Source: a virus
Lineage: Duplodnaviria > Caudoviricetes
Strand: one strand, 5' to 3'
Length of the DNA: 64,000 bases
IMG/VR virus record: IMGVR_UViG_2639762784_000001
Span: 1 to 64,000 of that record
Position numbers and translations under genes: made by a program
The notes under the pieces: generated by a model
What the model was told of the DNA's origin: nothing
The model's input: the letters and a program-made list of their open reading frames with translations, nothing else
Database searches by the model: none
Shown: positions 1-64,000 of the stretch, in pieces
Numbering within the stretch: position 1 is the stretch's first letter
How the letters are laid out: every line of letters starts with the position of its first letter

Positions 1-140
1 CGGCATCCCAGGCGGCAGGCCGGGCGGCACACTGGGCGGCATCCCAGCCGGCAGACTGGGCGGCATCCCAGGCGGCACACTGGGCGGCACACTGGGCGGC
101 ATACCAGGCGGCAGACTGGGCGGCATCCCAGGCGGCGGAG
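1..140. repeat. 12-bp degenerate tandem repeat (ctgggcggcaca/ccaggcggcaga), coding for xAAW/xAAQ on the minus strand
   Basis: Directly visible. Confidence 0.9.
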
Positions 141-511
141 ATCTGGTTCGCCTGCCCTTCCGTCAGGGTGGCGGCCTCACGCACGACCCGGACCACGCCG
201 GCCCATCCGGGACCGAACGTGTGCTCCAGGTCGGCATCCGTGATCTCCAGTGTGGAGAGCACATCCAGCACATCGGCCACGGTGCGGTCCGGCCTGTCAT
301 TCCAGGACTCCGCCAGGCCCCGATGCTGGAGGACAGCCCTGACGAGGTACTCGTCACCGGTCTTGGGTGAGCACAGTCGGACCGCTCCGGTCAGACACAC
401 CCGCCCCAGGCCGTCCTTTTCGGTGTGCTGTGTCCAGCCGTGGGTCTGCATGTAGTCGTGCGCGAGACGCAGGCGGTGGGTGAGGGCGGTGGTGATCTGC
501 TGGTCGGTCAT
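1..511 (-). CDS. DUF6197-like protein with C-terminal xAA(W/Q) tetrapeptide repeats (runs off the window; not in the ORF track)
   Basis: Manual translation from ATG 511 (RBS CAGGAG): [58 protein letters not shown]; the frame stays open upstream to GTG 769. Confidence 0.75.
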
Positions 512-802
512 GATCGGGTCTCCTGATGGTGGTGTGAGATCGGGAAGGCTGCCCGCGGGGGCGGCCGGGGTGGGTCGGGCTTCGGCGGGGCACTCGTCCG
601 CCGGGTGCGACTGACGCATCGTCTTCGCCGCCGACCAGTGATGCTGGCCGCACTCCGGGCTGGCCTCGTCGGCGATGACGAGCCCGCATGGCGCCTTCGG
701 GCAGGGGCAGGAGTCTTCGATGTCGGGACGCATCCCGAGGAACGAGCGGCCGATGTGGGTGGTGGTCACGGCGGGGCCTCCCGGTTGGGGGTCGGGTCAG
801 GG

Positions 803-1081
803 TCAGGCGGCGTCCTTTCGGAGGGCGGCGAGAAGCCGTTCGCGGTTGGCTTGCTGCTGGGCGGGGCTGATCGGCATCCGTCCGTCCGCGGGCCGGTAGC
901 CCTTCACGCGGCCCGTGGGTACGGCTTCGGCGTAGAGCCGGCCGAGGTGGTCGGCGGGCGGGTAGCGGAGTGCGCGGCGGGCTCGGGCGACGGTGGAGGG
1001 GTCGCAGTGGAGTCGGCGGGCGATGGAGGTGTTGGTGTGGCCTTCGCGGATGAGGGTGGCGATGTCGGCGCGGATTTTCAT
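803..1081 (-). CDS. Small HTH DNA-binding protein
   Basis: LIREGHTNTSIARRLHCDPSTVARARR HTH pattern; ATGA overlap with the upstream gene. Confidence 0.7.
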   Translation of the reverse strand: MKIRADIATLIREGHTNTSIARRLHCDPSTVARARRALRYPPADHLGRLYAEAVPTGRVKGYRPADGRMPISPAQQQANRERLLAALRKDAA

Positions 1082-1452
1082 GCCGCGCTCTCCTCGGTCT
1101 CACCGACGGCCGGGCCCGTAGAGGCCAGGGTCTGGCGGACTTGGTCGGGCGTGTAGTAGGTGCCGCCACCGGCCAGTCCGATCTCGCCCCCGAGCTGCTG
1201 GGTCAGCAGGTCGCGGAGTTCGTTGTGGAGGGTCTTGACTGCGGGCCGGGTGCCGTCGCGGCGGGTCTGGCGGTATGCGGTCGTCCACTGGTCCCAGTCG
1301 AACGCGGTCTTCGGGTCGATGGGGAGCACCGCGTAGAGGAGGACTTGGTCGGTGATGGGGGCCCCGGTGTCGTAGATGGAGAGTTGGTTCATGCGGGTTT
1401 CGAGGATGTCGGCGACGCGGTGGATGGCGGCGTGGAGGTGGTTGGTAGGCAT
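1078..1452 (-). CDS. Hypothetical protein
   Basis: ATG 1452 with GGAG RBS; GC-rich third codon positions; coupled to the next gene. Confidence 0.65.
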   Translation of the reverse strand: MPTNHLHAAIHRVADILETRMNQLSIYDTGAPITDQVLLYAVLPIDPKTAFDWDQWTTAYRQTRRDGTRPAVKTLHNELRDLLTQQLGGEIGLAGGGTYYTPDQVRQTLASTGPAVGETEESAA

Positions 1453-1522
1453 GGGTTCTCCCGTGGGTGTGGCCGGGGTGGGTTCAGGCTCTCGCGGAAC
1501 GTTGGGGGGTGTTGCCCCTGAG

Positions 1523-2050
1523 TCAGTGGGTGGTGCGGCCGGTGGTCCGGCAGTCGGGGCAGGGTCGCCCGTGGCAGGTGCCACAGACCGCGGGCGGGTA
1601 GAAACTCCGCACCGTCTGGCGCAGGCGGCCGTTGTCGCAGGCGCAGGAGTGCACGCACGCCGGGAGCGTCTCCACCGGGCGGTCTGCCGGGATGACGGCG
1701 ATCAGGGCGTCCATGCGTTCCGGGCAGTGCGGGTACAGGGTGACCCACGGACCCTGGGCGCCGGACGTCCACGCCTTGCAGGAGGGGCAGTCGGCCTCGA
1801 ACGGGGCGGGCTGGGCGATGTACGGGGCGTACAGGTAGGTGGCCCAGCACATCCGGCTGCCGCGCCTCAGGGGCTGGTCGGCGCTGGCCACTACGAGGTC
1901 GCCGGCGCGGACCTGGTCGGCGCGAACGATGGTCATGCGGTCTGCCGGGTAGCCGTCGGGCAGGGGGCGCAGGGTGTCGTCGGTGGGGCGGGAGTAGGCG
2001 ACGGCGGGCAGCAGTTCGAGGTTCACGACGGCCGTGTGGTGCTGGGTCAT
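1523..2050 (-). CDS. Hypothetical Cys-rich protein
   Basis: ATG 2050 downstream of a promoter-like sequence; several CxxC motifs. Confidence 0.6.
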   Translation of the reverse strand: MTQHHTAVVNLELLPAVAYSRPTDDTLRPLPDGYPADRMTIVRADQVRAGDLVVASADQPLRRGSRMCWATYLYAPYIAQPAPFEADCPSCKAWTSGAQGPWVTLYPHCPERMDALIAVIPADRPVETLPACVHSCACDNGRLRQTVRSFYPPAVCGTCHGRPCPDCRTTGRTTH

Positions 2051-2084
2051 GGGGTCCCCCGGGGTGTGGTGTGGATACCCCACC

Positions 2085-2114
2085 ACTGTAACCCATATTC
2101 CATTACGCATGCAA
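2085..2114 (-). promoter_or_regulatory. Sigma70-type promoter with conserved operator-like spacer
   Basis: Minus strand TTGCAT-N18-TACAGT; spacer GCGTAATGGAATATGGGT nearly identical to the copy at 52078-52095. Confidence 0.6.
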
Positions 2115-2423
2115 TGGGTTCCGCGCACTCGCCCGCACGCGAAGCAACCCCCGGCGTGACAAGCGGGGGCTGCACCAGCGCTTCCCCTACCGCAAAGGAG
2201 TCGGATCGTGGGGGCGCTTGATCGGAGGTCCCATGCCGGGACACCTCCAGAATGACCGGGAATTCCGGGGGGTGTTGCCCCCTACCGCCCGCCGGCCTGC
2301 CCCTCGCCCGGCAGCGCCGTGTGGGACTCCAGACAGGTGCTGAGGCGTTGCACGGGGGACGGACACCCATGCGCCCCCACCCACACCCTCCCGCACGCCA
2401 CCGGCCGGCCTCACGGTCAAACC

Positions 2424-2642
2424 ATGGGGGACACCAGGGAACAGGCGTGCGCGGGCCGCGGGGACGGCACGGACTGCCCGAACGGGGAGGACGAGGTACT
2501 GGTGGACGGGGTGCGGTGCGAGGAATGCCGGCATCACTGGGAGCTGGACGAGACGGAGCGCGGCCGCCGCCCGGCGGTGGACGACGGGCTGACACGACCG
2601 GTCGGGGACCCGGACGAGGCCGGACAAGGGACCGCCGCGTAG
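2424..2642 (+). CDS. Small Cys-containing hypothetical protein
   Basis: MGDTREQACAG..CPN..CEEC; plausible codon usage. Confidence 0.45.
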   Translation: MGDTREQACAGRGDGTDCPNGEDEVLVDGVRCEECRHHWELDETERGRRPAVDDGLTRPVGDPDEAGQGTAA

Positions 2643-2793
2643 GGCGTAGGGGGTGCGGTAGTCGTGCGGGGGAGGCAGCGCTGAAAAGCTCTCGCCCAGG
2701 ATGGTAAAGATCAGGTCCGCACGACTACCGAATGCGTGACGCTACGCCCCACCAGTTACTCCTGTCACCACCTGCGTACGACCGGGCCACGGC

Positions 2794-3159
2794 CTACTGG
2801 CTGGCGCGCGGATCGTCCGCCATCTCCAGACCGGTGGTCAGTGCGTCCATGAACGCCCGGTTCCCGCGGGCCGGGTTGGCCTCGTCTGCCAGGCCCTGGC
2901 ACACCTCCGGGGTGCGGGGGTCGGCCTGCCAGGCGCCGGGGTTGTAGTTCCAGTCGTCCCAGCCGGGTGCGGCTTCGGCGATGGCGTCGCTGCACTGCTG
3001 CTTGAGCTCGTCTTCGGAGAGCGTGGGTGCCGTGGACGGCGTCGCGGACGCGGTGACGGTGCTCGGGACCGTCTCGGGCTTGCTGTCGCTGCTGCTGCAT
3101 GCGGTGAGCGTTAGGGTGAGGACGGCCAGGACGCCGGTGGTGGTGGTGCGGGTACGCAT
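2794..3159 (-). CDS. Putative lipoprotein
   Basis: Signal peptide MRTRTTTTGVLAVLTLTLTAC (lipobox LTAC) followed by an S/T/P linker. Confidence 0.75.
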   Translation of the reverse strand: MRTRTTTTGVLAVLTLTLTACSSSDSKPETVPSTVTASATPSTAPTLSEDELKQQCSDAIAEAAPGWDDWNYNPGAWQADPRTPEVCQGLADEANPARGNRAFMDALTTGLEMADDPRASQ

Positions 3160-3239
3160 GAGTCCCCCCAGAACGTGTGTGTCTGAGGGGGCATCATGCC
3201 AGGACTGGCCGGCGGAGGAGCGGGCATGCGCAGGACCGG

Positions 3240-3491
3240 CTACTCGCCGACTGGCTCCCCACGCAGAACCTGCCGGGTCGTCTCCCCGCTCAGCCCGACC
3301 TCCCGGGCGATGGTGCGAGGGACGATCCCGTGGGCGTGGGCGGCGCGCATGGCCCGGTTGCGGAGGGCGACGTCCATGCGGGTCCGTCGGTGGGCGAGGA
3401 CGCGTTGTACGAGCCGGGCGAAGCCGAGGAGGAACCGGCCCTGTTGCTGGCGGATCCGGTTGTGTGGGGTGGGGGCGGTGGGCGCGGCCAA
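3240..3491 (-). CDS. Small protein with C-terminal HTH
   Basis: TTG start after AAGGA RBS; GIVPRTIAREVGLSGETTRQVL. Confidence 0.55.
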   Translation of the reverse strand: MAAPTAPTPHNRIRQQQGRFLLGFARLVQRVLAHRRTRMDVALRNRAMRAAHAHGIVPRTIAREVGLSGETTRQVLRGEPVGE

Positions 3492-3715
3492 GTGGGGTTC
3501 CTTCCGTCGGCAAGTGGATGTGTCGACGGTGGCGGAGCCGCTGGTGGGGCGGCAAGGACGCGAACCAGCCGCGGCGGGCGGGGCTCGTGGGTTGGTGGGG
3601 GAGGGGGATGTCACACGGGGCGCTGGCGGGACCGGGAGTCCCGGGTGGGCCCGACCGGAAACGCCGATGCACCCGAGCCGGAAGACCCGGGAGCGTTGGC
3701 GCGGCTGGGGCCGGG

Positions 3716-4990
3716 TTAGGCGGTGTCGCTGAACAGCGTCTCGCTGTACGGCTCGGCAAGCCGGTGTTCGCAGATCCGGGCGTGTGCCTGGTCCATCTCG
3801 ATGCCGATGGCGTTCATGCCTTCGTCGCGGGCAGCGAGGAGGGTGGTGCCGGAGCCGGCCGCCCAGTCGAGGACGGTCCCGCCGGGCGGGCAGACGAGGC
3901 GGACGAGCCAGCGCATGAGGGCGAGGGGCTTGGGGGTGTCGTGGCGGACGCCGTCGACCTCCACCCGCTCGGACGCTGGCGTCTTCGACTCCAGGCGGAA
4001 CACGGGGAACGAGCGGACTGAGTCGCCGACTTCGCGGACGGGACAGCCAGGCAGACAGCCGCCGGGCGGGCAATCGTGCCCGAGGAGGATGTTCGTCGGG
4101 TAGCCGCCGCCCGCGGGGCAACCAGCCACGTTGAGGCCGCCGACGCCGTGCCGCAGCAGGCCGCCCACGAGGGAGTCGTAGCCGGTGGACTTGCGGGCCA
4201 GCAGGATCGGGTCGTGTGCGGGCTTGAGGGTGGTGTTCCAGCCTGCCCAGCGGCGAGCCTCGTCGGACGCGGGCAGGGACTCGATGCGGTCCTCGGAGAA
4301 CGCGCCGTACAGGCCCGCGGCGCGCGCACGGCCAGCCTTGCGGCTGACGATCTCCCGCTTTTCCCATGCCTCGCCGACGGTGTGCTTGCGGGCGTTGAGT
4401 TCGGTGACGAGCGGCAGGATCTCCGTGTCGTCAAAACCGATCTCTTCCCGGAGCCGCGCCCACTGCTGATCGGTGGGGACGATGGCGGCCTTGCCCTGCG
4501 TGGTCCACAGCCCGCCCATGCCGGAGAAACCGAACAGGGCGTCGATCCGCTTGTTCGTCCAACCAGCCGTGTCCCGGGCGGCGGCCAGCCAGGAAGTCAC
4601 CTGCAGCACCTGCTCGCGGTCGTCACGGCGCCGGTCGATGGCGCGGGCCAAGTCGGTGCCCTTCGGCTTGCCGTGCGTGTAGATCCAGTCGAGTTGGTCG
4701 ATGACGCGGAACCCGGCGTCCTCCACGGCGCAGGCCATGCGGTGGTAGGTGCGGGGGGCGCCGAAGCTGACGAGGTGCCCGCCGGGCTTGAGGACGCGCA
4801 GGCACTCGGCCCACAGGGCGACGTTGTAGGCGATGCCGGTGCGGTCCCAGTCCCGGCCGGCTATGCCGATCTCGTACGGCGGGTCCACGACGATCGCGTC
4901 CACGGATGCTTCGCCGAGGGTGGGCAGAACAGTGAGGCTGTCGCCGAGGTGGAGGATGACACCGTCGGCCTCGTAGTACGGGGTGGGCAT
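3716..4990 (-). CDS. Site-specific DNA methyltransferase (N6A/N4C, beta-class)
   Basis: GDSL..DAIVVDPPY, RVLKPGG, HDTPKP, VLDWAAGSGTT, IGIE motifs. Confidence 0.9.
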   Translation of the reverse strand: MPTPYYEADGVILHLGDSLTVLPTLGEASVDAIVVDPPYEIGIAGRDWDRTGIAYNVALWAECLRVLKPGGHLVSFGAPRTYHRMACAVEDAGFRVIDQLDWIYTHGKPKGTDLARAIDRRRDDREQVLQVTSWLAAARDTAGWTNKRIDALFGFSGMGGLWTTQGKAAIVPTDQQWARLREEIGFDDTEILPLVTELNARKHTVGEAWEKREIVSRKAGRARAAGLYGAFSEDRIESLPASDEARRWAGWNTTLKPAHDPILLARKSTGYDSLVGGLLRHGVGGLNVAGCPAGGGYPTNILLGHDCPPGGCLPGCPVREVGDSVRSFPVFRLESKTPASERVEVDGVRHDTPKPLALMRWLVRLVCPPGGTVLDWAAGSGTTLLAARDEGMNAIGIEMDQAHARICEHRLAEPYSETLFSDTA

Positions 4991-5021
4991 GCACTCTCCC
5001 GGGAGTCGGCTGGGGCGTGGT

Positions 5022-5364
5022 TCAAGGATCGGCCGGTTTCGTCGTGGTGTTCCCCTGCTTGCGGTGAGGCCCCGGTCGCCGTAGGGGGTTCCCCGACTCC
5101 CGCAGGTCGTCCAGCATCGGACCGCTGTTCGGGAGCCCGGTTCAGGTGGCTGGTCGCCACGATCGGCACGTCCAGCTTGATCGCTGCGTGCCGGCACATG
5201 TCGGTCATGAGGGTAGAGCGGCCCAGGCCGGGCCGTGAGGCGATGACCGTGAGCCGGCCGGGGAGGTGGCCCCCGGTCAGGATGTCCAGCTCGGTGAAGC
5301 CAGTAGGGAAGGCGTGCTGAAGAGGCACGGTATCGGCTTCGTCTTGTCGGGTCCGGATGCTCAT
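5022..5364 (-). pseudogene. dnaB: DnaB-like helicase remnant (internal deletion plus frameshift)
   Basis: PTGFTELD..IASRPGLGRST joined directly to LDVPIVATSHLNRAPEQR; PMLDDLRESG continues in a shifted frame. Confidence 0.75.
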
Positions 5365-6656
5365 CGGGACCCCCGCGGCCGGTTCATCACGGCCTGCCGG
5401 GCAAGGGCGCGCTGCTGGTCGGACACCTCCGTCATGGAGACCGCTCGAGGCGGCGGAACGGGCCTCTCAGGGCGCTTCGCCGGCGCCTTCCGTGCGGGCG
5501 GGGCTGCGGAGGGCTCCGGGGGCTTGGCGGTTTGCTCTGCGGCCCGGTCCGCCCGCCTGTCCACGCCCCGCTGCTCACAGGAGACGCACGGCTGCCCGCT
5601 GTCGACGTTCGTCCGCTCGTCACACCGCGGGTCCTGGCACTCCGCATCCCGGCGCAGTATCGCCACCAGGACACCCACCGGCTTCTCGAGCGGGCCGACG
5701 GTGTCCCTCGAGGCGTAGTGCTTGTTCCACTTCGGCAGCAGCCGGAAGTCGACCAGCTGCCCCGCGGTGCGCCCTTGCGGCTGGCCGTCGGCCAGGGCCT
5801 CGAGGACCGCCGCCTTCAGGTTGCCGGGCGGGTTCGCCGGCACCAGGTCGGCGAGCTCCTTGGGGAGCGCCTGGAAGAACGCTTCGACGTGCTGCCGCTG
5901 GGCCTGGGTGAGGGAGGGGGGCTTGCTTTTGCCGGACGCGGCGGAGCCGCTCGAGCTCGAGCGGCTACTACCTGTAGTAGGCCTACGGCCGTCCGGAGAA
6001 GAAGAGGGCTCTGGAGAAGGGGTCTGGTGCGGGCTCTGGATATTGCGCAGCATCCGTGCTGCCAGACGCGCAGCATCCGTGCTGCTCCCCCTGGCAGCAT
6101 CCGTGCTGCCCCCCTCGCCTTCACCCCCTCCCCCGGTGGCCTCGGAGGACTCCTCGCGGGCAGCCTTCACCGCCTTCGGGTTCACGCCCTTCGGCACCCC
6201 ACCACGACGCTCCTTGCCCTGCGCACGCTTCTCCGCACGCCGGGCCTCGATGGCCTGCTTGGCCACGTCCGCGGCCTTCACGCCGGACGGCAGCGGGTCC
6301 TTCCAGTCGCCGTTCCCCTGCCACATCAGGGGCGCATCGTGCAGGTGGTAGACGTTCGCCTCGTTGTTCGCCGGGTTCTCCGGGTCCGGGCGCTCCTCGA
6401 TGGTCACCATGCCGGCGACCGCCATCTCCACCAGGGTCCGGTCGACCGTGGAGACGGACACACCCATCTGCGCGGCCAGCTCTTTCCGGTACGGCTTGCC
6501 GCGTCTGGTGTTCCTGACCTGTGTGTCTGCGTAGGTCACCAGGATTGCGTACAGTGTCCGGGCATTCGTGGAGTATCGCGGGTCACACATCCACACGGCC
6601 GCGACCATGCCGAACGGCAGGTTCCCTCCGCGGCGAACTTCGGGGTCCAAGCTCAC
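5361..6656 (-). CDS. Phage-type replication initiator (N-terminal wHTH, internal iterons)
   Basis: ARTLYAIL..KELAAQMGVSVSTVDRTL..NVYHL; C-terminal CxxxxC..CxxC; iterons mid-gene; adjacent helicase remnant. Confidence 0.75.
   Translation of the reverse strand: MSLDPEVRRGGNLPFGMVAAVWMCDPRYSTNARTLYAILVTYADTQVRNTRRGKPYRKELAAQMGVSVSTVDRTLVEMAVAGMVTIEERPDPENPANNEANVYHLHDAPLMWQGNGDWKDPLPSGVKAADVAKQAIEARRAEKRAQGKERRGGVPKGVNPKAVKAAREESSEATGGGGEGEGGSTDAARGSSTDAARLAARMLRNIQSPHQTPSPEPSSSPDGRRPTTGSSRSSSSGSAASGKSKPPSLTQAQRQHVEAFFQALPKELADLVPANPPGNLKAAVLEALADGQPQGRTAGQLVDFRLLPKWNKHYASRDTVGPLEKPVGVLVAILRRDAECQDPRCDERTNVDSGQPCVSCEQRGVDRRADRAAEQTAKPPEPSAAPPARKAPAKRPERPVPPPRAVSMTEVSDQQRALARQAVMNRPRGSR
6047..6109. 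repeat. Three 16-bp quasi-palindromic iterons GCAGCATCCGTGCTGC
   Basis: Exact copies at 6047, 6070 and 6094. Confidence 0.85.
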
Positions 6657-6893
6657 TGGTCAGCCCCCCCTCTTCCGGCCGATCGGGAAGGGGGTCCTAC
6701 TTGGCGTACCGCAAACAAGCTCTACGATGGGCATGAAGCCTCGCTCATGACGTTGTGGTGCTTCGACTGCCAGCGGGCTGCGAAATCCGCTGGCCTTGCT
6801 TGGGCGGCCTGGCGGAGGAGTTGCGAGCTCCTGCCGGGCCGTTCTGCGTCTTCCGGGCCGTGGCTGCGATCACGGCGGTCGGAGACGCGACCA

Positions 6894-7199
6894 TCACGAC
6901 GTGCTGGCGGAACTGCCAGGAGCACGAGCTGGACCGCGCCCCTTGGGTGGGTGTTTCTCGAGGTACTCAAGGAGCCGGGCGGTGCGCATCATTCGCGTCT
7001 TCCCGGCGACCAGGTACGACTCCTGGCCTGGCTCGTCACCGAACGGCCACCGCTGCGCTGCGGGCGTTTTCTCGCGGTTCCTCGAGATGGCCATGTAGCG
7101 CAGGCCGCGGGGCGTCATGCTGCCGGCGAGGCCGCGGCGGACGATGAGCGTGGCGGCGTCGGTGAACGAGATGTATGCGGGGTAGTCGGGCTTGGTCAT
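6894..7199 (-). CDS. Small DNA-binding protein (excisionase/MerR-like)
   Basis: ISFTDAA..MTPRGLRY..WPF pattern; GAGG RBS. Confidence 0.6.
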   Translation of the reverse strand: MTKPDYPAYISFTDAATLIVRRGLAGSMTPRGLRYMAISRNREKTPAAQRWPFGDEPGQESYLVAGKTRMMRTARLLEYLEKHPPKGRGPARAPGSSASTS

Positions 7200-7363
7200 G
7201 CGCGCACCTCAAGCCGACTACTTCCCTTCAAGGGAAGGGGCGATAGGCTTGCCACGTACAGGTCCTTCCTTCACGGGTGGTCTGTGCTGGGCCGTTCGTC
7301 TTCGCAGGTCAACGGCCTTCGACGGTCGGCCGGTCTGATCACCGGTCGGCCGTCACCTACTGG

Positions 7364-8167
7364 CTACCGCACCCCCTCCTTCCGAGGCCAAGCCGCAGAC
7401 GCATCGCGCACTAGCTCAGACACGAGCTCCACGCGGTCACCCGGGATAACGCGGATCGTCACCTCGAGTGCGTCACCTGTACGCCCTGATCTTCCTACCA
7501 GCGTCATCTCCATGACAGGCATGGATGCGGCGATCTCCAGAAGCTGCGCTTCCTCCTCGGAAGGCATGCGCGTCCTCACGGTCTCGATCCAGGAGAGCGG
7601 GCCGTGGCCGGCCTCCTCCAAGCGGTCGAGATATCCGCCTGGCCCTGTCGACTTCTCGCCGATCCGCGGGGCGTCTTCAACCGCCTGCGGGCTCAACCAT
7701 GTGTCGACGATCTGGAACGGCGGCTCCTCTTCGGGCGACATGATCCGTCGTCGCCGCAGAACTTCACTGCTCGGTTCGACCGAGAACATCTCTGCAACCC
7801 GGTCGGGCGCCGGCTCGTATGACCGCCTGGGTGTGCCGTGCGTCTGCCATGCCTCGTCCGGGTAGCTGGCGGCAGGGAAGACGTACATGCCGGCGGTGCT
7901 ACGGGTGACGACTTGGCTTCTGGTGATGCGGCGCCGCTCGGTGCGGGCCTGCACGACCGTCCCCTTGCGCGGTGCGCTCCGGACGATCCCTTCCGAAGCC
8001 AGCTGGTTCAACGCCGCCCGCACGGTCTGGCGCGCGAGCTTGTAGGTGTCCATCAGCTCGGTGATGGGCGGCAACGTACTTCCGGGCGGGTATTCACCCC
8101 CCTCGATCCGACCCCGCAGGAGCTCCGCGAGCTCCCGGTAGGTCTTTGGACCATCTTCGATCGGCAT
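7364..8167 (-). CDS. GntR-family repressor with UTRA domain (KorA/TraR-like transfer regulator)
   Basis: YRELAELLRGRIEGGEYPPGSTLPPITEL..RQTVRAALNQLASEG..KGTVV; divergent from the tra operon. Confidence 0.9.
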   Translation of the reverse strand: MPIEDGPKTYRELAELLRGRIEGGEYPPGSTLPPITELMDTYKLARQTVRAALNQLASEGIVRSAPRKGTVVQARTERRRITRSQVVTRSTAGMYVFPAASYPDEAWQTHGTPRRSYEPAPDRVAEMFSVEPSSEVLRRRRIMSPEEEPPFQIVDTWLSPQAVEDAPRIGEKSTGPGGYLDRLEEAGHGPLSWIETVRTRMPSEEEAQLLEIAASMPVMEMTLVGRSGRTGDALEVTIRVIPGDRVELVSELVRDASAAWPRKEGVR

Positions 8168-8199
8168 TGATGCCTCCTGTCGTGTGACTGCATTACACA

Positions 8200-8245
8200 C
8201 TCTGGGCTAGCCTATTGACAAGTAGGGCTAGCCCAGAGATATGGT
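8200..8245. promoter_or_regulatory. Operator inverted repeat enclosing a TTGACA -35 element
   Basis: CTCTGGGCTAGCC (8200-8212) / GGCTAGCCCAGAG (8226-8238) flank TTGACA (8215-8220); TATGGT at 8240. Confidence 0.75.
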
Positions 8246-8353
8246 GTGTCTAGTCAATCACGACAGGTCTTAGCACGCAGAACGGCCCCCGGTGCTTCAC
8301 CACCGGGAGCCGCGTGTGTAGACCAGCCCGCCTGTCCCCAGGAGGCACGATCC

Positions 8354-8656
8354 ATGAACAGGATCGCACAGCCCGCACCCGCCAGTACCCCGAACACCTC
8401 CCAGGCCGATGAGGCCCTGCGTCGCGTCACCGCCGCGCAGATCGGCCCGCGCCGGCCGGGCACCGTCTACTACGACGGCCCCCGCCTCGTCGAGGTCCGC
8501 GCCGTCGTCATCGACCTCTCCGAGGCCCGCCGGATCCTACGCCGCAACGCCGCCCGGTTCGCCGTCCTCGTCCGCGACGTCCACGCCGGCACCGAGCACT
8601 ACACCGGCGCCATCTGGACCGGCACCGACCGCGTCATCAAGGCGGTGGCCGCGTGA
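8354..8656 (+). CDS. Hypothetical protein, first gene of the transfer operon
   Basis: GGAGG RBS; strongly GC-biased third positions. Confidence 0.7.
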   Translation: MNRIAQPAPASTPNTSQADEALRRVTAAQIGPRRPGTVYYDGPRLVEVRAVVIDLSEARRILRRNAARFAVLVRDVHAGTEHYTGAIWTGTDRVIKAVAA

Positions 8657-8868
8657 AGCAGCCCGCCCTCGAGGCCATCCCGTCCGGCGAATACTCCCCG
8701 GCCGCCGTCGCCCAGAACGACCCCCACCTCTACGCCGACGTCACCGACCTGTTCCTCCTCGTCGACCCGCTCTCCTACCTCGACGACGTCCTCACCTCCC
8801 TGGAGCCGGACGCCGCAGCCGCCGCCTACGAGCAGCTGGTCACCGGCGAATGGGACGGAAACCTGTGA
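8653..8868 (+). CDS. Small acidic hypothetical protein
   Basis: GTGA and TGATG overlaps with both neighbours. Confidence 0.65.
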   Translation: MKQPALEAIPSGEYSPAAVAQNDPHLYADVTDLFLLVDPLSYLDDVLTSLEPDAAAAAYEQLVTGEWDGNL

Positions 8869-9341
8869 TGGACGCACCCTCCGAACTCGCCGACGCCCTC
8901 GAGGACTTCCACGGCTTCGCCTGGATCCCCGGCCTGGCCAAAATCCTCGACGGTCTCGCCGACATGGACACCGCGATCCGCGCCGGCCACATGAGCACCG
9001 ACGCCACCCAGACCCTCCTGACGATCCTCGGCAACCCCAGCGTCCCCGACCTGCCCCACCTCCTGGCCGTCACCGTCCAGACCCTCACCGGACCCGACAA
9101 CCCCACCCTCCACCACCTGCCCGACGACATCCGCAAGAACCTCCAGCACCTCGGCGAACTCCACGCCTTCGAGACCGCCGAATACATCCCCCGCGACCAC
9201 ACCAACGAAGCCGCCGCCCTCATTACCGAGAACCGCCTGCACACCCGGGGGGAGGTGCCGGCCATGACCGAGGAGCAGAGGAAGGAGCTCAGCCGCAAGA
9301 ACGCCGAGAAGAACAAGCAGTCCATCAACCGCCCCCGCTAA
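8868..9341 (+). CDS. Hypothetical protein
   Basis: Translationally coupled ATG; codon bias. Confidence 0.65.
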   Translation: MDAPSELADALEDFHGFAWIPGLAKILDGLADMDTAIRAGHMSTDATQTLLTILGNPSVPDLPHLLAVTVQTLTGPDNPTLHHLPDDIRKNLQHLGELHAFETAEYIPRDHTNEAAALITENRLHTRGEVPAMTEEQRKELSRKNAEKNKQSINRPR

Positions 9342-9413
9342 CCCCCGTCCGGGGCCCGGACCGATCCCGGCCGGGCCCCACCCCGCCACCGACCAGGAAG
9401 GACACCAACCGCC

Positions 9414-9620
9414 GTGCCCGAGCAGCCCCAGCCCCGCGAGTACTTCTTCCTCCTCACCATCGCCACCAGGGCCGGTACCGCCACGGTCCACGGCTTCACC
9501 TCCTTGGCCCCGGGGACCACCCGGCACCAGGCCTTCACCGCGCTCGCCAACCAGTACTTCCCGCAGGCCATGCCGACCCCCACCGTCCTCGCCTTCGACC
9601 TCCGGCCCAACCAGCTCTGA
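9414..9620 (+). CDS. Small hypothetical protein
   Basis: AGGAAGGA RBS; codon bias. Confidence 0.6.
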   Translation: MPEQPQPREYFFLLTIATRAGTATVHGFTSLAPGTTRHQAFTALANQYFPQAMPTPTVLAFDLRPNQL

Positions 9621-9769
9621 CCCCCCCCGACCGGGGCCAGGCTCCCCCCCCCACCGGGCCCCACCCTCTGGCCTCGCCGGAGGCCGTACCGGCGAAAACC
9701 CCCACGCCGGTACGGCACCCAGCAAGTCCAGCGACACCCCCACCCGACACACCACCCGGAAGGACCACC

Positions 9770-10075
9770 GTGCACAAGGCCACCATCACCCAGGCAGGCA
9801 TCCTCGCCCCCTTCGCCGTCCTCGCCGCCGGCCTCGGCAAGCAGATCGCCGACCACGGCGCCAGCACCACGGCAGTCATCTCCGTCGTCGCCTTCACCCT
9901 CACCACCGGCCTGTACTTCGCCGCCCAGGTCGGCCAGGCCATGCGCACCACCCTCTACAACTGCCCCACCAAGGGCTGCACCGTCTCCATCCGCGCCCGC
10001 AACACCAGCCCCACCGAACTCGACCGGCTCCGGACCCTCGCCACCGACCACGCCAAGCACGGGACCACGCGATGA
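9770..10075 (+). CDS. Small two-TM membrane protein with CxxxxC..H tail (spread-like)
   Basis: Two hydrophobic segments; RBS GAAGGA. Confidence 0.65.
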   Translation: MHKATITQAGILAPFAVLAAGLGKQIADHGASTTAVISVVAFTLTTGLYFAAQVGQAMRTTLYNCPTKGCTVSIRARNTSPTELDRLRTLATDHAKHGTTR

Positions 10076-10275
10076 CCGGCAGCGAGTTCCGCCAGACCCA
10101 CGGCGACCCCGCCCAGTGGGACAACCGCGAGTACGAGGCCTACTTCGCCCTCACCGCACAGCCGGCCACCCGCGACTGCTGGTTCTGTACCGCCCCCAAC
10201 CCGGCCACCGCCACCCGCTGCGGCTTCTGCAACCACCACACCGACGACAACCCCAACCACCAGCCCGCCGCCTGA
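10072..10275 (+). CDS. Small Zn-ribbon protein
   Basis: CWFC..N..RCGFC. Confidence 0.6.
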   Translation: MTGSEFRQTHGDPAQWDNREYEAYFALTAQPATRDCWFCTAPNPATATRCGFCNHHTDDNPNHQPAA

Positions 10276-10300
10276 ACCACCGGAAAGGACACCGATCCCC

Positions 10301-11479
10301 GTGAACACCACCCCGGCCGGCAACGAGCCGCACCGCCCCACCGAGGACGGCCCCCTCGCGCCCACCGCGCCGGGGCAGCCCCTCGCCGAACAGGAGGCCA
10401 AGCGCAAGCTGTCCGGCGGACAGATCGCCGTCCTCACCGTCGCCACCCTCATCATGGCCGCCGTCGGCATCGGCGGCGCCATCGGCACCTACGCCAACGC
10501 CAACGCCGAACTGAAGCGCTCCGAAACCGCCCTCGGCATCGTCGCCGCCGGCGAAGGCGCCACCCTCGTCGCCGCCCTCGTCATGGTCGGCGTCACCATG
10601 CTCGGCCAGGCCGCCCCCCTCATCGCCCGCGCCGCCCTGTGGGTCCTCCCCGCGGCCGCCGCCGTCATGGGCCTCGCCATCGCCCCCACCCCCCGCGAAG
10701 CCGTCATCTACGCCCTCACCCCGCTCGCCATGACCGCCTCCGCCGAAGGCATCAGCTTCCTCGCCCGCCGGATCGTCGTACACCGCACCGGCACCGACAC
10801 CGAGGCCCAACGCCGCAACGCAGAGATCATGCGGCAGATCGCCTTCCACGCGGCTCAGGCCGAACGGCACCCCGAGGAGAAGGTCCGCCAGGCGTCGGCT
10901 CTCACCGCGTGGAAGCTCATGCGCCGCGTCGGAGACGGCGACGCACAGCTCGGCTCAGGGCTCATCGCCGTCCAGCGTGAGCGGTTCACCGACGGCGCCA
11001 ACTCGGCTCTGCTGTCCATGCTCACCGGCACCCCTGAGCCCGCCCCGGCTCACCCCGCCCTCCCGGCCATCGAGTCGGGTGAGTCGACCGGTGAGCCGAC
11101 CGGCAGCACCGTGATCCTCAGCCAGCGGCCTGAGCCCGTCGGCTCGGCTCACACTCCGGCACTGCCCGACGCCCGCACGATCATTCAGCCCTCTGACCAG
11201 GTGATCCGTCGTGAGCCGGTCTTGAGCCAGGGTGAGCCCGCTCTCGCCAAGACCGTCCAGGCCGCCGCTGAGACGGCCGCCGGTGAGCCGGGCGAGACGG
11301 ATCAGAGCACCGACGAGAAGGAGCAGCAGATTGCTGAGCTGGCTCACCGGCTCAAGTCCGGTGAGCGGCTCACCAAGAACACGGCGGCTCAGCTCCTCGG
11401 TGTGAGCCCGGCGACCGCGGGCCGTCGGCTCAAGGACGCCCGGGACCGGATCAGCGACGGAACGGGGATGTACCTGTGA
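10301..11479 (+). CDS. SpdB-like spread protein (4 TM, P/E-rich linker, C-terminal HTH)
   Basis: N-terminal hydrophobic helices; LTKNTAAQLLGVSPATAGRRL HTH; position within the tra operon. Confidence 0.75.
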   Translation: MNTTPAGNEPHRPTEDGPLAPTAPGQPLAEQEAKRKLSGGQIAVLTVATLIMAAVGIGGAIGTYANANAELKRSETALGIVAAGEGATLVAALVMVGVTMLGQAAPLIARAALWVLPAAAAVMGLAIAPTPREAVIYALTPLAMTASAEGISFLARRIVVHRTGTDTEAQRRNAEIMRQIAFHAAQAERHPEEKVRQASALTAWKLMRRVGDGDAQLGSGLIAVQRERFTDGANSALLSMLTGTPEPAPAHPALPAIESGESTGEPTGSTVILSQRPEPVGSAHTPALPDARTIIQPSDQVIRREPVLSQGEPALAKTVQAAAETAAGEPGETDQSTDEKEQQIAELAHRLKSGERLTKNTAAQLLGVSPATAGRRLKDARDRISDGTGMYL

Positions 11480-11973
11480 CCGCCACCCGCACCCCCGGCC
11501 GTGAGCCGCGGACGGTCCCCCCGTCCGCGGTACCGGCCCGCCCCGCACCCGCCCGGTCGGCGACCGCCCCCGCGACCCCGGCCGCCCCGCCCTGGACCCA
11601 CCGCCTCCTCCCGGCCGCGCTCCGCAACGCGATGACCGACCTCGGCTGGTGGCAGAACCCCACCCCGCAGAAGCCCTCCGCCCACCTGAAGCAGGTCCTC
11701 GACACGCTCCACCGGTACGGCTGGTGCCAGTCCCTGGACGTGTCCCCCACCGGCCGGATGTGCATCCGCGGCGCCCAGAACCTCCTCGAGAAGACCGGCC
11801 ACGTCACCCCCGCCGCACGCGAGCGGGCCGTCGCCTACATGCAGCAAACCCTGAACGAGGCCGGCATCCAGATGAGCTTCTTCACCTGGAACGACCTCCC
11901 CGGCCAAACCCCGGCCACCGTCGAAACCCTGCTGGTCAAGGCCGCCTACAAGGCCCGAGCGAACGGAGAATAA
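11476..11973 (+). CDS. DUF6197-like protein
   Basis: LHRYGWCQ..GRMCIRGA..WNDLPGQT motif. Confidence 0.7.
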   Translation: MTATRTPGREPRTVPPSAVPARPAPARSATAPATPAAPPWTHRLLPAALRNAMTDLGWWQNPTPQKPSAHLKQVLDTLHRYGWCQSLDVSPTGRMCIRGAQNLLEKTGHVTPAARERAVAYMQQTLNEAGIQMSFFTWNDLPGQTPATVETLLVKAAYKARANGE

Positions 11974-11976
11974 GCA

Positions 11977-12564
11977 ATGCACAACAGCCCCGAATTCCAC
12001 GACCCGGAATTCAACGACGTCATCACCGGCGGATACGCCGACCCGCACCCCTACGGCATTCCCGCGCAGCCGGTGAAGACCGGCCTGACCCCCCGCGGAA
12101 AGGCCGCCCTCGGCATCGGCGGCGCATTCCTCGCCTGCGGCAGCCTGTTCGGCTGGCAGCACTACGCCGCACAGCAGGCGGAAGCCGAGCAGAAGGCGCA
12201 GGAAATCGCCCTCAAGCAGCAGGAACTGCGCCTCGAGGAAATCCGCGAACTGAACAAGGCGACCGCCGCCCAGATGGAGACCCAGGCCGCCGTCGACACT
12301 GCCCGGCAGAAGCAGATCGACGCCTGCGTCAACGACAACAAGGGCCTGATCGGCAAGCAGCTCGGCGCCTCCTACCGGTCGGTGGTGGAGGACTGCCAGA
12401 CCCAGTACCCGGCCACCCTCGGCAGCGACATGCAGGCCGCCGCCACCACCACCGGCACGGGCGACGACGGCGGGGTGAACCCCGGCGCCCTCCTCGGGGC
12501 CGGCGTCCTCGGTCTCGGTCTCGCCGTCGCCGTCCGAAAGAGCACCAAGAGTCACCCTGCGTAG
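11977..12564 (+). CDS. Membrane protein with coiled coil (spread-like)
   Basis: TM - Q/E/A coiled coil - two Cys - C-terminal TM. Confidence 0.7.
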   Translation: MHNSPEFHDPEFNDVITGGYADPHPYGIPAQPVKTGLTPRGKAALGIGGAFLACGSLFGWQHYAAQQAEAEQKAQEIALKQQELRLEEIRELNKATAAQMETQAAVDTARQKQIDACVNDNKGLIGKQLGASYRSVVEDCQTQYPATLGSDMQAAATTTGTGDDGGVNPGALLGAGVLGLGLAVAVRKSTKSHPA

Positions 12565-12681
12565 TTCTTACTACCGGTCGGCACCCCGGAAAGACCCGCC
12601 CACACCCCGCAATAGAGCCCCCGACCAGGGGCTCACCCCCAACGAGATCAGTAGTAGTAACTACCGAAAGTGAGGAGCAAG

Positions 12682-14646
12682 ATGGCGAGCGACACGGCCC
12701 CCGCGGCCGTCCCCGGCCCCCACGCCCCGCCCCCCAGCACCGCGCCCACCACCCCCAGCAACGGGCAGCAGCAGGGCGGGATCGCCGGGCTGCTCGCCCC
12801 CGTCGGACCCGCCCGCGCCGACTTCAACCTCGACCCCGCCACCGGCCCGGCCGACACCCCGGAGCAGGCCGCCACCGGAGTCACCAGCGACACCTACCAA
12901 CTCGAGGAAGCCGCCCCCGAAAAGAACTCCGGGACCACCCGCAACGGCGGCGGCACGCCGAAGGAAGGCGTCGTCAAGGCGTGGCTGCGGGCCGGCGCCG
13001 AACGCTGGCGGAAAGGCGGCGACGCCCGCCTCAAGCGCCTCGACATCCAGAAGGCAAAGGCCCAGGCGCGGCAGGTCAAGGAAACCGTGACCGTGAACCG
13101 CTCCGAGAAAATGGCCGGCGGGTCCACGAATTCCAGTACCGGCAGCAAGAACAACGCCGCCGGGAAATCCCTGAACAGTAAGTCCAACGGGGCCGGAAAC
13201 AGCGGCGGCACGGGGCCGAAGAACCGAGGGGCGGGCGGCACCAACAATTCCGGTGGCGGCCAGTCCGGCAGCACCGGCCGTAGCGGGGCGGGCGGCCAGA
13301 CCGGCGGCGGCAGCCGCGGCAGCAACACCGGGACGAAGACCAGCGGCGACTCCCGGCGCACCAGCACGGGCCCCGGCAAGGACTCCACCGGTGGACGCGG
13401 CGCAGGCAAGGACAGCGGCTCCGTGAAGCAGCCCGGCGGCGGCAGCAGCACCGGGCCGAAGAACGACACGAAGCCGACCGGGCCGGGGCCGAAGACCAGC
13501 GGGAGCAGCGGGGGAGGCACCGGCAAGTCCGGGACGGCCGGCACGCAGGACCCGGCCGGGAAGCCGGGCAAGGACGCCCCCAGCCCCAAGACCTCCAGCA
13601 CGGCCAAGGACACCAGCAAGCAGGCCAAGACCGGCCCGGCCCCCGACACCGGCAAGAACACCCCGACCGGCAAGGAGAACCGGCCCACGGGCCCCGAGGC
13701 GAAGGACGCCGGGTCCACGGGCGGCACGGGCAAGGTCAGCCTCGACAAGACCGGCCGCAAGAACGACAAGACGACCGACGGCACGGGTACGCCCGACAAA
13801 GACCCCAAGACGCCGCAGGACGGCGGCACCGGCACGCAGAAGACACCGCACGGCGACAAGGACACCGAGCCCCGCAAGCAGCCCGGCCCGCGCGTGCCCG
13901 CCCAGCGCATCAACCTCCAGAACTCTCGGGAGGCCGGCTACCGCGACGGCACCCGCGCCGCCAAAACCGTCGCCCACATGCACGCCTGGCGCGACGGCGC
14001 CCGCGACGGCTACGCCGACACCACCCAGGTCGCCGCCCGCGAGAAGACCCGCCTCGATGAGGCCCACGCCCAGCGCAAGCAAGCCCGCACCCACCCCGAG
14101 GACCAGCCCGTGACCGCACCCGCCTCCAGCGCCGACTACCAGACGGTGCCGCCCAAGCCCGACCACGCCCCCGGACCCCAGCCCGTCCCCGTCACCAGCA
14201 CCGACGCCACCCACGTCCACCTCGGTGCCGGCGCCGCCCGCGACCGCATCAGCCGCGGCGAGGTCCGCACCCTCCGCCAGTTCCAGCAGCGCCTCGAGAC
14301 CAAGGCCGACACCATGACCCGCGTCGGCGACGCCACCCGCGTCCTCGAGCAGCACGCCCAAGAGCAGGCCAAGCAGATCACCCAGCTCCTCGAGCAGGCC
14401 CGCGGCATCGCAGGCGGCGACAAACTCGTCACCGCGCTCACCAAGCTCGCCGACCACGCCCAGGTCCAGGTCGGCAAGGCCGGCGAGATCCGCACCCGCG
14501 CCGCCCGCGCCGCAGAAGCCTGCAAGGCCCTGACCGCCAACACCGACACCCGCTACGGCGGCATCTACCAGGCCGTCGTCGACTCGCCCGAGACCAGCCC
14601 CGCCGAAATGGCCTACTACCGGAACATGGAGACCGCCGGTGCCTGA
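12682..14646 (+). CDS. Transfer-region protein with long G/S/T/K/P disordered linker and helical C-terminal domain
   Basis: GAGGAG RBS; low-complexity middle; coupled to the next gene. Confidence 0.75.
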   Translation: MASDTAPAAVPGPHAPPPSTAPTTPSNGQQQGGIAGLLAPVGPARADFNLDPATGPADTPEQAATGVTSDTYQLEEAAPEKNSGTTRNGGGTPKEGVVKAWLRAGAERWRKGGDARLKRLDIQKAKAQARQVKETVTVNRSEKMAGGSTNSSTGSKNNAAGKSLNSKSNGAGNSGGTGPKNRGAGGTNNSGGGQSGSTGRSGAGGQTGGGSRGSNTGTKTSGDSRRTSTGPGKDSTGGRGAGKDSGSVKQPGGGSSTGPKNDTKPTGPGPKTSGSSGGGTGKSGTAGTQDPAGKPGKDAPSPKTSSTAKDTSKQAKTGPAPDTGKNTPTGKENRPTGPEAKDAGSTGGTGKVSLDKTGRKNDKTTDGTGTPDKDPKTPQDGGTGTQKTPHGDKDTEPRKQPGPRVPAQRINLQNSREAGYRDGTRAAKTVAHMHAWRDGARDGYADTTQVAAREKTRLDEAHAQRKQARTHPEDQPVTAPASSADYQTVPPKPDHAPGPQPVPVTSTDATHVHLGAGAARDRISRGEVRTLRQFQQRLETKADTMTRVGDATRVLEQHAQEQAKQITQLLEQARGIAGGDKLVTALTKLADHAQVQVGKAGEIRTRAARAAEACKALTANTDTRYGGIYQAVVDSPETSPAEMAYYRNMETAGA

Positions 14647-15022
14647 CCTGACGTACGCCCAGCTCGCCAAGCAGACCGCCGCCCTGGCCCGGGATGTCAC
14701 CCGCTCCAGCGAAGCCATCCGCGGCCACGCCAAAAGCCTCGCCGACGAGGCCAAGGACACCGCCCGCCTCGCCGAATCCATCGGCGCCCTGAAAGTCGAC
14801 TCCGCCACCGTCGCCGAAACCCGCGAACTCGCCCGCCTCATGGACGGCCTGGCCGCCGGCGTCATCGACTACGCGGCCGCCGGGGACACCACCGCCCGCG
14901 CCGCACAGGCCGCCCACGACCAGAACCAGGCCAGCCACGCCCGGATCGGCGAGGCCGCCGCCCGCTCCACCGCCGGCCGGGAGGTCTACGACATCGACCG
15001 CGGCTGGCTCACCCAGGAATAG
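14639..15022 (+). CDS. Small Ala-rich helical transfer protein
   Basis: Overlaps the upstream stop; lies directly before the translocase. Confidence 0.75.
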   Translation: MPDLTYAQLAKQTAALARDVTRSSEAIRGHAKSLADEAKDTARLAESIGALKVDSATVAETRELARLMDGLAAGVIDYAAAGDTTARAAQAAHDQNQASHARIGEAAARSTAGREVYDIDRGWLTQE

Positions 15023-15091
15023 CCCCCGCCCCCGCGGCCGGGACCACCCCGGTCCCGGCCGCCCCGCGAACCCCCGCCCAAGGAGCCCCCG

Positions 15092-17383
15092 ATGAGCCAG
15101 CCCACCACCGCCCCCGCCCGCCCCGCAGCCACCGAACGCGCCATCGCCTACACCACCAGCCTCGCCCCCATCGCCGTCGGCACCCTCGCCCCCTTCCTCG
15201 AGGGTTCCGCCGCCTTCACCGCGGCCATCGCCTACGGCACCGGAGCCGGGTTCCTCGCCGCGAACTACATGAACCGGCTCCCCGACCACCTGGTCGACCA
15301 GCTCCCGGCCGGCGACATCATCCGCGCCCACCGCTCCCCCCTGTTCACCTCCACCCTCACCACCGGCATGGCCCTGGGCATCGGAACCCTCATGGGCCCC
15401 GACGGCGCCGACGCCCTCATGGCGGGCATCCTCAACGTCCCCGCCAACCCCATCCCCGGCATCGTCTCCCTCGGCTGGTGGGCCGCCGTCGCCCTCGTCC
15501 CCTACAAACTGCGCCTCGTCCTCGCCCGGCAGCGCAAACCCAAGCCCCTCACCGCCGCGCCCCCCGACACCCCGACGGGCGCGGCGGCGCCCCGCACCCC
15601 GGCAGAGAAGATCGCCTACCGCTGGCACCAGGTCATTTCCAACCGGGACACCGGCACCCACAAGGGCCAGCACCTCACCGTCCGCACCATCTCCGCCATG
15701 CGCTGGCAGGGCACCATCACCGCCCCCACCGGCGCCTCCGTCACCGTCACCGCCGACACCATCTCCTCCGCCTACCAGCTCCCCGCCGACTGGATCACCA
15801 TCCGGCCCGGCACCCACACCGGCGAAGCCCACATCACCGTCAACCTCCAGCCCCCCGCCGAACTCGACCCGTCCACCCTCACCGGAGCCTGGACCAAGTG
15901 GGCCGCCCGCGCCGGTGGCGTCATGGCCGGCACCCACCTTGAAGAAGTACGCCCCGACCCCGTCACCGGAGGAGAAGTCGCCCGAGTCGTCGCCGACGAC
16001 AACACCGACGCCCTGCCCACCCCCGACATGCGATCCCTCGTCGGAGCCCTCCGCACCAGCCCCCTGCTGCTCTCCTACGAACCCGGCACCAACCCCCGCA
16101 AGGCCGTCGTCCGCCTGATGAAGGAAAACCCGCTCCGCGCCGGCGTGCCCTTCCCCGGCCCCCACGCCCTGCTGCCGTCCGAAGGCGGCTACATCCGCAT
16201 CGGCGTCGCCGTCTCCGGCCGCCCCGTCCGCCTCCAGCTCCTCGACCCCAAACTCGGGGCCCGCCACGTCATCGTCACCGGCGTCACCGGCTCCGGAAAG
16301 GGCGGCGTCCTCCAGCTCATCGCCCTCGCCTCCCACCTCGCCGGAGCCGTCATCCTCTACGGCGACCCCAAGGGCTCCTCCAACCCCGCCATCGAGCAGA
16401 TGGCCGCCCACTCCGGCCTCGGGGAAGACGGCGCCCTATGCACCCTGCGCATCGTCCGCGCCCTCGTAGAACACCGCATCAACGAGACCGCCCGCCTGAA
16501 GCTGAAGAACTTCGACCCGTCCGTCATGCGGCACGTCGTCGTCATCCTCGATGAAGCGTCCTCCCTCCTCGGAGACAAGGCCCAGCACCGCGCGGAAGCC
16601 AGCAGCATCATCGACCTGGTCGCCCGCAAGGGCCGCTCCCTGGGTGTGTCCCTCGTCCTTGCCAACCAGATCCTCCAGCTCGACCAGCTGGGCGGGAAGT
16701 CGTCCATCCGGGACAACGTCGTCGGCTCCGGCGGCGTGGTCATGCTCCGCTCCGACTCCTCCCAGCGCAACCTCATCGACCTGCCGCCCGGCATGGAATC
16801 CGTGAACCCCGCCGACATCCCCGCCACCTGGAGCGGCGAGGACGACACTCTCGTCTATACCGACGACGTGAAACTCGCCGACCCCGAATCCACCTTCGGC
16901 CTCGGCTACTTCATGACCACCGACGGCGTCTGCTCCATGGGCCGTTCCCTCACCCTCGAGGACGCCACCGAACACGTCGACCCGGACAAGGTGGAAGTCC
17001 CGGACGACTGGCCCGACTGGGACGACCGCGACGCCATCGCCGCCACCTCCACCCTGGAGGGCGCAGACAGCGACGACACCGGCCTGGACGACGACGGCAG
17101 CGGCGGCACCGCGTCCCTGCTCTCCGGCATCGACCTCGGACCGAAGAAGGGTCCCACCGCCGAAGAGAAGATCCTCGATGCGCTCCAGAGCTTCGCCGAC
17201 CCGGCCGGCCTCGAGACCATCTACACCAGCCGCGAGACCATCAGCCGCGTCTCCGGCGTCACCGGCTCCACCCTCGACAACACCCTCGGCAACCTCCGCC
17301 GTAAGGACTTGATTCACCGGGGCGCCGACTGCGGGCGGGAGCGCGGCACGTACGCCCTCGGTCGCCTCCCCGACGACGCGTAG
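15092..17383 (+). CDS. TraB-like FtsK/SpoIIIE conjugative DNA translocase
   Basis: N-terminal TMs; Walker A GVTGSGKG; DPKG; Walker B VVILDEA; ARKGRSLGVSLVLANQ; C-terminal wHTH. Confidence 0.85.
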   Translation: MSQPTTAPARPAATERAIAYTTSLAPIAVGTLAPFLEGSAAFTAAIAYGTGAGFLAANYMNRLPDHLVDQLPAGDIIRAHRSPLFTSTLTTGMALGIGTLMGPDGADALMAGILNVPANPIPGIVSLGWWAAVALVPYKLRLVLARQRKPKPLTAAPPDTPTGAAAPRTPAEKIAYRWHQVISNRDTGTHKGQHLTVRTISAMRWQGTITAPTGASVTVTADTISSAYQLPADWITIRPGTHTGEAHITVNLQPPAELDPSTLTGAWTKWAARAGGVMAGTHLEEVRPDPVTGGEVARVVADDNTDALPTPDMRSLVGALRTSPLLLSYEPGTNPRKAVVRLMKENPLRAGVPFPGPHALLPSEGGYIRIGVAVSGRPVRLQLLDPKLGARHVIVTGVTGSGKGGVLQLIALASHLAGAVILYGDPKGSSNPAIEQMAAHSGLGEDGALCTLRIVRALVEHRINETARLKLKNFDPSVMRHVVVILDEASSLLGDKAQHRAEASSIIDLVARKGRSLGVSLVLANQILQLDQLGGKSSIRDNVVGSGGVVMLRSDSSQRNLIDLPPGMESVNPADIPATWSGEDDTLVYTDDVKLADPESTFGLGYFMTTDGVCSMGRSLTLEDATEHVDPDKVEVPDDWPDWDDRDAIAATSTLEGADSDDTGLDDDGSGGTASLLSGIDLGPKKGPTAEEKILDALQSFADPAGLETIYTSRETISRVSGVTGSTLDNTLGNLRRKDLIHRGADCGRERGTYALGRLPDDA

Positions 17384-17401
17384 CGCAGCGACCCCAGGCG
17401 A

Positions 17402-17431
17402 CCGGCCCCCGGAACCCACTCCGGGGGCCGG
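17402..17431 (+). terminator. GC-rich hairpin ending the tra operon
   Basis: CCGGCCCCCGGA-acccac-TCCGGGGGCCGG. Confidence 0.65.
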
Positions 17432-17642
17432 CGCATGCCCGGGGGAAGGGCCCTCAGACAAACCCCGGAATCTGCGGCAGCATCACAGGTGTCGGCCCGG
17501 CCCGGTGTCCCCGCGCCCCCGGGCCGACACGCCAGACCCGCCCGGCCACCCACCCCCTGGGGCGTCCGGGCACCGCGGCCCTCGCACCTCCCCCAATCCC
17601 CCGGCGGACGTGCGAGGGCCGCACCCATCCCCGGGGCCGGCA

Positions 17643-17693
17643 GGGGGAACACCCCGCCCAAAATCAGCGATCATCCGTACAAGGCGCGGGGCC
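17643..17693 (+). promoter_or_regulatory. Element-specific (late) promoter-like motif
   Basis: GGGGGAAC-N31-AGGCGCGGGGCC, same spacing as at 19838 and 21777. Confidence 0.7.
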
Positions 17694-17727
17694 CGACAAC
17701 CACACAACGAGCGGGAGCCCCACCGCC

Positions 17728-18249
17728 ATGCCACCCTCCAAAGACAAGCAAATAGAAGTCGAAACCCGCCGCACCGAGCTGCTCCGCATCCGCCGCAGGC
17801 GCCCCAAGGTGCCCTTCGGCGACCCGGAGATCCTCGCCCTCGGCTACACCTCCGAAGACTCCGCCCGCAAAGACTTCTACCGGATGCTCGAAACCCGCAG
17901 GAAAGCCCTCGACATCGAGGTCAGCGCCTACCGCGAGGAACAGAACGAGATCCTCGACCAGCTCCTCGAAACCCACCTGCCGCCCGCCGTCGCAGGCGAC
18001 ATCAAGTCCAGCGAACTGTGCCTGAAACTCCTCGAGCGGCAGGCCAAGCTGAACGGCTGGGAAGAAGCCCTCAAGGCCGAACTGTCCGGCCCCAACGGCG
18101 GACCGATGCGCGTCAGCGGCGCCACCCTCGCCGAACTCCGCAACCTCATCCGCGCCGCCGGAGACCCCGACGACGATGACGACACCCTCGAGGACCTCGA
18201 GGGCACCGACCCCGACGACGAAGCCGATGACGACGGCGACCACACCTGA
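17728..18249 (+). CDS. Terminase small subunit (putative)
   Basis: HTH-like N-terminus, ERQAKLNG..ELSGPNGGP; directly upstream of TerL. Confidence 0.75.
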   Translation: MPPSKDKQIEVETRRTELLRIRRRRPKVPFGDPEILALGYTSEDSARKDFYRMLETRRKALDIEVSAYREEQNEILDQLLETHLPPAVAGDIKSSELCLKLLERQAKLNGWEEALKAELSGPNGGPMRVSGATLAELRNLIRAAGDPDDDDDTLEDLEGTDPDDEADDDGDHT

Positions 18250-19837
18250 CGTCCTGGACGGAGCCGACGGCAGCGTCGCCCGGCAGGCGGAGGAATACCT
18301 GGCGCTCCGGGCGGAATACCGGCGCCTGAACCGGGCGCAGCGCCGCCGCATCGCCATCAACGCCAGCGACGACGTCCGGCCCGTCCTCGCCCAGATCGAA
18401 CGGGAGATGGCCCTCGAGCGGTCCCCCGGCGCCATGTCCGCCGTCCTCACCGACGGCCGGGAGAAACAGGCCCCGCACCTCGACCTGATCGACCGGGTGT
18501 TTAGGGACATCGCCCGCGGCCGCCCCCGCAAGGTCCTCATCACCATGCCCCCACGGCACGGCAAGAGCCGGCGGGCCGCGCGCTGGGCGCCCCTCTGGTA
18601 CCTATCGCGGCACCCCGACCACCGGGTGATGATCGCCTCCTACAGCGCCGACCTCGCCGACGACCACGGCCGGTGGATCCGCGACGCCATCAACACCTAC
18701 GGGGACCAGATCGGGCTCGCCCTGCACGCCGGATCCAAGGCCGCCAACCGCTTCGACCTCGCCGACCAGGACGGCAACCGCCTCGAGGGCGGCCTGGTCA
18801 CCGCCGGCGTCGGAGGCGGTCTGACCGGCAAGGGCGCGCACCTGGCCATAGTCGACGACCCGATCAAGGACGCCGCCGACGCCGAATCCCCCACCATGCG
18901 CAAACGCCTGTGGGACTGGTGGACCTCGGTCCTCAACACCCGTGTCGAACCCGGCGGCAGCATCCTGGTGATCCAGACCCGCTGGCATGAGCAAGACCTT
19001 GCCGGGAAGATCCTCGAAGGCGAGGACGCCGACGACTGGATCCGCCTGGACCTGCCCGCCATCTGCGACAGCAAAGACGACGCCCTGGGCCGGGAGATCG
19101 GCCGCCCCCTGTGGCCCGTCCGCTACGGCGTCAAAGCCCTCGAGAAGATCCGCCGCGCCGTCGGGGAGCGCGTCTGGTGGTCCCTCTACATGCAAAAGCC
19201 GCGCCCGCTCGAGGGCGGCGTGTGGAAGTGGCCGTGGATCACCGACAACCGCATCACCCCCATGGCGTTCCGCGGCGTCGACCTCACCCGCATCGTCGTG
19301 GCCGTCGACCAGGCCGGAGGCGAAGGAGACAACCACGACGAAGTCGGCGTCATCGGCGCCGGCCGCACCCACGACGGCCACCTGTACGTCCTCGCCGACC
19401 GCTCCGCGAACATGGGTGCCGACACCTGGGGCCACGAAGCGTGCCGCCTCGCCATCGAACTCAAGGCGGACGCGTTCGTGGTGGAGGACAACTTCGGCGG
19501 CGACCAGTCCGCGCAGATCCTCCGCCAGGCCTGGGCCGACCTGGAACGCGCCGGGGAGGCCAAGGGCCTGCTGACGCCGCGGATCATCCCGGTGCACGCC
19601 AAGCAGGGTAAGAAGCTCCGCGCCGAACCGATCGCCCAGCTCGCATCCCAAGGGATCGTGCACCACGTCGGGGAGTTCCCTCGCCTAGAGGGGCAACTGG
19701 TCACCTGGATTCCGGGCATGAACTCCCCGGACCGGATGGACGCCTACGTCCACGCCTGCACCGAGCTCGCCGACCCCATGCGGGAAGGCCTGGGCGCCCA
19801 GCACTACAGCGATCAGCGGTTGCGTGGACGACGGTGA
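18227..19837 (+). CDS. terL: Terminase large subunit
   Basis: ITMPPRHGKS Walker A, IVDDPIKD, QTRWHEQDLAG, VAVD..D nuclease motif, SPDRMDA. Confidence 0.95.
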   Translation: MTTATTPDVLDGADGSVARQAEEYLALRAEYRRLNRAQRRRIAINASDDVRPVLAQIEREMALERSPGAMSAVLTDGREKQAPHLDLIDRVFRDIARGRPRKVLITMPPRHGKSRRAARWAPLWYLSRHPDHRVMIASYSADLADDHGRWIRDAINTYGDQIGLALHAGSKAANRFDLADQDGNRLEGGLVTAGVGGGLTGKGAHLAIVDDPIKDAADAESPTMRKRLWDWWTSVLNTRVEPGGSILVIQTRWHEQDLAGKILEGEDADDWIRLDLPAICDSKDDALGREIGRPLWPVRYGVKALEKIRRAVGERVWWSLYMQKPRPLEGGVWKWPWITDNRITPMAFRGVDLTRIVVAVDQAGGEGDNHDEVGVIGAGRTHDGHLYVLADRSANMGADTWGHEACRLAIELKADAFVVEDNFGGDQSAQILRQAWADLERAGEAKGLLTPRIIPVHAKQGKKLRAEPIAQLASQGIVHHVGEFPRLEGQLVTWIPGMNSPDRMDAYVHACTELADPMREGLGAQHYSDQRLRGRR

Positions 19838-19888
19838 GGGGGAACCCGTCACGCCCGGTCCCCGTACCCTGATCACAGGCGCGGGGCC
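19838..19888 (+). promoter_or_regulatory. Element-specific (late) promoter-like motif
   Basis: GGGGGAAC-N19-TACCCT..AGGCGCGGGGCC. Confidence 0.7.
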
Positions 19889-19909
19889 TGAGTTGTGCGG
19901 AGGGCGGCA

Positions 19910-21793
19910 GTGGGCATCGTGTCCGGCCTGAAGCGCGTCACGATCGACGCGTGGTCCTGGCTGAACTACAAACCGATCTTTGCCGACCCTCGCGGCATGC
20001 CGCACCGGCGCGCCTTCCCCGAAGCCAAAGCCACCTGGGTCCCCCCGGAGGACGAACGCCGTCTCGCCGCTTACAAGCTGCTGGCCGCCTACGACAACAA
20101 CCAGGCCGCCGAACTCTCCGAGGTCATGGACGGCCCCGAGGCCCGCGAGAAACGCGAGTTCGGCGACCCGTCCATGTTCGTCGACGCGATCCTCGCGCAC
20201 GTCCTGGGCCGGGAGCAGCACATCACCGTTCCCGGCGCGGACGCCACCGACGCCACCGGGAAGCCCACCGCCGGGGTGGAGGCCGCGGAGCGGGTGCAGA
20301 CCCTGCTGCGGGACTGGGCCGAAGCCGAACTCCTCGCCATGCGGGTGCAGCAGACCGAGCGCAAGGCGGTCGCGCTGGGGGACGGCGTGTACCGGCTCGC
20401 CTGGGACCCGGCCAAGCAGCGCGCCACCGTGAGGGCCGTCGACCCGGGGTTCTACTTCCCGGTGCTGCCCGAGGATGGCGACGGGGAGTTCCCCGAGCGG
20501 GCGCACTTCGCGTGGGAGCTCCCGGAGGACCCACGCCGCGACCTCAAGCCGCGGATCCGGCGCATCACCTACGAGCTCGGTTCGATCGGCCCGGCCACCG
20601 CCGCCGGCGTCGACCAGGACGGGCGGGCGGTGCGGGCCGTGCGCACCATGGAAGGCCCCGACGGCAACCTGGTGCCCGTGGTCGGGCAGGGCGACACCGT
20701 GGACCCGGACACCGGGACCGTCACCCGCCTGTACGCGTGGAACGACCAGCCGTCGTACGTCACCTGCTACCTCACCGACGCCACCTGGAACCTCGAGGAC
20801 CTCAAGGGGCAGGTGGACGTCGACTCCCTGCCCCTGGACAAGGCCGTCTTCGCGACCCGCTCCGACGGCGAAGTCCTGGACCACCTCGACCTGCTCATCG
20901 ACTTCATCCCGGTGGTGCACGTCCCCAACACCGTGCCCCCGGCGGAGGAACACTGGGGGCAGTCCAGCCTGGCCAAGGTGCTGCAAGTCTTCGACGAACT
21001 GGCCGGCTCCGACACCGACTCCGCCCGCGCCTCCGCCACCACCGGCCTGCCCATGATCGCCATATCCGGCGTCAACGACCCGCGCGCCCAGATGGACGTC
21101 GGCCCCGGCGCCATGTTCAAACTCGGGGAGAACGGCAAACTCACCGCCGTCGACACCTCCCCCGCCCTGCGGGAACTGCGCGAGCACACCCACGACCTCG
21201 CCGACCGGGCCGCGAAGGTCGCCCGGCTACCCGCCGTCGCCCTGGGCACCATGAACCCCTCCCAGATGCCGTCCGGGTACGCCCTCCAACTGTCCCTGGG
21301 CCCGCTCGACTCCCTCATCGCGTCGATGCGGCTCGCCCGGGACCACAAGTACGCGCTGCTGCTGAAGTTCGTGCAACGGCTGCACCTGGCCGGGCAGCAC
21401 CCCGACTGGGCCGGCGTCCAGGTCCTCCCGGCGAAGCTCACCTTCGGCCCGTACACGCCCACCGACCGGGCCGCCATCCTCGAACAGGTCGCCCTCGGCG
21501 TGGAGAAGGGCGTCCTGTCCAAGGAAACCGGCATCGTCATGCTCATCGAGGCCGGCTTCCCCATCGAGGACGCCGCCGAGGAACTCAAGCGGATCGACTC
21601 CCGCGCGTTCATCGACGCCCGCGCCCTCGCCGATGCCCTCGGCAACCCGGACGAGGTCGCCCGCTTCCTCAACCGGCAGGCCCCGGACGAGCCCGAGACG
21701 CCGCCGGTGATCCTGCCCCCGGCCGGAGGCGACGAGGACGAGGACGACGCCCCGGACGGGACCGCCGGGGAAGGCGGGGGGAACACCCCATGA
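19910..21793 (+). CDS. Portal protein (putative)
   Basis: Follows TerL; LGDGVY, IPVVHVPN..WGQSSL, PSGYAL motifs; acidic tail. Confidence 0.8.
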   Translation: MGIVSGLKRVTIDAWSWLNYKPIFADPRGMPHRRAFPEAKATWVPPEDERRLAAYKLLAAYDNNQAAELSEVMDGPEAREKREFGDPSMFVDAILAHVLGREQHITVPGADATDATGKPTAGVEAAERVQTLLRDWAEAELLAMRVQQTERKAVALGDGVYRLAWDPAKQRATVRAVDPGFYFPVLPEDGDGEFPERAHFAWELPEDPRRDLKPRIRRITYELGSIGPATAAGVDQDGRAVRAVRTMEGPDGNLVPVVGQGDTVDPDTGTVTRLYAWNDQPSYVTCYLTDATWNLEDLKGQVDVDSLPLDKAVFATRSDGEVLDHLDLLIDFIPVVHVPNTVPPAEEHWGQSSLAKVLQVFDELAGSDTDSARASATTGLPMIAISGVNDPRAQMDVGPGAMFKLGENGKLTAVDTSPALRELREHTHDLADRAAKVARLPAVALGTMNPSQMPSGYALQLSLGPLDSLIASMRLARDHKYALLLKFVQRLHLAGQHPDWAGVQVLPAKLTFGPYTPTDRAAILEQVALGVEKGVLSKETGIVMLIEAGFPIEDAAEELKRIDSRAFIDARALADALGNPDEVARFLNRQAPDEPETPPVILPPAGGDEDEDDAPDGTAGEGGGNTP

Positions 21794-21827
21794 CGAACTG
21801 TGGTGTCCTTGATCTAGGCGCGGGGCC
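21777..21827 (+). promoter_or_regulatory. Element-specific (late) promoter-like motif
   Basis: GGGGGAAC-N31-AGGCGCGGGGCC. Confidence 0.65.
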
Positions 21828-21855
21828 TGACTTGTCCACGGGAGGACTGTCCCTC

Positions 21856-22581
21856 ATGCGTCGCCCCACGCAGCGTCCCGCCGCCCCCGGCTGGGTCCAC
21901 CCCTACACCGGCCTCGCCGGTCTCGCCGTGTTCTACAACGACGGCGGCGACCCGCCCGCGGACCCGCCGAAGCCCGGACCGCCTCCCACCCCCGCCCCGT
22001 CCCCGCAGTTCACCCAGGACGACCTGGACCGGATCGCCGCCAAGGAGAAGGCCCAAGGGCAGCGGGCCGGCGCCCGTCAGGCCCTCGAGGACCTTGCCAC
22101 CGAACTCGGCTTCACCAACCCGGACGACGTGAAGACGTTCGTGGCCGCCGCCCGCAAGGCGCAGCAGGACGCCCTCACGGAGGAGGAGCGCCGCCGCCAG
22201 GAACTCGAGCAGCGCGAGCAGGAGCTGGCCACCCGCGAGGCTGCCGCCACCGCGCGGGAGCGGGCCGCGAACCGGCGGGCCGTCCTGGTCGGGCTCGGCG
22301 CCACCGGCGACGACCTCGAGGACGCCGCCGCCCTGCTGCGCGTCGCGGACGACGCCGACGACCAGACCGTCCAGGACGCCGCCGCCGCGCTGAAGGAGCG
22401 CCGCCCCGAACTGTTCGGCACGAAGCCCGCCCCGGCGCCCAGCGCGCTGCCGCCCGCGCCCGGCGGGGCCCCCGCCGGCGCGCCCCCGGCCCGCACCACC
22501 CCCGGCAAGGACGACGCCAAGACCCGGGCCCGCGAACTGGCCATCAAGATGGGCTACGCCAAGCGGCCCGACGCCGCCTGA
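21856..22581 (+). CDS. Capsid scaffolding protein
   Basis: FTQDDLDRI, coiled coil, RPELFG, P-rich tail; GGAGG RBS. Confidence 0.8.
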   Translation: MRRPTQRPAAPGWVHPYTGLAGLAVFYNDGGDPPADPPKPGPPPTPAPSPQFTQDDLDRIAAKEKAQGQRAGARQALEDLATELGFTNPDDVKTFVAAARKAQQDALTEEERRRQELEQREQELATREAAATARERAANRRAVLVGLGATGDDLEDAAALLRVADDADDQTVQDAAAALKERRPELFGTKPAPAPSALPPAPGGAPAGAPPARTTPGKDDAKTRARELAIKMGYAKRPDAA

Positions 22582-22689
22582 CCAGCGGCCCGCAGACCGA
22601 GGGACCACGCCCTCTCTCCTCCCGTGGACGACACCCGCCAGGTGTCCGCACCCCCGCAGTGCAAGCAGTCCCCATGGGAGGAGATCGGC

Positions 22690-23097
22690 GTGGACATCCA
22701 GCCGACCACCACACAGGCGACCAGCACGGCCGACCGGCCGTGGCTGCTGTCGACCTACGGCACCGAGACCAACAAGACCGTCACCCTGGACGTCAGCAAG
22801 TTCACGTCCGGCACCCACTACACGGCCGCCGCGAACGGCGTCCCGAACCGGCTCAAGTCCGGTCTCCCGCTCGCCAAGGTCACCGCGTCCGGCCTGTACG
22901 CCCCCTACGCGTCCGGCGCGTCCGACGGCACCGAGGTCCTCGCCGGGCTCCTGGAGACCGAGACCGCGTTCAACACCGGCTCCACCAAGGTCGGCGCCGC
23001 CCTGCGCATCGTCGGCGACGTCGCCCGCGCCAAGCTGCCCGTCGCGCTCACCGTCCCCGCGGCCGCGAACCGCTCCGACTCCATCCACTTCTCCTGA
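22690..23097 (+). CDS. Head decoration protein
   Basis: LKSGLPLAK..GLYAPY..DGTEVLAGLL; lies between scaffold and capsid. Confidence 0.8.
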   Translation: MDIQPTTTQATSTADRPWLLSTYGTETNKTVTLDVSKFTSGTHYTAAANGVPNRLKSGLPLAKVTASGLYAPYASGASDGTEVLAGLLETETAFNTGSTKVGAALRIVGDVARAKLPVALTVPAAANRSDSIHFS

Positions 23098-23115
23098 GAA
23101 AGGGCGTGAACCCAG

Positions 23116-24165
23116 ATGCTTGAGGCCCTGCTCAGGGACATCACCCCGACCGACATCATCGCCTTCGCCCGCGAGGTGCAGACCCCGGCGGACTACGCGC
23201 TCACCGCGAACGTCATGCCGGAACGGCAGATCAACGGCGTCAAGTTCAAGACCCGCCGCACCAGCCGCCGCGTCAACGCCGCGAAGTACCGCGCCTACGA
23301 CGCGCAGACCCCCGTCGCGTCCCGCGAGGTCAAGCGGATCGAGACCGAGGGCATGCTGCCCCCGCTCGGCCAGAAGTACCTCGTCGGTGAGCTGGAGACG
23401 ATCCTGCTGGCCGCCCGGCGCGGCGCGGACGCGAGCGAGCTGGTGGAGTCCCTCTACGAGGACACCGCCGCGCACAGCCTGTCCATCCGCTCCCGCCTCG
23501 AACTTGCCGTCGGCGACCTGCTCACCGACGGCAAGTTCACCCTGTCCGGGGAGAACGGGCTGACCATCGAGTACAACGCGCAGGTCCCCACCGCGAACAT
23601 GCCCACCGCGGCAACGGCGTGGACCAACCCGGCCGCGGACGCCATCGCGGACGAGATGGCCTGGCTCGAGGTGCTGCGCGCCTCCGGAGCGCCGATGCCG
23701 GAGAAGGTCGTCACCTCCTACAAGGCACGCGCCCTCCTCGCCGGGAACGACGCCTACCGGTCCGCCTACTACGGCTCGGTGAACCCGTCGAACACGCCGA
23801 CCGCGACCCTCGCACCCAACGAGGTCGACACGGTCCGCGCCCGGTACAACCTGCCCCCGATCGAGATCTACGACGTGCAGATCCCGAAGGACGACGGCAG
23901 CATGGCCCGCCCGATCCCCGAGGACCGGTGGATCATGGTGCCGCCGAACCGGCAGCAGTGGGGCGAGACCCAGTACGGCATCACCGCCGAATCCATCGCG
24001 CTCACCACCGGCGACAACCCCGCCATCGAGCTGGAAGAGGCGCCCGGCATCATCGTCACCCACGGCTGGCAGGACGACCCCGTCCAGGTGTGGACCAAGG
24101 GATCCGCCGTGGCCATGCCGGTGCTGTACGTGCCGGACATCCACATCACCGCCAAGGTGTTCTGA
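23116..24165 (+). CDS. Major capsid protein (lambda gpE-like)
   Basis: 349 aa; YRAYDAQTP, AW..ADAIAD, DPVQVWTK..AMPVL; synteny. Confidence 0.88.
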   Translation: MLEALLRDITPTDIIAFAREVQTPADYALTANVMPERQINGVKFKTRRTSRRVNAAKYRAYDAQTPVASREVKRIETEGMLPPLGQKYLVGELETILLAARRGADASELVESLYEDTAAHSLSIRSRLELAVGDLLTDGKFTLSGENGLTIEYNAQVPTANMPTAATAWTNPAADAIADEMAWLEVLRASGAPMPEKVVTSYKARALLAGNDAYRSAYYGSVNPSNTPTATLAPNEVDTVRARYNLPPIEIYDVQIPKDDGSMARPIPEDRWIMVPPNRQQWGETQYGITAESIALTTGDNPAIELEEAPGIIVTHGWQDDPVQVWTKGSAVAMPVLYVPDIHITAKVF

Positions 24166-24443
24166 TGGCGCGGCTCGTGACGGACACCTTCGTGAAGGAC
24201 CCGCAGACGCGCCTCATGGTGCATCTGCGGGCCGGTGAAGAACCCGCACCCGAGTACGCGGAGCTCGTGACGAACCCCGCCGCGTGGGAAGACGGCAAGC
24301 TCCCCACCTCCGCCAAGTCCAAGGCCGACTCGTCCGACAAGGACGACGACGCCGAGGACGCCAAGCCGGCCGCGCGTAAGACCGCGGCCCGCAAGCCGGC
24401 TCGGGGCCGGAGCGCCGCTGACGAGGGCGACAGCGGCGACTAG
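24165..24443 (+). CDS. Small virion-associated protein
   Basis: Coupled to the capsid gene; LVTNPAAW; K/A-rich tail. Confidence 0.65.
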   Translation: MARLVTDTFVKDPQTRLMVHLRAGEEPAPEYAELVTNPAAWEDGKLPTSAKSKADSSDKDDDAEDAKPAARKTAARKPARGRSAADEGDSGD

Positions 24444-24536
24444 CGGCGTGCGGGCCCGCCCCAGGTGGGGGCGCCAACCGGCGGGCCCGCACCCGCACAC
24501 CCTTCCCACCCCACACCACGCCCCAGGAGGCCAGCA

Positions 24537-24866
24537 GTGGACACCGCCGTACGGTCCTGGCTCCTCGCCGAACTCGGCACCGCAACCGACCTGGTAGACC
24601 TTGAGGCCCGCTACACCCGCCTCGGCTCGGCACGCGCCGTCGCTCTCGAGATCCTCCGTGAACGCCTCGCCGCGCTGCGTGCCCAGCCGTCCACCGTCAA
24701 CGTGTCCGGTGTCGTGGCGGTCGGCTTCGCGGAGAACATCAAGGCGTACGAGCGGCAGATCGCCGCTCTCGAGAACGGGGAGCCGCCCGCCCCCGACGAC
24801 CCGACCGACGGCAGCACCGGCAGCGGTCTCGGCATGCTGCGCCTGGTCGAACGGCCACGCCGATGA
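24537..24866 (+). CDS. Head-tail adaptor (putative)
   Basis: AGGAGG RBS; size and synteny. Confidence 0.6.
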   Translation: MDTAVRSWLLAELGTATDLVDLEARYTRLGSARAVALEILRERLAALRAQPSTVNVSGVVAVGFAENIKAYERQIAALENGEPPAPDDPTDGSTGSGLGMLRLVERPRR

Positions 24867-25708
24867 CCACCCCGGTCCGGCGCCGCGGCCGCACCCTGCG
24901 CCAGCGTCTCCTCGGCTACATCACCAGCGCCGTCAACCGGCTCCGGCAGGCGTGGGCGATCCTCACCGGCGCCCAGAACCGGCTCCTGGCCGCCCTCGCC
25001 CGCATCCGGCCCGGCCGCAGTGCTGGCAGCGGCCAACGCCTGCGCGCCGCGGTCGCCGACTTCAACACGTCCCTCGCGGCGTTCAATCGGGCGGCGATGG
25101 CGATGGCGGAACGCTGGGCCGCCACGGACCTGCCGGTCATCTACCGCGAGGGCGCCTGGACACTCCTCGACAACGCGCTGCGCCCCACCACCCGTTTCTC
25201 CTGGACCGCCCGGCACCAGGCCGCCGTCACCGGCCTGTCCGCCCAGTACTACGCCGACCTCACCAGCCGCATCCAGGAGACCCTCCGCCGCGCCCGCGCG
25301 TTCCTCCGTGCCGCACAGGACGAAGCCCGCGACCCGGTCTCCGCTCGCATCGACACGGCTCGGCTGCGCGCCGACCACTCCCTCGACACCGTCGTCTACG
25401 CCAACAACTCGAAGCATTCGGTGGAGGCGTGGGCGAGTGCTGCGGTCACCTGGCAGGCCGTCACCACCGCCAACACGGCGGCCGCCCGCACCGCGCTGGA
25501 CGAGCTCGGCACCGAGTGGGTGGAGGTCCGTGACGGAAAAGGCTGCGGGTGGCGTGACCATCAGGACCCGGACAAGGCCGACCGCACGCTGCGCACCGTT
25601 CAGGACGCCCTTGCTCACCCGACCAGTCACGCCCACTGCGTCCGCGAGTTGCTGCCCCGCCTCGACCTCATCGGCCGAACCGACATCCGCACAGGAGCCC
25701 TCCTATGA
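24863..25708 (+). CDS. MuF-like minor head protein
   Basis: C-terminal VRDG..CGW..HAHCVR motif. Confidence 0.65.
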   Translation: MTTPVRRRGRTLRQRLLGYITSAVNRLRQAWAILTGAQNRLLAALARIRPGRSAGSGQRLRAAVADFNTSLAAFNRAAMAMAERWAATDLPVIYREGAWTLLDNALRPTTRFSWTARHQAAVTGLSAQYYADLTSRIQETLRRARAFLRAAQDEARDPVSARIDTARLRADHSLDTVVYANNSKHSVEAWASAAVTWQAVTTANTAAARTALDELGTEWVEVRDGKGCGWRDHQDPDKADRTLRTVQDALAHPTSHAHCVRELLPRLDLIGRTDIRTGALL

Positions 25709-25974
25709 CCGCGTCCCGATTCCGTAAGAAGCCCGTAGAGATCCAGGCCATGCACCTGTCCGAGCCGAACACGCCGGACTCCGTGGCCTCCTGGTGCGGC
25801 GGTCGAGTGGTCGGCGACGGCGTCACCGGTCATCGGTACTCCATCGAGATCGACACTCTCGAAGGGACCATGCGAGCCGATTTCGGCGACTGGGTGATCA
25901 GGGGTGTGGTCGGAGAGTTTTACCCATGCAAGCCGGACATCTTCGAGGCAACTTATGAGCCCGTCGATGAATGA
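25705..25974 (+). CDS. Conserved small phage protein
   Basis: FRKKPVEIQA..IDTLEG..GDWVIRG..GEFYPCKPDIFEATYE. Confidence 0.75.
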   Translation: MTASRFRKKPVEIQAMHLSEPNTPDSVASWCGGRVVGDGVTGHRYSIEIDTLEGTMRADFGDWVIRGVVGEFYPCKPDIFEATYEPVDE

Positions 25975-26353
25975 GCAGCCCGCCGAGCCGCAGGCCCACG
26001 GCGTCCGCATCACCGCCCAGCCCGGCCACGCCACCATCACCATCGGCGGCACCCCCCTCCCGTTGAACATCGTCACCGGGTACGCCGTCCAGCACGACAT
26101 CGCGGGCGGGCTCCCCCTCGTCGTCCTCCACACCCGGCAACCGGACGGCGTCGCCTTCGAGGGCCTCGCCCGCGTCGCGGTTGGCGTCAGCCAGACGCCC
26201 GGCGAGCTGGTGGCCGCTTTCCTCGCCGAGGTCGACCCGGAGATCCTGGACCAGCAGGCGCTGAACCGGGCCGACTACGGCGGCGGACCCGGCGCCACCG
26301 CACGCGCCATGCTCCAAACCCTCACCGAGTGGGCCAAGGGCGGTGGACGCTGA
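25967..26353 (+). CDS. Hypothetical phage protein
   Basis: Overlapping start and stop; codon bias. Confidence 0.65.
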   Translation: MNEQPAEPQAHGVRITAQPGHATITIGGTPLPLNIVTGYAVQHDIAGGLPLVVLHTRQPDGVAFEGLARVAVGVSQTPGELVAAFLAEVDPEILDQQALNRADYGGGPGATARAMLQTLTEWAKGGGR

Positions 26354-26796
26354 TGGCCGGCCTCGACCTCTCCTCCGTCGCCACCCTCGTGGAGGGCTTG
26401 GTCCTCCTCGACACCGTGCGGTTCGCCACCCCTGCCGGGGGGCCGCCCGTCTTCGACCCGGGCACCGGCCAGTACACCGCGCCCGAGGGGGTCATCATCT
26501 ACGAGGGACCCGGCGCCGTGCAGGTCGCCGGCACGGTAGGCGGCGTCACGTCGTTGCCCGTACCGAACCTGCCCTGGTCCGACGAGACACGGTCCAAGTA
26601 CAAGGCGCTGACACCGCTCGCGGCGCCGATCGCCGAACGGGACACCATCGTCACCGTCGTGACCGTGCACGAGGGGGGTGACGTGTCGCTGATCGGCCGG
26701 CAGTGGCGCGCCCAGGACCCATCCACCGGCGGCACGCTCGGTGTGGTCCGGGTGACGACGCTGGACCAGATCCAGCAGACCCGAGAGACCGGGTGA
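26353..26796 (+). CDS. Head-closure/stopper-like protein (DUF6093-like)
   Basis: FDPGTGQY..IYEGPGAVQ; synteny. Confidence 0.65.
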   Translation: MAGLDLSSVATLVEGLVLLDTVRFATPAGGPPVFDPGTGQYTAPEGVIIYEGPGAVQVAGTVGGVTSLPVPNLPWSDETRSKYKALTPLAAPIAERDTIVTVVTVHEGGDVSLIGRQWRAQDPSTGGTLGVVRVTTLDQIQQTRETG

Positions 26797-26801
26797 GCGG
26801 C

Positions 26802-27197
26802 ATGGACCTCGAGGACCTGGGGCCCCGCCTGGAGCGGGCAGCGGACCGGGTGGGCCCGGAGGTGAACCGGACGGTGCAGCAGCAGGCCCGCCTCGCCAAA
26901 GCAATGATCCGGTTCAACGCGTCCGGCAGGCCGGGCCCGAACATCATCACGGGGCAGTACTTCGACTCGTGGCGCACCGAGCCGTTCCCCGTGCCTGACG
27001 GCGGAGGAGCGACGGTCGGCACCGACCGCCCGCAGGGCCGTCGCCTGGAGTTCGGGTTCTGGGACATGACGGACAGCATCGGACGGCACTTCTTCCAGCC
27101 GCCGTACCCGCACGTGGAACCCGCCGTGAGCGAGCTGTCGGCGGAGTACGCGGACGCGTTCAAGGACGCCCTGGACCGAATCTTCGGGGGCGCGTGA
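26802..27197 (+). CDS. HK97 gp10-like neck protein
   Basis: TGQYFDSW..VGTD..RLEFG..QPPYPHVEPA. Confidence 0.7.
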   Translation: MDLEDLGPRLERAADRVGPEVNRTVQQQARLAKAMIRFNASGRPGPNIITGQYFDSWRTEPFPVPDGGGATVGTDRPQGRRLEFGFWDMTDSIGRHFFQPPYPHVEPAVSELSAEYADAFKDALDRIFGGA

Positions 27198-27670
27198 TGA
27201 TTGAGAGACGGCCCGTCACCCTGGGCCTGCAAACCCTCCTCGCCACCCTTACCGGGCGCCCCGTCGGCCTGCGCAGCGTCCCCCTGGACAATGCAGGCCG
27301 TCCGGTCGCGCCGCCGTACACGCTCCTGTACCCCCTCGACCGCAGCGACGACACCCGCACCCTCGCCGACAACCAACGGGCCGCTGTCCTGACCTACCAG
27401 GCCACGTTCGTCTCCGGCCCCACTCCCGGGGACCCCAACTCGCGTGGCGGGGACGAACAGGCGCAGTGGCTCACGGACCGCGCCTGGAAGGTCGTCGAAC
27501 GGCCCGCCAACGGATCCCCTGGCTACGCGCACCCCATGAACGTCGGGCCCGGCGTCAACTGCTGGAAACGGGAGGCAACCGAGGCGGGGGGAACGTCCGA
27601 CGCAGGAGATGGAATCATCACCAGTGTGATCCGATTCCGGCTCTTCCTCGAGGAGCAGCCGGCCGCCTGA
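27197..27670 (+). CDS. Tail terminator (putative)
   Basis: PPYTLLY motif; directly upstream of the tail tube gene. Confidence 0.6.
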   Translation: MIERRPVTLGLQTLLATLTGRPVGLRSVPLDNAGRPVAPPYTLLYPLDRSDDTRTLADNQRAAVLTYQATFVSGPTPGDPNSRGGDEQAQWLTDRAWKVVERPANGSPGYAHPMNVGPGVNCWKREATEAGGTSDAGDGIITSVIRFRLFLEEQPAA

Positions 27671-27799
27671 CCTTCCGGGGCCGGGCATCACCGCACCGCG
27701 GCGGGACCCCACGCGGACGCCACCACCTGCTGGTGGCCGCCACACCAGACACGTGTAGCAGGGGCCCCAAATCTCGGCCCCTATCCGCGAGGGGCCATC

Positions 27800-28270
27800 A
27801 TGAGGTTCAACCGCAAGGGCACCAGCAAAATCCAATTCCTTCCGACGATCGCCGACGAGTCGCTGATCCCGACCACCGCCGAGATCACCGCCGGTACGGA
27901 CTACACCGAGCAGATCAACGCCATCGAAGGCTGGTCCCTCGAGAACCAGCCCATCGAGACACCGGACATGGCGTCCACGTTCGTGTCGAAGATCGGCGGC
28001 GACGACTCCGCGGCCGACTCCTCCCTGACCTTCTACGAGGACTCGACGCTCGACGACATCGAGACCGACCTCGCCAAGGGCACGTCCGGCTACGTCGTCA
28101 TCTTCTCCAAGGGCAACGCACCCGACGCCAAGGGCATGGACGTCTACCCCGTCACCGTCGTCTCCAACAGCAAGGCGTACACGGCGGACAACGAAGCCGC
28201 GAAAATCACCGTCCAGTTCACGATCACCGCACGGCCCCTCTTCAACGGGACCGTCCCCACCGCCCCGTAA
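27800..28270 (+). CDS. Major tail tube protein
   Basis: PTTAEITAG..IEGWS..TPD..LTFY; position before the chaperone. Confidence 0.8.
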   Translation: MRFNRKGTSKIQFLPTIADESLIPTTAEITAGTDYTEQINAIEGWSLENQPIETPDMASTFVSKIGGDDSAADSSLTFYEDSTLDDIETDLAKGTSGYVVIFSKGNAPDAKGMDVYPVTVVSNSKAYTADNEAAKITVQFTITARPLFNGTVPTAP

Positions 28271-28371
28271 CCCTGGCCGGCTGACACACCCCTCCAAGCC
28301 CCCGGCCGGGCCCCGGTGTATCTGGGAAGGGCGCCGCGTGCGCCCGGCCGGGCCTTCCCAAAGGACCCGAC

Positions 28372-28902
28372 ATGAGCAGCAGCACCCCCGACTGGGGAAC
28401 CCTGCGGAAGCGCCTCGACAACATCAAGTTGCCGGTGGCGGCCTTCACCATCTGCGAAGACCCCGACCTTCGACAGGACCTCGCCCGCGCCAAGGCCAAC
28501 CACCAGAAGGCCACCGACCGGCTCGCCGCCGGCGACGACACCGAATCCGATGTGAAGGCCTTCCTTCAGAAGACGGTCGACACCGCCAAGGCGGACCTGG
28601 CAGCCGCACAGAAGGCGTTCGACAAGGCGTCCGTCACCCTGCGCTTCACCGCCCTGGAACGGAAGGCCCTCGAGGCGCTCCAGAAAGAACACCCGCCGGC
28701 CGAGGCAGACGAAGCCAACGGCGAAGACTTCGCGATGGAGACCTTCGCGCCCGCCCTCATCTCCGCCGCATCCCTGGACGGCATGCCCCTCGAGGACGCC
28801 CAGCACTTCCTCAACACGTGGTCGACGGCGGACGCGACGTCCCTGTGGCGGGCCGCCTGGGGAATCCAGCACCAGCAGCGGACCGACCTGGGAAAAGGCT
28901 GA
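28372..28902 (+). CDS. Tail assembly chaperone (gpG-like)
   Basis: Between tail tube and tape measure; ends at the slippery site. Confidence 0.8.
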   Translation: MSSSTPDWGTLRKRLDNIKLPVAAFTICEDPDLRQDLARAKANHQKATDRLAAGDDTESDVKAFLQKTVDTAKADLAAAQKAFDKASVTLRFTALERKALEALQKEHPPAEADEANGEDFAMETFAPALISAASLDGMPLEDAQHFLNTWSTADATSLWRAAWGIQHQQRTDLGKG

Positions 28903-29264
28903 TCGATGATGCCGACTTCCGCGCACAGATGGAGCTCTGCCACAAGTGGGGCATCCCCCATTCGCAGTTCCGCGGGCACGGAGACGGCACCTGGTCGGAC
29001 CTCGACCGCCGCAAGGCCCTCGCCTACGCCCACTACCTGCGCTCCGTATGCCCGACCTGCGGGACCCGGCCCGAGGAGTGGGACGAGCACCTGGGCGGTG
29101 ACGAGGACGCCTACCGGGCCACCACCCACCGCTGCACCGGCTGCCAACTCATCCAGGACCGACAGAAAACCGTGCCCGACGGCGACGAGGGGCACGGCGT
29201 GAAAGTCGCATTGATCCCCACCAGCGTCGCCGCAGCCCTCGAACTCCACAGCCAGCACCACTAG
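28890..29264 (+). CDS. Tail assembly chaperone extension (gpGT-like) via -1 programmed frameshift
   Basis: G GGA AAA heptamer at 28890-28896 before the TGA; the -1 frame is open to 29264. Confidence 0.8.
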   Translation, partial: GKRLIDDADFRAQMELCHKWGIPHSQFRGHGDGTWSDLDRRKALAYAHYLRSVCPTCGTRPEEWDEHLGGDEDAYRATTHRCTGCQLIQDRQKTVPDGDEGHGVKVALIPTSVAAALELHSQHH

Positions 29265-29282
29265 CCCAGGAAGGAGCCCACC

Positions 29283-32200
29283 GTGTCCGAGTGGAATCTG
29301 TCGGTACGCCTCACCGGGCAGGGCTCCGACCTCGCACGCACCCTCCGCAGCCTTTCCCACGACGCCAACAACGCCTCCCGCAACGTCCAAGCCCTCCGCC
29401 GGAACCTCCAACAGCTCCGCCGCGAGACGCGAAACCCCATCCGTGTCCGCCTCGACGTGGACGCCGCACACCTCCGCAGTGCCGGCGCAGGGCAGGGCCT
29501 GGCCGTGAACCTGCGCCTCGGCAACGCCATGCAGCTACGGCGCGAGGTGGAAGATGCGGTGCGTTGGGCGACGTGGGGGCACCGCATCGAAATCCCCATC
29601 GGCCTCGCCGACCCGATGCAGCTGCGCCGGGACGTCACGGCCGCCGTGCGGTGGGCGCAGGACAACCAGCGGATCCGCCTGCGGGTCGACGCGGACACCA
29701 GCGCTCTGCGCGGCCTGGGCGGCACCCTCGGCGGCGGCTCGGGCTCCAGCAGCGGCGGCCTCGACATCGGTCTCGCCGGACTGCTACCCATCGCCACCGC
29801 CGCGATCCCTCTGATTGCCGGGCTGTCCACCAGCCTTGGGCCGCTCGCCGCCGGGTTCACGGCCAGCGGTACAGCAGCGACTGCGTTCGGGATCGCCCTT
29901 GCCGGACAGATCGGTCCGCTCACCGAGGTCGCGGACGCGCAGACGAAGTACGAGGAAGCAGTCCGGGAACACGGCCGGTCATCCGGGGAGGCGACGGAAG
30001 CACAGATCAAATACCAGCAGATCCTCGCCGAACTGCCGCCGGAAGCGCAGCAGGCCGCCATGGCGATATCGCGGCTGAAGACGAACTTCGGCGACTGGTC
30101 GGATGAGATGTCCGGCTTCACCATGGCCCCGCTCACCAAGGGCATCACCGTCCTCGACCAACTCATCCCGCGCCTGACTCCGCATGTGAAGTCGGCGTCC
30201 ACCCAGCTGGACCGGCTGGTCACCGTCGCCGGCGGCGCCATCAACACGCCCGGCTTCGACGCGATGACCGCGAAGTTCGCCGACTTCACAGACCGGCAGC
30301 TGGACGAGATGACCGACGGCGTCATCCACTTCCTGCGTGTCCTGTCCGAGGGCGGTGCCTTCCAGGACGGGCCGATCGCCGAGTTCATGGCCTACGCCCG
30401 CGCGAACGGGCCTGCCGCCCGCGAAGCGCTGTCCGCTATCTCTGCGGCTGTAGTGACGCTGCTGCGGGCCGCGGCGGAGGCCGGGCCGACCATGCTCACC
30501 CTGGTCACCGCGTTCGCGAACCTGGTGGCGGCGCTACCCCCCGAACTGGTCGGCATCATCCTCCAGGTCGCCACCGCCCTGAAACTCCTCCAGCTCACGG
30601 GGGCGGGCATGGCCGTGCTCGCCGCCGGGCTGGGCCGGGTCCGTACCGCGGTGGCCGCCCTCGGCACCACGGCCGCCACCGCAGGCGGCGGCATCGCCGG
30701 ACTGAGGGCCGCGTTCCTGTCCCTCGGGCTCGCTGCGCGGGCATCCATCGTCATTGCCGGGATCGCCGCCGTCGTCGTCATCTTCAAGGAACTCTCGGAG
30801 ATCGGGAAGCAGGCCCCGCCAGACGTCGACAAACTCACCACCTCCCTCGGAAAGCTCGGGCAGACCGGCAAGGTCGCCGGCGAGGCATCGAGGGCGTTCG
30901 GCAAGGACCTGGGCGGCCTCGCCGACAGCCTGCGCACCCTCTCCAGGCCCTCCAATCTGGACAAGACGCAACAGTTCCTGACCAGCCTGGTCGGCATGGA
31001 CTCCACCCCGGTCAAGGAAGCCAAGGAGGACCTGGACGCCGTCGACAAGTCCCTCTCCAACCTGGTGAAGGCCGGCAAGGGCGACATCGCCGCGGCAGCG
31101 TTCGAGCGGATCGCGGCCGCGATGCGCAAGCAGGGCATGTCCGGCAAGGAGCTCCGGGAGCAGCTGGACGACTACAAGTCCGCCCTCGCCGACCAGGCCT
31201 TCGAAGCCGAGCTGGCCGCCCAGTCGATGGGCATGTTCGGACAGGCGGCGCAGGAGACGTCGGCGAAGCTCGCAGACCAGAAGGCCAGCGCGGACGGTCT
31301 CCGCCAGTCGATCATTGCCCTGAACGACGTCAACCGGGCCGCCGGCTCCGCGATGTCCGCGTTCGAGCAGTCCATCGACGACACCACTAAAGCGATCAAG
31401 GAGCATGCCGGGGCGCTGAAGATGCGCGACGGGGAACTCGACCTCGGCTCCCAGAAGGCCCGCGATGCCGAAGCCGTCCTCTCCGACCTCGCCGCGAACA
31501 CGGATGCCGCCGCGGCCGCTGCCCGGGAGCAGGGCAAGAGTTGGGAGTACGTCAGCGGCATCCAGGAGCGCGGCCGGGCTGCGTTCATCGACGCCGCCGA
31601 CGCCATGGGCCTGTCCAAGGCGCAGGCGGAGGCGCTCGCCGACTCCTACCTGGCGATCCCTGACGAGAAGTCCACGCGGATCGACATGCGCACCGAGGAC
31701 GCCATCGCCGGCCTGGACGCGGTCATCGCCGCGATCGAGGAAACCCCGGACAAGAAGTCCGTCACGGTGGACGCCCTCACCACCCAAGCCGTCACCATGC
31801 TGGAAAGCCTCGGCTTCAAGGTGACCGAGCTGAAGGACGGCCGTTTCAAGGTCATCGCCGAGACCGGGACCGCCGGCAGCGCCCTGGATGAGCTGAAGGG
31901 TCGACGCGACGGACTTCAGGACAAGACGATCACGATCGACGCGGCGACCGTGGGCGCGATCACGGACCTGGAGAAGATCAAGGCGAAGGTCGCCTCCACC
32001 AACGGCAAGACCATCACGATGAAGGCGCCGACCGCTGAAGCGCGCCGCCAGCTCGAGCTTCTCGGCTTCAAGATCCGGGACACCAAGGGGAAGAACGTCA
32101 CCATCACCGTGCCGACCGGCTCGCAGCGCGCCAACGTCAGCGCCCTCGCCTCCGCCATCGCTGGGCTGCGGAACAAGAGCGTCACGGTCACCACCACCTT

Positions 32201-33638
32201 CTACGAGCGGCACATCGTCTCCAGCACCGGTGAGGCCCGCTCCCGCACCAAACTGCGACCCGGGTCGTACGCCGACGGTGCGGTGGTCGACTACTACGCC
32301 GATGGTGGCTTCAGCCCCCGAGTCCGAGCGTTCGCGAACGGCGCGGAGAACCACATCGCGCAGATCGCCCGCCCCGGAGCGTGGCGGATGTGGGCCGAAC
32401 CGGAGACCGGCGGCGAGGCGTACATCCCGCTCGCCCTGTCCAAGCGGGAACGCTCCCGCGCCATCGCCGAGGAGACCATCCGCCGCCTCGGCGGCGACCC
32501 GGACACGGTCCAGTGGAACGCCAACGGATCCATCACCGACTGGCGCTACGACCCCGCCTCCGGGTCCCTGTACTCGCCGTCCGACGCCGGGTCGGCGGGC
32601 CGGAAGACGAAGAACGTGAAGGGCAAGGAAGTCTCCTACTTCGACCTTGGGGCGGTGGAGCGGAAGCTGGTGTCCGCGGGGCGCGCCACGGCCGCATGGA
32701 ACCGCAACCTGGAGAAAGTCGCCGAACTCGCCGGCGGGGACGTCGCCCAGGCCCTCGCGTCGATGGGTAAGGAAGGCGAGGGCCTGGCCAGGAAGATGGC
32801 CACCGGGTCGAAGAAGTACATCGCGCAGATGAGCATCGCGCTGCGCGACCTTCAGAAGACGGCGCGGGCCACCCTCGGCGACTACAGCGTCCAGTTGAAC
32901 CACGCCATGGGGAACCAGGACCTGTTCGTGAAGAACCTGTCCAAGCTGTCCGCGCAGGGGTACGGCGACCTTGCCGGGCAGCTCGCCGCGCAGAACGACC
33001 AGGCGGCCCGTGAATTGGCCGCGGCGGCGGTGAGCGACAAGAAGAAGGCAGGCAAGGCCAACACTGCGGCGAAGCGCGCAAACAACGCCCTGACCGGCGA
33101 GCAGGTGCGGGACCTGGTGCAGATCATCGCCGCGATCAGGAAGCCAACCACCGGCATCCACGACGTGGCAGCCGCTACCGGTCTGGGTGAGGACGTCATC
33201 ATCGAGATCGCGACCAAGGCTCAGGGGCAGATCCAGACCGCCCTCGGCTCCCGGTCGGGCCGTTTCATTGCCGACCTGCGGAAGGCGAACGCGCACCAGG
33301 CGTATGCGGACGGCGGTATCCGCGCCGGCATGTACGCCACCCGCGACGGGATCATCCGCTTCGCGGAACCGGAGACCGGCGGGGAGGCGTACCTGCCGCT
33401 GTCCCCGTCCAAGCGCCGCACCGCGCTGCCCGTCCTCCACGACGTCGCCACCCGCTTCGGGCTGGGCCTGACCGACGCGCGTGCCACCCAGCCGGTCGTC
33501 ATCGTCCACGAGTCCAGCCCCACCACCGTCCAGGTCACCGCCGTGCGTACCGGGGCGTCCGCATCCGACATCGGAGCCCAGGTCGGCCGCAGTGTCCGCC
33601 GCGCGCGTAGGGGAGGGGTGGCCGCCCGTGCCGCTTGA
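29283..33638 (+). CDS. Tape measure protein
   Basis: 1451 aa, Ala-rich helical; AEPETGGEAYIPL motif occurs twice. Confidence 0.9.
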   Translation: MSEWNLSVRLTGQGSDLARTLRSLSHDANNASRNVQALRRNLQQLRRETRNPIRVRLDVDAAHLRSAGAGQGLAVNLRLGNAMQLRREVEDAVRWATWGHRIEIPIGLADPMQLRRDVTAAVRWAQDNQRIRLRVDADTSALRGLGGTLGGGSGSSSGGLDIGLAGLLPIATAAIPLIAGLSTSLGPLAAGFTASGTAATAFGIALAGQIGPLTEVADAQTKYEEAVREHGRSSGEATEAQIKYQQILAELPPEAQQAAMAISRLKTNFGDWSDEMSGFTMAPLTKGITVLDQLIPRLTPHVKSASTQLDRLVTVAGGAINTPGFDAMTAKFADFTDRQLDEMTDGVIHFLRVLSEGGAFQDGPIAEFMAYARANGPAAREALSAISAAVVTLLRAAAEAGPTMLTLVTAFANLVAALPPELVGIILQVATALKLLQLTGAGMAVLAAGLGRVRTAVAALGTTAATAGGGIAGLRAAFLSLGLAARASIVIAGIAAVVVIFKELSEIGKQAPPDVDKLTTSLGKLGQTGKVAGEASRAFGKDLGGLADSLRTLSRPSNLDKTQQFLTSLVGMDSTPVKEAKEDLDAVDKSLSNLVKAGKGDIAAAAFERIAAAMRKQGMSGKELREQLDDYKSALADQAFEAELAAQSMGMFGQAAQETSAKLADQKASADGLRQSIIALNDVNRAAGSAMSAFEQSIDDTTKAIKEHAGALKMRDGELDLGSQKARDAEAVLSDLAANTDAAAAAAREQGKSWEYVSGIQERGRAAFIDAADAMGLSKAQAEALADSYLAIPDEKSTRIDMRTEDAIAGLDAVIAAIEETPDKKSVTVDALTTQAVTMLESLGFKVTELKDGRFKVIAETGTAGSALDELKGRRDGLQDKTITIDAATVGAITDLEKIKAKVASTNGKTITMKAPTAEARRQLELLGFKIRDTKGKNVTITVPTGSQRANVSALASAIAGLRNKSVTVTTTFYERHIVSSTGEARSRTKLRPGSYADGAVVDYYADGGFSPRVRAFANGAENHIAQIARPGAWRMWAEPETGGEAYIPLALSKRERSRAIAEETIRRLGGDPDTVQWNANGSITDWRYDPASGSLYSPSDAGSAGRKTKNVKGKEVSYFDLGAVERKLVSAGRATAAWNRNLEKVAELAGGDVAQALASMGKEGEGLARKMATGSKKYIAQMSIALRDLQKTARATLGDYSVQLNHAMGNQDLFVKNLSKLSAQGYGDLAGQLAAQNDQAARELAAAAVSDKKKAGKANTAAKRANNALTGEQVRDLVQIIAAIRKPTTGIHDVAAATGLGEDVIIEIATKAQGQIQTALGSRSGRFIADLRKANAHQAYADGGIRAGMYATRDGIIRFAEPETGGEAYLPLSPSKRRTALPVLHDVATRFGLGLTDARATQPVVIVHESSPTTVQVTAVRTGASASDIGAQVGRSVRRARRGGVAARAA

Positions 33639-34527
33639 TCTGATCGACTGGCAGTACGACCTGGGTGGTGTCCTCATCGGCACCGGCACCACGGTGGACG
33701 TCATCGAGACGACCGGCCTGGGCCGCCCCCCGGTACGGGAGTCCGATGTCGACCAGCCGTCCATGGACGGCCAGTTCGCCGGCCCCGACCACTGGGCAGG
33801 TCGGCAGGTCCAGATCGATGCCGCCATCCGCACCCCCGGCAGCCCGGCCGCCTGCCACGACATGGTCGCCGCGCTTCAGGCCGTCACCGACCCGGCCGAC
33901 GTCCGGCTGGTGGGCGGGCAGGGCATGGTGCTGCGCATCAAGCGGCCCGGACGGCCGGTGAAAAGACTCACCGTGCGCGCCCGGAGGGTGGATCCCGAGT
34001 ACGGGCAGGTCATTCACGGCTACGTGCCCCTGGACCTCGAGTTTTTGGCCCACGACCCGACCTTCTACGCCGACGAGGAATCCACCACCGAACTCCCGTT
34101 GGGCTGGCTGGCAGGTGGCGGATTCGCTGCGCCGGTGGTCGCGCCGGTCTATGTGCAGGACGGGACGGTGGCCGCGGACCGGCCCGGCTGGGTCACCAAC
34201 GCCGGCAGCGCGGACGCCTGGCCCATCCTGCGCGTGATGGGGCCGTGCGCGAATGTGACCATCACCCACGTCGCCTCCGGACGCGCCCTGGCCCTGCCCA
34301 CGCTGAACCTGGCGGCTGGCCGCTGGGTGGAGATCGACACCCGCCCGGGTTATCGCACCGTCACCTGGGACAACGGCGGCAACGCCTCCACCTACCTGTC
34401 CCCGAGCAGCCGCATCGACCTGTTCTCCATCCCCCCGGGGACGTCGGAGATGCGGTGGACCGCCTTCGACAACACGAACTCCGGCCGCCTCCGCGTCACC
34501 TGGCGCGACGCCTACATAGCCCTCTAG
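33628..34527 (+). CDS. Distal tail protein (Dit-like)
   Basis: Follows the tape measure; DPTFY, NAG..WP, IPPGTS..WRDAY. Confidence 0.75.
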   Translation: MPLDLIDWQYDLGGVLIGTGTTVDVIETTGLGRPPVRESDVDQPSMDGQFAGPDHWAGRQVQIDAAIRTPGSPAACHDMVAALQAVTDPADVRLVGGQGMVLRIKRPGRPVKRLTVRARRVDPEYGQVIHGYVPLDLEFLAHDPTFYADEESTTELPLGWLAGGGFAAPVVAPVYVQDGTVAADRPGWVTNAGSADAWPILRVMGPCANVTITHVASGRALALPTLNLAAGRWVEIDTRPGYRTVTWDNGGNASTYLSPSSRIDLFSIPPGTSEMRWTAFDNTNSGRLRVTWRDAYIAL

Positions 34528-34537
34528 GAGAGCCGAC

Positions 34538-35473
34538 ATGGCACTGTTTGCACGGCCCATCCTCACCAACGGGGCCACCCACCCGGCGCAGCAATTCCGC
34601 ATGCTGGTGCGGGACCTCGCCAACGGCGCGGAGGGCGTCACCCAGGGCGACGACCTGAAAGTGGCCCAACGTTCCACCCCCGGTAGTGGTGTGACGATCG
34701 GCGACGGCTCCGGGATCGTCCGCGGCCGCGCCAACACGTTCCAGGGCCACTACGCGGTGTGCAACATCGGAGCCGCTGACGTGCCGGTAGCGGCAACAGG
34801 GGGAACCGGACGATCCGACATGATCATTGTTCGGGTGGAGGACCCCGAATACGAGGGCAGCCTGGACCCGCAGGTCGATCAGGTCACCTACTTCGACGTC
34901 ATCTCCAACGTGTCCGCCTCCGCCACGGTCATCCCCGACGGGCGCACCGGCATCCCCCTGGCCCGGATCGACATCCCCGCCTCCACCAGCACCATCACCA
35001 ACGCGATGATCACCGACCTGCGGAAGATCGCAAACCCGCGCCGCCAGCGCCGCATGTACACCCACTCACCGGCCAGCGACTCCAGCCTGATCGGCTCCTC
35101 CACCACCTACTCCTACTTCTCCACCGAAGCCGGGCAGAACATCGCCATCCCCGACTGGGCCACCACCGCCCGGATCCGCGTCGACGTCTGCCCGCTGCGC
35201 TACAGCGTCGACAACTACTTCGGCGCCCTGCGCGCCACCTTCGGCTCCTCCCTGACCCTCCAGTTCACGTCCCTCGACGACAACCAGGGGACCGGCATCC
35301 GCAAAATTCCCGCGATCGTCGCCGACACCCTCACCATCCCCTCCTCCTACCGCGGCACCACCCAGCTGCTGCGCGCACAGGCCAACGGCGCCTCCGGCAA
35401 CGGCGGACGGATCAACGTCACCACCAGCACGACGTTCGTGTACGACGTGGAGTTCGAGGAGGCTCCCAGGTGA
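34538..35473 (+). CDS. Minor tail/baseplate protein
   Basis: DLKV..RSDMIIVRV..IPLARI..ITDLR motif. Confidence 0.7.
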   Translation: MALFARPILTNGATHPAQQFRMLVRDLANGAEGVTQGDDLKVAQRSTPGSGVTIGDGSGIVRGRANTFQGHYAVCNIGAADVPVAATGGTGRSDMIIVRVEDPEYEGSLDPQVDQVTYFDVISNVSASATVIPDGRTGIPLARIDIPASTSTITNAMITDLRKIANPRRQRRMYTHSPASDSSLIGSSTTYSYFSTEAGQNIAIPDWATTARIRVDVCPLRYSVDNYFGALRATFGSSLTLQFTSLDDNQGTGIRKIPAIVADTLTIPSSYRGTTQLLRAQANGASGNGGRINVTTSTTFVYDVEFEEAPR

Positions 35474-36573
35474 GCGTCGCGCCACCGGCCAGGGTCCTCA
35501 CCCGGCACGCTCTCACCGGTGCCTGGCTGTCGACCGCGCTACCGGTCACGGATCTGGAGTACGGGCCGGAAGTGTCCGGGCCCGGCGAACTGCGCGGCAC
35601 CCTCTCCCCGCGGCTGGTCGCCTCCCATCCGACACTGGCCGACCCGGGCACCACGGAAATCTATGTGGAGGCCGAGGACCAGCTGGAGTGGGGCGGCCTG
35701 ATCTGGGACGTCCGCGCACAGGGCAACAACTACACGATCGAGGCCGCGTCCTGGTCGTCGTACCTGCAGAAGCGTTTCGACCTGGACGGGGAGCACGGAG
35801 CCCGCGGCCCCTACGTGTATACAGACCGCTGCCAGGTCATCCGCAACATTTGGGCGTACGCGCAGTCCGTCCCCGACGGCGACATAGGCGTGGTCGTCGA
35901 CTCCACCACCAGCACCTCTACGGTCGGCACACCGGCCGACGTCCACCACTCCTACTGGTACGACACCAAGAGCCTCGGGGACCAGGTCGACGAGCTTGTC
36001 TCCGACCAGGGGACCCCCGAATACACGTGCACCACGTCCTGGAACCCCGACAAGAGCGACGTCGTGAAGCGGATCCGGCTGGGCTGGCCGCGTCTCGGTG
36101 CCCGACGCAGAGACATCGAATTCTCGTCCGGCGTGAACATCATCGAGGAGCCCGAGGAAGCCCTAGCCGGGGACGACTACGCGCAGGTCGTCATCGGCAC
36201 CGGCGCGGGCGACGGCAGCGCGAAACTCAGGCAGATCTCCGCCGTCCGCAACGGCCGGCTCCGCCTCGAGGCGGCCGTCGCCTTCCCTGAAGTCAACGGC
36301 ACCGACGTCCTCAAACAGCGGGTGGAGTGGGAACGCGCGTGGCGGCAGACCCTGGGCGCGGTCGAGACGGTCACGATCCGCGACACCCCCGCCGCACCGT
36401 TCGGGTCGTGGCAGGTGGGTGACGACGTGTACGTCCGCATCCACAACGCCTGGACCAGCTACACCGGCTGGTGCCGGGTCACCGGCTGGACCATCAAGCC
36501 CACCGCGCCCGGCGGCCCGCAAGCACAGGTCTCCCTGAAACCGTCCGCAATGTACACCTACGGAGGTCAGTAA
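35470..36573 (+). CDS. Minor tail (hub/Tal-like) protein
   Basis: WGGLIW, GAGDG, WQVGDDV; synteny. Confidence 0.7.
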   Translation: MSVAPPARVLTRHALTGAWLSTALPVTDLEYGPEVSGPGELRGTLSPRLVASHPTLADPGTTEIYVEAEDQLEWGGLIWDVRAQGNNYTIEAASWSSYLQKRFDLDGEHGARGPYVYTDRCQVIRNIWAYAQSVPDGDIGVVVDSTTSTSTVGTPADVHHSYWYDTKSLGDQVDELVSDQGTPEYTCTTSWNPDKSDVVKRIRLGWPRLGARRRDIEFSSGVNIIEEPEEALAGDDYAQVVIGTGAGDGSAKLRQISAVRNGRLRLEAAVAFPEVNGTDVLKQRVEWERAWRQTLGAVETVTIRDTPAAPFGSWQVGDDVYVRIHNAWTSYTGWCRVTGWTIKPTAPGGPQAQVSLKPSAMYTYGGQ

Positions 36574-38057
36574 TGGACATCGGGCGGAAACTCGCCGAAC
36601 TCGAGGCGCGCCTGAACCGGGTGGAGGGCTCCCCACGCCTCTCCCATGCCGCACTCGACAACGCCAACATCGTCATCAAGGACGATGCCGGGCAGGTGCG
36701 GGGCCGGATCGGGATGCAGGACGACGGCACCATCGGCCTGATCGCCGTGGACGGGCCCGCACCCGGCGCCCCGAACACGCCCGTGGTCACCTCCACCATC
36801 GGCGGCCTACGGATCGTGTGGGACGGCACCCTCGCCTCCGGCCTGGCCCTGCCCGCCGACTTCGCTCACGTCGCCGTCCACGTCTCCACCACCGCCGACT
36901 TCACCCCATCAGCGGGCACCTACGTCGGCACCATCACCAAGGCCGGAGACGGCGGCATGCTGCCCGTCCTACCCCTGCCGTACGTGCCGCACTACGTCCG
37001 CCTCACCGCAGTCAACACCTCCGGCGTAGCGGGGGACCCATCGCAGGAGACCACCGCGACCCCCATCAAGGTCGACGGCCCGGACCTCCAGGCCGGATCG
37101 GTCACCGCCACCACCATCGAAGCTGGCGCCGTCACCGCGGAGAAACTGGAGGCGGTCCTCCAACTCGTCACCCGCCTGGTAGCCGGCGACCCGGCCGGCG
37201 CCCGCGTGGAACTCAACGAGGACGGGCTACGCGTCTACAACAGCCTGGGTGGGCTGGTGATCCAGTTCAACTCCGCCGACGGTTCCGCCGCCTTCACCGG
37301 CGCCATCACTGGTAGCACCGTCACCGGCGGACTCATCCAGACCGCCACCAGCGGTGAACGGATCGCCATCAACGAGTCCGGGAACAACCGAATCCTGGTT
37401 TACGACAGCGCCAACAAGGCGGTCGCGTCACTCACCCCCGGCGGTATCGGCCTGGCAGGTCCCACTGGGAACGCCATGTCCATCAGCCCTGCGACCACCT
37501 ATCCGTCCATCCGATGGCTGAACGCCGCCCAGGACAAAACTGCGCGTATCCAGGTCCTCACCTCGGCGGCCGGGGACCTCAACCTGCAACTCCAGAACAG
37601 CATCGGCCACTCCCTGTACCTGCTGGAGAACCGTATCTACGTCGGTGGCACCACCCTGCAAGTGCTGCCCGCCGCCAGCGCCTCCAGCGGCTTCTACCTG
37701 GAGGCCGAGACCGGCCACACCGGGCACCTGTTCCGCCTGGTCCGTGACGGCGACAAGTTCACCGTCGACAAGGACGGCAACACGACCACCCCCGGCAGCC
37801 TGACCGCCGGGAACATCACCACAGGCCGCATCTCGATCACCCCTAGTGCCGCAAACGCGCCCACCTCCGCCAGCGTCAGCGGCCTGAACATCAAGGGCAG
37901 CACGATCCGGGTCGTGGCCACCCCCTCCACCTCCGTCCCCGGCACCTCGGTTCTCGGGGTCGGCGTCACCAACGTCACCACCACAGGTTTCACCGTATGG
38001 CTGACCCGCACCAACACTGCCTCCACCGGAATCGACTGGATAGCGATCGGATCATGA
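36573..38057 (+). CDS. Tail fibre/central tail protein
   Basis: FN3-like IVWDG..YVRL; GAVTAEKL repeat; C-terminal TGFTV..WIAIG lectin-like end. Confidence 0.75.
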   Translation: MDIGRKLAELEARLNRVEGSPRLSHAALDNANIVIKDDAGQVRGRIGMQDDGTIGLIAVDGPAPGAPNTPVVTSTIGGLRIVWDGTLASGLALPADFAHVAVHVSTTADFTPSAGTYVGTITKAGDGGMLPVLPLPYVPHYVRLTAVNTSGVAGDPSQETTATPIKVDGPDLQAGSVTATTIEAGAVTAEKLEAVLQLVTRLVAGDPAGARVELNEDGLRVYNSLGGLVIQFNSADGSAAFTGAITGSTVTGGLIQTATSGERIAINESGNNRILVYDSANKAVASLTPGGIGLAGPTGNAMSISPATTYPSIRWLNAAQDKTARIQVLTSAAGDLNLQLQNSIGHSLYLLENRIYVGGTTLQVLPAASASSGFYLEAETGHTGHLFRLVRDGDKFTVDKDGNTTTPGSLTAGNITTGRISITPSAANAPTSASVSGLNIKGSTIRVVATPSTSVPGTSVLGVGVTNVTTTGFTVWLTRTNTASTGIDWIAIGS

Positions 38058-38422
38058 CCACAGAGGCCGAACCCACGCCCGAGTCCGAGCCCAACCCCAT
38101 CGAGCCCACCCCGCTGCCTGAGGAGCCGCCCCCTCCACCGCCGGACGAGGTGCCGCCGCCGCCTGCCCCGGAGCCGCCGCCCGCTCCCGACATGCCCACC
38201 ACGCCGATCACCTTTGAGCCGGCCACCTACTACGAGGTCGACTCCGTCTGCCTGACTGCGGACAGGGGTGATGGCGAGCCGTGCCGCAATCTAAACGTGA
38301 CCGCGACGGATCCGATGGTGTACTCCAACGCTGGGAAGCCGATCATTTTCTGCGGCGTGTGCTCCAAGTACCGGACCATCCTGTCCGCGACCAAGCTGGA
38401 CCCGCAGCCCGAGGTGTCGTAA
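38054..38422 (+). CDS. Pro-rich small protein with Cys motifs
   Basis: Coupled start; C..C..CGVC. Confidence 0.6.
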   Translation: MTTEAEPTPESEPNPIEPTPLPEEPPPPPPDEVPPPPAPEPPPAPDMPTTPITFEPATYYEVDSVCLTADRGDGEPCRNLNVTATDPMVYSNAGKPIIFCGVCSKYRTILSATKLDPQPEVS

Positions 38423-38594
38423 CCCGCTGTCGGCCCGGAGCCGGGCGGGGGCAACGTCTGCCCCGCCCGGCCCGTAGCCTGACCACAGGGCGACCCTCCG
38501 CCCCCTCTGCTCCAGCCCCCGAGGGACGGCCGCACGCAGTGGCCCGCCACAGCATCATCAGCTCTGGGCGCGGGGAGATCCAGGAGCACGGGCA

Positions 38595-38978
38595 ATGCCC
38601 GATCCGATCACACAACAGGACGAGCAGACGGCTGCCCGGAAGAAGACCGCTCCCGCCCCGGAGCCCTCCCCGGCCCCCAGCCCCGACACCACCGTCGTCG
38701 ACACGGCACGGTACGAGCCGTACCCCGGCGCCGCGTTCTTCCACGGCGGCCGACACTCACCCCTCTTCGCGGCGATGGCCCGACGCCTCGATGCCGAAGG
38801 CTGCACCGACGGCCGCCACCTCGGACCGGACTGGACGACCGCCCACCGCGACGCGTTCGCCACCTGGCAGCGCACCCTGCGCCCCAAGGAGGGCGGCGAC
38901 GTGTCCGGCATCCCCGACCAGGTCGCCTGGGACCGACTCCACGTCCCGCGCATCACACCCCTTCCCAAGGAGACCTGA
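38595..38978 (+). CDS. Stand-alone peptidoglycan-binding domain protein
   Basis: YEPYPGAAFF..GPDWT..WQR..GIP..WDRLHVP. Confidence 0.75.
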   Translation: MPDPITQQDEQTAARKKTAPAPEPSPAPSPDTTVVDTARYEPYPGAAFFHGGRHSPLFAAMARRLDAEGCTDGRHLGPDWTTAHRDAFATWQRTLRPKEGGDVSGIPDQVAWDRLHVPRITPLPKET

Positions 38979-38979
38979 G

Positions 38980-39957
38980 ATGGCCACCCCGCTGTCCGCC
39001 ACAAAGCTTCTCGCCGTACTCAAGGCCGAGGGCTGCAAGGTTGTCGAGTACCGGTCTTGGCGTACCCACAACCGCAACTCCAAGGGCGCCTGGGGTCCCG
39101 TCAACGGTGTCATGATCCACCACACCGTTTCATCAGGCGAAGACTCATCCGTCGCGCTCTGCTACAACGGGCACACCCTCCTGCCCGGACCGCTCTGCCA
39201 CACCGTCGGGGGCAAGTCCGGAAAGCTGTACATGGTCTCCGCAGGCCGCGCCAACCACGCCGGCTCCGGCGACGGCGACGTACTGCGCGCCGTCATCAAC
39301 GAAACCGCACTGCCCGCAGACAACCAGGCCAACACCGACGGGAACTCCCGCTTCTACGGCCTGGAGATCGTCAACCTCGGCAACGGCAAGGACACCTACC
39401 CCGCCACCCAGTACGACGCCGCAGTCCGGTGGGCCGCCGCGATCTGCCGCGCCCACGGCTGGGGCGCCGCATCGGTCATCGGCCATAAGGAGTGGCAGCC
39501 CGGAAAGATCGACCCCCACGGGCCTGTCGAGGGCCGCGGCCCCTTCAACATGACCGCCTTCCGCCGCGACGTCGCCGAACGGCTGAAGAACGCGGCCTCC
39601 TGGAGCTCCGGCTCCACCCCGAGCACGCCCGACACCGCGGAGGACCCCATGGCAGGGATGACCAAGCAGGACATCTACGAAGCGGTGTGGAGGACGGACG
39701 CCATCACCGCGCCCGCCACGGCCACAGACCGCGCCACGAACAAGACATGGGAGCCGCAGTCTTACCTCAAGGACATCGGCAACCGGGTCAGGTCGATGGA
39801 CAGCCGTCTCGCCGCCCAGTCCGCCGCGATCACCGAGCTGACGAGGACCGTCACCCAACTCGCCACCAACAGCGAGTCCCTCGACGCCGACGCGCTCGTC
39901 CACCGCATCGAGCAGGCCATCGAAGCCATCGACATCCGCCTCGAAGTCACCAGCTGA
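38980..39957 (+). CDS. Endolysin, N-acetylmuramoyl-L-alanine amidase
   Basis: VMIHHT, RANHAG, YGLEI, VIGHKEW..KIDP (Amidase_2 motifs). Confidence 0.9.
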   Translation: MATPLSATKLLAVLKAEGCKVVEYRSWRTHNRNSKGAWGPVNGVMIHHTVSSGEDSSVALCYNGHTLLPGPLCHTVGGKSGKLYMVSAGRANHAGSGDGDVLRAVINETALPADNQANTDGNSRFYGLEIVNLGNGKDTYPATQYDAAVRWAAAICRAHGWGAASVIGHKEWQPGKIDPHGPVEGRGPFNMTAFRRDVAERLKNAASWSSGSTPSTPDTAEDPMAGMTKQDIYEAVWRTDAITAPATATDRATNKTWEPQSYLKDIGNRVRSMDSRLAAQSAAITELTRTVTQLATNSESLDADALVHRIEQAIEAIDIRLEVTS

Positions 39958-39984
39958 CCATCCCAGAAGAAACGAGACCTTCTC

Positions 39985-40365
39985 ATGAGACTCATTGCCC
40001 GCGAACCCGCCCTGCTCCTGGGCCTCATCGCCGCCGGCGTCAAGCTCCTCGGCTACGAACTCGACGTGTCCGCCGGAGTCCAGACCGCCATCAACGCCAT
40101 CGCCGCCGGTGTCGTCGCCGTCATCATCGCGTTCGTCGCGAAGAACGGCGCCTGGGCTGCCGCGGTTCTCCAGACCGCGCAGGCCGTCATGGCTTTGTTC
40201 GTCGGCCTGGGGCTCGACTGGTCCGCCGGCCGGCAGGCCCTGTGGATGGCGTCCATCGCCGCAGTGCTGGCTGTCGTGGAGCGGTTCATGGTCACCCCGC
40301 CGCTGGCGACCACCGGCCTCGAGCAGTCCAGCCCGCTCGCCAAGCGCGGCCCGACCGCGGTCTGA
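39985..40365 (+). CDS. Holin-like membrane protein
   Basis: Four TMs, REPA N-terminus, follows the endolysin. Confidence 0.7.
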   Translation: MRLIAREPALLLGLIAAGVKLLGYELDVSAGVQTAINAIAAGVVAVIIAFVAKNGAWAAAVLQTAQAVMALFVGLGLDWSAGRQALWMASIAAVLAVVERFMVTPPLATTGLEQSSPLAKRGPTAV

Positions 40366-40432
40366 ACTGTGACCCTCTGGCGCGCCGCCCGTCGACTGGC
40401 AGCGGCGTCGGCGCGCCACCAGAGGCCAAGGA

Positions 40433-40777
40433 GTGGCACCGGTGAATGAGCTGTCGGCCGTGAGCGTCCTTCTGCCGGGCGGGGCCGGGGCCATCGTGAC
40501 TCTCATCGTGCTGCTCATCCTCCGAGGCAGTCTTGTCGCGCGGGCCGTCCTCGAGGACGTCCGCAAGGACCGTGACGACCGCGTCGCCGAGCTGGCCAAG
40601 GAGCGGGATGCGTGGCGGGAGGCGCATCGGCAGAGCGAAGCCGCACGAATCGATGCACAGAACCAGGTCGGTGAACTCCTCGAACTGTCGCGGATCGCCG
40701 ATCACGTTCTTCGCGCTATGAGAGGGGAGGTGCCTGGGGATGCGATGGATCAGCCGGTTGCTGCGCCGCCGTCCTGA
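40433..40777 (+). CDS. Single-TM coiled-coil lysis-cassette protein
   Basis: TM followed by ERDAWREA coil. Confidence 0.65.
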   Translation: MAPVNELSAVSVLLPGGAGAIVTLIVLLILRGSLVARAVLEDVRKDRDDRVAELAKERDAWREAHRQSEAARIDAQNQVGELLELSRIADHVLRAMRGEVPGDAMDQPVAAPPS

Positions 40778-40985
40778 GCCCGCCCCGCAGCGCCCGAAGT
40801 CCACAGGCAAGCCGTCCGGGCAGCGGGAAGCGGAGCTGGCTCTCTCCCGCGCCCGGGAGGCCCGCCGGCAGGTCGAGGCATACCGTCCGGCCGTCGCGCG
40901 GGTCGCCGCGCGTCTCGCGCGTGAGCGTCAACAGAACCATTTCGCGGAGCTGTTTCGGTCCGCCTTGGAGGGAGGTCAGCGCTGA
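40740..40985 (+). CDS. Small basic lysis-cassette protein
   Basis: RQQNHFAEL motif typical of actinophage lysis regions. Confidence 0.6.
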   Translation: MRWISRLLRRRPEPAPQRPKSTGKPSGQREAELALSRAREARRQVEAYRPAVARVAARLARERQQNHFAELFRSALEGGQR

Positions 40986-41338
40986 TGAACTGGGCGCAGC
41001 TCGCAAACACGGCAGCATCGGGTCTGGTCGCCCTGGCCAGCATGCTCTTTGCTGTCGTCTACCACCTGCACGCACCGTGGCGGTCCACCGCGGTGGGCCG
41101 GCACCTGATGGGCTTCACCCTCGCAATAGGAGCGCTGGGCGCCTACACCGTGGCGATCACGATGTGGCCGGAGGGGGCTCCTGCCTCGGTGCTGCGAACG
41201 ATCCGCACCGCGCTGATGGTGGTCATCGCCGCTCTGGTGGTGCAGCGAATCCACATGGTGATCACCGCCCAGCACCGTGGGGCGCTCCTCGACGCCCACC
41301 CCCCTCACGATCAGCCCGGTCCGCCGCCTTCTGCCTGA
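40985..41338 (+). CDS. Three-TM holin-like protein
   Basis: PWRSTAVGRHLM motif; hydrophobic segments. Confidence 0.65.
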   Translation: MNWAQLANTAASGLVALASMLFAVVYHLHAPWRSTAVGRHLMGFTLAIGALGAYTVAITMWPEGAPASVLRTIRTALMVVIAALVVQRIHMVITAQHRGALLDAHPPHDQPGPPPSA

Positions 41339-41354
41339 ACTGGAGTACACGCAC

Positions 41355-43799
41355 ATGACCATGGTGAACGGCACGCTCCTGGGGGGCGGCGATTCGCGGC
41401 GGGTGGAGATGCGGGCCGCGCTAGTCGATGTGACCGGCGCCCCTGCGGTCGGCTATGTGCCCTCCCTGGAGGGAGAGCTGGTGCGCCCGGTGCCGATCAC
41501 CCCCGACCAGGGTGGGGACTGGTCGGCGGACCTCACCCCGAACAGCCTGATCGAGTCGACGTCCGGGGACACCCTGTGGGCGGTGCAGGAGGGCCGCACC
41601 CTGTCCGGTGTTCCGATCATCACCCACATTCTGGTGCCCGAGGCCGGCCAGTGGTGGGTGGGGCAGCTGCGGGTCGACCTGGCAGACACACAGACCGGTC
41701 AGGGCAGCATCGTCTACGTGCCTGGCGAAGCCGGACCACAGGGGGCACAGGGCCCGGCCGGGCCGGCCGGTACCGACGGCCAGGACGGCACCCCCGGAGC
41801 CCCGGGCGCAGACGGTGAGGACGGGGCATCCGCCTACGAGGTGGCCGTCACGAGCGGGTTCACCGGCACACAGACGCAATGGCTGGCCTCCCTCGTCGGC
41901 CCCCAGGGCGAGCCGGGCGAGCAGGGCGAGCAGGGTCCGCCCGGCGCTGACGGTTCCAACGCGGACGCGGAGGCCTACACCGACACCGCCATGACCGCCG
42001 AAGTGGCGCGCGCGGATGCCGCCTACGAGCCGGCTGGGACCGCGACGGCCGCCGTTTTTGCCCACACCAGCGCGACCGACCCGCACGGGGACCGCGCATG
42101 GGCCGACAACAAGTTCGCCACCCTCACCGCCCTCGGCACCCTCAACGCCACCGTCACCGACCTCGGCGGCGCCGTCACCAACCTCGACGGATTCGTGCAG
42201 GACTGCCTCACCCGGGTCGCCGGAATCGAGCAGGGAACCGCCTGGCTGTCCGCCCTCAACGTCGCCGGGAACGCTCAGATATCCGGTGGGGACCTGACCG
42301 TGTACGACACGTCCAAGGGCTACCGGCTCCGCCGCGGGGGCGCCGACCTGGACCTTGAAGGCACCGGCGCCGACCTCGTCACCAGCGTGTGGTCCGGGAC
42401 CGCGTTCAACGGCACCCAGCACTCCTACGACCGGTACTCCGCAAGCTCCCTGAATGTGCAGCATGCCGGGAAACGCGAGTTCGTGGACGGCCTGTACGGC
42501 GCCGCCCGGCACGTCCTGGACCCCGACAGTGACCGCATCGGCTTCTTCGGCGCCGACCCGGCCGGCCAGCAACAGGTCACCGGAGCCTCACAAGGGGAGA
42601 CGGTGGCGTCTCTGACGGAGGCGCTCGCCGCCTACGGGCTCGTCGTGAACGTGGCCGCCCCCGCGGCGAAGGGCGTGTACGTGCCGAACGGGTGGGGGGA
42701 GCACTGGCGGGCCGCCCGCGACACCGCCAGCGCCACCCCCGCACGAATCGTCACCCTCGGAGGCAGTGCGACGCAGGGCATGTATGCCTCCAACCCGATC
42801 ACCCACTCGTGGCCGGGCCTGGTCCGTACCGCCCTCCAGGCCCAGTACGGGGACGGCGGCTCCGGATATCACACGACGAGTCTGTCCTCGACCGTCCTCG
42901 CCTCGGGAGATGCCGCGGCGCTCGCCGCATGGACGACTGCCGGTGCGATCGTCGGGCAGAGTGGCACCTGGTCCCTGTCCGCGAACCGGTACGGGCCGGG
43001 TATCACCGGCGTGTACACCGACGTGACCGGCTCCACCATGACGTTCACGGTCCGCGGCACCACCGTGAAGATCTACACCATCAGCGGCGGCACCCGCCCG
43101 CCTTTCACCTACGCCATCGACGGCGGCACGGCAGAGACTGTGACCGTGCCCGGCGGAACCGCCGCCGTGCAGGTCACCACCATCACCGACCTCACCCCAG
43201 GCACCCATACAGTGGTCCTCACCTGCGGCACGACCACCACCGGCCAATACCTGACCGTCGCCGGAGCCGCCGGGGAGAACGCCAGCGGAGTCATCGTCGA
43301 CAACCTGGCCCGCGCGGGCGCCGGCTCCGGTTCCTACGCGACGCTGCCGGAGTCGGCGCTGAACGCCACATGGAACGGCGGCATCAACTACCCGGCCAGC
43401 CTGGCCATCTACACGGCCGGACCCAACGACGCATCCAGCGATGTCGCCCCCGACGTGTGGGTGGACAACGTGGCCGCCTGGCTGCGCGGCGTACGAGACC
43501 TGGGCACCTCACAGGGCGCCACGGACATCATCCTCGGCATGCCCCACCTCGGTCGGCACACCACCGCGAACTACCGATACGCGGAGTACGCGGCGCGGCT
43601 GCGCTCGCTGGCGGCGTCGTACAACGCTGCGGTGGTCGACTGGTGGGAGATGGGCCGCAACAGCTGGCCGTACTGGTCCACGCTCGGGTATTGGGGCACG
43701 AACGCGGGCACCGGCGGGGCCGGGACGGACAGCGTGCATCTGTCGAATGCAGGGTTCGCCGCGATGGCCTCCCCGGTCATCGACCTGCTGAAGGCCTGA
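41355..43799 (+). CDS. Collagen-repeat fibre-like protein with C-terminal SGNH/GDSL-like domain
   Basis: GxY repeats; GASAYEVAV..GFTGT..WLASL; LGGSATQG, GPND, DSVHLS blocks. Confidence 0.75.
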   Translation: MTMVNGTLLGGGDSRRVEMRAALVDVTGAPAVGYVPSLEGELVRPVPITPDQGGDWSADLTPNSLIESTSGDTLWAVQEGRTLSGVPIITHILVPEAGQWWVGQLRVDLADTQTGQGSIVYVPGEAGPQGAQGPAGPAGTDGQDGTPGAPGADGEDGASAYEVAVTSGFTGTQTQWLASLVGPQGEPGEQGEQGPPGADGSNADAEAYTDTAMTAEVARADAAYEPAGTATAAVFAHTSATDPHGDRAWADNKFATLTALGTLNATVTDLGGAVTNLDGFVQDCLTRVAGIEQGTAWLSALNVAGNAQISGGDLTVYDTSKGYRLRRGGADLDLEGTGADLVTSVWSGTAFNGTQHSYDRYSASSLNVQHAGKREFVDGLYGAARHVLDPDSDRIGFFGADPAGQQQVTGASQGETVASLTEALAAYGLVVNVAAPAAKGVYVPNGWGEHWRAARDTASATPARIVTLGGSATQGMYASNPITHSWPGLVRTALQAQYGDGGSGYHTTSLSSTVLASGDAAALAAWTTAGAIVGQSGTWSLSANRYGPGITGVYTDVTGSTMTFTVRGTTVKIYTISGGTRPPFTYAIDGGTAETVTVPGGTAAVQVTTITDLTPGTHTVVLTCGTTTTGQYLTVAGAAGENASGVIVDNLARAGAGSGSYATLPESALNATWNGGINYPASLAIYTAGPNDASSDVAPDVWVDNVAAWLRGVRDLGTSQGATDIILGMPHLGRHTTANYRYAEYAARLRSLAASYNAAVVDWWEMGRNSWPYWSTLGYWGTNAGTGGAGTDSVHLSNAGFAAMASPVIDLLKA

Positions 43800-43875
43800 C
43801 CTCGAGGGTGCGACCACCGGCGGGACGGCCGCGCCCTGCTCCGGGCGCCGGATCGCTCGCACGTACGATGACCGG

Positions 43876-44046
43876 GTGAGCACCCCTGCCCCTGCACGTT
43901 CGAAGCCGCCTACGCCCGACTGCGCGCCCTCCCAGATCGGCCCGTGCACGAAGTGCCAGCACCCTTGTCACCGGTACGGGCACGGCGGGAACCCGCTGTG
44001 CGTGGTCTGCCGCCGGGAACTGGAAGCGTGGCGGGCCCGCCAGTAG
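43876..44046 (+). CDS. 56-aa Cys-rich mini-protein (below the ORF-track cutoff)
   Basis: MSTPAP..IGPCTKCQHPCHRYGHGGNPLCVVC. Confidence 0.5.
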   Translation: MSTPAPARSKPPTPDCAPSQIGPCTKCQHPCHRYGHGGNPLCVVCRRELEAWRARQ

Positions 44047-44799
44047 TCAGGGGGCGATGCGTCCGTTGGCGTTGAACGCGGCGTAGGTGAGGGGCATCAG
44101 CTTCGCCCACTCGTTTTCCATGGCCTCGCCGACCATCTCGATCTCGCGCTGGGGAAACGACGGCGTTGTGGCGTCGGGGTGGGTGGTGCGCAGTCCGAGG
44201 AAGTGCATCAGGGAGCGGGCGTTGCAGGTGGCGTAGATCGACGAGTACAGGCCCACCGGCAGCACCGTGCGGGCAACCTCCCGCGCCACACCGGCGGCGA
44301 GCATCGCCTGGTAGGCGTCGTACGCCTGCCGGTAGGAGTTCACGGTGACCCGCTCGGTCAGCTCATGCTGCGCCTGGGTGCCCGCGGTGAACTGGTACTG
44401 GCCGGCCTTCCCTTCCTGGACCAGGCGCCGGTCGGGGCCGGGCACGTAGAAGACGGGCTCGAGTTCCCGGTAGCGCCCGGACTCCTCGTTGTAGGACCAG
44501 CCGGCCCTGTGGCGCATGAACTCGCGGAACACGAAGATGGGGGCGCTGATCAGGAACGTCATCGACGTGTGCTCGAAGGGGCTTCCGTGCCGGTCCCGCA
44601 TCAGGTAGTTGATGAGGCCCCGGTTTCGGCGTGCTTGCGGGTGCTCGGTGTCGGTCTGGTCCCAGGTGATGAGGGAGTCGAGGGAGCGTTCGCCTTGGGT
44701 GGAGACGCGGGCGGCGAAGAGGACGTCGGCGTCGAATGCGGTGTGCTTGACGAGTTGGACGGTGACGTCGCTGCGGAAGGTCGGGGTGGGTGTGGGCAT
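44047..44799 (-). CDS. thyX: FAD-dependent thymidylate synthase
   Basis: HGSPFEH, REFMRHRAGWSYNEESGRY, NARSLMHFLGLR, QREI. Confidence 0.95.
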   Translation of the reverse strand: MPTPTPTFRSDVTVQLVKHTAFDADVLFAARVSTQGERSLDSLITWDQTDTEHPQARRNRGLINYLMRDRHGSPFEHTSMTFLISAPIFVFREFMRHRAGWSYNEESGRYRELEPVFYVPGPDRRLVQEGKAGQYQFTAGTQAQHELTERVTVNSYRQAYDAYQAMLAAGVAREVARTVLPVGLYSSIYATCNARSLMHFLGLRTTHPDATTPSFPQREIEMVGEAMENEWAKLMPLTYAAFNANGRIAP

Positions 44800-44940
44800 G
44801 GTGGGGTTCCGTCCTGCGGGTGGTGAGGTGCCCTCAGTCTGGCCCGGCTCGGCGGCCCGTGTTGCCCCTCGAATTCGGGCGCCCGCGGTCGCCGTCGGCG
44901 CAGGGGAAGGCGGCAAGCAGTTCGGTCATAGGCTCGCGGC

Positions 44941-45522
44941 GTGCTCCTCTCCGACAGAGACCTCCACGCGGCGATACGCGACGGCCGGCTCGGTATCGAT
45001 CCGTTCGATGAGGCGATGCTTCAGCCCGCCAGCATCGACGTCCGTCTCGATGACCGCTTCCGGGCGTTCAACAGCCACGCGCACACGCACATCGACCCTG
45101 CGCTCGATCAGGACGATCTGACACGCCTGGTCCGGGTCGACGACGGCGAGCCGTTCGTGCTGCACCCGGGGGAGTTCGTGTTGGCGTCGACGTACGAGCG
45201 GGTGTCCCTTCCGGACACGCTCGCCGCGAGGTTGGAGGGTAAGAGTTCGCTCGGGCGTCTGGGGCTGGTTACGCATTCCACGGCCGGGTTTATCGACCCG
45301 GGTTTTGAGGGGCACGTGACGTTGGAGCTGAGTAATCTCGCGACGCTTCCGATCAAGTTGTGGCCGGGTATGAAGATCGGGCAGATCGCCGTGTTCGCGA
45401 TGAGTGGGCCGGCGGAGCATCCGTATGGGAGTGCGGTGCGGGGGTCGCGGTATCAGGGGCAGCGGGGGCCGACGGCGTCCCGGTCGTGGCAGGGCTTCCA
45501 CCGGACGGTGCTGCCTCGGTGA
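44941..45522 (+). CDS. dcd: dCTP deaminase
   Basis: [45 protein letters not shown]. Confidence 0.95.
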
Positions 45523-45639
45523 TGCGTTGAGGGCTCTGCGTAGCGGTTATGATCTGCGTGGCGGGTGCTGACCCACGCATAGCGGAGCGAGTCGGACCAC
45601 GCTTTGACCTCTGAGAACTGCACATCGGTAGCATGAATA

Positions 45640-45686
45640 GCGGTGCCCCCGGCTGCTTTCCTCAGCCGGGGGCACCGCATTTTTGT
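45640..45686. terminator. Hairpin terminator between convergent genes
   Basis: GCGGTGCCCCCGGCTG..CAGCCGGGGGCACCGC followed by ATTTTT. Confidence 0.8.
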
Positions 45687-45695
45687 TCCGTGGGC

Positions 45696-46106
45696 CTATG
45701 CGGCCATGCTGGGGTCGAACCGGTCGTGGGCCGCCCCCTGCCAGATCTCCCAGTCGGTGCTGACGTGCCCGGTGCCAGCCGCCGTTCCGGTGGCGGCCCA
45801 GAAGGGGCGCAGGGTCAGCGGTCCGGACTTCTGCCGCCAGCATCCGTCCGCGTGCACGTCCGGGTAGGCGGTGTGGTTGAACTGGCCGGGCCCGTACAGG
45901 TGGCCGCAGCAGTTCACGCGCCAGTCGATGGCGCGGTGGGACTCGGGGACCCGGCGGCGGTCCATGGCGTCCTGGTAGTGGTGGTGGATGACGTGGTCGC
46001 CGTGGGCTTTGGCGGCTTCGAGGTTGGTGTAGACGCCCAGTGTCTGTTTGAACTTCTGCACGTTCCAGAGGTCGGCGCCAACGTCGGCCATGGTCGGTGT
46101 CCTCAC
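45696..46106 (-). CDS. Hypothetical protein
   Basis: GTGA-coupled; codon bias. Confidence 0.6.
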   Translation of the reverse strand: MRTPTMADVGADLWNVQKFKQTLGVYTNLEAAKAHGDHVIHHHYQDAMDRRRVPESHRAIDWRVNCCGHLYGPGQFNHTAYPDVHADGCWRQKSGPLTLRPFWAATGTAAGTGHVSTDWEIWQGAAHDRFDPSMAA

Positions 46107-46408
46107 TGCTCTCGGTGGTGCCGGTTCACGTGGTTGTTGATGCTCTCCTGGTTGCCCCGGTAGCCGCAGCCGCGCGGGCAGTCCTGCCAGAGTCCCGCGT
46201 CCACGGCGGCCTTGGTGACGGACTTGGTGTCGTCGGGGCCGTAGCCGTGGGCGTGGAGCATCTGGGCGACGGTGCCGCCGTGGTGGAGGGCGAGGAAGGC
46301 GGCTTCGGCGGTCTTGTCGTGCCCGGCGGCGAAGTACCGGCCGTAGCCGATCTCCTTGCCGCAGCCGCAGTAGCAGCGGCCGGTGGGCTGGACGGTGGTG
46401 CCTGTCAT
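46103..46408 (-). CDS. Zn-binding hypothetical protein
   Basis: CYCGCG..FAAGHD..CPRGC..H...H. Confidence 0.7.
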   Translation of the reverse strand: MTGTTVQPTGRCYCGCGKEIGYGRYFAAGHDKTAEAAFLALHHGGTVAQMLHAHGYGPDDTKSVTKAAVDAGLWQDCPRGCGYRGNQESINNHVNRHHREQ

Positions 46409-46410
46409 GG

Positions 46411-46806
46411 TCAGTTCTCCTCGGCGGCGGGGGCCAGGGTGAACGGCTCCCAGATGGCGGCGAGGTACTGACCGCGCTCGGCGAGCCATGCGCGGACGGC
46501 GGGCTCGTCCTCCTCGGTCACGATGCACTCGGTGGAGCGGAGGATCGCCTTGCGCTGGATGACCCAGAAGACGAGCAGCGTGTCCGGCTCGGGGTCCTCA
46601 CCCTCCTCCAGGTACTCGCCGTCGTCACGCTGCCAGTCCCAGCGGAAGACGAGGTTCATGTCCTTGTCGGCATCGCCCCACTCCTCTTGGAACTCGGTCC
46701 ACGAGGCATAGGTGTCGTGCAGGCCGTTCTTGTAGTAGTTGCCCTCCTTGCAGTAGTAGGGATGGTCGATCTCCCATAGGTGGGGCTGAGCCGTGTCGTC
46801 TGTCAT
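46411..46806 (-). CDS. Acidic hypothetical phage protein
   Basis: HLWEIDHPYYC..FRWDW; probably leaderless (TTGTCT..TAGTTT immediately upstream). Confidence 0.7.
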   Translation of the reverse strand: MTDDTAQPHLWEIDHPYYCKEGNYYKNGLHDTYASWTEFQEEWGDADKDMNLVFRWDWQRDDGEYLEEGEDPEPDTLLVFWVIQRKAILRSTECIVTEEDEPAVRAWLAERGQYLAAIWEPFTLAPAAEEN

Positions 46807-47408
46807 GCCGTCAAACTACAGGGCTTGACTATCCAAGACAACCCAAGGATTCCAAGGGTTACGCCGGGAAGTTGACCCGCAGAAAGGGGCCTGGCGCGCC
46901 CGAACTCGGGATCGCCGGTACGCGGAGACCTTCCAGCTCCTCACGGGCCGTCAGGCGCCCGCGTGGCCGATCCGGGCAGAAGGCGGGGCGCCCGACCAAC
47001 TGGTCTACGCTGAGTGCCAGCCGTCAGCCTGATAAGCGGCGCGCCGGACGCATCCACCGTCTGCCGCGCTTGGGCGGTCAGTGGACAGAGGGGCCGGAGC
47101 CGACGGGCGACGGCCCTTCGTCGTTTGTGCACGGGAAGTCGTCCGGGAACATCGCCGTCTGATCTGGGGATTGGTGCATCGACATCCCAACTACCTGCCA
47201 CACCTGGCATGCAGGGCACATGGCGTCCTACCGTAGAGGTGTTGGCTCCTCCTGGGGCTGGTTCCAACTGGTTCGAGAGCGCGGTTCCGCAGGCAGTCCC
47301 TTTGGCGAGGGTGCGGCACCGCGCTTCTCGGCGTTCCCGGGGGATCGCACCGTTTGGTTCCCGATAAGCTCACATATAGCCAGCGATCACGAGAGGTAGG
47401 GGAGCAGC

Positions 47409-47654
47409 GTGGAGTCCGTAGAGATCGAACTGTTCGGAGGGCCAGCGCACGGTATGCATGTGGTCATCCCCGGCGAACCCATGAATCCGCCCGACACCTA
47501 CGAGTTGCAGCAGGCTCCGGCCCACCAGGAGGCAGAGCCCCGCCGTCTCGTCTACCGGAAGGACGCAGAGCCCCGCCGTCTCGTCTACCGGAAGGACTTC
47601 GACACTCTCGGTAGGACCCTGTGGGTGTACCGGTACGAGGAGCAGGTGCTGTGA
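47409..47654 (+). CDS. Small protein with an 11-aa internal duplication
   Basis: LFGGPAHG..YRY; GGGGAG RBS; overlaps the recombinase start. Confidence 0.6.
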   Translation: MESVEIELFGGPAHGMHVVIPGEPMNPPDTYELQQAPAHQEAEPRRLVYRKDAEPRRLVYRKDFDTLGRTLWVYRYEEQVL

Positions 47655-48682
47655 GCACCGAGAACCTTCCCGCCAGACCAGCTGACCGCCCGCCGCTCCC
47701 CACCGAGTTCGACCCCGAGCTCCGCGCCCGCCTCGCCGCCCTCGACACCGCCAGCGACACCCACGCCCGCGAGCAGCGCCCCGACAACACCACCCGCGCC
47801 TACGCCGCCGACTGGCGTGTCTGGGAGGAGTTCTGCGCCCAACTCCAGATCCCCACCGCCGCCGCCACCCGCGGCACCCTGCGCGCCTTCGTCGACTACC
47901 TCTGGACCCGCAAGCAAGCCGCCTACTCCACCATCGACCGCCGCCTCGCCGGCGTCACCGTCACCCTGCGCCAGCAATACTCCGTCGTCGTCGACCCCGA
48001 AGCCACCAAGGCTGCACGCGAGCTGCTGAAGGACTACCGGAAGAAAGCCGCCGAAGCCGAAGAGCCCGAGCGCGGCCGCGGCAAGGCCCCCGCCATGCGC
48101 CTGCACGACCTCCGCCGCATCGCCTCCCTCTGCGGCACCGACATCTTCGGCCTCCGCGACCGCGCCATGCTCCTCCTCGGCTTCTCCATCGCCGCCCGCC
48201 GCGCCGAACTCGCCGGACTCCGCCTGCGGAACATCCGCGACGACGACAACGGGCTCCTCGTCCACGTCGCCGTCTCCAAAACCGACCCCCGCACCGTCCC
48301 CGTCCCCCACGGCACCAGCCCCGACACCTGCCCCGTCCGCGCCTGGAAGACCTGGGCAGCCGCCGCCAGCATCGTCGACCCCGACCGGCACGCCTTCCGC
48401 CGCATCCACCACACCGGCAAAGTCCAACCGCACGGCCTGTCCCCGCAACGCGCCGGCGACCTCATCACCGCCGCCGGACTCCGCGCCGGATACGAGGACC
48501 TTTTCACCGGCCACTCCGTGCGCTCCGGCCTCGCCACCGAAGCCCGCCGCGCCGGCAAGGACCGTAAGGCCATCGCCGCCATCACCGGACACGCCGACGG
48601 CTCCAAGGTGCTGGACGGCTACATGCAGATCGTCGACCAGTGGAGCGAGCAGGACAACGCCCTGATTGGACTCGGACTGTGA
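47651..48682 (+). CDS. Cre-like tyrosine recombinase (probable resolvase)
   Basis: NTTRAYAADW SAM-like domain; RDRAMLLLGF..RRAEL, SKTD, TCPV, GHSVRSG, TGH, Y catalytic set. Confidence 0.9.
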   Translation: MSTENLPARPADRPPLPTEFDPELRARLAALDTASDTHAREQRPDNTTRAYAADWRVWEEFCAQLQIPTAAATRGTLRAFVDYLWTRKQAAYSTIDRRLAGVTVTLRQQYSVVVDPEATKAARELLKDYRKKAAEAEEPERGRGKAPAMRLHDLRRIASLCGTDIFGLRDRAMLLLGFSIAARRAELAGLRLRNIRDDDNGLLVHVAVSKTDPRTVPVPHGTSPDTCPVRAWKTWAAAASIVDPDRHAFRRIHHTGKVQPHGLSPQRAGDLITAAGLRAGYEDLFTGHSVRSGLATEARRAGKDRKAIAAITGHADGSKVLDGYMQIVDQWSEQDNALIGLGL

Positions 48683-49164
48683 CCAACGAACGGACTGCTT
48701 ACCCCATGCTCGCGCCCGCCTGCTGGTCATGGCCGCCCGAGCGTCCGACCAGCGACGACATTAGCCGTCGATTCTGGGAGGGCATCGACACCACGGGTTA
48801 TAGCGCGAGCATGATCAACCTGTTGGAGGAGACCGCAGCCGCCCGGCACACGGACGAAGAGACGTTGAGGACTTGGCAGTCCGGCCGCTGTGCCATCTGT
48901 GGAGCGACGGGCCGCTGTATGGTCTGCGACCACGACCACGAAACCGGGCTGGTGCGAGGGTGGCTGTGCGTTTCGTGCAACACGCGTGAGGGTGTCGCTA
49001 TCGGCCTTCCCGGAACTGTCATGGCTGCATATCGAGAGCGGCCGCCCACTGCCATCCTCGGATTGACGATCCGCTACCGGGATCCGTTCACCCGGCAGTG
49101 GGCCGTTCCCGAACCAGTCATCGAGGACGGCTGGGAGAACAGCCCCTCTGCCGACCTCACCTAG
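48679..49164 (+). CDS. Endonuclease VII-like (His-Me) domain protein
   Basis: CAICG..DHDHETGLVRGWLCVSCN. Confidence 0.8.
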   Translation: MTNERTAYPMLAPACWSWPPERPTSDDISRRFWEGIDTTGYSASMINLLEETAAARHTDEETLRTWQSGRCAICGATGRCMVCDHDHETGLVRGWLCVSCNTREGVAIGLPGTVMAAYRERPPTAILGLTIRYRDPFTRQWAVPEPVIEDGWENSPSADLT

Positions 49165-49478
49165 CCCGCCGCCAGTGCCTCCCGGAGGTAGTGGGGCAGG
49201 GCCTGCCGGGCGGCCGCCCCCACCTCCCCCGCGGGAAGTTCGTCGGGGGTGACGATGACCGGCTGCCCGCCGTCGGGGCGGGCCAGGGCCCGGAAGGTTT
49301 CCCCGCCGTGAGCGGATGTGCCGGCGAGGTAGGCAGTCAGGGCGGCTCGTGCGATGTCGGCGGGGTCGGCGGTGGTGGTGGCGCGCCCGTATCCTCGGCT
49401 GATCCACATACCGGTGACGATCTCGTACAGCTGGACTTCCCACGTGATCCGCGTGGGCTGGGTGTCTTCGCAGGTCAT
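49161..49478 (-). CDS. Hypothetical protein
   Basis: ORF with codon bias. Confidence 0.5.
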   Translation of the reverse strand: MTCEDTQPTRITWEVQLYEIVTGMWISRGYGRATTTADPADIARAALTAYLAGTSAHGGETFRALARPDGGQPVIVTPDELPAGEVGAAARQALPHYLREALAAG

Positions 49479-49529
49479 GCCGTACAGCCTGCCCGGCCGA
49501 TGGGAGCGGCGCGCCGCATACGTGCAATT

Positions 49530-49754
49530 TCACGTCCCGGGCTGGCTGCGCGCGTCTCCGCCTGGGCTGCGGAGGACCGCGCCGGCCTCGAGGAGGATGC
49601 CGCGGGTGAAGCCGTATGAGCGTCCGGTGCTCTCGGCCAGCGTCCTGATGGAGACGCCGCTCGCGTATGCCTTTTTCAGGTCGGAGGCGAGCTTGTCGCG
49701 CTCTGTGCCGGTGACCTTCCTGCCCTTGCCTACCATGACCGTCTCCTCTGCCAT
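49530..49754 (-). CDS. Small HTH protein (actinobacterial type)
   Basis: LKKAYASGVSIRTLAESTGRSYGFTRGILLEAG. Confidence 0.8.
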   Translation of the reverse strand: MAEETVMVGKGRKVTGTERDKLASDLKKAYASGVSIRTLAESTGRSYGFTRGILLEAGAVLRSPGGDARSQPGT

Positions 49755-49778
49755 GTCCCGAAGGGTGATCATCGCGCA

Positions 49779-50633
49779 TCAGCCGCCGTTGGGGGTGTCC
49801 CAGTATCCGGTGTGGGCGATGGTGTCCGCGGTGACGGGGGGCTGCCGGTCGGCGAGGAGGGGGTGGGTGGCGGCCATCTGTCCGACGAGTTTGTTGACCC
49901 AGCGGGACTGCAACGCTTGCCGGTTGTCGTTCAGCAGCAGCGCGTGTTCGCCCGGGTCGGCGGGTTCGGGGCGGACCTTCAGGTACTCCTTGACGGCGGC
50001 GCCGGTGAGCGGCTCGAGGACGAACTGTTTGCCGACCGCTTCGTGGTCGTCGGGGGCGCGGATCTCCCAGGTGCCGTCGGGCTGGGGGTAGAGGTGGCGT
50101 TTGTCGACGCGGACGACGTGGGCGGGGCGCAGGCCCTCGAGGAGGAGCCAGACGGCGAGCCGGTCGCGTTGGTAGTGCCGGGAGTAGTGAGGGCCCCAGC
50201 CGCCGATGACGGCGAACAGAGTGGCACGTTCCATGCGGGCCAGGCGGTTTTTGGCGCCGGCGGGCCGGGTGACGCCGGAGCGTAGGGCGACCAGGTCGGG
50301 GGGGATGGTGATGATGCGGCGGCCGTGGGCGGCCTCGTAGAACTGGGTGAGGGCGCTGATGCGGCGGTCGTGGGAGCGGGCTGCTTCGGGGTGGTGGTCG
50401 GCGAGCTGGGCGAGGGCGTCGGGTCCGTTGAAGGGCCGGCCGTCGAGGTAGGGCGCGAGGAAGCAGTCGTGGGCCCAGGCGGCGATGTCTTGAGGGCGGG
50501 CGGTGTAGGCGTCAACTTGCCGGGTGCGGCACCAGGTGAGGAAGGAGCCGATCTCGCGCGCGTATTCGGCGCGGGTGGAGGGGCGCAGGGCGGATCCCGC
50601 GAGCCAGTCGTGCAGGAAGTCGTCGGCGTCCAT
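49779..50633 (-). CDS. Tyrosine-recombinase-like protein lacking the C-terminal catalytic residues
   Basis: STRAEYAREI..FLTW; SALTQFY; RDRLAV..GLR; HxxR box replaced by ADTIAH; protein ends shortly after. Confidence 0.7.
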   Translation of the reverse strand: MDADDFLHDWLAGSALRPSTRAEYAREIGSFLTWCRTRQVDAYTARPQDIAAWAHDCFLAPYLDGRPFNGPDALAQLADHHPEAARSHDRRISALTQFYEAAHGRRIITIPPDLVALRSGVTRPAGAKNRLARMERATLFAVIGGWGPHYSRHYQRDRLAVWLLLEGLRPAHVVRVDKRHLYPQPDGTWEIRAPDDHEAVGKQFVLEPLTGAAVKEYLKVRPEPADPGEHALLLNDNRQALQSRWVNKLVGQMAATHPLLADRQPPVTADTIAHTGYWDTPNGG

Positions 50634-50660
50634 GGCCTTATCCTGCCCGCCCGATGATCG

Positions 50661-50779
50661 GGTTACAAAACTTCCGGGCTACCTCATCCCCAGTGGCGGG
50701 GTGGTGGCGGTGTGCGTGAGGGTGCGGGGTGGGGTCGCGCGTGCAGGCTGGAGGGTGGTGGGGTGGAAGTTTTGTAACC
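50661..50779. repeat. 15-bp perfect inverted repeat GGTTACAAAACTTCC, 89-bp spacer
   Basis: Copies at 50661-50675 and 50765-50779. Confidence 0.85.
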
Positions 50780-51299
50780 TTGCCGATCATGGGGAGCGGG
50801 CGCGGGCCCCATGCCGGAGGCCACACGGGCACCGTATGCCGGAACCGGGGAAGGTGTTCCCCCTGCCCGCGGCGGGTCAGTGCCCTGTGGCAGGGTGATC
50901 GCCATGCCCTCCGCAGACCTTCCCGAGCTTCCCGATCCGTTCCCTGAGCACGCGTGGGATGCCGTCCAGCGCACGCTTTGACGGCCCGGCACTCCCGAAG
51001 CTGCGGTGAAGTGACAAGTAACTGAGAGTGACGCTTTGGGGGCTGCTCCCTCTGGTGGGGTTCCCCCCCAATAGCTTGCAGCCGGAAGACCTGGCAGAAG
51101 GGGCGGAACGGTGGCGAAGCGGTGGGACAAGTACGTGCGGGACCCGGAACAGGATGGCGAGGGAGAAGACGGCGGGGAGTAGGTCTTCGCGCAAGATCTG
51201 GACCCGTGGCGACTTCCTGAGCTACGCTGCGCGTGCGCGATCATCATACGCAAAGGCCACAACCCCGATGCGGGGAAGTGGCCTTCGGCATGTCCGGGG

Positions 51300-51572
51300 T
51301 CAGGCGGTGGTCGGCCGGTGCTTCTCCACGGCGTCGCGGATCCAGGGCTGCACCATGTCGTACCGGTCCAGGCGGGTGCCGATCTCTTCGGTCTCACCGG
51401 TTTCCTCGCTGATGCCGATCACGGTGAGCTTGGTGAGCTGCTCGTCTTCGTAGGTCAGCCGGAGGCCGGTGACGTCGTGGTATTCGTAGTCCGCCTTCAG
51501 GGGAGGAGCGTCGGTGACGGCGAGTTCGATGACTCGGGTGGTCTTCTGGCTGATCATGCTGGTGGTCGGCAC
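51300..51572 (-). CDS. Hypothetical protein
   Basis: GAAGGA RBS; codon bias. Confidence 0.6.
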   Translation of the reverse strand: MPTTSMISQKTTRVIELAVTDAPPLKADYEYHDVTGLRLTYEDEQLTKLTVIGISEETGETEEIGTRLDRYDMVQPWIRDAVEKHRPTTA

Positions 51573-51589
51573 AGTCTTCTTTCCTTCGG

Positions 51590-52039
51590 TCAGGCGGCAA
51601 GGCCGGTCTGGGACTGAGTCAGCTTCACGCGGGGACGGTAGTCGGCGTCGTCGGGGTCGCGGGCCAGCTCGTAGTAGAAGAGGGCCTGGGCGTCGTCGGC
51701 CGGCTGGGGCTCGGGGCGCTCGTAGGTGGTGTTGGCGGGCGGGGTGAGGGTGTAGCCCATCCGGTGGACCGTGTAGGAGAGGACGCCCGCGAGGTGGAAT
51801 TCGCGGCGCTCCCGGCGGAGGCGGCACATGGCGATGATGACGATGCCGCCGCCGCGAACCTGACCGGTCTTGGTGATGCGGACGCTGGTGGTGCGCAGCT
51901 CCATGATCTCGATGGTGCGCACGGTGGGCTCGGTCTCGCCGGGCTTGAGGTAGGTGATCGTGACGGCTTGGCGGCGGTCGAGGCTGCGGTAGAGGTCGGC
52001 GAGGGTCTTGGTCTGGGTCTGGCGGGCGGTGATGCGCAT
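51590..52039 (-). CDS. Stand-alone WYL-domain protein
   Basis: AVTITYLK..RTIE..AMCRLRRERREFHLAGV. Confidence 0.75.
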   Translation of the reverse strand: MRITARQTQTKTLADLYRSLDRRQAVTITYLKPGETEPTVRTIEIMELRTTSVRITKTGQVRGGGIVIIAMCRLRRERREFHLAGVLSYTVHRMGYTLTPPANTTYERPEPQPADDAQALFYYELARDPDDADYRPRVKLTQSQTGLAA

Positions 52040-52071
52040 TGCGGTGTCCCCTCGCTGTGTGGTGATGACAC

Positions 52072-52173
52072 CACATTACCCATACTCCATTGCGCAAGCA
52101 AGGGGTTTGCGCGTACTGTGGTCCCCACCCCCCCCCCGCACGCCACAGCCATGGCGGGCGCAATGAGATATGG
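52072..52173. promoter_or_regulatory. Divergent promoter region with two operator-like boxes
   Basis: Minus TTGCTT-N17-TAATGT; plus TTGCGC-N18-TACTGT; boxes at 52078-52095 (-) and 52158-52173 (+). Confidence 0.6.
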
Positions 52174-52183
52174 AGGACACTAG

Positions 52184-52789
52184 GTGGCTAACGCCCCCAC
52201 GCACCCGCCGAACCGGTCCAGGAACGGCGGGAGCCCGCCGAAAGGACCGCGCATGCCGCGCAGCCGACGCCTCGCCCCCGAGGTTGTCCGTGCCCGTCTG
52301 ACCGTCGCCTCGGATCGTCTCCGCCAGTCCGGGGACGAGGATTTGGCTGAGGCGATCGATGCGGTGACTGCCCCTCGCGGGTGGGAGCTGCTGAAGAAGC
52401 CGGTCAAGGAGACCGCCGCCGACCCGAACATGGCGTTGTGGATGAACAAGACCATCAAGGACGCCATCCTGGCCGCCTCCCGGGTGGCCGGCGACAGCCT
52501 TCCGGATGTGGTTGACCAGGGGTTCCGGGCGTTTATTGCCGGGGATTTCGTGCCGGCGAAGCCGTTGCGGTCGGCCCGCGGGTCGGCGACGCCGAAGGAC
52601 AACTTGAACGTGCGTCCGTCGAAGACTCTGCGGGACCAGGTGGAAGCCCTGTGCCCGGCGAAGTCGACCGAGTTGGGCTGGCAGGTGACGCCGGGGCTGG
52701 TGGCTGCGGCGTGGCTGTATGAGGAGTACGGCATCACGGATGACGACCAGCGTGGTGTGACGGCTCCGGCCATGCCCGACCAGGAGTAG
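52184..52789 (+). CDS. Putative DNA-binding regulator (two RHH-like segments)
   Basis: NMALWMNKTIKDAI and NLNVRPSKTLRDQV strand-helix patterns; start may instead be 52253. Confidence 0.55.
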   Translation: MANAPTHPPNRSRNGGSPPKGPRMPRSRRLAPEVVRARLTVASDRLRQSGDEDLAEAIDAVTAPRGWELLKKPVKETAADPNMALWMNKTIKDAILAASRVAGDSLPDVVDQGFRAFIAGDFVPAKPLRSARGSATPKDNLNVRPSKTLRDQVEALCPAKSTELGWQVTPGLVAAAWLYEEYGITDDDQRGVTAPAMPDQE

Positions 52790-52874
52790 CCCTATCTGGG
52801 GGTGAGGCCGGGTCTGGACGCCGACAACCGGCCGGCCTCGCCCCTATCTCGTACAACCTCTATAGGAGACCTCA

Positions 52875-53840
52875 ATGGCTCAGGCCATCCAGGCCGCCGC
52901 GAACGCGGGCGGTCCGACTTCTCACACCCGTTTTCAGTTCGCTCCGGCCACCAAGGAGCAGTCCAAGGCCCGCGTCGCCCTGGACGGGCCCAGCGGTTCG
53001 GGCAAGACCTACTCGGCGCTGACGATCGCCACGGCGCTCGGCTCTCGCATCGCTGTCATCGACACGGAGCGCGGTTCGGCCCGCAAGTACGCCAACGAGT
53101 TCGCCTTCGACGTCCTGGAGCTTGCGTACTTCTCCCCGGACGACCTGGTGGAGGCCCTGGCGGCTGCCGGGTCGGCCGGGTACGACGTCGTCATCGTCGA
53201 TTCCCTGTCGCACTTCTGGTCCGGTTCCGGCGGCATGCTGGAGCAGGTCGACCACGCCGCGAAGAAGGGCTTCGGCGGGAACAGCTTCGGCGGGTGGAAG
53301 GAAGCCCGGCCGATGGAGCGTCGCATGGTCGATGCGCTGGTCTCGTACCCGGGGCACGTCATCGTGACGATGCGTGCGAAGACGGACTACGTACTGGAGA
53401 CCAATGACCGTGGCCGGCAGGTGCCGCGGAAGGTTGGCATGAAGCCGGAGCAGCGTGAAGGGCTGGAGTACGAGTTCGACATCGTCGGCTCGATGGACTG
53501 GGAGAACACTCTCGTGGTCACCAAGTCCCGGGCACGGACGTTGACGGGTGCGGTGGTGCGGCAGCCGGGTATCGAGTTCGGTCAGCAGATCAAGGCGTGG
53601 CTGGAGGACGGTACGGCGGTGCAGCCGGTGCAGGACCTGATCACGGAGGCGAACCGGGAGAACGCCACGTTCGAGGACCTGGGTGCACTGATGCGGAAGG
53701 TTCGGGCGCGCCGGCTGGAGGGTGCGCCGATGCTGACGCCGGAGGGTTCTGCGACGACGCTGGGTGCCCATATCCAGGAGCGCGGCAAGCAGATGCGGAA
53801 GGCCGCGCAGGGCGGCGACACGGAGAGGGGAGCCGCCTGA
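52875..53840 (+). CDS. AAA_24 / Sak4-like ATPase
   Basis: GPSGSGKT, IDTERGS, IVDSLSH.W, TMRAK, EYEFD. Confidence 0.85.
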   Translation: MAQAIQAAANAGGPTSHTRFQFAPATKEQSKARVALDGPSGSGKTYSALTIATALGSRIAVIDTERGSARKYANEFAFDVLELAYFSPDDLVEALAAAGSAGYDVVIVDSLSHFWSGSGGMLEQVDHAAKKGFGGNSFGGWKEARPMERRMVDALVSYPGHVIVTMRAKTDYVLETNDRGRQVPRKVGMKPEQREGLEYEFDIVGSMDWENTLVVTKSRARTLTGAVVRQPGIEFGQQIKAWLEDGTAVQPVQDLITEANRENATFEDLGALMRKVRARRLEGAPMLTPEGSATTLGAHIQERGKQMRKAAQGGDTERGAA

Positions 53841-55546
53841 TGGGGTACCGCAACGACAACGACGCGTTGTCTGTTATGGATTGGTTCTGCGGGGCAGGAG
53901 GGTCCTCCCAGGGCGTTCACTCCGTGCCCGGCGTCCGCGTGGAGCGGGCCGCGAACCATTGGAAGCTCGCCATTGAGTCGCACGCCGCGAACTTCCCCAC
54001 CACCAGCCACTACCAGGGCGACATCCGTAAGGCCCCGGTGTGGGACTGGCCGGTGACCGATATCTTCTGGGCCAGCCCAGAATGTACTAACTGGAGCGTC
54101 GCCAAGGGTAAGAAGCGGGACTTCGCCGACGCCATGCAGGGCAGCCTCCTCGATCTCCTCGCCTCGACCGACGAGGACGACGAGCCGTCTGCCGAGGAGG
54201 AGTCCCGGGCGCTGATGGAGGAGGTGCCGCTGTACCTACGCGGTGTGCAGGAGCGGGGCGGCTTGGTGAAGGCCGGCATCGTCGAGAACGTCACCGACGT
54301 CCGCGCCTGGGACCAGTGGGACCGGTGGATCGGGGAGATCCACAAGCTGGGCTACCGCACGCGGATCATCGCCCTGAACTCGATGCATGCGAACCCTCGG
54401 TCGGTGCACGCGGCGCCGCAGTCCCGGGACCGGCTGTACGTCGGCTACTGGCACGAGAGCCTGGGCCGCACGCCGGACTGGGACAAGTGGCTGAGGCCGC
54501 GCGCCTGGTGCTCCGGCTGCGACGCGTTCGTGCAGGCGATGCAGGTGTTCAAGGACCCGAAGCGGGACATGGGCCGCTACCGCAGCCAGTACGTGTACCG
54601 GTGTCCGAACACCCGCTGCCGCAACCAGGTCGTTGAGCCGGAGGCCCTGCCCGCCGCCGCGGCGATCGACTGGTCGATTCCCGGGCAGCGGATCGGTGAC
54701 CGGGCCAAGCCGCTCGCCGACAAGACCCTCGCGCGCATCGAGGCCGGACTGAAGAAGTTCGCTCGCCCCGTGCCGATGATGGTCCCGGCCGGCGGCACCT
54801 GGCGGGACGCCGCGGTCTCCGTCGGCGAGCCGATGCCCGCGCGTACCACCCGCGAGAACGACGCGCTGATGGTGCCGCCGCTGATGGTCCCCGTCGAGGG
54901 CCGCGTGGGTAAGAGTGCGGCGTCCGCGCACGGCCCACTGCGGGCGATGACGACCCGCAACGAAACCGGGCTGGCTTGGCTGCCGTTCATTGCCGAGTTG
55001 CGGGGCGGCGGCTCCGTTGCCCGGACCGTGGCGGAGTCCCTCGCCACTGTGACCGCGTCCGGGAACCACCACGGGCTGGTCACGCCGCCGATGCCCGCCA
55101 TGGTGATGCGGAACAACGGCTCCAAGGGCGACGGCGGCGAGCACTGCACCTCGCCGGTCGAGCCGTTCCGGACGATGACGACGGCCGGACACCAGTCGCT
55201 GCTCACGTGGGAGCACATGCTCGTCCCGTACTACGGCAATGGTGCCCCGCGGTCGGTGAATGAGCCGATCGGTGCGCTGACAACCCGGGACCGGTACGCC
55301 CTGGTGCGCGGTGAGGTCGACATCGACGACGTGATGTTCCGGATGCTCGAGCCGCACGAGATCGGCCGCGCGATGAGCTTCGCCGACGAGTACGTGGTCC
55401 TCGGGAACAAGCGGGAGAAGGTCCGCCAGTACGGCAATGCCGTTACCCCGAACGCTGCCGAGGTTCTGGTGTGCGCGCTGGTGGAGGCCGTCACCGGCGA
55501 GGACATCGACCGGTACGCAGAGCCGGAGTTCGCGGCCGCCGCCTGA
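53840..55546 (+). CDS. DNA (cytosine-5)-methyltransferase
   Basis: DWFCGAGG, WASPECT, ENV, QSRDR, QYGNAV. Confidence 0.9.
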   Translation: MGYRNDNDALSVMDWFCGAGGSSQGVHSVPGVRVERAANHWKLAIESHAANFPTTSHYQGDIRKAPVWDWPVTDIFWASPECTNWSVAKGKKRDFADAMQGSLLDLLASTDEDDEPSAEEESRALMEEVPLYLRGVQERGGLVKAGIVENVTDVRAWDQWDRWIGEIHKLGYRTRIIALNSMHANPRSVHAAPQSRDRLYVGYWHESLGRTPDWDKWLRPRAWCSGCDAFVQAMQVFKDPKRDMGRYRSQYVYRCPNTRCRNQVVEPEALPAAAAIDWSIPGQRIGDRAKPLADKTLARIEAGLKKFARPVPMMVPAGGTWRDAAVSVGEPMPARTTRENDALMVPPLMVPVEGRVGKSAASAHGPLRAMTTRNETGLAWLPFIAELRGGGSVARTVAESLATVTASGNHHGLVTPPMPAMVMRNNGSKGDGGEHCTSPVEPFRTMTTAGHQSLLTWEHMLVPYYGNGAPRSVNEPIGALTTRDRYALVRGEVDIDDVMFRMLEPHEIGRAMSFADEYVVLGNKREKVRQYGNAVTPNAAEVLVCALVEAVTGEDIDRYAEPEFAAAA

Positions 55547-55654
55547 TTCATCTGCGCCATCTGCGGCCCGCCTTCGTGCGGGCCGCTCCTTTCAGCCCAC
55601 CCCGCGGGGCTACCCACCACACCCATACCGGCCTACGCCGATCGGAGTTCCGTC

Positions 55655-55891
55655 ATGTCTTCATCCGCCTTCTGGTTGCTCGCGCTCCTGGTCGTCTCTG
55701 TGCTCGGTACGCGTCTGGCTCTCCGGGGAGAGCGGCGGCGTCCGTCGTCGTATTCGCGCCGGCCGGATGTGCTGGCCCGGTGGCGGGCCCAGTCGACCGA
55801 GGCGCAGGCCGCGCACGACAACGCGGTCCTGGACGCGGCGGAGGCTGCGGAGAACGTGGTCGCGCGGGTGCATTCGCTGTACCGGCCCTGA
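55655..55891 (+). CDS. Small membrane-anchored protein
   Basis: N-terminal TM; GGAG RBS. Confidence 0.5.
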   Translation: MSSSAFWLLALLVVSVLGTRLALRGERRRPSSYSRRPDVLARWRAQSTEAQAAHDNAVLDAAEAAENVVARVHSLYRP

Positions 55892-55944
55892 CCCGGGCCG
55901 GCCTGTCCAACCCGTCTGGCACACCATCAAGGGAGGTGAGCGCA

Positions 55945-56214
55945 GTGCCAGCATCTCGCATACCTGTTGTGGCCGCGTTCGCCGCCCTGGCCGGGGCGGC
56001 GTGCGGGGCCCGGCACTTCTACCAACTGCGGCGTGCTCTGGATGCGGAGCGCGCCGCGCGTCGTCTCACGGACGGTCTGCACCAGCAGGACCTCGAGGCG
56101 TTCACGATGCGGCTGCATCGCAGCGTGCAGGCGCAGCACGCCTTGCGTCAGGCCGACCTGGTTCTGGATTCGGCTCTTGCTACTCATCACGACCCGGAAG
56201 GGGGTTCCTCGTGA
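55945..56214 (+). CDS. Small membrane-anchored protein
   Basis: GGAGG RBS; TM plus coil. Confidence 0.5.
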   Translation: MPASRIPVVAAFAALAGAACGARHFYQLRRALDAERAARRLTDGLHQQDLEAFTMRLHRSVQAQHALRQADLVLDSALATHHDPEGGSS

Positions 56215-57038
56215 CCCAGCCTGTTCGTCTGGATTCAGCTACTGCTCTCCGAGCGCTTGCGGACCATCCGCGCTACCGGTATCGGGGCTGCGCCCCCGAC
56301 GTCGACAACCCGCGGATGGCGGCAGGTGACATCTCGGTGCCGGTGGATTCGTGGCAGGCCCCGGACCTGGATGGTGGGGAAGGCCTCGAGGCGCGGCAGG
56401 CGCGGGAGGCGGCCGCGGTGGAAGTGTGCGTGGGCTGTCCGGTGATGGTGCAGTGCCTGGCTTACGGGTCGTCGCTGACGCCGAAGGGGGAGTTGGCGGA
56501 GGAGCACGCGATCCTGGGTGGTCTGACCTCGTTGGAGCGGCACCGGGCGTTCGTGGAGTACAAGCGGGTACGGGAGACGGTGGCCCGGCCGGAGCCGGCT
56601 CCGGTGTCCCAGCTCCGCACCCGGCAGAAGCTTGCCGTCCTCAAGGCGCTGGCCCGGTTCGAGGAGCCCGAGGACGTTGCCACGGCGGCCGGGATGGACC
56701 TGCGGACGGCGAAGTGGCAGATCGCCCGCCTGACCACCCAGTTGGGTCTGGACAAGTCCGCGGGCCGTGCCGAGCTGCTGGCGGCCGCGGTGGAGCGGGG
56801 TCTCCTCGAGCCGGCGGACCTGCCCGACGTCCAGCCCGCCCCGGTCCCGGCTGCTGTCCCTGCTGCGGGTTGTGCCCGTGCGGTCCAGTCCCGTCGCCGC
56901 GGTCGCCGGGTGACGGTGGCGCCCGGCCAGCTCGCCTTCTTCGACTTCCCGGACGCTCCTGTCCCTGCCGCTCGGTCTTCCCGGGCGGCGTCTGTCACCA
57001 CCCTGTTCCCGAACGCGCCTTTGGAGGCCGCAGCATGA
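56211..57038 (+). CDS. WhiB-family protein with extra LuxR-like HTH
   Basis: C..CVGCPVMVQC..ILGGLT; then LRTRQKLAVL..VATAAGMDLRTAKWQI..RAELLAAAVERGLL. Confidence 0.75.
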   Translation: MTQPVRLDSATALRALADHPRYRYRGCAPDVDNPRMAAGDISVPVDSWQAPDLDGGEGLEARQAREAAAVEVCVGCPVMVQCLAYGSSLTPKGELAEEHAILGGLTSLERHRAFVEYKRVRETVARPEPAPVSQLRTRQKLAVLKALARFEEPEDVATAAGMDLRTAKWQIARLTTQLGLDKSAGRAELLAAAVERGLLEPADLPDVQPAPVPAAVPAAGCARAVQSRRRGRRVTVAPGQLAFFDFPDAPVPAARSSRAASVTTLFPNAPLEAAA

Positions 57039-57475
57039 CCACTCACCCCACCACCACTCCCGCCTCCTCCGACGACGCGCAGGGCGGCGTTCTCGAGGAC
57101 GCGGCGTTCGAGACGATGCGGACGGACGCTGTGCTGACGGGTCGGGCGATGTCGTCGGGCGAGTTCCTGGCGGGGCTGATCGCGAACGGTGAGCTGGCGA
57201 CGGTGGGCCGGCCGGAGAAGCTGGCCGTCGACCTGTGGCCGGATGTGGATCCGGTGGTGGTGCAGCAGATCTGGGATCGGGCGTTGGCGGTGGGTCTGCA
57301 TGCGGGTCGCCGGTCGGTGAGGCCGCGGTTGTACCGGGATGAGATGGATCGGGTGGCGGGCCAGTTGTCGGAGGCCGGGTTTCACGCGATGGCGGGGACG
57401 ACCGCGCGGTCGCGGCGTCTGGTGGCGCCGGAGGTGCCGCATCCGGCGGACGGGGAGGGTGCGGGCGGGCACTGA
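57035..57475 (+). CDS. Hypothetical protein
   Basis: ATGA-coupled. Confidence 0.6.
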   Translation: MTTHPTTTPASSDDAQGGVLEDAAFETMRTDAVLTGRAMSSGEFLAGLIANGELATVGRPEKLAVDLWPDVDPVVVQQIWDRALAVGLHAGRRSVRPRLYRDEMDRVAGQLSEAGFHAMAGTTARSRRLVAPEVPHPADGEGAGGH

Positions 57476-57827
57476 CTGCCTGTCGGGGTGTGACCAGTAG
57501 TACCAACGACACGAGGGGAAGGAAGGTGGGACAGGTGGTGGGGTCAAACGGTAGGCTGGTGCCTGCGCCAGACGTCCAGTCAGTTGCGAGGCCGGACGGA
57601 AAGCGTGCAGGAATGTCAGAAGCCCCCGCTGCCACGTTGGTGGCGGTCCCGGTTTGCGAAGCCGGAACGCGAGGGCTGTCGACACTCACCGCGCTAACGA
57701 ATGAAGGTGCCGACGTGGCAAAGAGTACCCGGACATCCGGACGATCAGACAGTGCAACCTCAGCCACCGCCGTGAAGATCACACCGGCGATGCATGCGGG
57801 TCCTGTCACCACTACCCCCTCAGTCGC

Positions 57828-58385
57828 ATGACCGCCCGGGGCGAGATGTCCGACGAGGACATCCGTCTGGCTCAGATCCGCGCCGTCCGCGAACTCATCG
57901 CCGGACGCGCCGACGACGCCACTGTCTGCGTCGCCGAACTCCATCAGGCACTGGATAACCCGATCGGCGAGTTCATGGTCGACATGGCGGCGCCCGGCCC
58001 GAGGGACCTCCTCGCCTGGCTGGACCGCGCCATCAGCAAGGCGGAAGCAGACGCCGACCGTTGGCACGACGTTGAGTGCGAGTCGCACGGGACCGGCTTG
58101 ATTGACGCAATCGTCCTGCGAGACGCAACGCTCTGCGACTGTGCTGGCCCGGCCGCTGTACGGCGCCGCTGCGCCGCCGACCGGAAGCTGCTGGAACTCC
58201 ACAAGGCCGTTCCCGACCATGGCCGGTACAGCGAAGCCCAGTGCCCGGCCGACTGCGACGGCGAGCACAGTGCACCCCCGGTGTGCGCTTCCTGCCGAAC
58301 CTACGCAGGTGATCCCGTGGCGTTCCCCTGCCCCACGGTCCGTGTGGTGGCGGAGGGCTACGGCTGGACGGAGGGCGAGCGATGA
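57828..58385 (+). CDS. Cys-rich hypothetical phage protein
   Basis: RRCAADRKLL..C..C..FPCPTVR. Confidence 0.55.
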   Translation: MTARGEMSDEDIRLAQIRAVRELIAGRADDATVCVAELHQALDNPIGEFMVDMAAPGPRDLLAWLDRAISKAEADADRWHDVECESHGTGLIDAIVLRDATLCDCAGPAAVRRRCAADRKLLELHKAVPDHGRYSEAQCPADCDGEHSAPPVCASCRTYAGDPVAFPCPTVRVVAEGYGWTEGER

Positions 58386-58612
58386 GCGTTCATCGTCTGT
58401 GCCCGCGCTGCAACAAGGTCGTCCGGGTGCGTGTCCGTGACGGCGCCTATGGCGTTCACCGCAAGGGCGCGTACTACAACTGCACGGCCTCCGGCCTCAC
58501 CCCTGAAGAGGTCCGCCAGGGCATGACCGCCCTGGGCAAGCGGACCGCCGAATACCTCGCCACCAAGGCGCAGGAGCAGACCCCACCCACTGAGGGGGAT
58601 CAGATGACGTAG
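58382..58612 (+). CDS. Small Zn-ribbon protein
   Basis: CPRC..H..CTASG. Confidence 0.55.
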   Translation: MSVHRLCPRCNKVVRVRVRDGAYGVHRKGAYYNCTASGLTPEEVRQGMTALGKRTAEYLATKAQEQTPPTEGDQMT

Positions 58613-58937
58613 CCGCTATGGGGCGGGAGATTCCTCGACCGCCCCGGCCGCTTCCCCCGGTCTGGTGCGCCAACACCATCCGGGCCCTGCGGCCCTCGTG
58701 CCACTGATCGGACGCCAATCCGATCTAAGGCCCGCCGGGCGCCAACCCGAGCGAGCAACTTCCAGGTTCTAGCCGAACCACTTTCACCACCAGGCGGGCT
58801 TTTACGTCCCGCAGGACGGCAGGTACATAGTGCCTCAGCGCACCCCCTCTTGTCAGCTCGACCACCCCGCGACGGGCGATTCACGGCTTATCTGCCCCCC
58901 TTCAGGCGGCACCCAGTGCCCCGAACGGCGTCTCGCC

Positions 58938-60104
58938 GTGCCCCTCGCACGCGGCACCGCCCAGGAGATCGCCCACACCGCATCCCGCCGCAGCGGACCC
59001 CGAAAGTGGCTCCGCGCTGTCCAGTGGCTCATCGGCGCCGGCCTCCACCCCAAGGCGAACGCCACCACCCTCCGCGTCGCCGAGGACCTCGCCGCCCGCA
59101 TGGACTACGACACCGGGCACGCCCGCTACTGCCTCGACGAGACCGCCGCACGACTCGGCGTCTCCCGGGCCACCGTCAAGCGGCACGTCGGCTACCTCCG
59201 AGAGCTCGGCGCCCTCGCCTGGGTTCAGCACGGCACCCGCACCAACGTCCGCCGACTGATGGGGCTCAAGGGCTACGCCGCCACCGCCACCGTGTACGCC
59301 GCGGTCATCCCCTCAGTGTTCGACCACGCCATGGGCCACCGCATCATCGGCACCGGCTACACGGCGCGCGTCATCATTGACCAGCGCGGCCAGGCTCAGA
59401 AGCCTGTGGATACTGCTGGTAACTCGCCTGTGGATAACTCCGCTCTCGGGGGCCTTGAGCCCCCTTCCCTCACCTTGGTTAAGGAAGAGAGTCAAGTTCA
59501 GGTAGTGGGTGGTAGTAACTACACCTCGCAGGCTCGGCCGCCCAAGAGCCGGATCCCCCACCAGAACAGCAGCATCAACGGTCGCCGCCGCACCGCCGCC
59601 GACGTTCAGAAGGCAAACCAGACCGTTCGCCTGGTGCGCGCCCTCGTCAACTGGACCCAGACCGTGCCCCTGCGGCGCCTGGAGTACGTCCTCCGCCCGT
59701 GGACCGACCGCGGCTGGGACGCCCTCCGTATCGCCGACGAACTCCACGGCCTGTGCTCCGGCATGCGTTGGAAGCCCAAGCGCCCGGACGCGTTCATCCG
59801 CGCCCAGATCGCTAAGGACACCGCGCACGAGGAGATGTTGGCGCAGGCCGTCGCGTGGGAGGACTCCACCGCCTACCGGCAGATGACCGCCCTGCGTGCC
59901 CTCCTCGCCCCCGCCGCCACGGAACCCGAGCCGGAGCCGGAGCGCACCGACGAAGACCGCCTCCGCGCCCGCATGGACTGGAACAACTGGCCCGAGGTCC
60001 TCGACCACTACGAGGAAGACGACCTCGACGCCATCGACCTGTACGGCAAGCGCCTCGTCGACTTCGCCATCGAGCAGGGCGCCCGCACCCGCGCCTACCT
60101 CTGA
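58938..60104 (+). CDS. Putative plasmid replication initiator (wHTH)
   Basis: TAARLGVSRATVKRHVGYLRELG HTH; internal DnaA boxes; linked to dciA and parAB. Confidence 0.7.
   Translation: MPLARGTAQEIAHTASRRSGPRKWLRAVQWLIGAGLHPKANATTLRVAEDLAARMDYDTGHARYCLDETAARLGVSRATVKRHVGYLRELGALAWVQHGTRTNVRRLMGLKGYAATATVYAAVIPSVFDHAMGHRIIGTGYTARVIIDQRGQAQKPVDTAGNSPVDNSALGGLEPPSLTLVKEESQVQVVGGSNYTSQARPPKSRIPHQNSSINGRRRTAADVQKANQTVRLVRALVNWTQTVPLRRLEYVLRPWTDRGWDALRIADELHGLCSGMRWKPKRPDAFIRAQIAKDTAHEEMLAQAVAWEDSTAYRQMTALRALLAPAATEPEPEPERTDEDRLRARMDWNNWPEVLDHYEEDDLDAIDLYGKRLVDFAIEQGARTRAYL
59402..59437. promoter_or_regulatory. Two DnaA-box-like repeats (candidate oriV)
   Basis: TGTGGATAA 59429-59437 (TTATCCACA on the minus strand) and TGTGGATAC 59405-59413. 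Confidence 0.6.
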
Positions 60105-60116
60105 TCGGAGACCGCC

Positions 60117-60449
60117 ATGCCCAACACTCCTGAGACCGTGGACTTCCTGACGGTGCCCCTCGCCGACGGCGGCACCTGGACCCGCCTGGACCGGCTCACC
60201 GACGGCCGCATCATGTGCTGCATCTGCTTCGAGTTCTGCACTCGCGACCAGCTGAACCAGGTCGACGGCGGCGTGGAAGACGTCTGCAAGCCCTGCGTCC
60301 GCAAGGAGGCAGCCGTCGCTGAACTCCCCAGCAGCGCCTGCCGCATAACCCTCGACCCCGGATGGGGTGGTGCCATCCAGGTTTGCACCCGCGTCAAGGG
60401 CCACGACGGCTACCACCGCGACGACCGGACGGCCGGAGGTGCCCAGTGA
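60117..60449 (+). CDS. Cys-rich hypothetical protein
   Basis: CCICF..DVCKPC..CT..GHDGYH. Confidence 0.6.
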   Translation: MPNTPETVDFLTVPLADGGTWTRLDRLTDGRIMCCICFEFCTRDQLNQVDGGVEDVCKPCVRKEAAVAELPSSACRITLDPGWGGAIQVCTRVKGHDGYHRDDRTAGGAQ

Positions 60450-61231
60450 CTGAGCAGGCATCCGGCGCCGACCTCGCCCGGCAGGCCCTCGCCGCCGCCC
60501 GCGCCACCGCCAAGACCGCCCCCGCCCCGGGCCCCAGGAAGACCCGCCGCACCCGGCCGGCCCGCGGAGAAGGACGTGACCCCCAAGGCCTCGGCGCCAT
60601 CCTCGGACGCCTCACCGCCGAACAAGGCTGGGACACCGGACTCGACGGCGGCAACCTCATCGACCAGTGGCCCACCATCGCCCCCACCGAACTCGCCACC
60701 ACCGTGCAGCCCGTCGCCTACGACCCCGACCGCGGCATCCTCGAACTCCGACCGTCGTCCCCCGCCTACGCCACCCAGGTCCGCCTGTTCCAGCACCAGC
60801 TCGCCAAACACCTCAACACCGCGCTGGGCCGGCCCGCCGTCCGCACCATCCGCGTCCTCGCTCCCGGCCACGCCACGGCGGCCGCCGACACCGGCCCGGA
60901 GCCCGAGCCGGCCAAGCCCACGGACACCCCGGTGAAGACGAGGGAGACCGCGCACCCCGGGTACCGGGCTGCCCTCGAAGCCGCCCTCACCCACCGGCCC
61001 GAACGCCAGCACACCAACCCCTACGTCGGCGAAGCAGCCGCCCGCCAGGAAGCCGCCATGCGCGCCCACCGGCAAGCCGAAGACGAACACCGCGACGCCG
61101 TGTGGGAACTGGACCGGCTCACCGTCCCGGAGGTCGACCGCAGCGAAGCCGCCCGCCGCGCCGCCCTCGCCTACAAACGGCAGGCCCCCGCCGACGGCGG
61201 CACGCCCCGCCGACTGTTCGGCGCAGCCTGA
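60446..61231 (+). CDS. DciA/DUF721 family protein
   Basis: GADLARQALAAAR..RDPQGLG..EQGW..WPTI..SSPAYATQVR..IRVLAP. Confidence 0.8.
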   Translation: MTEQASGADLARQALAAARATAKTAPAPGPRKTRRTRPARGEGRDPQGLGAILGRLTAEQGWDTGLDGGNLIDQWPTIAPTELATTVQPVAYDPDRGILELRPSSPAYATQVRLFQHQLAKHLNTALGRPAVRTIRVLAPGHATAAADTGPEPEPAKPTDTPVKTRETAHPGYRAALEAALTHRPERQHTNPYVGEAAARQEAAMRAHRQAEDEHRDAVWELDRLTVPEVDRSEAARRAALAYKRQAPADGGTPRRLFGAA

Positions 61232-61304
61232 CCGGCAGGGGCAACGCGGCGGCGGTTCCTGCGGCACCGTGTACGCGATCAGCACTGCACGAACGGAGCC
61301 GCCC

Positions 61305-61463
61305 ATGGTCCTCACCCGCACCCCCGCCTGGCACACCCGCGAAGCTGCGGACGAACGGGCATGGCTCGACCACTGGGCCCAACTCCACCTCGCCCCCCTC
61401 CTCGAGCCCCAGCCCGTCCCGGCCGCCGCGCCGGCCCTCACCCTCGCCGGGAGCCCTCGATGA
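61305..61463 (+). CDS. Small hypothetical protein
   Basis: GGAG RBS; downstream of a promoter-like motif. Confidence 0.4.
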   Translation: MVLTRTPAWHTREAADERAWLDHWAQLHLAPLLEPQPVPAAAPALTLAGSPR

Positions 61464-61714
61464 CCACCATCGTCTACCCACGCCAAAACCCCCGCCCCCG
61501 AGCCGCCATCTCCAGCACAGCCCTGGACGCACCGGAGGCCGCCCGGGAAGTCGCCCGCACGCTCCGCCGACCCATCGCCGACTTGGGGCTCCCCGCCTGG
61601 CCGCGGCCCCGGCTCGTCCACGACCACGCCGCACTGTTCCGTGAGCCGACGTACGCCGACGGCCAGCCCTACGCGACCGACGACGACGAGGACGACCAAC
61701 CGGCGGCGCCCTGA
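61460..61714 (+). CDS. Small hypothetical protein
   Basis: ATGA-coupled. Confidence 0.5.
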   Translation: MTTIVYPRQNPRPRAAISSTALDAPEAAREVARTLRRPIADLGLPAWPRPRLVHDHAALFREPTYADGQPYATDDDEDDQPAAP

Positions 61715-61725
61715 CCGCCCACCGA

Positions 61726-61803
61726 CGTATACCGCGGTATACGCGCCCACCTGGTTGGCAAACCTCCTCTGCGGTCCCCGAGGCGTATACCGCGGTATAC
61801 GCC
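61726..61803. repeat. Two palindromes CGTATACCGCGGTATACG (candidate parS)
   Basis: 61726-61743 and 61782-61803, upstream of parA. Confidence 0.8.
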
Positions 61804-61915
61804 CGCCACGGTGAACCCACCGCCCAATCCCAGACCCCACCCCGCCCATCTGAGAAGCTATGCCCCGTCCGAGTACCGAGAGCCCTTCTCGGGAAGCACA
61901 CGGAAACGGAGCACC

Positions 61916-62578
61916 ATGCCCTCCTCAGTCCTCGTCGTGTCCACCGACCCCCAAGGGTCAACCATCTGGTGGGCCGACCGCGTCGGCGACAACCTCCCCT
62001 TCGACTTCGCCGCCGCCCACGAAGACCCCGACAGCCTCGCCGCCCTGAAGGGCTTGGGCGCGCAGATCCACGTCATCGCCAACCAGAAGGGCGGCGTCGG
62101 TAAAACCACCACCGCCGTCAACCTCGCCGCCGTCACCCACGACGTCCTCGGCAACAGCGACGACCGGCAGCACATCTTCATCGACACCCCCGGCAGCCTC
62201 GAGAACGAACACATCCTCGCCGCCGCCCTCGACGTCGCCGACGACGTCCTCGTGCCCATGCCGCCCGAGCCGCTCGCCTTCGACCCGACCGCCCGCACCA
62301 TCGAACGCGTCATCGTCCCCCGCGGTCTCCCGTACACGGTCGTCATCAATGCCTGGGACCCGCGCGACGGCAAGGCGGACCTCGAGGACACCGTCGCCTA
62401 CATCGACGCCATGGGCTGGCCCCGCGCGAAGACCGTCATCCGCCGCTACAAAATCCACACCCGTGCCGCGTCCGAAGGCAAGGTCGTCACCCAGTACGCC
62501 GACAACGGCACCACCCTGCGGGCCCGCGAGGACTACTTCCGCCTGGCCCTGGAGCGCGGCTACGGAGGACGCCGCTGA
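61916..62578 (+). CDS. parA: ParA family ATPase with rearranged motif order
   Basis: VLVVSTDPQGS, then NQKGGVGKTT, then IFIDTPG, ADDVLVP. Confidence 0.88.
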   Translation: MPSSVLVVSTDPQGSTIWWADRVGDNLPFDFAAAHEDPDSLAALKGLGAQIHVIANQKGGVGKTTTAVNLAAVTHDVLGNSDDRQHIFIDTPGSLENEHILAAALDVADDVLVPMPPEPLAFDPTARTIERVIVPRGLPYTVVINAWDPRDGKADLEDTVAYIDAMGWPRAKTVIRRYKIHTRAASEGKVVTQYADNGTTLRAREDYFRLALERGYGGRR

Positions 62579-63726
62579 TGGCCGGCAAGCGCGTCTCCCT
62601 CGCCTCCCTCGCCGAAGCCAAAGTCGAAGCCGTTCCCGGGGCCAGCCGGCCCGACCTCATCCACGTCCCCCCGAACACGGTCGCCCCCACCCCCCTCAAC
62701 CCGCGGCGCGCCTTCGACGAAACCGAACTGATAGAGCTCGGGGAAGACATGCGGGCCGGGCAGCTCCAGCCGTGCGTCGCCGTCAACAAGGCCGCCTACC
62801 TGAAGCTGTACCCGGAGCACGCCGACCGACTGCCCGACGGCTGCCGGTACATCATGGCCGCCGGGGAACGCAGGTGGCGGGCCGCCGCCAAGGTCGGCCT
62901 GGACAGCCTCGATGTGATGCTGCGGCACGACCTCACCGAATCCCGGGTCCGGTTCCTCGCCGCGGTGCTCTCGGAGAACGTGCAGCGAGCCAACTTCAAC
63001 CCCATCGAGGAAGCCGACGGGCTGCGCGCCATGCTCGACCTCCACGACGGGAACCAGGCGGCCGCCGCCAGGGCGATGGGCAAGTCGAAGGCGTGGTTCA
63101 ACCAGCGGATCGGCCTGCTGCGCCTGTCCGATCAGATGGTGGAGCTCGTCTTCGCGGGGAAGCTCACCGCGTTCAGGGACATGCGCCGGTACGCGGCCCT
63201 ACCCCCCGGCGAGCAGTACACCGCGTGGAAGTCGGACCAGGAGCAGCCCCGCCCGCCGAAGCCGCCCCAGCCCGAACCGCCCGCGGCTGCTCCTGCCCGT
63301 GATGCCGGGCAGCCGGAGGCGTATACCGCGGTATACGCCGGGCCCGCAGAACCCGCGCCTGCCCCGGACGTCCCGGCGGTGTCCGGTTCGTCCTCGGGCC
63401 TCCGGAAGGAGCTGTCGCCGGAGCCGGCCACCGCACCGGTGGAACCGCCGGCAGGCGGACTTGAGCGCGCCGAACCGGCGCCTGGTGCTCCTGAGGCGCT
63501 GCGGCCCGAGCCTGAGCTGATCCCCGACCCGCGGCCCGAGCCATCGGCGGAGGGCAGGCGGTTCCCCTACGACAGTCCAGGGGAGGCAGTCATGCTGCTG
63601 GCGCATCGGATGGGCGACGACGCGTTCTTCGAAACGGTGCGGCTCCTTGTCATGAAGGCCGCCGACCGTAATGGGGGCCGTCTGCACGGCATCCTGCGTG
63701 ACACGGTGAAGGAACGCTCTTTGTAG
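62578..63726 (+). CDS. parB: ParB/Spo0J family partition protein
   Basis: NPRRAF, GQLQP, AGERRWRAA, ENVQR..NPIEEA, HTH. Confidence 0.9.
   Translation: MAGKRVSLASLAEAKVEAVPGASRPDLIHVPPNTVAPTPLNPRRAFDETELIELGEDMRAGQLQPCVAVNKAAYLKLYPEHADRLPDGCRYIMAAGERRWRAAAKVGLDSLDVMLRHDLTESRVRFLAAVLSENVQRANFNPIEEADGLRAMLDLHDGNQAAAARAMGKSKAWFNQRIGLLRLSDQMVELVFAGKLTAFRDMRRYAALPPGEQYTAWKSDQEQPRPPKPPQPEPPAAAPARDAGQPEAYTAVYAGPAEPAPAPDVPAVSGSSSGLRKELSPEPATAPVEPPAGGLERAEPAPGAPEALRPEPELIPDPRPEPSAEGRRFPYDSPGEAVMLLAHRMGDDAFFETVRLLVMKAADRNGGRLHGILRDTVKERSL
63318..63339. repeat. Third parS-like palindrome inside parB
   Basis: GGCGTATACCGCGGTATACGCC. Confidence 0.8.
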
Positions 63727-64000
63727 AGCACCTGCTCCGGTATTCGGCCCTCACCATGATGGTGGGGGCCGACGTCGTCTTCCGGTCAACTTCCATCCCA
63801 TACAGCCCAGTTGCCGGGGTTTCTGCATCACCCGCTCGAGTGACACCAGCCCGCGACTCTTTCCTCGCGCACCAGTTCGTGGATTGGGTGGAGACTGCTG
63901 CCAAGTCTGGGGCTGCCGGCGGCAGGCCGGGAACGGCGGAGGTGGATCGCAGCCCACCCGCCGGATCCCGGCCCCCACACCTGGCACCTCTCCTGGCCGC

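Follow-up and report, generated by a model that had tools for sequence, protein, structure and literature searches.

A putative transfer cassette upstream of the virion genes in a plasmid-prophage related to Streptomyces pZL12 and pSLE1

Regulator, transfer-like operon and ATPase

The window analysed here (64,000 nucleotides, positions 1 to 64,000 of IMG/VR record IMGVR_UViG_2639762784_000001) is taken from contig C50 (85,284 bp), in which genes for ParA/ParB and a tyrosine recombinase accompany a head-tail-lysis block of siphovirus type. A GntR/UTRA (HutC-type) regulator is encoded on the minus strand at 7364-8200 (Pfam GntR 1.3e-18, UTRA 8.2e-15; PHROG 10724, 2.8e-82), its start likely being the in-frame ATG at 8167, preceded by AGGAGG, and it diverges from a plus-strand transfer-like operon. 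The intergenic region between them contains a perfect 13-bp inverted repeat (8200-8212 and 8226-8238), both arms of which flank a TTGACA hexamer; exact copies are found nowhere else in the window, and the repeat is a candidate operator and promoter of the operon. An equivalently positioned GntR regulator is present in pSLE1, CP108822, pCQ4 and pZL12.

The operon starts with six small plus-strand ORFs supported by GC3-based gene calls (100, 71, 158, 68, 101 and 67 aa; 8354-10275), and the product of 8865-9341 has no family match in Pfam, PHROG or NCBIfam. By Kyte-Doolittle hydropathy (19-residue windows, score of 1.6 or higher), two membrane segments are found in 9770-10075, three in 10301-11479 and one in 11977-12564. 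The second of these regions encodes a 392-aa protein (plus strand; PHROG 16651, 2.1e-53, function unknown) with its three membrane segments at the N-terminus and an HTH-like C-terminal end, where the HTH matches (residues 332-386) are sub-threshold. A language-model search linked this protein to atlas clusters carrying DUF2637 and PF27079 HTH_SpdB_C, a lead that found no confirmation in the local copy of Pfam; the "spread-like" membrane genes of the preliminary description therefore retain their membrane segments, but their link to SpdB stays at the level of that lead. The 3' half of the same gene harbors an array of the 7-mer GTGAGCC and its complement (10950-11420), a candidate cis-acting site: 10 of the 13 copies in a 22-kb stretch fall within 455 bp, six on the plus and four on the minus strand and in several phases, while 15 of the 49 TGAGCC hexamers on C50 lie in one 500-bp window. 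Clustering of the hexamer recurs in pSLE1 and CP108822 and is absent from pZL12, and the array follows the presence of the 392-aa gene rather than the type of translocase.

Further downstream, on the same strand, lies a gene for a 165-aa DUF6197 protein (11476-11973; Pfam DUF6197, 4.8e-19), which occurs in 21 of 47 loci that represent species with a related cassette. It is followed by three conserved partners of the ATPase, namely a 195-aa protein whose C-terminus contains a hydrophobic segment by hydropathy (11977-12564; 37/47 loci), a 658-aa protein with a low-complexity centre rich in Gly, Ser, Thr and Lys and a helical C-terminus (12670-14646; 45/47 loci, directly upstream of the ATPase), and a 127-aa protein (14639-15022; 41/47 loci). 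The core cassette genes are accordingly present in 37-45 of the 47 loci, and neither the 658-aa nor the 127-aa protein matches a family in Pfam, PHROG or NCBIfam.

The last gene of the operon (15092-17383, plus strand) encodes a 763-aa FtsK/TcpA/TraB-like ATPase with N-terminal hydrophobic helices, which are below the usual hydropathy threshold (best 1.41), a motor domain at about residues 360-650 and a C-terminal winged helix at 690-756. Its AlphaFold2 model has a pLDDT of 75.1 (80-91 in the winged helix), and in Foldseek the top ranks are occupied by TcpA (3.4e-13) and then by the FtsK motor (3.8e-11), with EccC and SIR2/HerA also among the matches. At the sequence level, the PHROG FtsK/SpoIIIE-like family was matched (5.5e-09), and a BLASTP comparison with pCQ4 TraB, a bona fide TraB, brought the Walker A and Walker B motifs into register (E 1e-04). 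An FtsK_gamma domain is added in 4 of 120 homologues among the matches listed. The best NCBIfam match is plasmid_TraB, with an E-value of 1.3e-09, but its 37.2 bits fall far short of the family cut-off (800). The Walker A motif reads GVTGSGKGG, i.e. GKG where GK[ST] is expected, and therefore the Mg-binding hydroxyl is missing; the glycine concerned, G404, is invariant in 38/38 aligned relatives, and the ATPases of the other four cassette types have GKS or GKT. On account of the low score and the deviant Walker A, membership of the TraB family was rejected, and what was previously called a "TraB-type" translocase is better described as a distantly TraB-like FtsK-fold ATPase. No site array could be linked to this protein, and three elements with a common site motif differ in the recognition helix of the winged helix. 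BLASTP revealed no significant similarity to pZL12.71c, and a tblastn search of 50,697 phage records gave no match; therefore the sole experimental precedent concerns a different cassette.

Packaging, virion and maintenance genes

The ATPase gene ends 344 bp (345 in the preliminary description) before the ATG at 17728 of a small-terminase-like gene. This spacer (17384-17727), which contains three GC-rich hairpins (17402-17431, 17489-17530 and 17575-17622), is likely the end of the operon and possibly a packaging site. A misassembly at about 17.5 kb would also account for the adjacency of transfer and packaging genes. C50 is a draft contig broken inside a repeat at its start; no support for such a chimera was found. 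A single 8,175-bp HSP (13923-21916) crosses the ATPase-TerS junction in the complete plasmid CP108822.1, and the same order is repeated in pSLE1 and, in other species, at 13 of the 47 loci. Its presence in complete plasmids excludes a misassembly, and we assign the chimera a negligible probability.

The TerS gene itself (17728-18249) is called small-terminase-like from its position and because its product is 36.5% identical to pZL12.68c (PHROG 645, 1.2e-12), with no match in Pfam or the PDB. It is followed by genes for the large terminase, TerL (18176-19837; Pfam Terminase_6N 1.2e-11, Terminase_6C 1.6e-04; 60% identity to pZL12.67c), the portal protein (19895-21793; PHROG 64, 9.9e-16; 71% to pZL12.66c), a scaffold (21856-22581; Pfam Phage_scaffold 6.1e-06), a head decoration protein (22624-23097; Pfam HDPD 3.1e-07) and a lambda-E-type major capsid protein (23116-24165; Pfam Phage_cap_E 5.1e-25). 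The head-tail connector and completion genes (24165-27670) are collinear with pZL12.62c-55c and include a DUF6093 protein (26329-26796; Pfam DUF6093 3.1e-17) and 26793-27197, whose ortholog is annotated 'HK97 gp10 family' in pSLE1 and CP108822. In the tail region (27800-33638, 55% identity to pZL12.51c), the tail tube (27800-28270; Pfam Phage_TTP_16 7.3e-40) is separated by two chaperone-position ORFs from a 1451-aa protein of tape-measure size (29283-33638); two relatives have orthologs of it annotated as tape measure protein. Four proteins in tail-tip/baseplate position (33481-38057) have no Pfam match and are 64-71% identical to pZL12.50c-48c and 41% to 47c. The lysis block (38281-41338) consists of an amidase (within 38281-39957; Pfam Amidase_2 3e-20) and three small holin-like membrane ORFs (39985-40365, 40433-40777 and 40985-41338, with 3, 1 and 3 hydrophobic segments), and it is followed by an 840-aa collagen/GDSL protein (41277-43799; Pfam Collagen 6.7e-10, Lipase_GDSL_2 2.7e-07, CE2_N 1.1e-06), predicted to be a fibre or envelope-degrading protein. 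All of these genes are on the plus strand, in agreement with the uninterrupted same-strand head-tail-lysis module described earlier; minus-strand ORFs in the block have a second-position GC of 0.59-0.83 and are read as shadows of the plus-strand genes.

Elsewhere in the window, the previously reported partition genes are borne out by ParA (61811-62578, plus strand; Pfam AAA_31/CbiA; 66% identity to pZL12.17c) and ParB (62578-63726, plus strand; Pfam ParB_N and HTH_ParB; 42% to pZL12.16c), and a tyrosine recombinase is encoded at 47621-48682 (plus strand; Pfam Phage_integrase 1.3e-12; 82.5% to pZL12.36c). The Rep genes are represented by candidates only: a 431-aa HTH protein as possible replication initiator (5361-6656, minus strand; weak HTH matches; 33% identity over 195 aa to the pZL12.82 region), whose gene contains a 23-bp tandem repeat in 3.1 copies (6046-6118), another HTH protein (58830-60104) and DciA (60362-61231).

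Family membership, exchange of the cassette and competing readings

From its sequence, C50 is placed in Streptomyces and in the pZL12/pSLE1 group of plasmids that double as tailed phages, as an essentially whole plasmid-prophage. Comparison of 203 C50 ORFs with pZL12 by tblastn yielded collinear matches of 36-82% identity for TerS through tail and lysis, the recombinase, ParA, ParB and SSB, and the gene order of pSLE1 is identical to that of C50. Because C50 is collinear with both, pZL12 is the correct precedent, as had been proposed, and every feature listed in the preliminary description was recovered where it had been placed. Megablast matched 43 Streptomyces plasmid records, of 85-94 kb among the matches listed. 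The contig aligns to the circular plasmid CP108822.1 across the origin of that record; no terminal overlap was found in C50, whose start lies inside a repeat, and its ends do not demonstrate circularity. The class has been known since 2010, when pZL12 was reportedly described by Zhong and colleagues (J Bacteriol 192:3747), and pSLE1 and pSAM1 possess the cassette of C50.

What is new is the diversity of the slot between GntR and TerS among related plasmids, and the fact that the cassette of C50 also lives apart from virion genes. At least five non-orthologous FtsK-like cassettes fill this slot in 34 complete plasmids whose TerL is at least 57.8% identical to that of C50: the C50 cassette in 19, the pZL12.71c type in three and canonical TraA/TraB in two (pCQ3 and pCQ4), while three of the remaining ten were inspected and all have further FtsK-like ATPases of 712-762 aa. 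A relative is present in 137 plasmid records, many of 100-490 kb, and large plasmids and chromosomes that lack virion genes also have the cassette. Only 13 of the 47 loci have TerL next to it; in five genomes without adjacent TerL the genes downstream of the cassette are non-viral, and none of the five has any match to Phage_cap_E. Slot diversity and virion-free occurrence together support the putative transfer role of the cassette, which is an exchangeable module. MOB-suite typing in PLSDB classifies 57/57 TerL-matching records as non-mobilizable, a typing that relies on relaxase-type markers.

The architecture is real: a single replicon unites partition functions, a regulated transfer-like operon whose last gene encodes a motor of the FtsK family, and a full virion block. 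We consider it probable that C50 is a plasmid-prophage of the pZL12/pSLE1 family that combines an exchangeable transfer cassette with virion packaging of one genome. The GntR/UTRA regulator would repress the operon in a kil-kor-like manner; once expressed, the ATPase may act with its partners of 195, 658 and 127 aa and the membrane proteins, pumping double-stranded plasmid through hyphal contacts as TraB does and allowing spread without killing the donor, and the late block would pack the same genome into virions via TerL. The two dsDNA motors proposed earlier fit the ATPase fold and TerL, except that the former falls outside the TraB family.

It is also conceivable, if unlikely, that one of the two routes is dead, the virion block being a defective remnant or the transfer cassette inactive, so that the element has no real choice. 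The GKG motif, the failure to recognize a prohead protease among the ORFs scanned and the description of pSAM1 as having a predicted prophage-like sequence would all be consistent with this. In the part of PMC11302927 that concerns one medium, pSAM1 accounts for <0.01% of purified-virion reads, which counts against the favored reading. The same source indicates strong expression of pSAM1 genes in HT medium, which argues against a dead element, as do the virion genes, which are all open from TerS through lysis and collinear with phage record ZL12, and the 34 complete plasmids among TerL-bearing relatives. Moreover, about 140 positions are invariant in the ATPase family, including K403, D487 and E488, indicating purifying selection and not decay. 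The operon might instead serve the phage or plasmid outside conjugation, for example in segregation into spore compartments, in transporting phage DNA along hyphae, in keeping incoming DNA out or in defence, but this appears improbable. FtsK/HerA-fold ATPases also serve in chromosome segregation, type VII secretion and anti-phage systems, and such a role would agree with the EccC and SIR2/HerA matches, with the lack of a cis site linkable to the ATPase and with the filing of an FtsK/SpoIIIE-like family by PHROGs under 'moron, auxiliary metabolic gene and host takeover'. However, conjugation proteins lead the family and structure comparisons (plasmid_TraB and TcpA, the coupling protein of pCW3), the slot is filled by canonical TraA/TraB in pCQ3/pCQ4 and by a tra-type gene in pZL12, and the cassette is widespread on plasmids without virion genes. 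We thus favor the plasmid-prophage with both a transfer cassette and virion packaging.

Comparison with known systems

One of the closest described systems is pZL12/phage ZL12 (GQ919031), which resembles C50 in size class (90,435 bp versus 85,284 bp), in ParA/ParB, SSB, the recombinase (82.5%) and a collinear virion/lysis block (TerL 60%, portal 71% and capsid 53% identity), and in having a GntR regulator opposite an operon whose last gene, immediately ahead of TerS, encodes an FtsK-like ATPase. In contrast, the region of C50 at 8.2-17.4 kb is without a pZL12 match (tblastn, E 1e-4); the ATPases, large upstream proteins and membrane proteins lack significant BLASTP similarity, and pZL12.71c has a canonical GKT Walker A. 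Judging from the notes of the pZL12 record, its published tra genes are probably 71c-73c.

The same cassette type and GntR-to-tail order as in C50 are shared by pSLE1 (S. leeuwenhoekii, LN831788) and pSAM1 (S. ambofaciens, CP012383), whose ATPases are 48.5% and 61.4% identical to that of C50, although nucleotide identity is about 75-79% over part of the region and accessory genes differ. In the part of PMC4487206 considered here, pSLE1 is presented as homologous and syntenic to pZL12; no transfer module is mentioned there for pSLE1, nor for pSAM1 in the passages considered on that plasmid.

In pCQ4 (NC_019307) and pCQ3 (NC_013449), a phage-plasmid backbone like that of C50 (TerL 60.7% and 63.3% identical) also carries a transfer module in the GntR-to-TerS slot, but this consists of canonical TraA/TraB above the NCBIfam cut-offs (111.2 versus 80 bits and, for pCQ4 TraB, 847.7 versus 800 bits), and pCQ4 TraB aligns to the C50 ATPase over 231 residues only, with 23% identity. 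TraB of small Streptomyces conjugative plasmids, which recognizes clt, is an FtsK-like motor flanked by a hydrophobic region at the N-terminus and a winged helix at the C-terminus. The C50 ATPase shares with TraB (NCBIfam NF041214) the motor, the winged helix, the hydrophobic N-terminus and control by a GntR-type repressor, and differs in its score below the family level, its deviant Walker A, its three conserved partner proteins and the absence of a matching site array tied to it. The best structural matches of its motor are TcpA of C. perfringens pCW3 (PDB 6o1w) and the FtsK motor (6t8o, 2ius), with target-normalised TM-scores of 0.54-0.59 at 16-19% sequence identity; TcpA differs in being part of a multi-protein Tcp apparatus in a firmicute, and FtsK in acting on chromosomes.

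Replicon, gene layout and family membership

On the evidence of its gene content and order, the element belongs to the pZL12/pSLE1 plasmid-phages, a class already in print. When the 203 ORFs of C50 (the 85,284-bp contig that begins with the window) were compared by tblastn with the ZL12/pZL12 record (GQ919031), the entire virion and lysis block matched collinearly, with identities, in the same order, of 36.5% for TerS, 60% for TerL, 71% for the portal, 53% for the capsid protein, 55% for the tape-measure-size protein and 64-71% for the tail proteins. [quoted passage not shown] The class precedent for which the preliminary description had pointed to pZL12 is thus borne out at the level of the proteome. 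By megablast, 43 Streptomyces plasmid records match, of 85-94 kb among the matches listed, and the sole match among phage records is 520 bp to ZL12. A TerL of at least 57.8% identity is encoded by 34 complete Streptomyces or Kitasatospora plasmids, all but one of them 84.8-94.1 kb long. The inspected relatives are recorded as circular except NZ_CP032230.1, the relative from S. seoulensis (locus L055), which is recorded as linear with 86,882 bp.

C50 has a G+C content of 69.9% and comes from a draft genome of 7.5 Mb (71.9% G+C, 89 contigs); genes were called from third-position G+C, and the ORFs were then scanned against Pfam, PHROGs and NCBIfam. The left end of the window carries a truncated DUF6197 gene (2-769, minus strand), an accessory N6/N4 DNA methylase gene (3716-5197, minus), a gene for a 431-aa HTH protein resembling pZL12.82 (5361-6656, minus) and a GntR/UTRA regulator gene (7364-8200, minus). 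Within the 431-aa HTH gene, 3.1 copies of a 23-bp tandem repeat (6046-6118) may be iterons of a replication origin. All convincing genes across 8354-43799 lie on the plus strand, starting with six small ORFs, a 392-aa membrane protein (10301-11479), a DUF6197 protein and proteins of 195, 658 and 127 aa. A 763-aa ATPase (15092-17383) follows and is separated by a 344-bp spacer with three hairpins from the gene in the TerS position (17728-18249). The element has three DUF6197 genes, counting the one at 11476-11973. This layout, in which a transfer-like operon abuts TerS and is succeeded by the virion block, is as the preliminary description had drawn it, with a spacer of 345 bp. The right part encodes ThyX (44047-44916, minus), a tyrosine recombinase, a WYL protein, an AAA_24 ATPase, a C5 cytosine methylase (53597-55546), a WhiB-domain protein (55437-57038), an HTH protein, DciA, ParA and ParB; ThyX, the C5 methylase and the WhiB-domain protein are accessory genes, among which a type III polyketide synthase like that of pZL12 and pSLE1 (LN831788, from S. 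leeuwenhoekii) is absent. The tyrosine recombinase gene is preceded at 24 bp by a 33-bp tandem repeat (47527-47597; 2.2 copies, 97% matches), which may serve in recombination or regulation. A scan for promoter and terminator consensus sequences gave no informative result.

The virion block encodes, in order and on the plus strand, TerL, portal, scaffold, a lambda-D-like decoration protein, a lambda-E-like capsid protein, connector genes, tail tube, two ORFs in the chaperone position, a 1451-aa tape-measure-size protein and four tail-tip proteins. Its 3' side, also on the plus strand, comprises an amidase, three small membrane ORFs and a collagen-like and GDSL esterase protein ending at 43799. 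The scans thus recover a siphovirus-type module from terminase and portal through capsid to tail tube, with a tape measure assigned from size, position and orthologue names, and no sheath family was detected among the ORFs scanned. The TerS-like protein has no meaningful relative in the PDB. TerL is uninterrupted in the window; the TerL match of several relatives (H87, H88, H99, H102, H109 and locus L053, 10777-13287) is divided in two, and a homing endonuclease of HNH or LAGLIDADG type is annotated inside or next to it, and the terminase ORF of plasmid pCQ4 (NC_019307) measures 836 aa.

A misassembly at about 17.5 kb, the eventuality against which the preliminary description had measured its proposal, is contradicted by a single 8,175-bp blastn HSP that ties positions 13923-21916 of C50 to CP108822.1, a complete circular plasmid. 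The same gene order, from GntR through the tail genes, is found in pSLE1, and in other species 13 of 47 loci have TerS and TerL directly 3' of the ATPase. The collinearity of C50 with CP108822.1 (88.6 kb) extends right across the origin of that record, which would be consistent with a circle about as long as C50. The ends of C50 have no terminal overlap. The first 136 bp of the contig form a 12-bp periodic repeat that is translated into repeated tetrapeptides at the C-terminus of the DUF6197 protein, and its first 300 bp are an inverted copy (91%) of C50 75282-75584, which lies beyond the window within 75282-75700; this start repeat is probably the cause of the assembly break. Neither the missing piece nor any cassette or virion gene was found on another contig of the genome.

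The transfer-like operon and its ATPase

The regulator upstream of the operon combines a GntR winged helix with a UTRA effector domain according to Pfam, an arrangement which we take to be that of the KorA, TraR and KorSA repressors of Streptomyces plasmids. The 184-bp divergent region contains a perfect 13-bp inverted repeat around TTGACA (8200-8238), of which no other copy occurs in the window, and this palindrome is a candidate operator over the promoter of the divergent tra-like operon. The KorA-like GntR repressor of the preliminary description is therefore upheld as a putative repressor by its domains, its divergent position and the palindrome. With regulator and palindrome so placed, a kil-kor-like control would fit the operon.

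The 763-aa ATPase had been described as a TraB-like translocase, a label that holds for fold and position and fails at the level of family score. Against the NCBIfam plasmid_TraB profile (NF041214) it reaches an E value of 1.3e-09 and 37.2 bits versus a cut-off of 800, with an alignment that spans residues 336-534 only, whereas the TraB of pCQ4, used as a positive control, scores 847.7 bits against the same cut-off. It matches the PHROG FtsK/SpoIIIE-like family at 5.5e-09, has only sub-threshold Pfam matches to HerA_C and AAA_22, gives weak sequence hits to TcpA and HerA in the PDB at an E value of about 0.01, and has no tblastn match among phage records. A BLASTP alignment of 231 residues with the bona fide pCQ4 TraB (E 1e-04) brings the Walker A and Walker B motifs of the two proteins into line. 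An AlphaFold2 model built with 38 homologues (mean pLDDT 75.1; core 80-94) predicts N-terminal helices (12-144) with a hydropathy of at most 1.41, small alpha/beta domains (170-345), a RecA-like core (about 360-650), a disordered acidic linker and a C-terminal winged helix (690-756). The latter consists of helices 690-701, 714-721 and 725-737 and strands 741-756, mostly with a pLDDT of 80-91, and one homologue is named an ArsR-family DNA-binding protein by its source. In a Foldseek search of the PDB with this model, the pCW3 coupling protein TcpA (3.4e-13) and the FtsK motor on dsDNA (3.8e-11) rank first, followed by EccC and HerA.

The Walker A motif of the ATPase (residues 397-405) reads GVTGSGKGG and has Gly where the canonical GxxGxGK[ST] calls for Ser or Thr. 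This residue, G404, is invariant across 38 aligned relatives, Walker B (D487, E488) is likewise present and invariant, and four other cassette types, including a related 760-aa type, have GKS or GKT. Decay of the ATPase, which the unusual P-loop might suggest, is argued against by the conservation of about 140 other positions. By its modelled architecture and its context, the protein thus appears to be an FtsK-fold, TraB-like motor with an odd P-loop, and it is not a TraB family member by score. The earlier interpretation of the element accordingly stands for its place in the pZL12/pSLE1 class and is narrowed for its translocase, which lies below the TraB family cut-off.

Spread-like membrane genes had also been proposed for this operon. 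Hydrophobic segments do occur in the ORFs at 9770-10075, 10301-11479 and 11977-12564. An Atlas feature search with the 392-aa protein offers a lead only, its own cluster being 16% DUF2637, a second one 91% DUF2637 at a score of 0.93 and a third one 56% HTH_SpdB_C at 0.89. The local Pfam copy returned neither DUF2637 nor HTH_SpdB_C for this protein, even at an E value of 10, and only a weak generic HTH at the C-terminus.

The 3' half of the 392-aa gene (10950-11420) carries an array of short repeats about 4 kb 5' of the ATPase. GTGAGCC and its complement occur 13 times in 22 kb, and 10 of these copies are packed into 455 bp, in both orientations and several phases. The same array is present in pSLE1 and CP108822.1 and absent from pZL12; clustered 8- to 10-mers were found neither in the 3' end of the ATPase gene nor in the spacer, which leaves the array in the 392-aa gene as the one strong candidate. 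Lineage-specific 7-mer arrays (GTGAGCC, TGATGCG, TGCCAGC, GTGAGAC, TGCAACG) occupy, on both strands, the 3' half of a membrane/HTH gene 5' of the cassette, for example at 8477-9040 in locus L001, 4079-4444 in L053 and 2877-3260 in L055. In 22 of the 48 stretches (47 loci and the window), a distance of 3.3-5.3 kb separates the ATPase start from the most clustered 7-mer on its 5' side, and the motif varies by lineage. Among 17 stretches picked from the 48 for having their top cluster in that interval, at least six have nearly all copies on one strand and in one phase, and these arrays are probably coding repeats.

By analogy with clt, the cis-acting short-repeat locus read by TraB, the array might be thought to be the recognition site of the ATPase. 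This reading is weakened because the TGATGCG array accompanies three translocase types, namely canonical TraB in pCQ4, the 760-aa type in L055 and that of the window in L008 and L047, and because three elements with the GTGAGCC array in common have different recognition helices in their winged helix, in a comparison that leaves out L007, L009, L016, L026, L039 and L047. The array tracks the membrane/HTH gene that contains it and not the translocase type. Our preferred guess, weakly held, is that a membrane-anchored DNA-binding 'spread' protein might act on the array within its own gene.

Probably exchangeable translocase-like cassettes next to the packaging genes

The stretch between the GntR regulator and TerS has the same position and plan in pZL12 and in the window: opposite the regulator lies an operon encoding small proteins, membrane proteins and a 650-770-aa protein, and its P-loop ATPase of 725-763 aa stands just before TerS. 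Sequence similarity does not accompany this common plan. None of the ORFs between 8.2 and 17.4 kb matches pZL12 by tblastn, the window's proteins of 763, 658 and 392 aa lack significant BLASTP matches to pZL12.71c, 72c and 73c, and the two GntR proteins align weakly (E 0.001). As far as such comparisons can tell, the window's cassette is not that of pZL12, whose own ATPase, pZL12.71c, matches plasmid_TraB at 1.7e-04 only.

The content of this slot was surveyed in the 34 TerL-positive plasmids by crossing them with tblastn lists for three ATPases and by inspecting three of the ten plasmids left over, so that 27 of the 34 were covered. The window's type occupies the slot in 19 plasmids (18 from the ATPase tblastn list plus CP075614.1), the pZL12.71c type in three (77-90% identity) and canonical TraA/TraB in two (pCQ4 and pCQ3, NC_013449). 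A 712-aa ATPase related to pZL12.71c (9e-16) and to TraB (4e-11) is found in one plasmid of S. albidoflavus, and an ATPase of 760-762 aa, 26-27% identical to the window's (E about 1e-20), in two (S. seoulensis, S. pseudovenezuelae); the remaining seven plasmids are outside the inspected set. Both pCQ4 proteins pass their NCBIfam cut-offs (TraB 847.7 versus 800 bits, TraA 111.2 versus 80 bits), and the nearest relatives of the pCQ4-type proteins are the TraB genes of 10-32-kb plasmids. NZ_CP109172.1 carries a pZL12-type ATPase (17980-20124) together with a 79-residue remnant (16474-16710) that shares 77% identity with the C-terminal winged helix in the ATPase of the window and looks like the scar of a cassette replacement. 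The remnant sits under a GIY-YIG nuclease annotation.

The window's cassette exists also apart from the phage. Searching a single genome of each species with two peptide patterns, one of which contains GKGG and so builds this motif into the result, yielded 47 loci in Streptomyces and Kitasatospora. Three genes usually accompany the ATPase on its 5' side, those for the 658-aa (45 of the 47 loci), 127-aa (41) and 195-aa (37) proteins; DUF6197 is present there in 21 loci and the 392-aa gene in only three. On the 3' side, 13 loci continue with TerS and TerL, 11 include the portal and eight the capsid gene, the downstream flank being shorter than 4 kb in five loci. Five cassette genomes without an adjacent TerL had no match to Phage_cap_E anywhere, and there the cassette is followed by an Mrr nuclease, a GH16 protein, a GDSL protein, recombinase-like ORFs and an L,D-transpeptidase. 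Relatives of the ATPase form 372 protein clusters and occur at an E value of 1e-10 in 137 PLSDB records, many of them plasmids of 100-490 kb. In a quick and unfinished, midpoint-rooted ATPase tree with long branches (L049, pSLE1), from which L027 (partial) and L052 (a distant partial) were left out and which was used for clustering alone, virion adjacency is clustered (5 changes versus a shuffled mean of 15.9; 0 of 500 shuffles as low), and a clade of 23 rows, 16 of them from Kitasatospora, is devoid of any virion adjacency.

The contents of the slot, the TraA/TraB pair of pCQ4 and the remnant in NZ_CP109172.1 favour a transfer function, which appears much more likely than any phage-specific one. 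As a joint reading, offered tentatively and at somewhat less than an even chance, the slot would be a swap site for at least five non-orthologous conjugative dsDNA-translocase cassettes, in a Streptomyces phage-plasmid family that is large and scarcely described. Their number, together with the fossil in one plasmid, would suggest that selection keeps a non-lytic, contact-dependent route whatever the pump. The window's pump, the commonest, would work with a Walker A that has no Ser/Thr and with three dedicated partner proteins, the membrane-anchored HTH protein may tether DNA via the array in its own gene, and relaxase-based typing would miss the system.

Comparison with described plasmid-phages

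Conjugation is usually searched with relaxase and mating-pair profiles, which, to our knowledge, cannot see TraB-type systems, leaving a gap for TraB-type conjugation in surveys of phage-plasmids. MOB-suite typing in PLSDB classifies all 57 TerL-matching records as non-mobilizable, and 45 of the 62 strong ATPase matches likewise; these FtsK-like systems are not registered by relaxase-based typing. Pfeifer et al. 2021 looked for conjugation via CONJscan, with relaxase and mating-pair profiles, and Streptomyces is not named in their main text.

pZL12 is reportedly the subject of Zhong et al. 2010. In later papers, pSLE1 is presented as homologous and syntenic to pZL12 (PMC4487206), and pSAM1 (CP012383, S. 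ambofaciens) as carrying a predicted prophage-like sequence, with strong expression in HT medium and near absence from purified virions in BM medium (PMC11302927). A mycobacteriophage paper of 2020 refers to pZL12 as a singleton without close relatives (PMC7157519), against which stand the 34 complete plasmids recorded here. No comparative treatment of the transfer slot was found in the literature on pZL12, pSAM1, pCQ4/pCQ3 and Streptomyces phage-plasmids, in a search that lay outside most subscription journals. What appears to be new here is a swap slot that holds at least five kinds of putative FtsK-like transfer cassette across a family counting 34 or more complete plasmids, along with the occurrence of the window's cassette away from the phage. 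If the cassettes work, the family would be a natural system in which one genome can spread by host killing or by hyphal mating, and the cost-benefit question posed for phage-plasmids (PMC12282955) would become testable. In relation to pZL12 and pSLE1, the present element adds a member and not a class, and its added value is comparative.

Follow-up and report, generated by a model that had tools for sequence, protein, structure and literature searches.

The window analysed here is a stretch of 64 kb that forms the start of an 85,284-bp contig (69.9% GC), and it carries a parA gene, encoding the 220-residue protein P0001, followed by parB, which encodes P0002 (Table 1). The parA reading frame is free of internal stops, its stop codon overlaps the parB start codon as TGATG, and P0002 scores 40.7 bits with the Pfam domain ParB_N and 34 bits with HTH_ParB; an intact parA coupled to an intact parB, as given in the preliminary description of the locus, is thus what we find. 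A GTG at position 61811, which would extend the product to 255 residues, was rejected as alternative start because the homologues begin at the ATG position and the extension carries no remnant resembling Walker A. A scan of 61200-64000 for promoters and terminators gave none. Two RNA-library contigs, from different studies and organisms, start at 61899/61900, i.e. 16 nt 5' of the parA ATG, at a place where a DNA contig continues through, and this weakly hints at a transcript start at 61899-61900.

Table 1. Features of the par locus, phage genes in the window, and contigs of relatives that cover the parA segments (positions in the window).
Feature	Position	Strand	Basis or remark
parA CDS, predicted permuted deviant-Walker-A ATPase (P0001)	61916..62578	+	ORF, phmmer, Pfam, homologue alignment, AlphaFold2
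Segment B, residues 1-48: A' strand VLVVSTDPQ, then helix-strand-helix; D11 at 61946-61948	61916..62059	+	matches 3cwq_A 30-54
Segment A, residues 49-82: strand 1, deviant Walker A KGGVGKT, helix 1	62060..62161	+	Pfam, invariant residues
Segment A lysines: signature K58 at 62087-62089, P-loop K63 at 62102-62104	within 62060..62161	+	
Segment C, residues 83-220: Walker B HIFIDTPG and remaining ParA core; D90 at 62183-62185	62162..62575	+	matches 3cwq_A 68-182
Ribosome-binding-site-like AAACGGAG, ATG 4 nt downstream	61904..61911	+	read from sequence
parB CDS (P0002, 382 aa): ParB_N (GERRWR), HTH_ParB, Pro-rich linker, C-terminal domain	62578..63726	+	ORF, Pfam, PHROG ParB-like families
parS-like palindrome, copy 1	61727..61742	.	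exact match; position kept in pSAM1
parS-like palindrome, copy 2	61785..61800	.	exact match; position kept in pSAM1
parS-like palindrome, copy 3, in parB linker coding region (encodes YTAVY)	63321..63336	.	exact match
Large terminase	18176-19837		
Tape-measure protein	29283-33638		
Endolysin	38281-39957		
RNA-library contig X8 record 18	61900-62683		0 gaps
RNA-library contig X17 record 9	61899-62700		1 gap
Metagenome contig X3 record 13	62013-62209		

The parS-like element is a 16-bp palindrome, GTATACCGCGGTATAC, present in three copies where shuffled sequences lead one to expect 0.01 (none of 100 shuffles reached three). Two copies lie upstream of parA, where parS-like sites had been proposed from the outset, and a third is inside parB. 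The locus thereby has the parts of a type I ParABS system: an adjoining ParB with a ParB_N domain (GERRxR) and a helix-turn-helix (HTH), and repeated palindromes near the operon.

Phage and plasmid functions occupy 15092-43799 and 53597-55546 of the window and include, besides those listed in Table 1, scaffold and tail proteins, an FtsK/SpoIIIE-like protein and a DNA methyltransferase. The par region matches plasmids of 86-94 kb and phage ZL12, and this, together with the phage genes, indicates that the contig is a plasmid-prophage of the pZL12 type, and an active partition system fits such a lifestyle. The ORF at 60362-61231, just 5' of the par locus, resembles genes annotated as DUF721/DciA in pSAM1 and in an S. 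pseudovenezuelae plasmid, and may be a helicase-loader-like gene beside the partition genes. Positions 1-136, at the contig end, are made up of imperfect tandem repeats (periods 24, 36 and 60 nt; units such as GGCGGCAnACnGGG), which may have caused the assembly to break there. Two further tandem arrays, at 6046-6118 (23 nt, 3.1 copies) and 47527-47597 (33 nt, 2.2 copies, 97% match), are possible iteron-like replicon repeats.

P0001 begins with MPSSVLVVSTDPQGSTIWW, reads IHVIANQKGGVGKTTTAVNLAA at residues 50-72 and HIFIDTPGS at residues 86-94. The chain order of its segments is B-A-C (A', Walker A, Walker B), compared with A-B-C in canonical ParA/MinD proteins, i.e. the linear order Walker A, A', Walker B that characterises this group is not kept. 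The individual motifs are all present: a deviant Walker A with signature lysine (KGGVGKT, residues 58-64; consensus KGGxxGK[ST]), the A' Asp (D11 in STDPQ) and a hydrophobic Walker B strand with D90. In ParA/MinD proteins the A' Asp (Soj D44 type) stands on the strand beside the P-loop, and the stretch of P0001 with D11 aligns to 3cwq_A 30-54. Within the A' motif hhhhDxD the first Asp is replaced by Ser (S9), as the preliminary description had pointed out, while the second is D11, which together with K58, K63, T64 and D90 is invariant in 74/74 aligned homologues; the DPQ motif and the W/LPF residues are also invariant in this alignment.

Alignment to canonical proteins is out of order. With phmmer against PDB sequences, query residues 52-73 match 3cwq_A 3-24, residues 4-30 match 30-54 and residues 84-200 match 68-182, and BLASTP against the canonical ParA P0358 gave two out-of-order HSPs (query 3-218 to 50-231 and query 50-151 to 3-88). 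These alignments and the segment HMMs described below bear out the order first read from the sequence, with A' before Walker A and then IFIDTPG as Walker B. That the N-terminal segment resembles A' by chance was considered and rejected: the HMMs, at a domain E-value ≤ 1e-3, place segment B after Walker A in the canonical relatives (159 A-B-C proteins), and the BLAST HSPs are out of order. Profile searches are affected by the order as well. P0001 scores 40.7 bits with Pfam AAA_31 (cut-off 27) and 34 bits with CbiA (cut-off 25.4), profile positions 2-25 falling on residues 51-73, and this Walker A stretch is all that Pfam covers. The NCBIfam equivalog NF041546 (ParA_partition) matches in two stretches, segment C corresponding to its positions 74-192, with a total of 72.4 bits, i.e. 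below the cut-off of 180; the canonical-order protein P0124 also stays under that cut-off (89.9 bits). Such curated profiles assume the canonical motif order, which explains why the B-A-C family falls below the NCBIfam cut-off and why the Pfam match is limited to Walker A. A profile of the B-A-C family itself matches P0001 in a single stretch, residues 1-219.

The first homologue search retrieved at least 120 clusters with 65-98% identity and lengths of approximately 220 amino acids, and the B-A-C order is the same throughout alignments of 14 and then 74 of these clusters. With one HMM per segment (A, B, C) we classified 356 collected ParA-like proteins, drawn from the best 120 and best 150 matches of each search: 159 are A-B-C, 132 are B-A-C (the window ParA and 131 others), seven are B-C-A, one is a C-A fragment whose full-length cluster mate, P0360, is B-C-A, and the remaining 57 are fragments or have a segment B too weak to call. 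Among 72,556 plasmid records searched with tblastn, 37 have a full-length match with the same span as the query and 63-98% identity, many of these records being complete; all carriers belong to Streptomyces, Kitasatospora or Embleya, with pSAM1 (97.7% identity) and pSLE1 (67%) among the plasmids. The ParA of phage ZL12/plasmid-phage pZL12 (66% identity) is also B-A-C, with one HSP over residues 1-218, and of 200 further genomes sampled from the genus, three carry a B-A-C ParA (E ≤ 1e-60). Every full-length close homologue examined thus shares the order, which answers the search for homologues keeping the swapped order that had been proposed as a check.

That the order is an artefact of assembly or annotation, or that parA is a freshly scrambled pseudogene private to this genome, might be suspected on the grounds that the draft genome consists of 89 contigs and that the best public run contains 32% of the sampled words of the exact stretch (cover gaps in contigs are in themselves not evidence). 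Against this, the same order is found in the 131 other proteins, the 37 plasmid records and phage ZL12, and contigs of relatives run through both segment junctions without rearrangement in two RNA libraries and two metagenomes, X8 record 18 and X17 record 9 crossing the junctions and X3 record 13 spanning the part given in Table 1. Moreover, the ORF is intact and its dN/dS is 0.075 relative to pSAM1; values are 0.236 relative to S. pseudovenezuelae and 0.5-0.6 for distant members of the family. This pattern points to purifying selection on parA, and the higher values for distant pairs probably reflect saturated, biased or constrained synonymous sites at approximately 70% GC. Since the B-A-C order is conserved in many independent sources we regard an artefact as already refuted and its residual probability as practically nil. 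The two outcomes named beforehand as fatal to a natural permutation, canonical order in the close homologues and an assembly error, did not materialise.

An AlphaFold2 model of P0001, built on the 74-sequence alignment, is confident (mean pLDDT 92.5, pTM 0.90), also for residues 1-48 (pLDDT 84-91). According to DSSP its elements follow each other as E5-9, H15-26, E30-33, H38-47, E50-54, H63-78 and E86-90 onward. Foldseek returned ParF, other ParA proteins, Soj, MipZ and MinD as best PDB matches (4e03_A, TM 0.67/0.72). The best structural matches are ParF of plasmid TP228 (4dzz, 4e07, 5u1g) and the Synechocystis ParA 3cwq, with Z 18.4 and 16.3, respectively. In the sequential superposition (VIA-align) model residues 49-220 fit ParF 4dzz_A 1-206 with an rmsd of 2.3 Å over 162 aligned residues; residues 1-48 stay unaligned, and so do approximately 44 residues of ParF, which is about the size of segment B. 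The structure prediction and superposition that had been suggested as a check therefore yield a confident ParF-like model with a sequential fit confined to residues 49-220. In this model segment B probably fills the place of the canonical A' segment. The three parallel neighbouring strands share the sheet edge at which they begin, so that segment A can be connected through another loop without changing its place in the fold.

The failure of sequential aligners to place residues 1-48 could also be taken to mean that the permuted chain completes the fold differently, with segment B packing in trans (a segment-swapped dimer) or in a new position and with an active site that is in trans or altered. 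We consider this unlikely in view of the monomer pTM and the pLDDT of residues 1-48, the strand-helix-strand-helix pattern that segment B shares with the canonical segment, and the invariant DPQ and W/LPF residues. In addition, a homologous segment B occupies ParF 28-70 in the model of a related protein, P0123, in which the order is B-C-A: the B and C segments of this AlphaFold2 model (pLDDT 84.2, pTM 0.85, from eight sequences only) are colinear with ParF 28-206 (Z 17.6, 174 aligned residues), which identifies the homologous B segment with the ParF 28-70 element. The proposal of a natural segment permutation of the ParA fold is accordingly upheld by the shared order, the signs of purifying selection and the confident ParF-like model.

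The relatives of P0001 include all three orders. A profile search of 1.84 billion representatives gave 2,788 proteins at E ≤ 1e-3, and among the best 150 of these only P0079, which stands for the family of the window, and P0138 are colinear over the full length; the majority match in three out-of-order stretches, i.e. they are canonical A-B-C proteins, and Walker A is C-terminal in P0123, P0125, P0140, P0197 and P0161. The canonical actinobacterial plasmid ParAs of Micromonospora sp. NBC_00821 (P0358), Nocardia farcinica pNF1 and S. albus DSM 40763 have an adjoining ParB, belong to the same clade as P0001 and are 45-56% identical to it in all three segments; they differ in having an N-terminal Walker A followed by a variable linker of 10-25 amino acids and then the A' strand. 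The third order, B-C-A, is seen in P0123, P0125, P0140, P0197, P0272, P0275, P0283 and P0360, which are metagenomic. In these a linker of approximately 10 amino acids leads to the strand-P-loop-helix unit, which is the C-terminal element, the chain ending a few residues past helix 1. Identities among these proteins range from 30 to 65%, and they derive from several metagenomic sources, on contigs of up to 64 kb. A scan of genome contigs with the B-C-A alignment resulted mostly in generic Walker A matches, the sole relevant one, the Kitasatospora locus L010, being B-A-C. The B-C-A form is a circular permutant of ParA that falls in the same clade as the B-A-C form and is rarer.

In a tree of the C segment (approximately 135 columns), every B-A-C and B-C-A row groups with 25 canonical ones in a single clade (SH-aLRT 98) that has little inner resolution. 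Several independent origins of B-A-C were considered, as quick trees scatter the B-A-C groups. The AU test does not reject a single B-A-C clade (p 0.74), the constrained tree being better by 20.5 lnL. One clade of all non-canonical forms is not rejected either (p 0.317), so that one event or several may underlie these forms. To our knowledge all other proteins of the ParA, MinD and NifH types are A-first, which argues that the canonical order is ancestral, and the PDB matches of P0001 and its model are likewise A-first. The junction in front of Walker B reads ...L-x-x-Y-Q-H-I-F-I-D-T-P-G in canonical and B-C-A proteins, and behind segment A the pattern Y-x-H-[IV]-F is retained in several B-A-C proteins (QYQHIFIDTPG in Kitasatospora L010). 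From this preserved context it seems that a copy of segment A was inserted in the loop before the Walker B strand. We conjecture that B-A-C would have arisen by such an insertion followed by loss of the original N-terminal copy. Intermediates with two P-loops (A-B-A-C or A-B-C-A) were not found among the 356 classified proteins. Taking the three topologies together, we lean, if only slightly, towards the view that, in a single clade of plasmid and phage ParAs from actinobacteria, the strand-P-loop-helix unit acts as a cassette that can change place, and that at least two rearrangements would have produced the three topologies with function kept.

The core of the parS-like palindrome, TACCGCGGTA, is present both upstream of parA and inside parB in 6/6 B-A-C loci and in 0/83 other loci. 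The copy inside parB recurs in the pSAM1, pZL12, pSLE1, S. pseudovenezuelae and Kitasatospora loci, and the flanks of the core differ by locus (GTATAC..., TTTAC... and GAATTTAC...). This suggests, from sequence comparison, that the parS-like site co-varies with its ParB. The positions within the individual loci are 7555-7570 (L003), 5436-5445 (L004), 2891-2900 (L008), 2915-2924 (L009) and, in L010, 3936-3945 and 4026-4035; the copy always falls in the part of parB coding for the Pro-rich linker, where it encodes YTAVY or FTAVN.

The residues needed for nucleotide binding, dimerisation and hydrolysis in this protein family are known from Soj, MinD and ParF. By analogy, P0001 would bind ATP through K63 and T64, as canonical ParA does, and form the sandwich dimer through the signature lysine K58; hydrolysis would proceed via D11 and D90 and be stimulated by the basic N-terminus of ParB, which would load at the three TACCGCGGTA-core palindromes. 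ATPase activity of P0001 is predicted on these grounds. Instead of a partition motor, P0001 might be a conserved ParA-like adaptor with altered catalysis, such as a regulator of parAB expression that binds ATP, a possibility raised by the scores below the cut-offs of the curated ParA model and by the Ser in place of the first A' Asp. We judge this very improbable: the residues for binding, dimerisation and hydrolysis are those invariant in 74/74 sequences, canonical relatives from the clade of P0001 also lack the first Asp (VVGCDPQ in P0124, VASTDPQ in P0358), and the operon is complete with a CTPase-type ParB and parS-like sites. Our preferred interpretation, to which we assign a probability of approximately 0.85, is that parA encodes the working partition ATPase of a Streptomyces plasmid-prophage of the pZL12/pSAM1 type and that its chain permutes the small ParF/Soj-like ParA fold in a non-cyclic way. 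The locus as a whole is most likely an ordinary working ParABS system.

Compared with known systems, P0001 is closest in build to ParF and 3cwq, which are small ParA ATPases of approximately 205 amino acids without an N-terminal DNA-binding domain; it is of the same size class and shares their deviant Walker A, A' Asp and Walker B residues, with 24-32% identity over the aligned part. It differs in chain order (B-A-C versus A-B-C), and sequential alignment is limited to residues 49-220. The partner differs too: ParF works with the ribbon-helix-helix protein ParG, whereas an HTH ParB is encoded beside P0001. The ParAs of pZL12 (pZL12.17c; pZL12/phage ZL12, GQ919031), pSAM1 and pSLE1 share with the window the B-A-C order, a parA-parB operon, the TACCGCGGTA-core palindromes and an 86-94 kb plasmid-prophage background, and the window parA is a member of this family with no difference in kind. 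The records of these three elements label the proteins simply as "ParA" or "ParA family protein".

Among P-loop proteins the nearest precedent is provided by the circularly permuted GTPases YjeQ/RsgA, YlqF/RbgA and YqeH, where the motif order is changed and the fold kept. Their permutation is circular and they belong to the TRAFAC class, while that of P0001 is non-cyclic, with one internal unit relocated, in the ParA/MinD group of the SIMIBI class; the B-C-A relatives are the circular counterpart. In the portion of the literature that was accessible, our full-text search found no description of a permuted ParA. Non-cyclic permutations have been described as a general phenomenon. According to the available text of a study on SCP1 (PMC13245405), Streptomyces plasmid ParAs keep their ATP-binding residues; in this text neither "permut" nor "rearrang" occurs and the order is not mentioned.

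In summary, our comparison of sequences and models indicates a real and conserved topological permutation of ParA that is probably fully functional. The ParA/MinD fold is a textbook fold whose motif order has been treated as fixed, and the B-A-C family departs from it. Non-cyclic permutations between clear homologues are rare, and in this case it is the nucleotide-binding loop that has moved. In terms of plasmid biology the system is probably an ordinary one. Annotators and phylogeneticists who align ParAs of Streptomyces plasmids need to take the segments into account. The canonical and circularly permuted siblings are close enough in sequence for direct comparison and hence constitute a natural test set for protein evolution and folding. 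Finally, if the P-loop unit is indeed a relocatable cassette, the catalytic P-loop would be rewirable without loss of function, and topologies that are 45-55% identical could be used to test how connectivity relates to folding, dimerisation and the timing of the ATPase.
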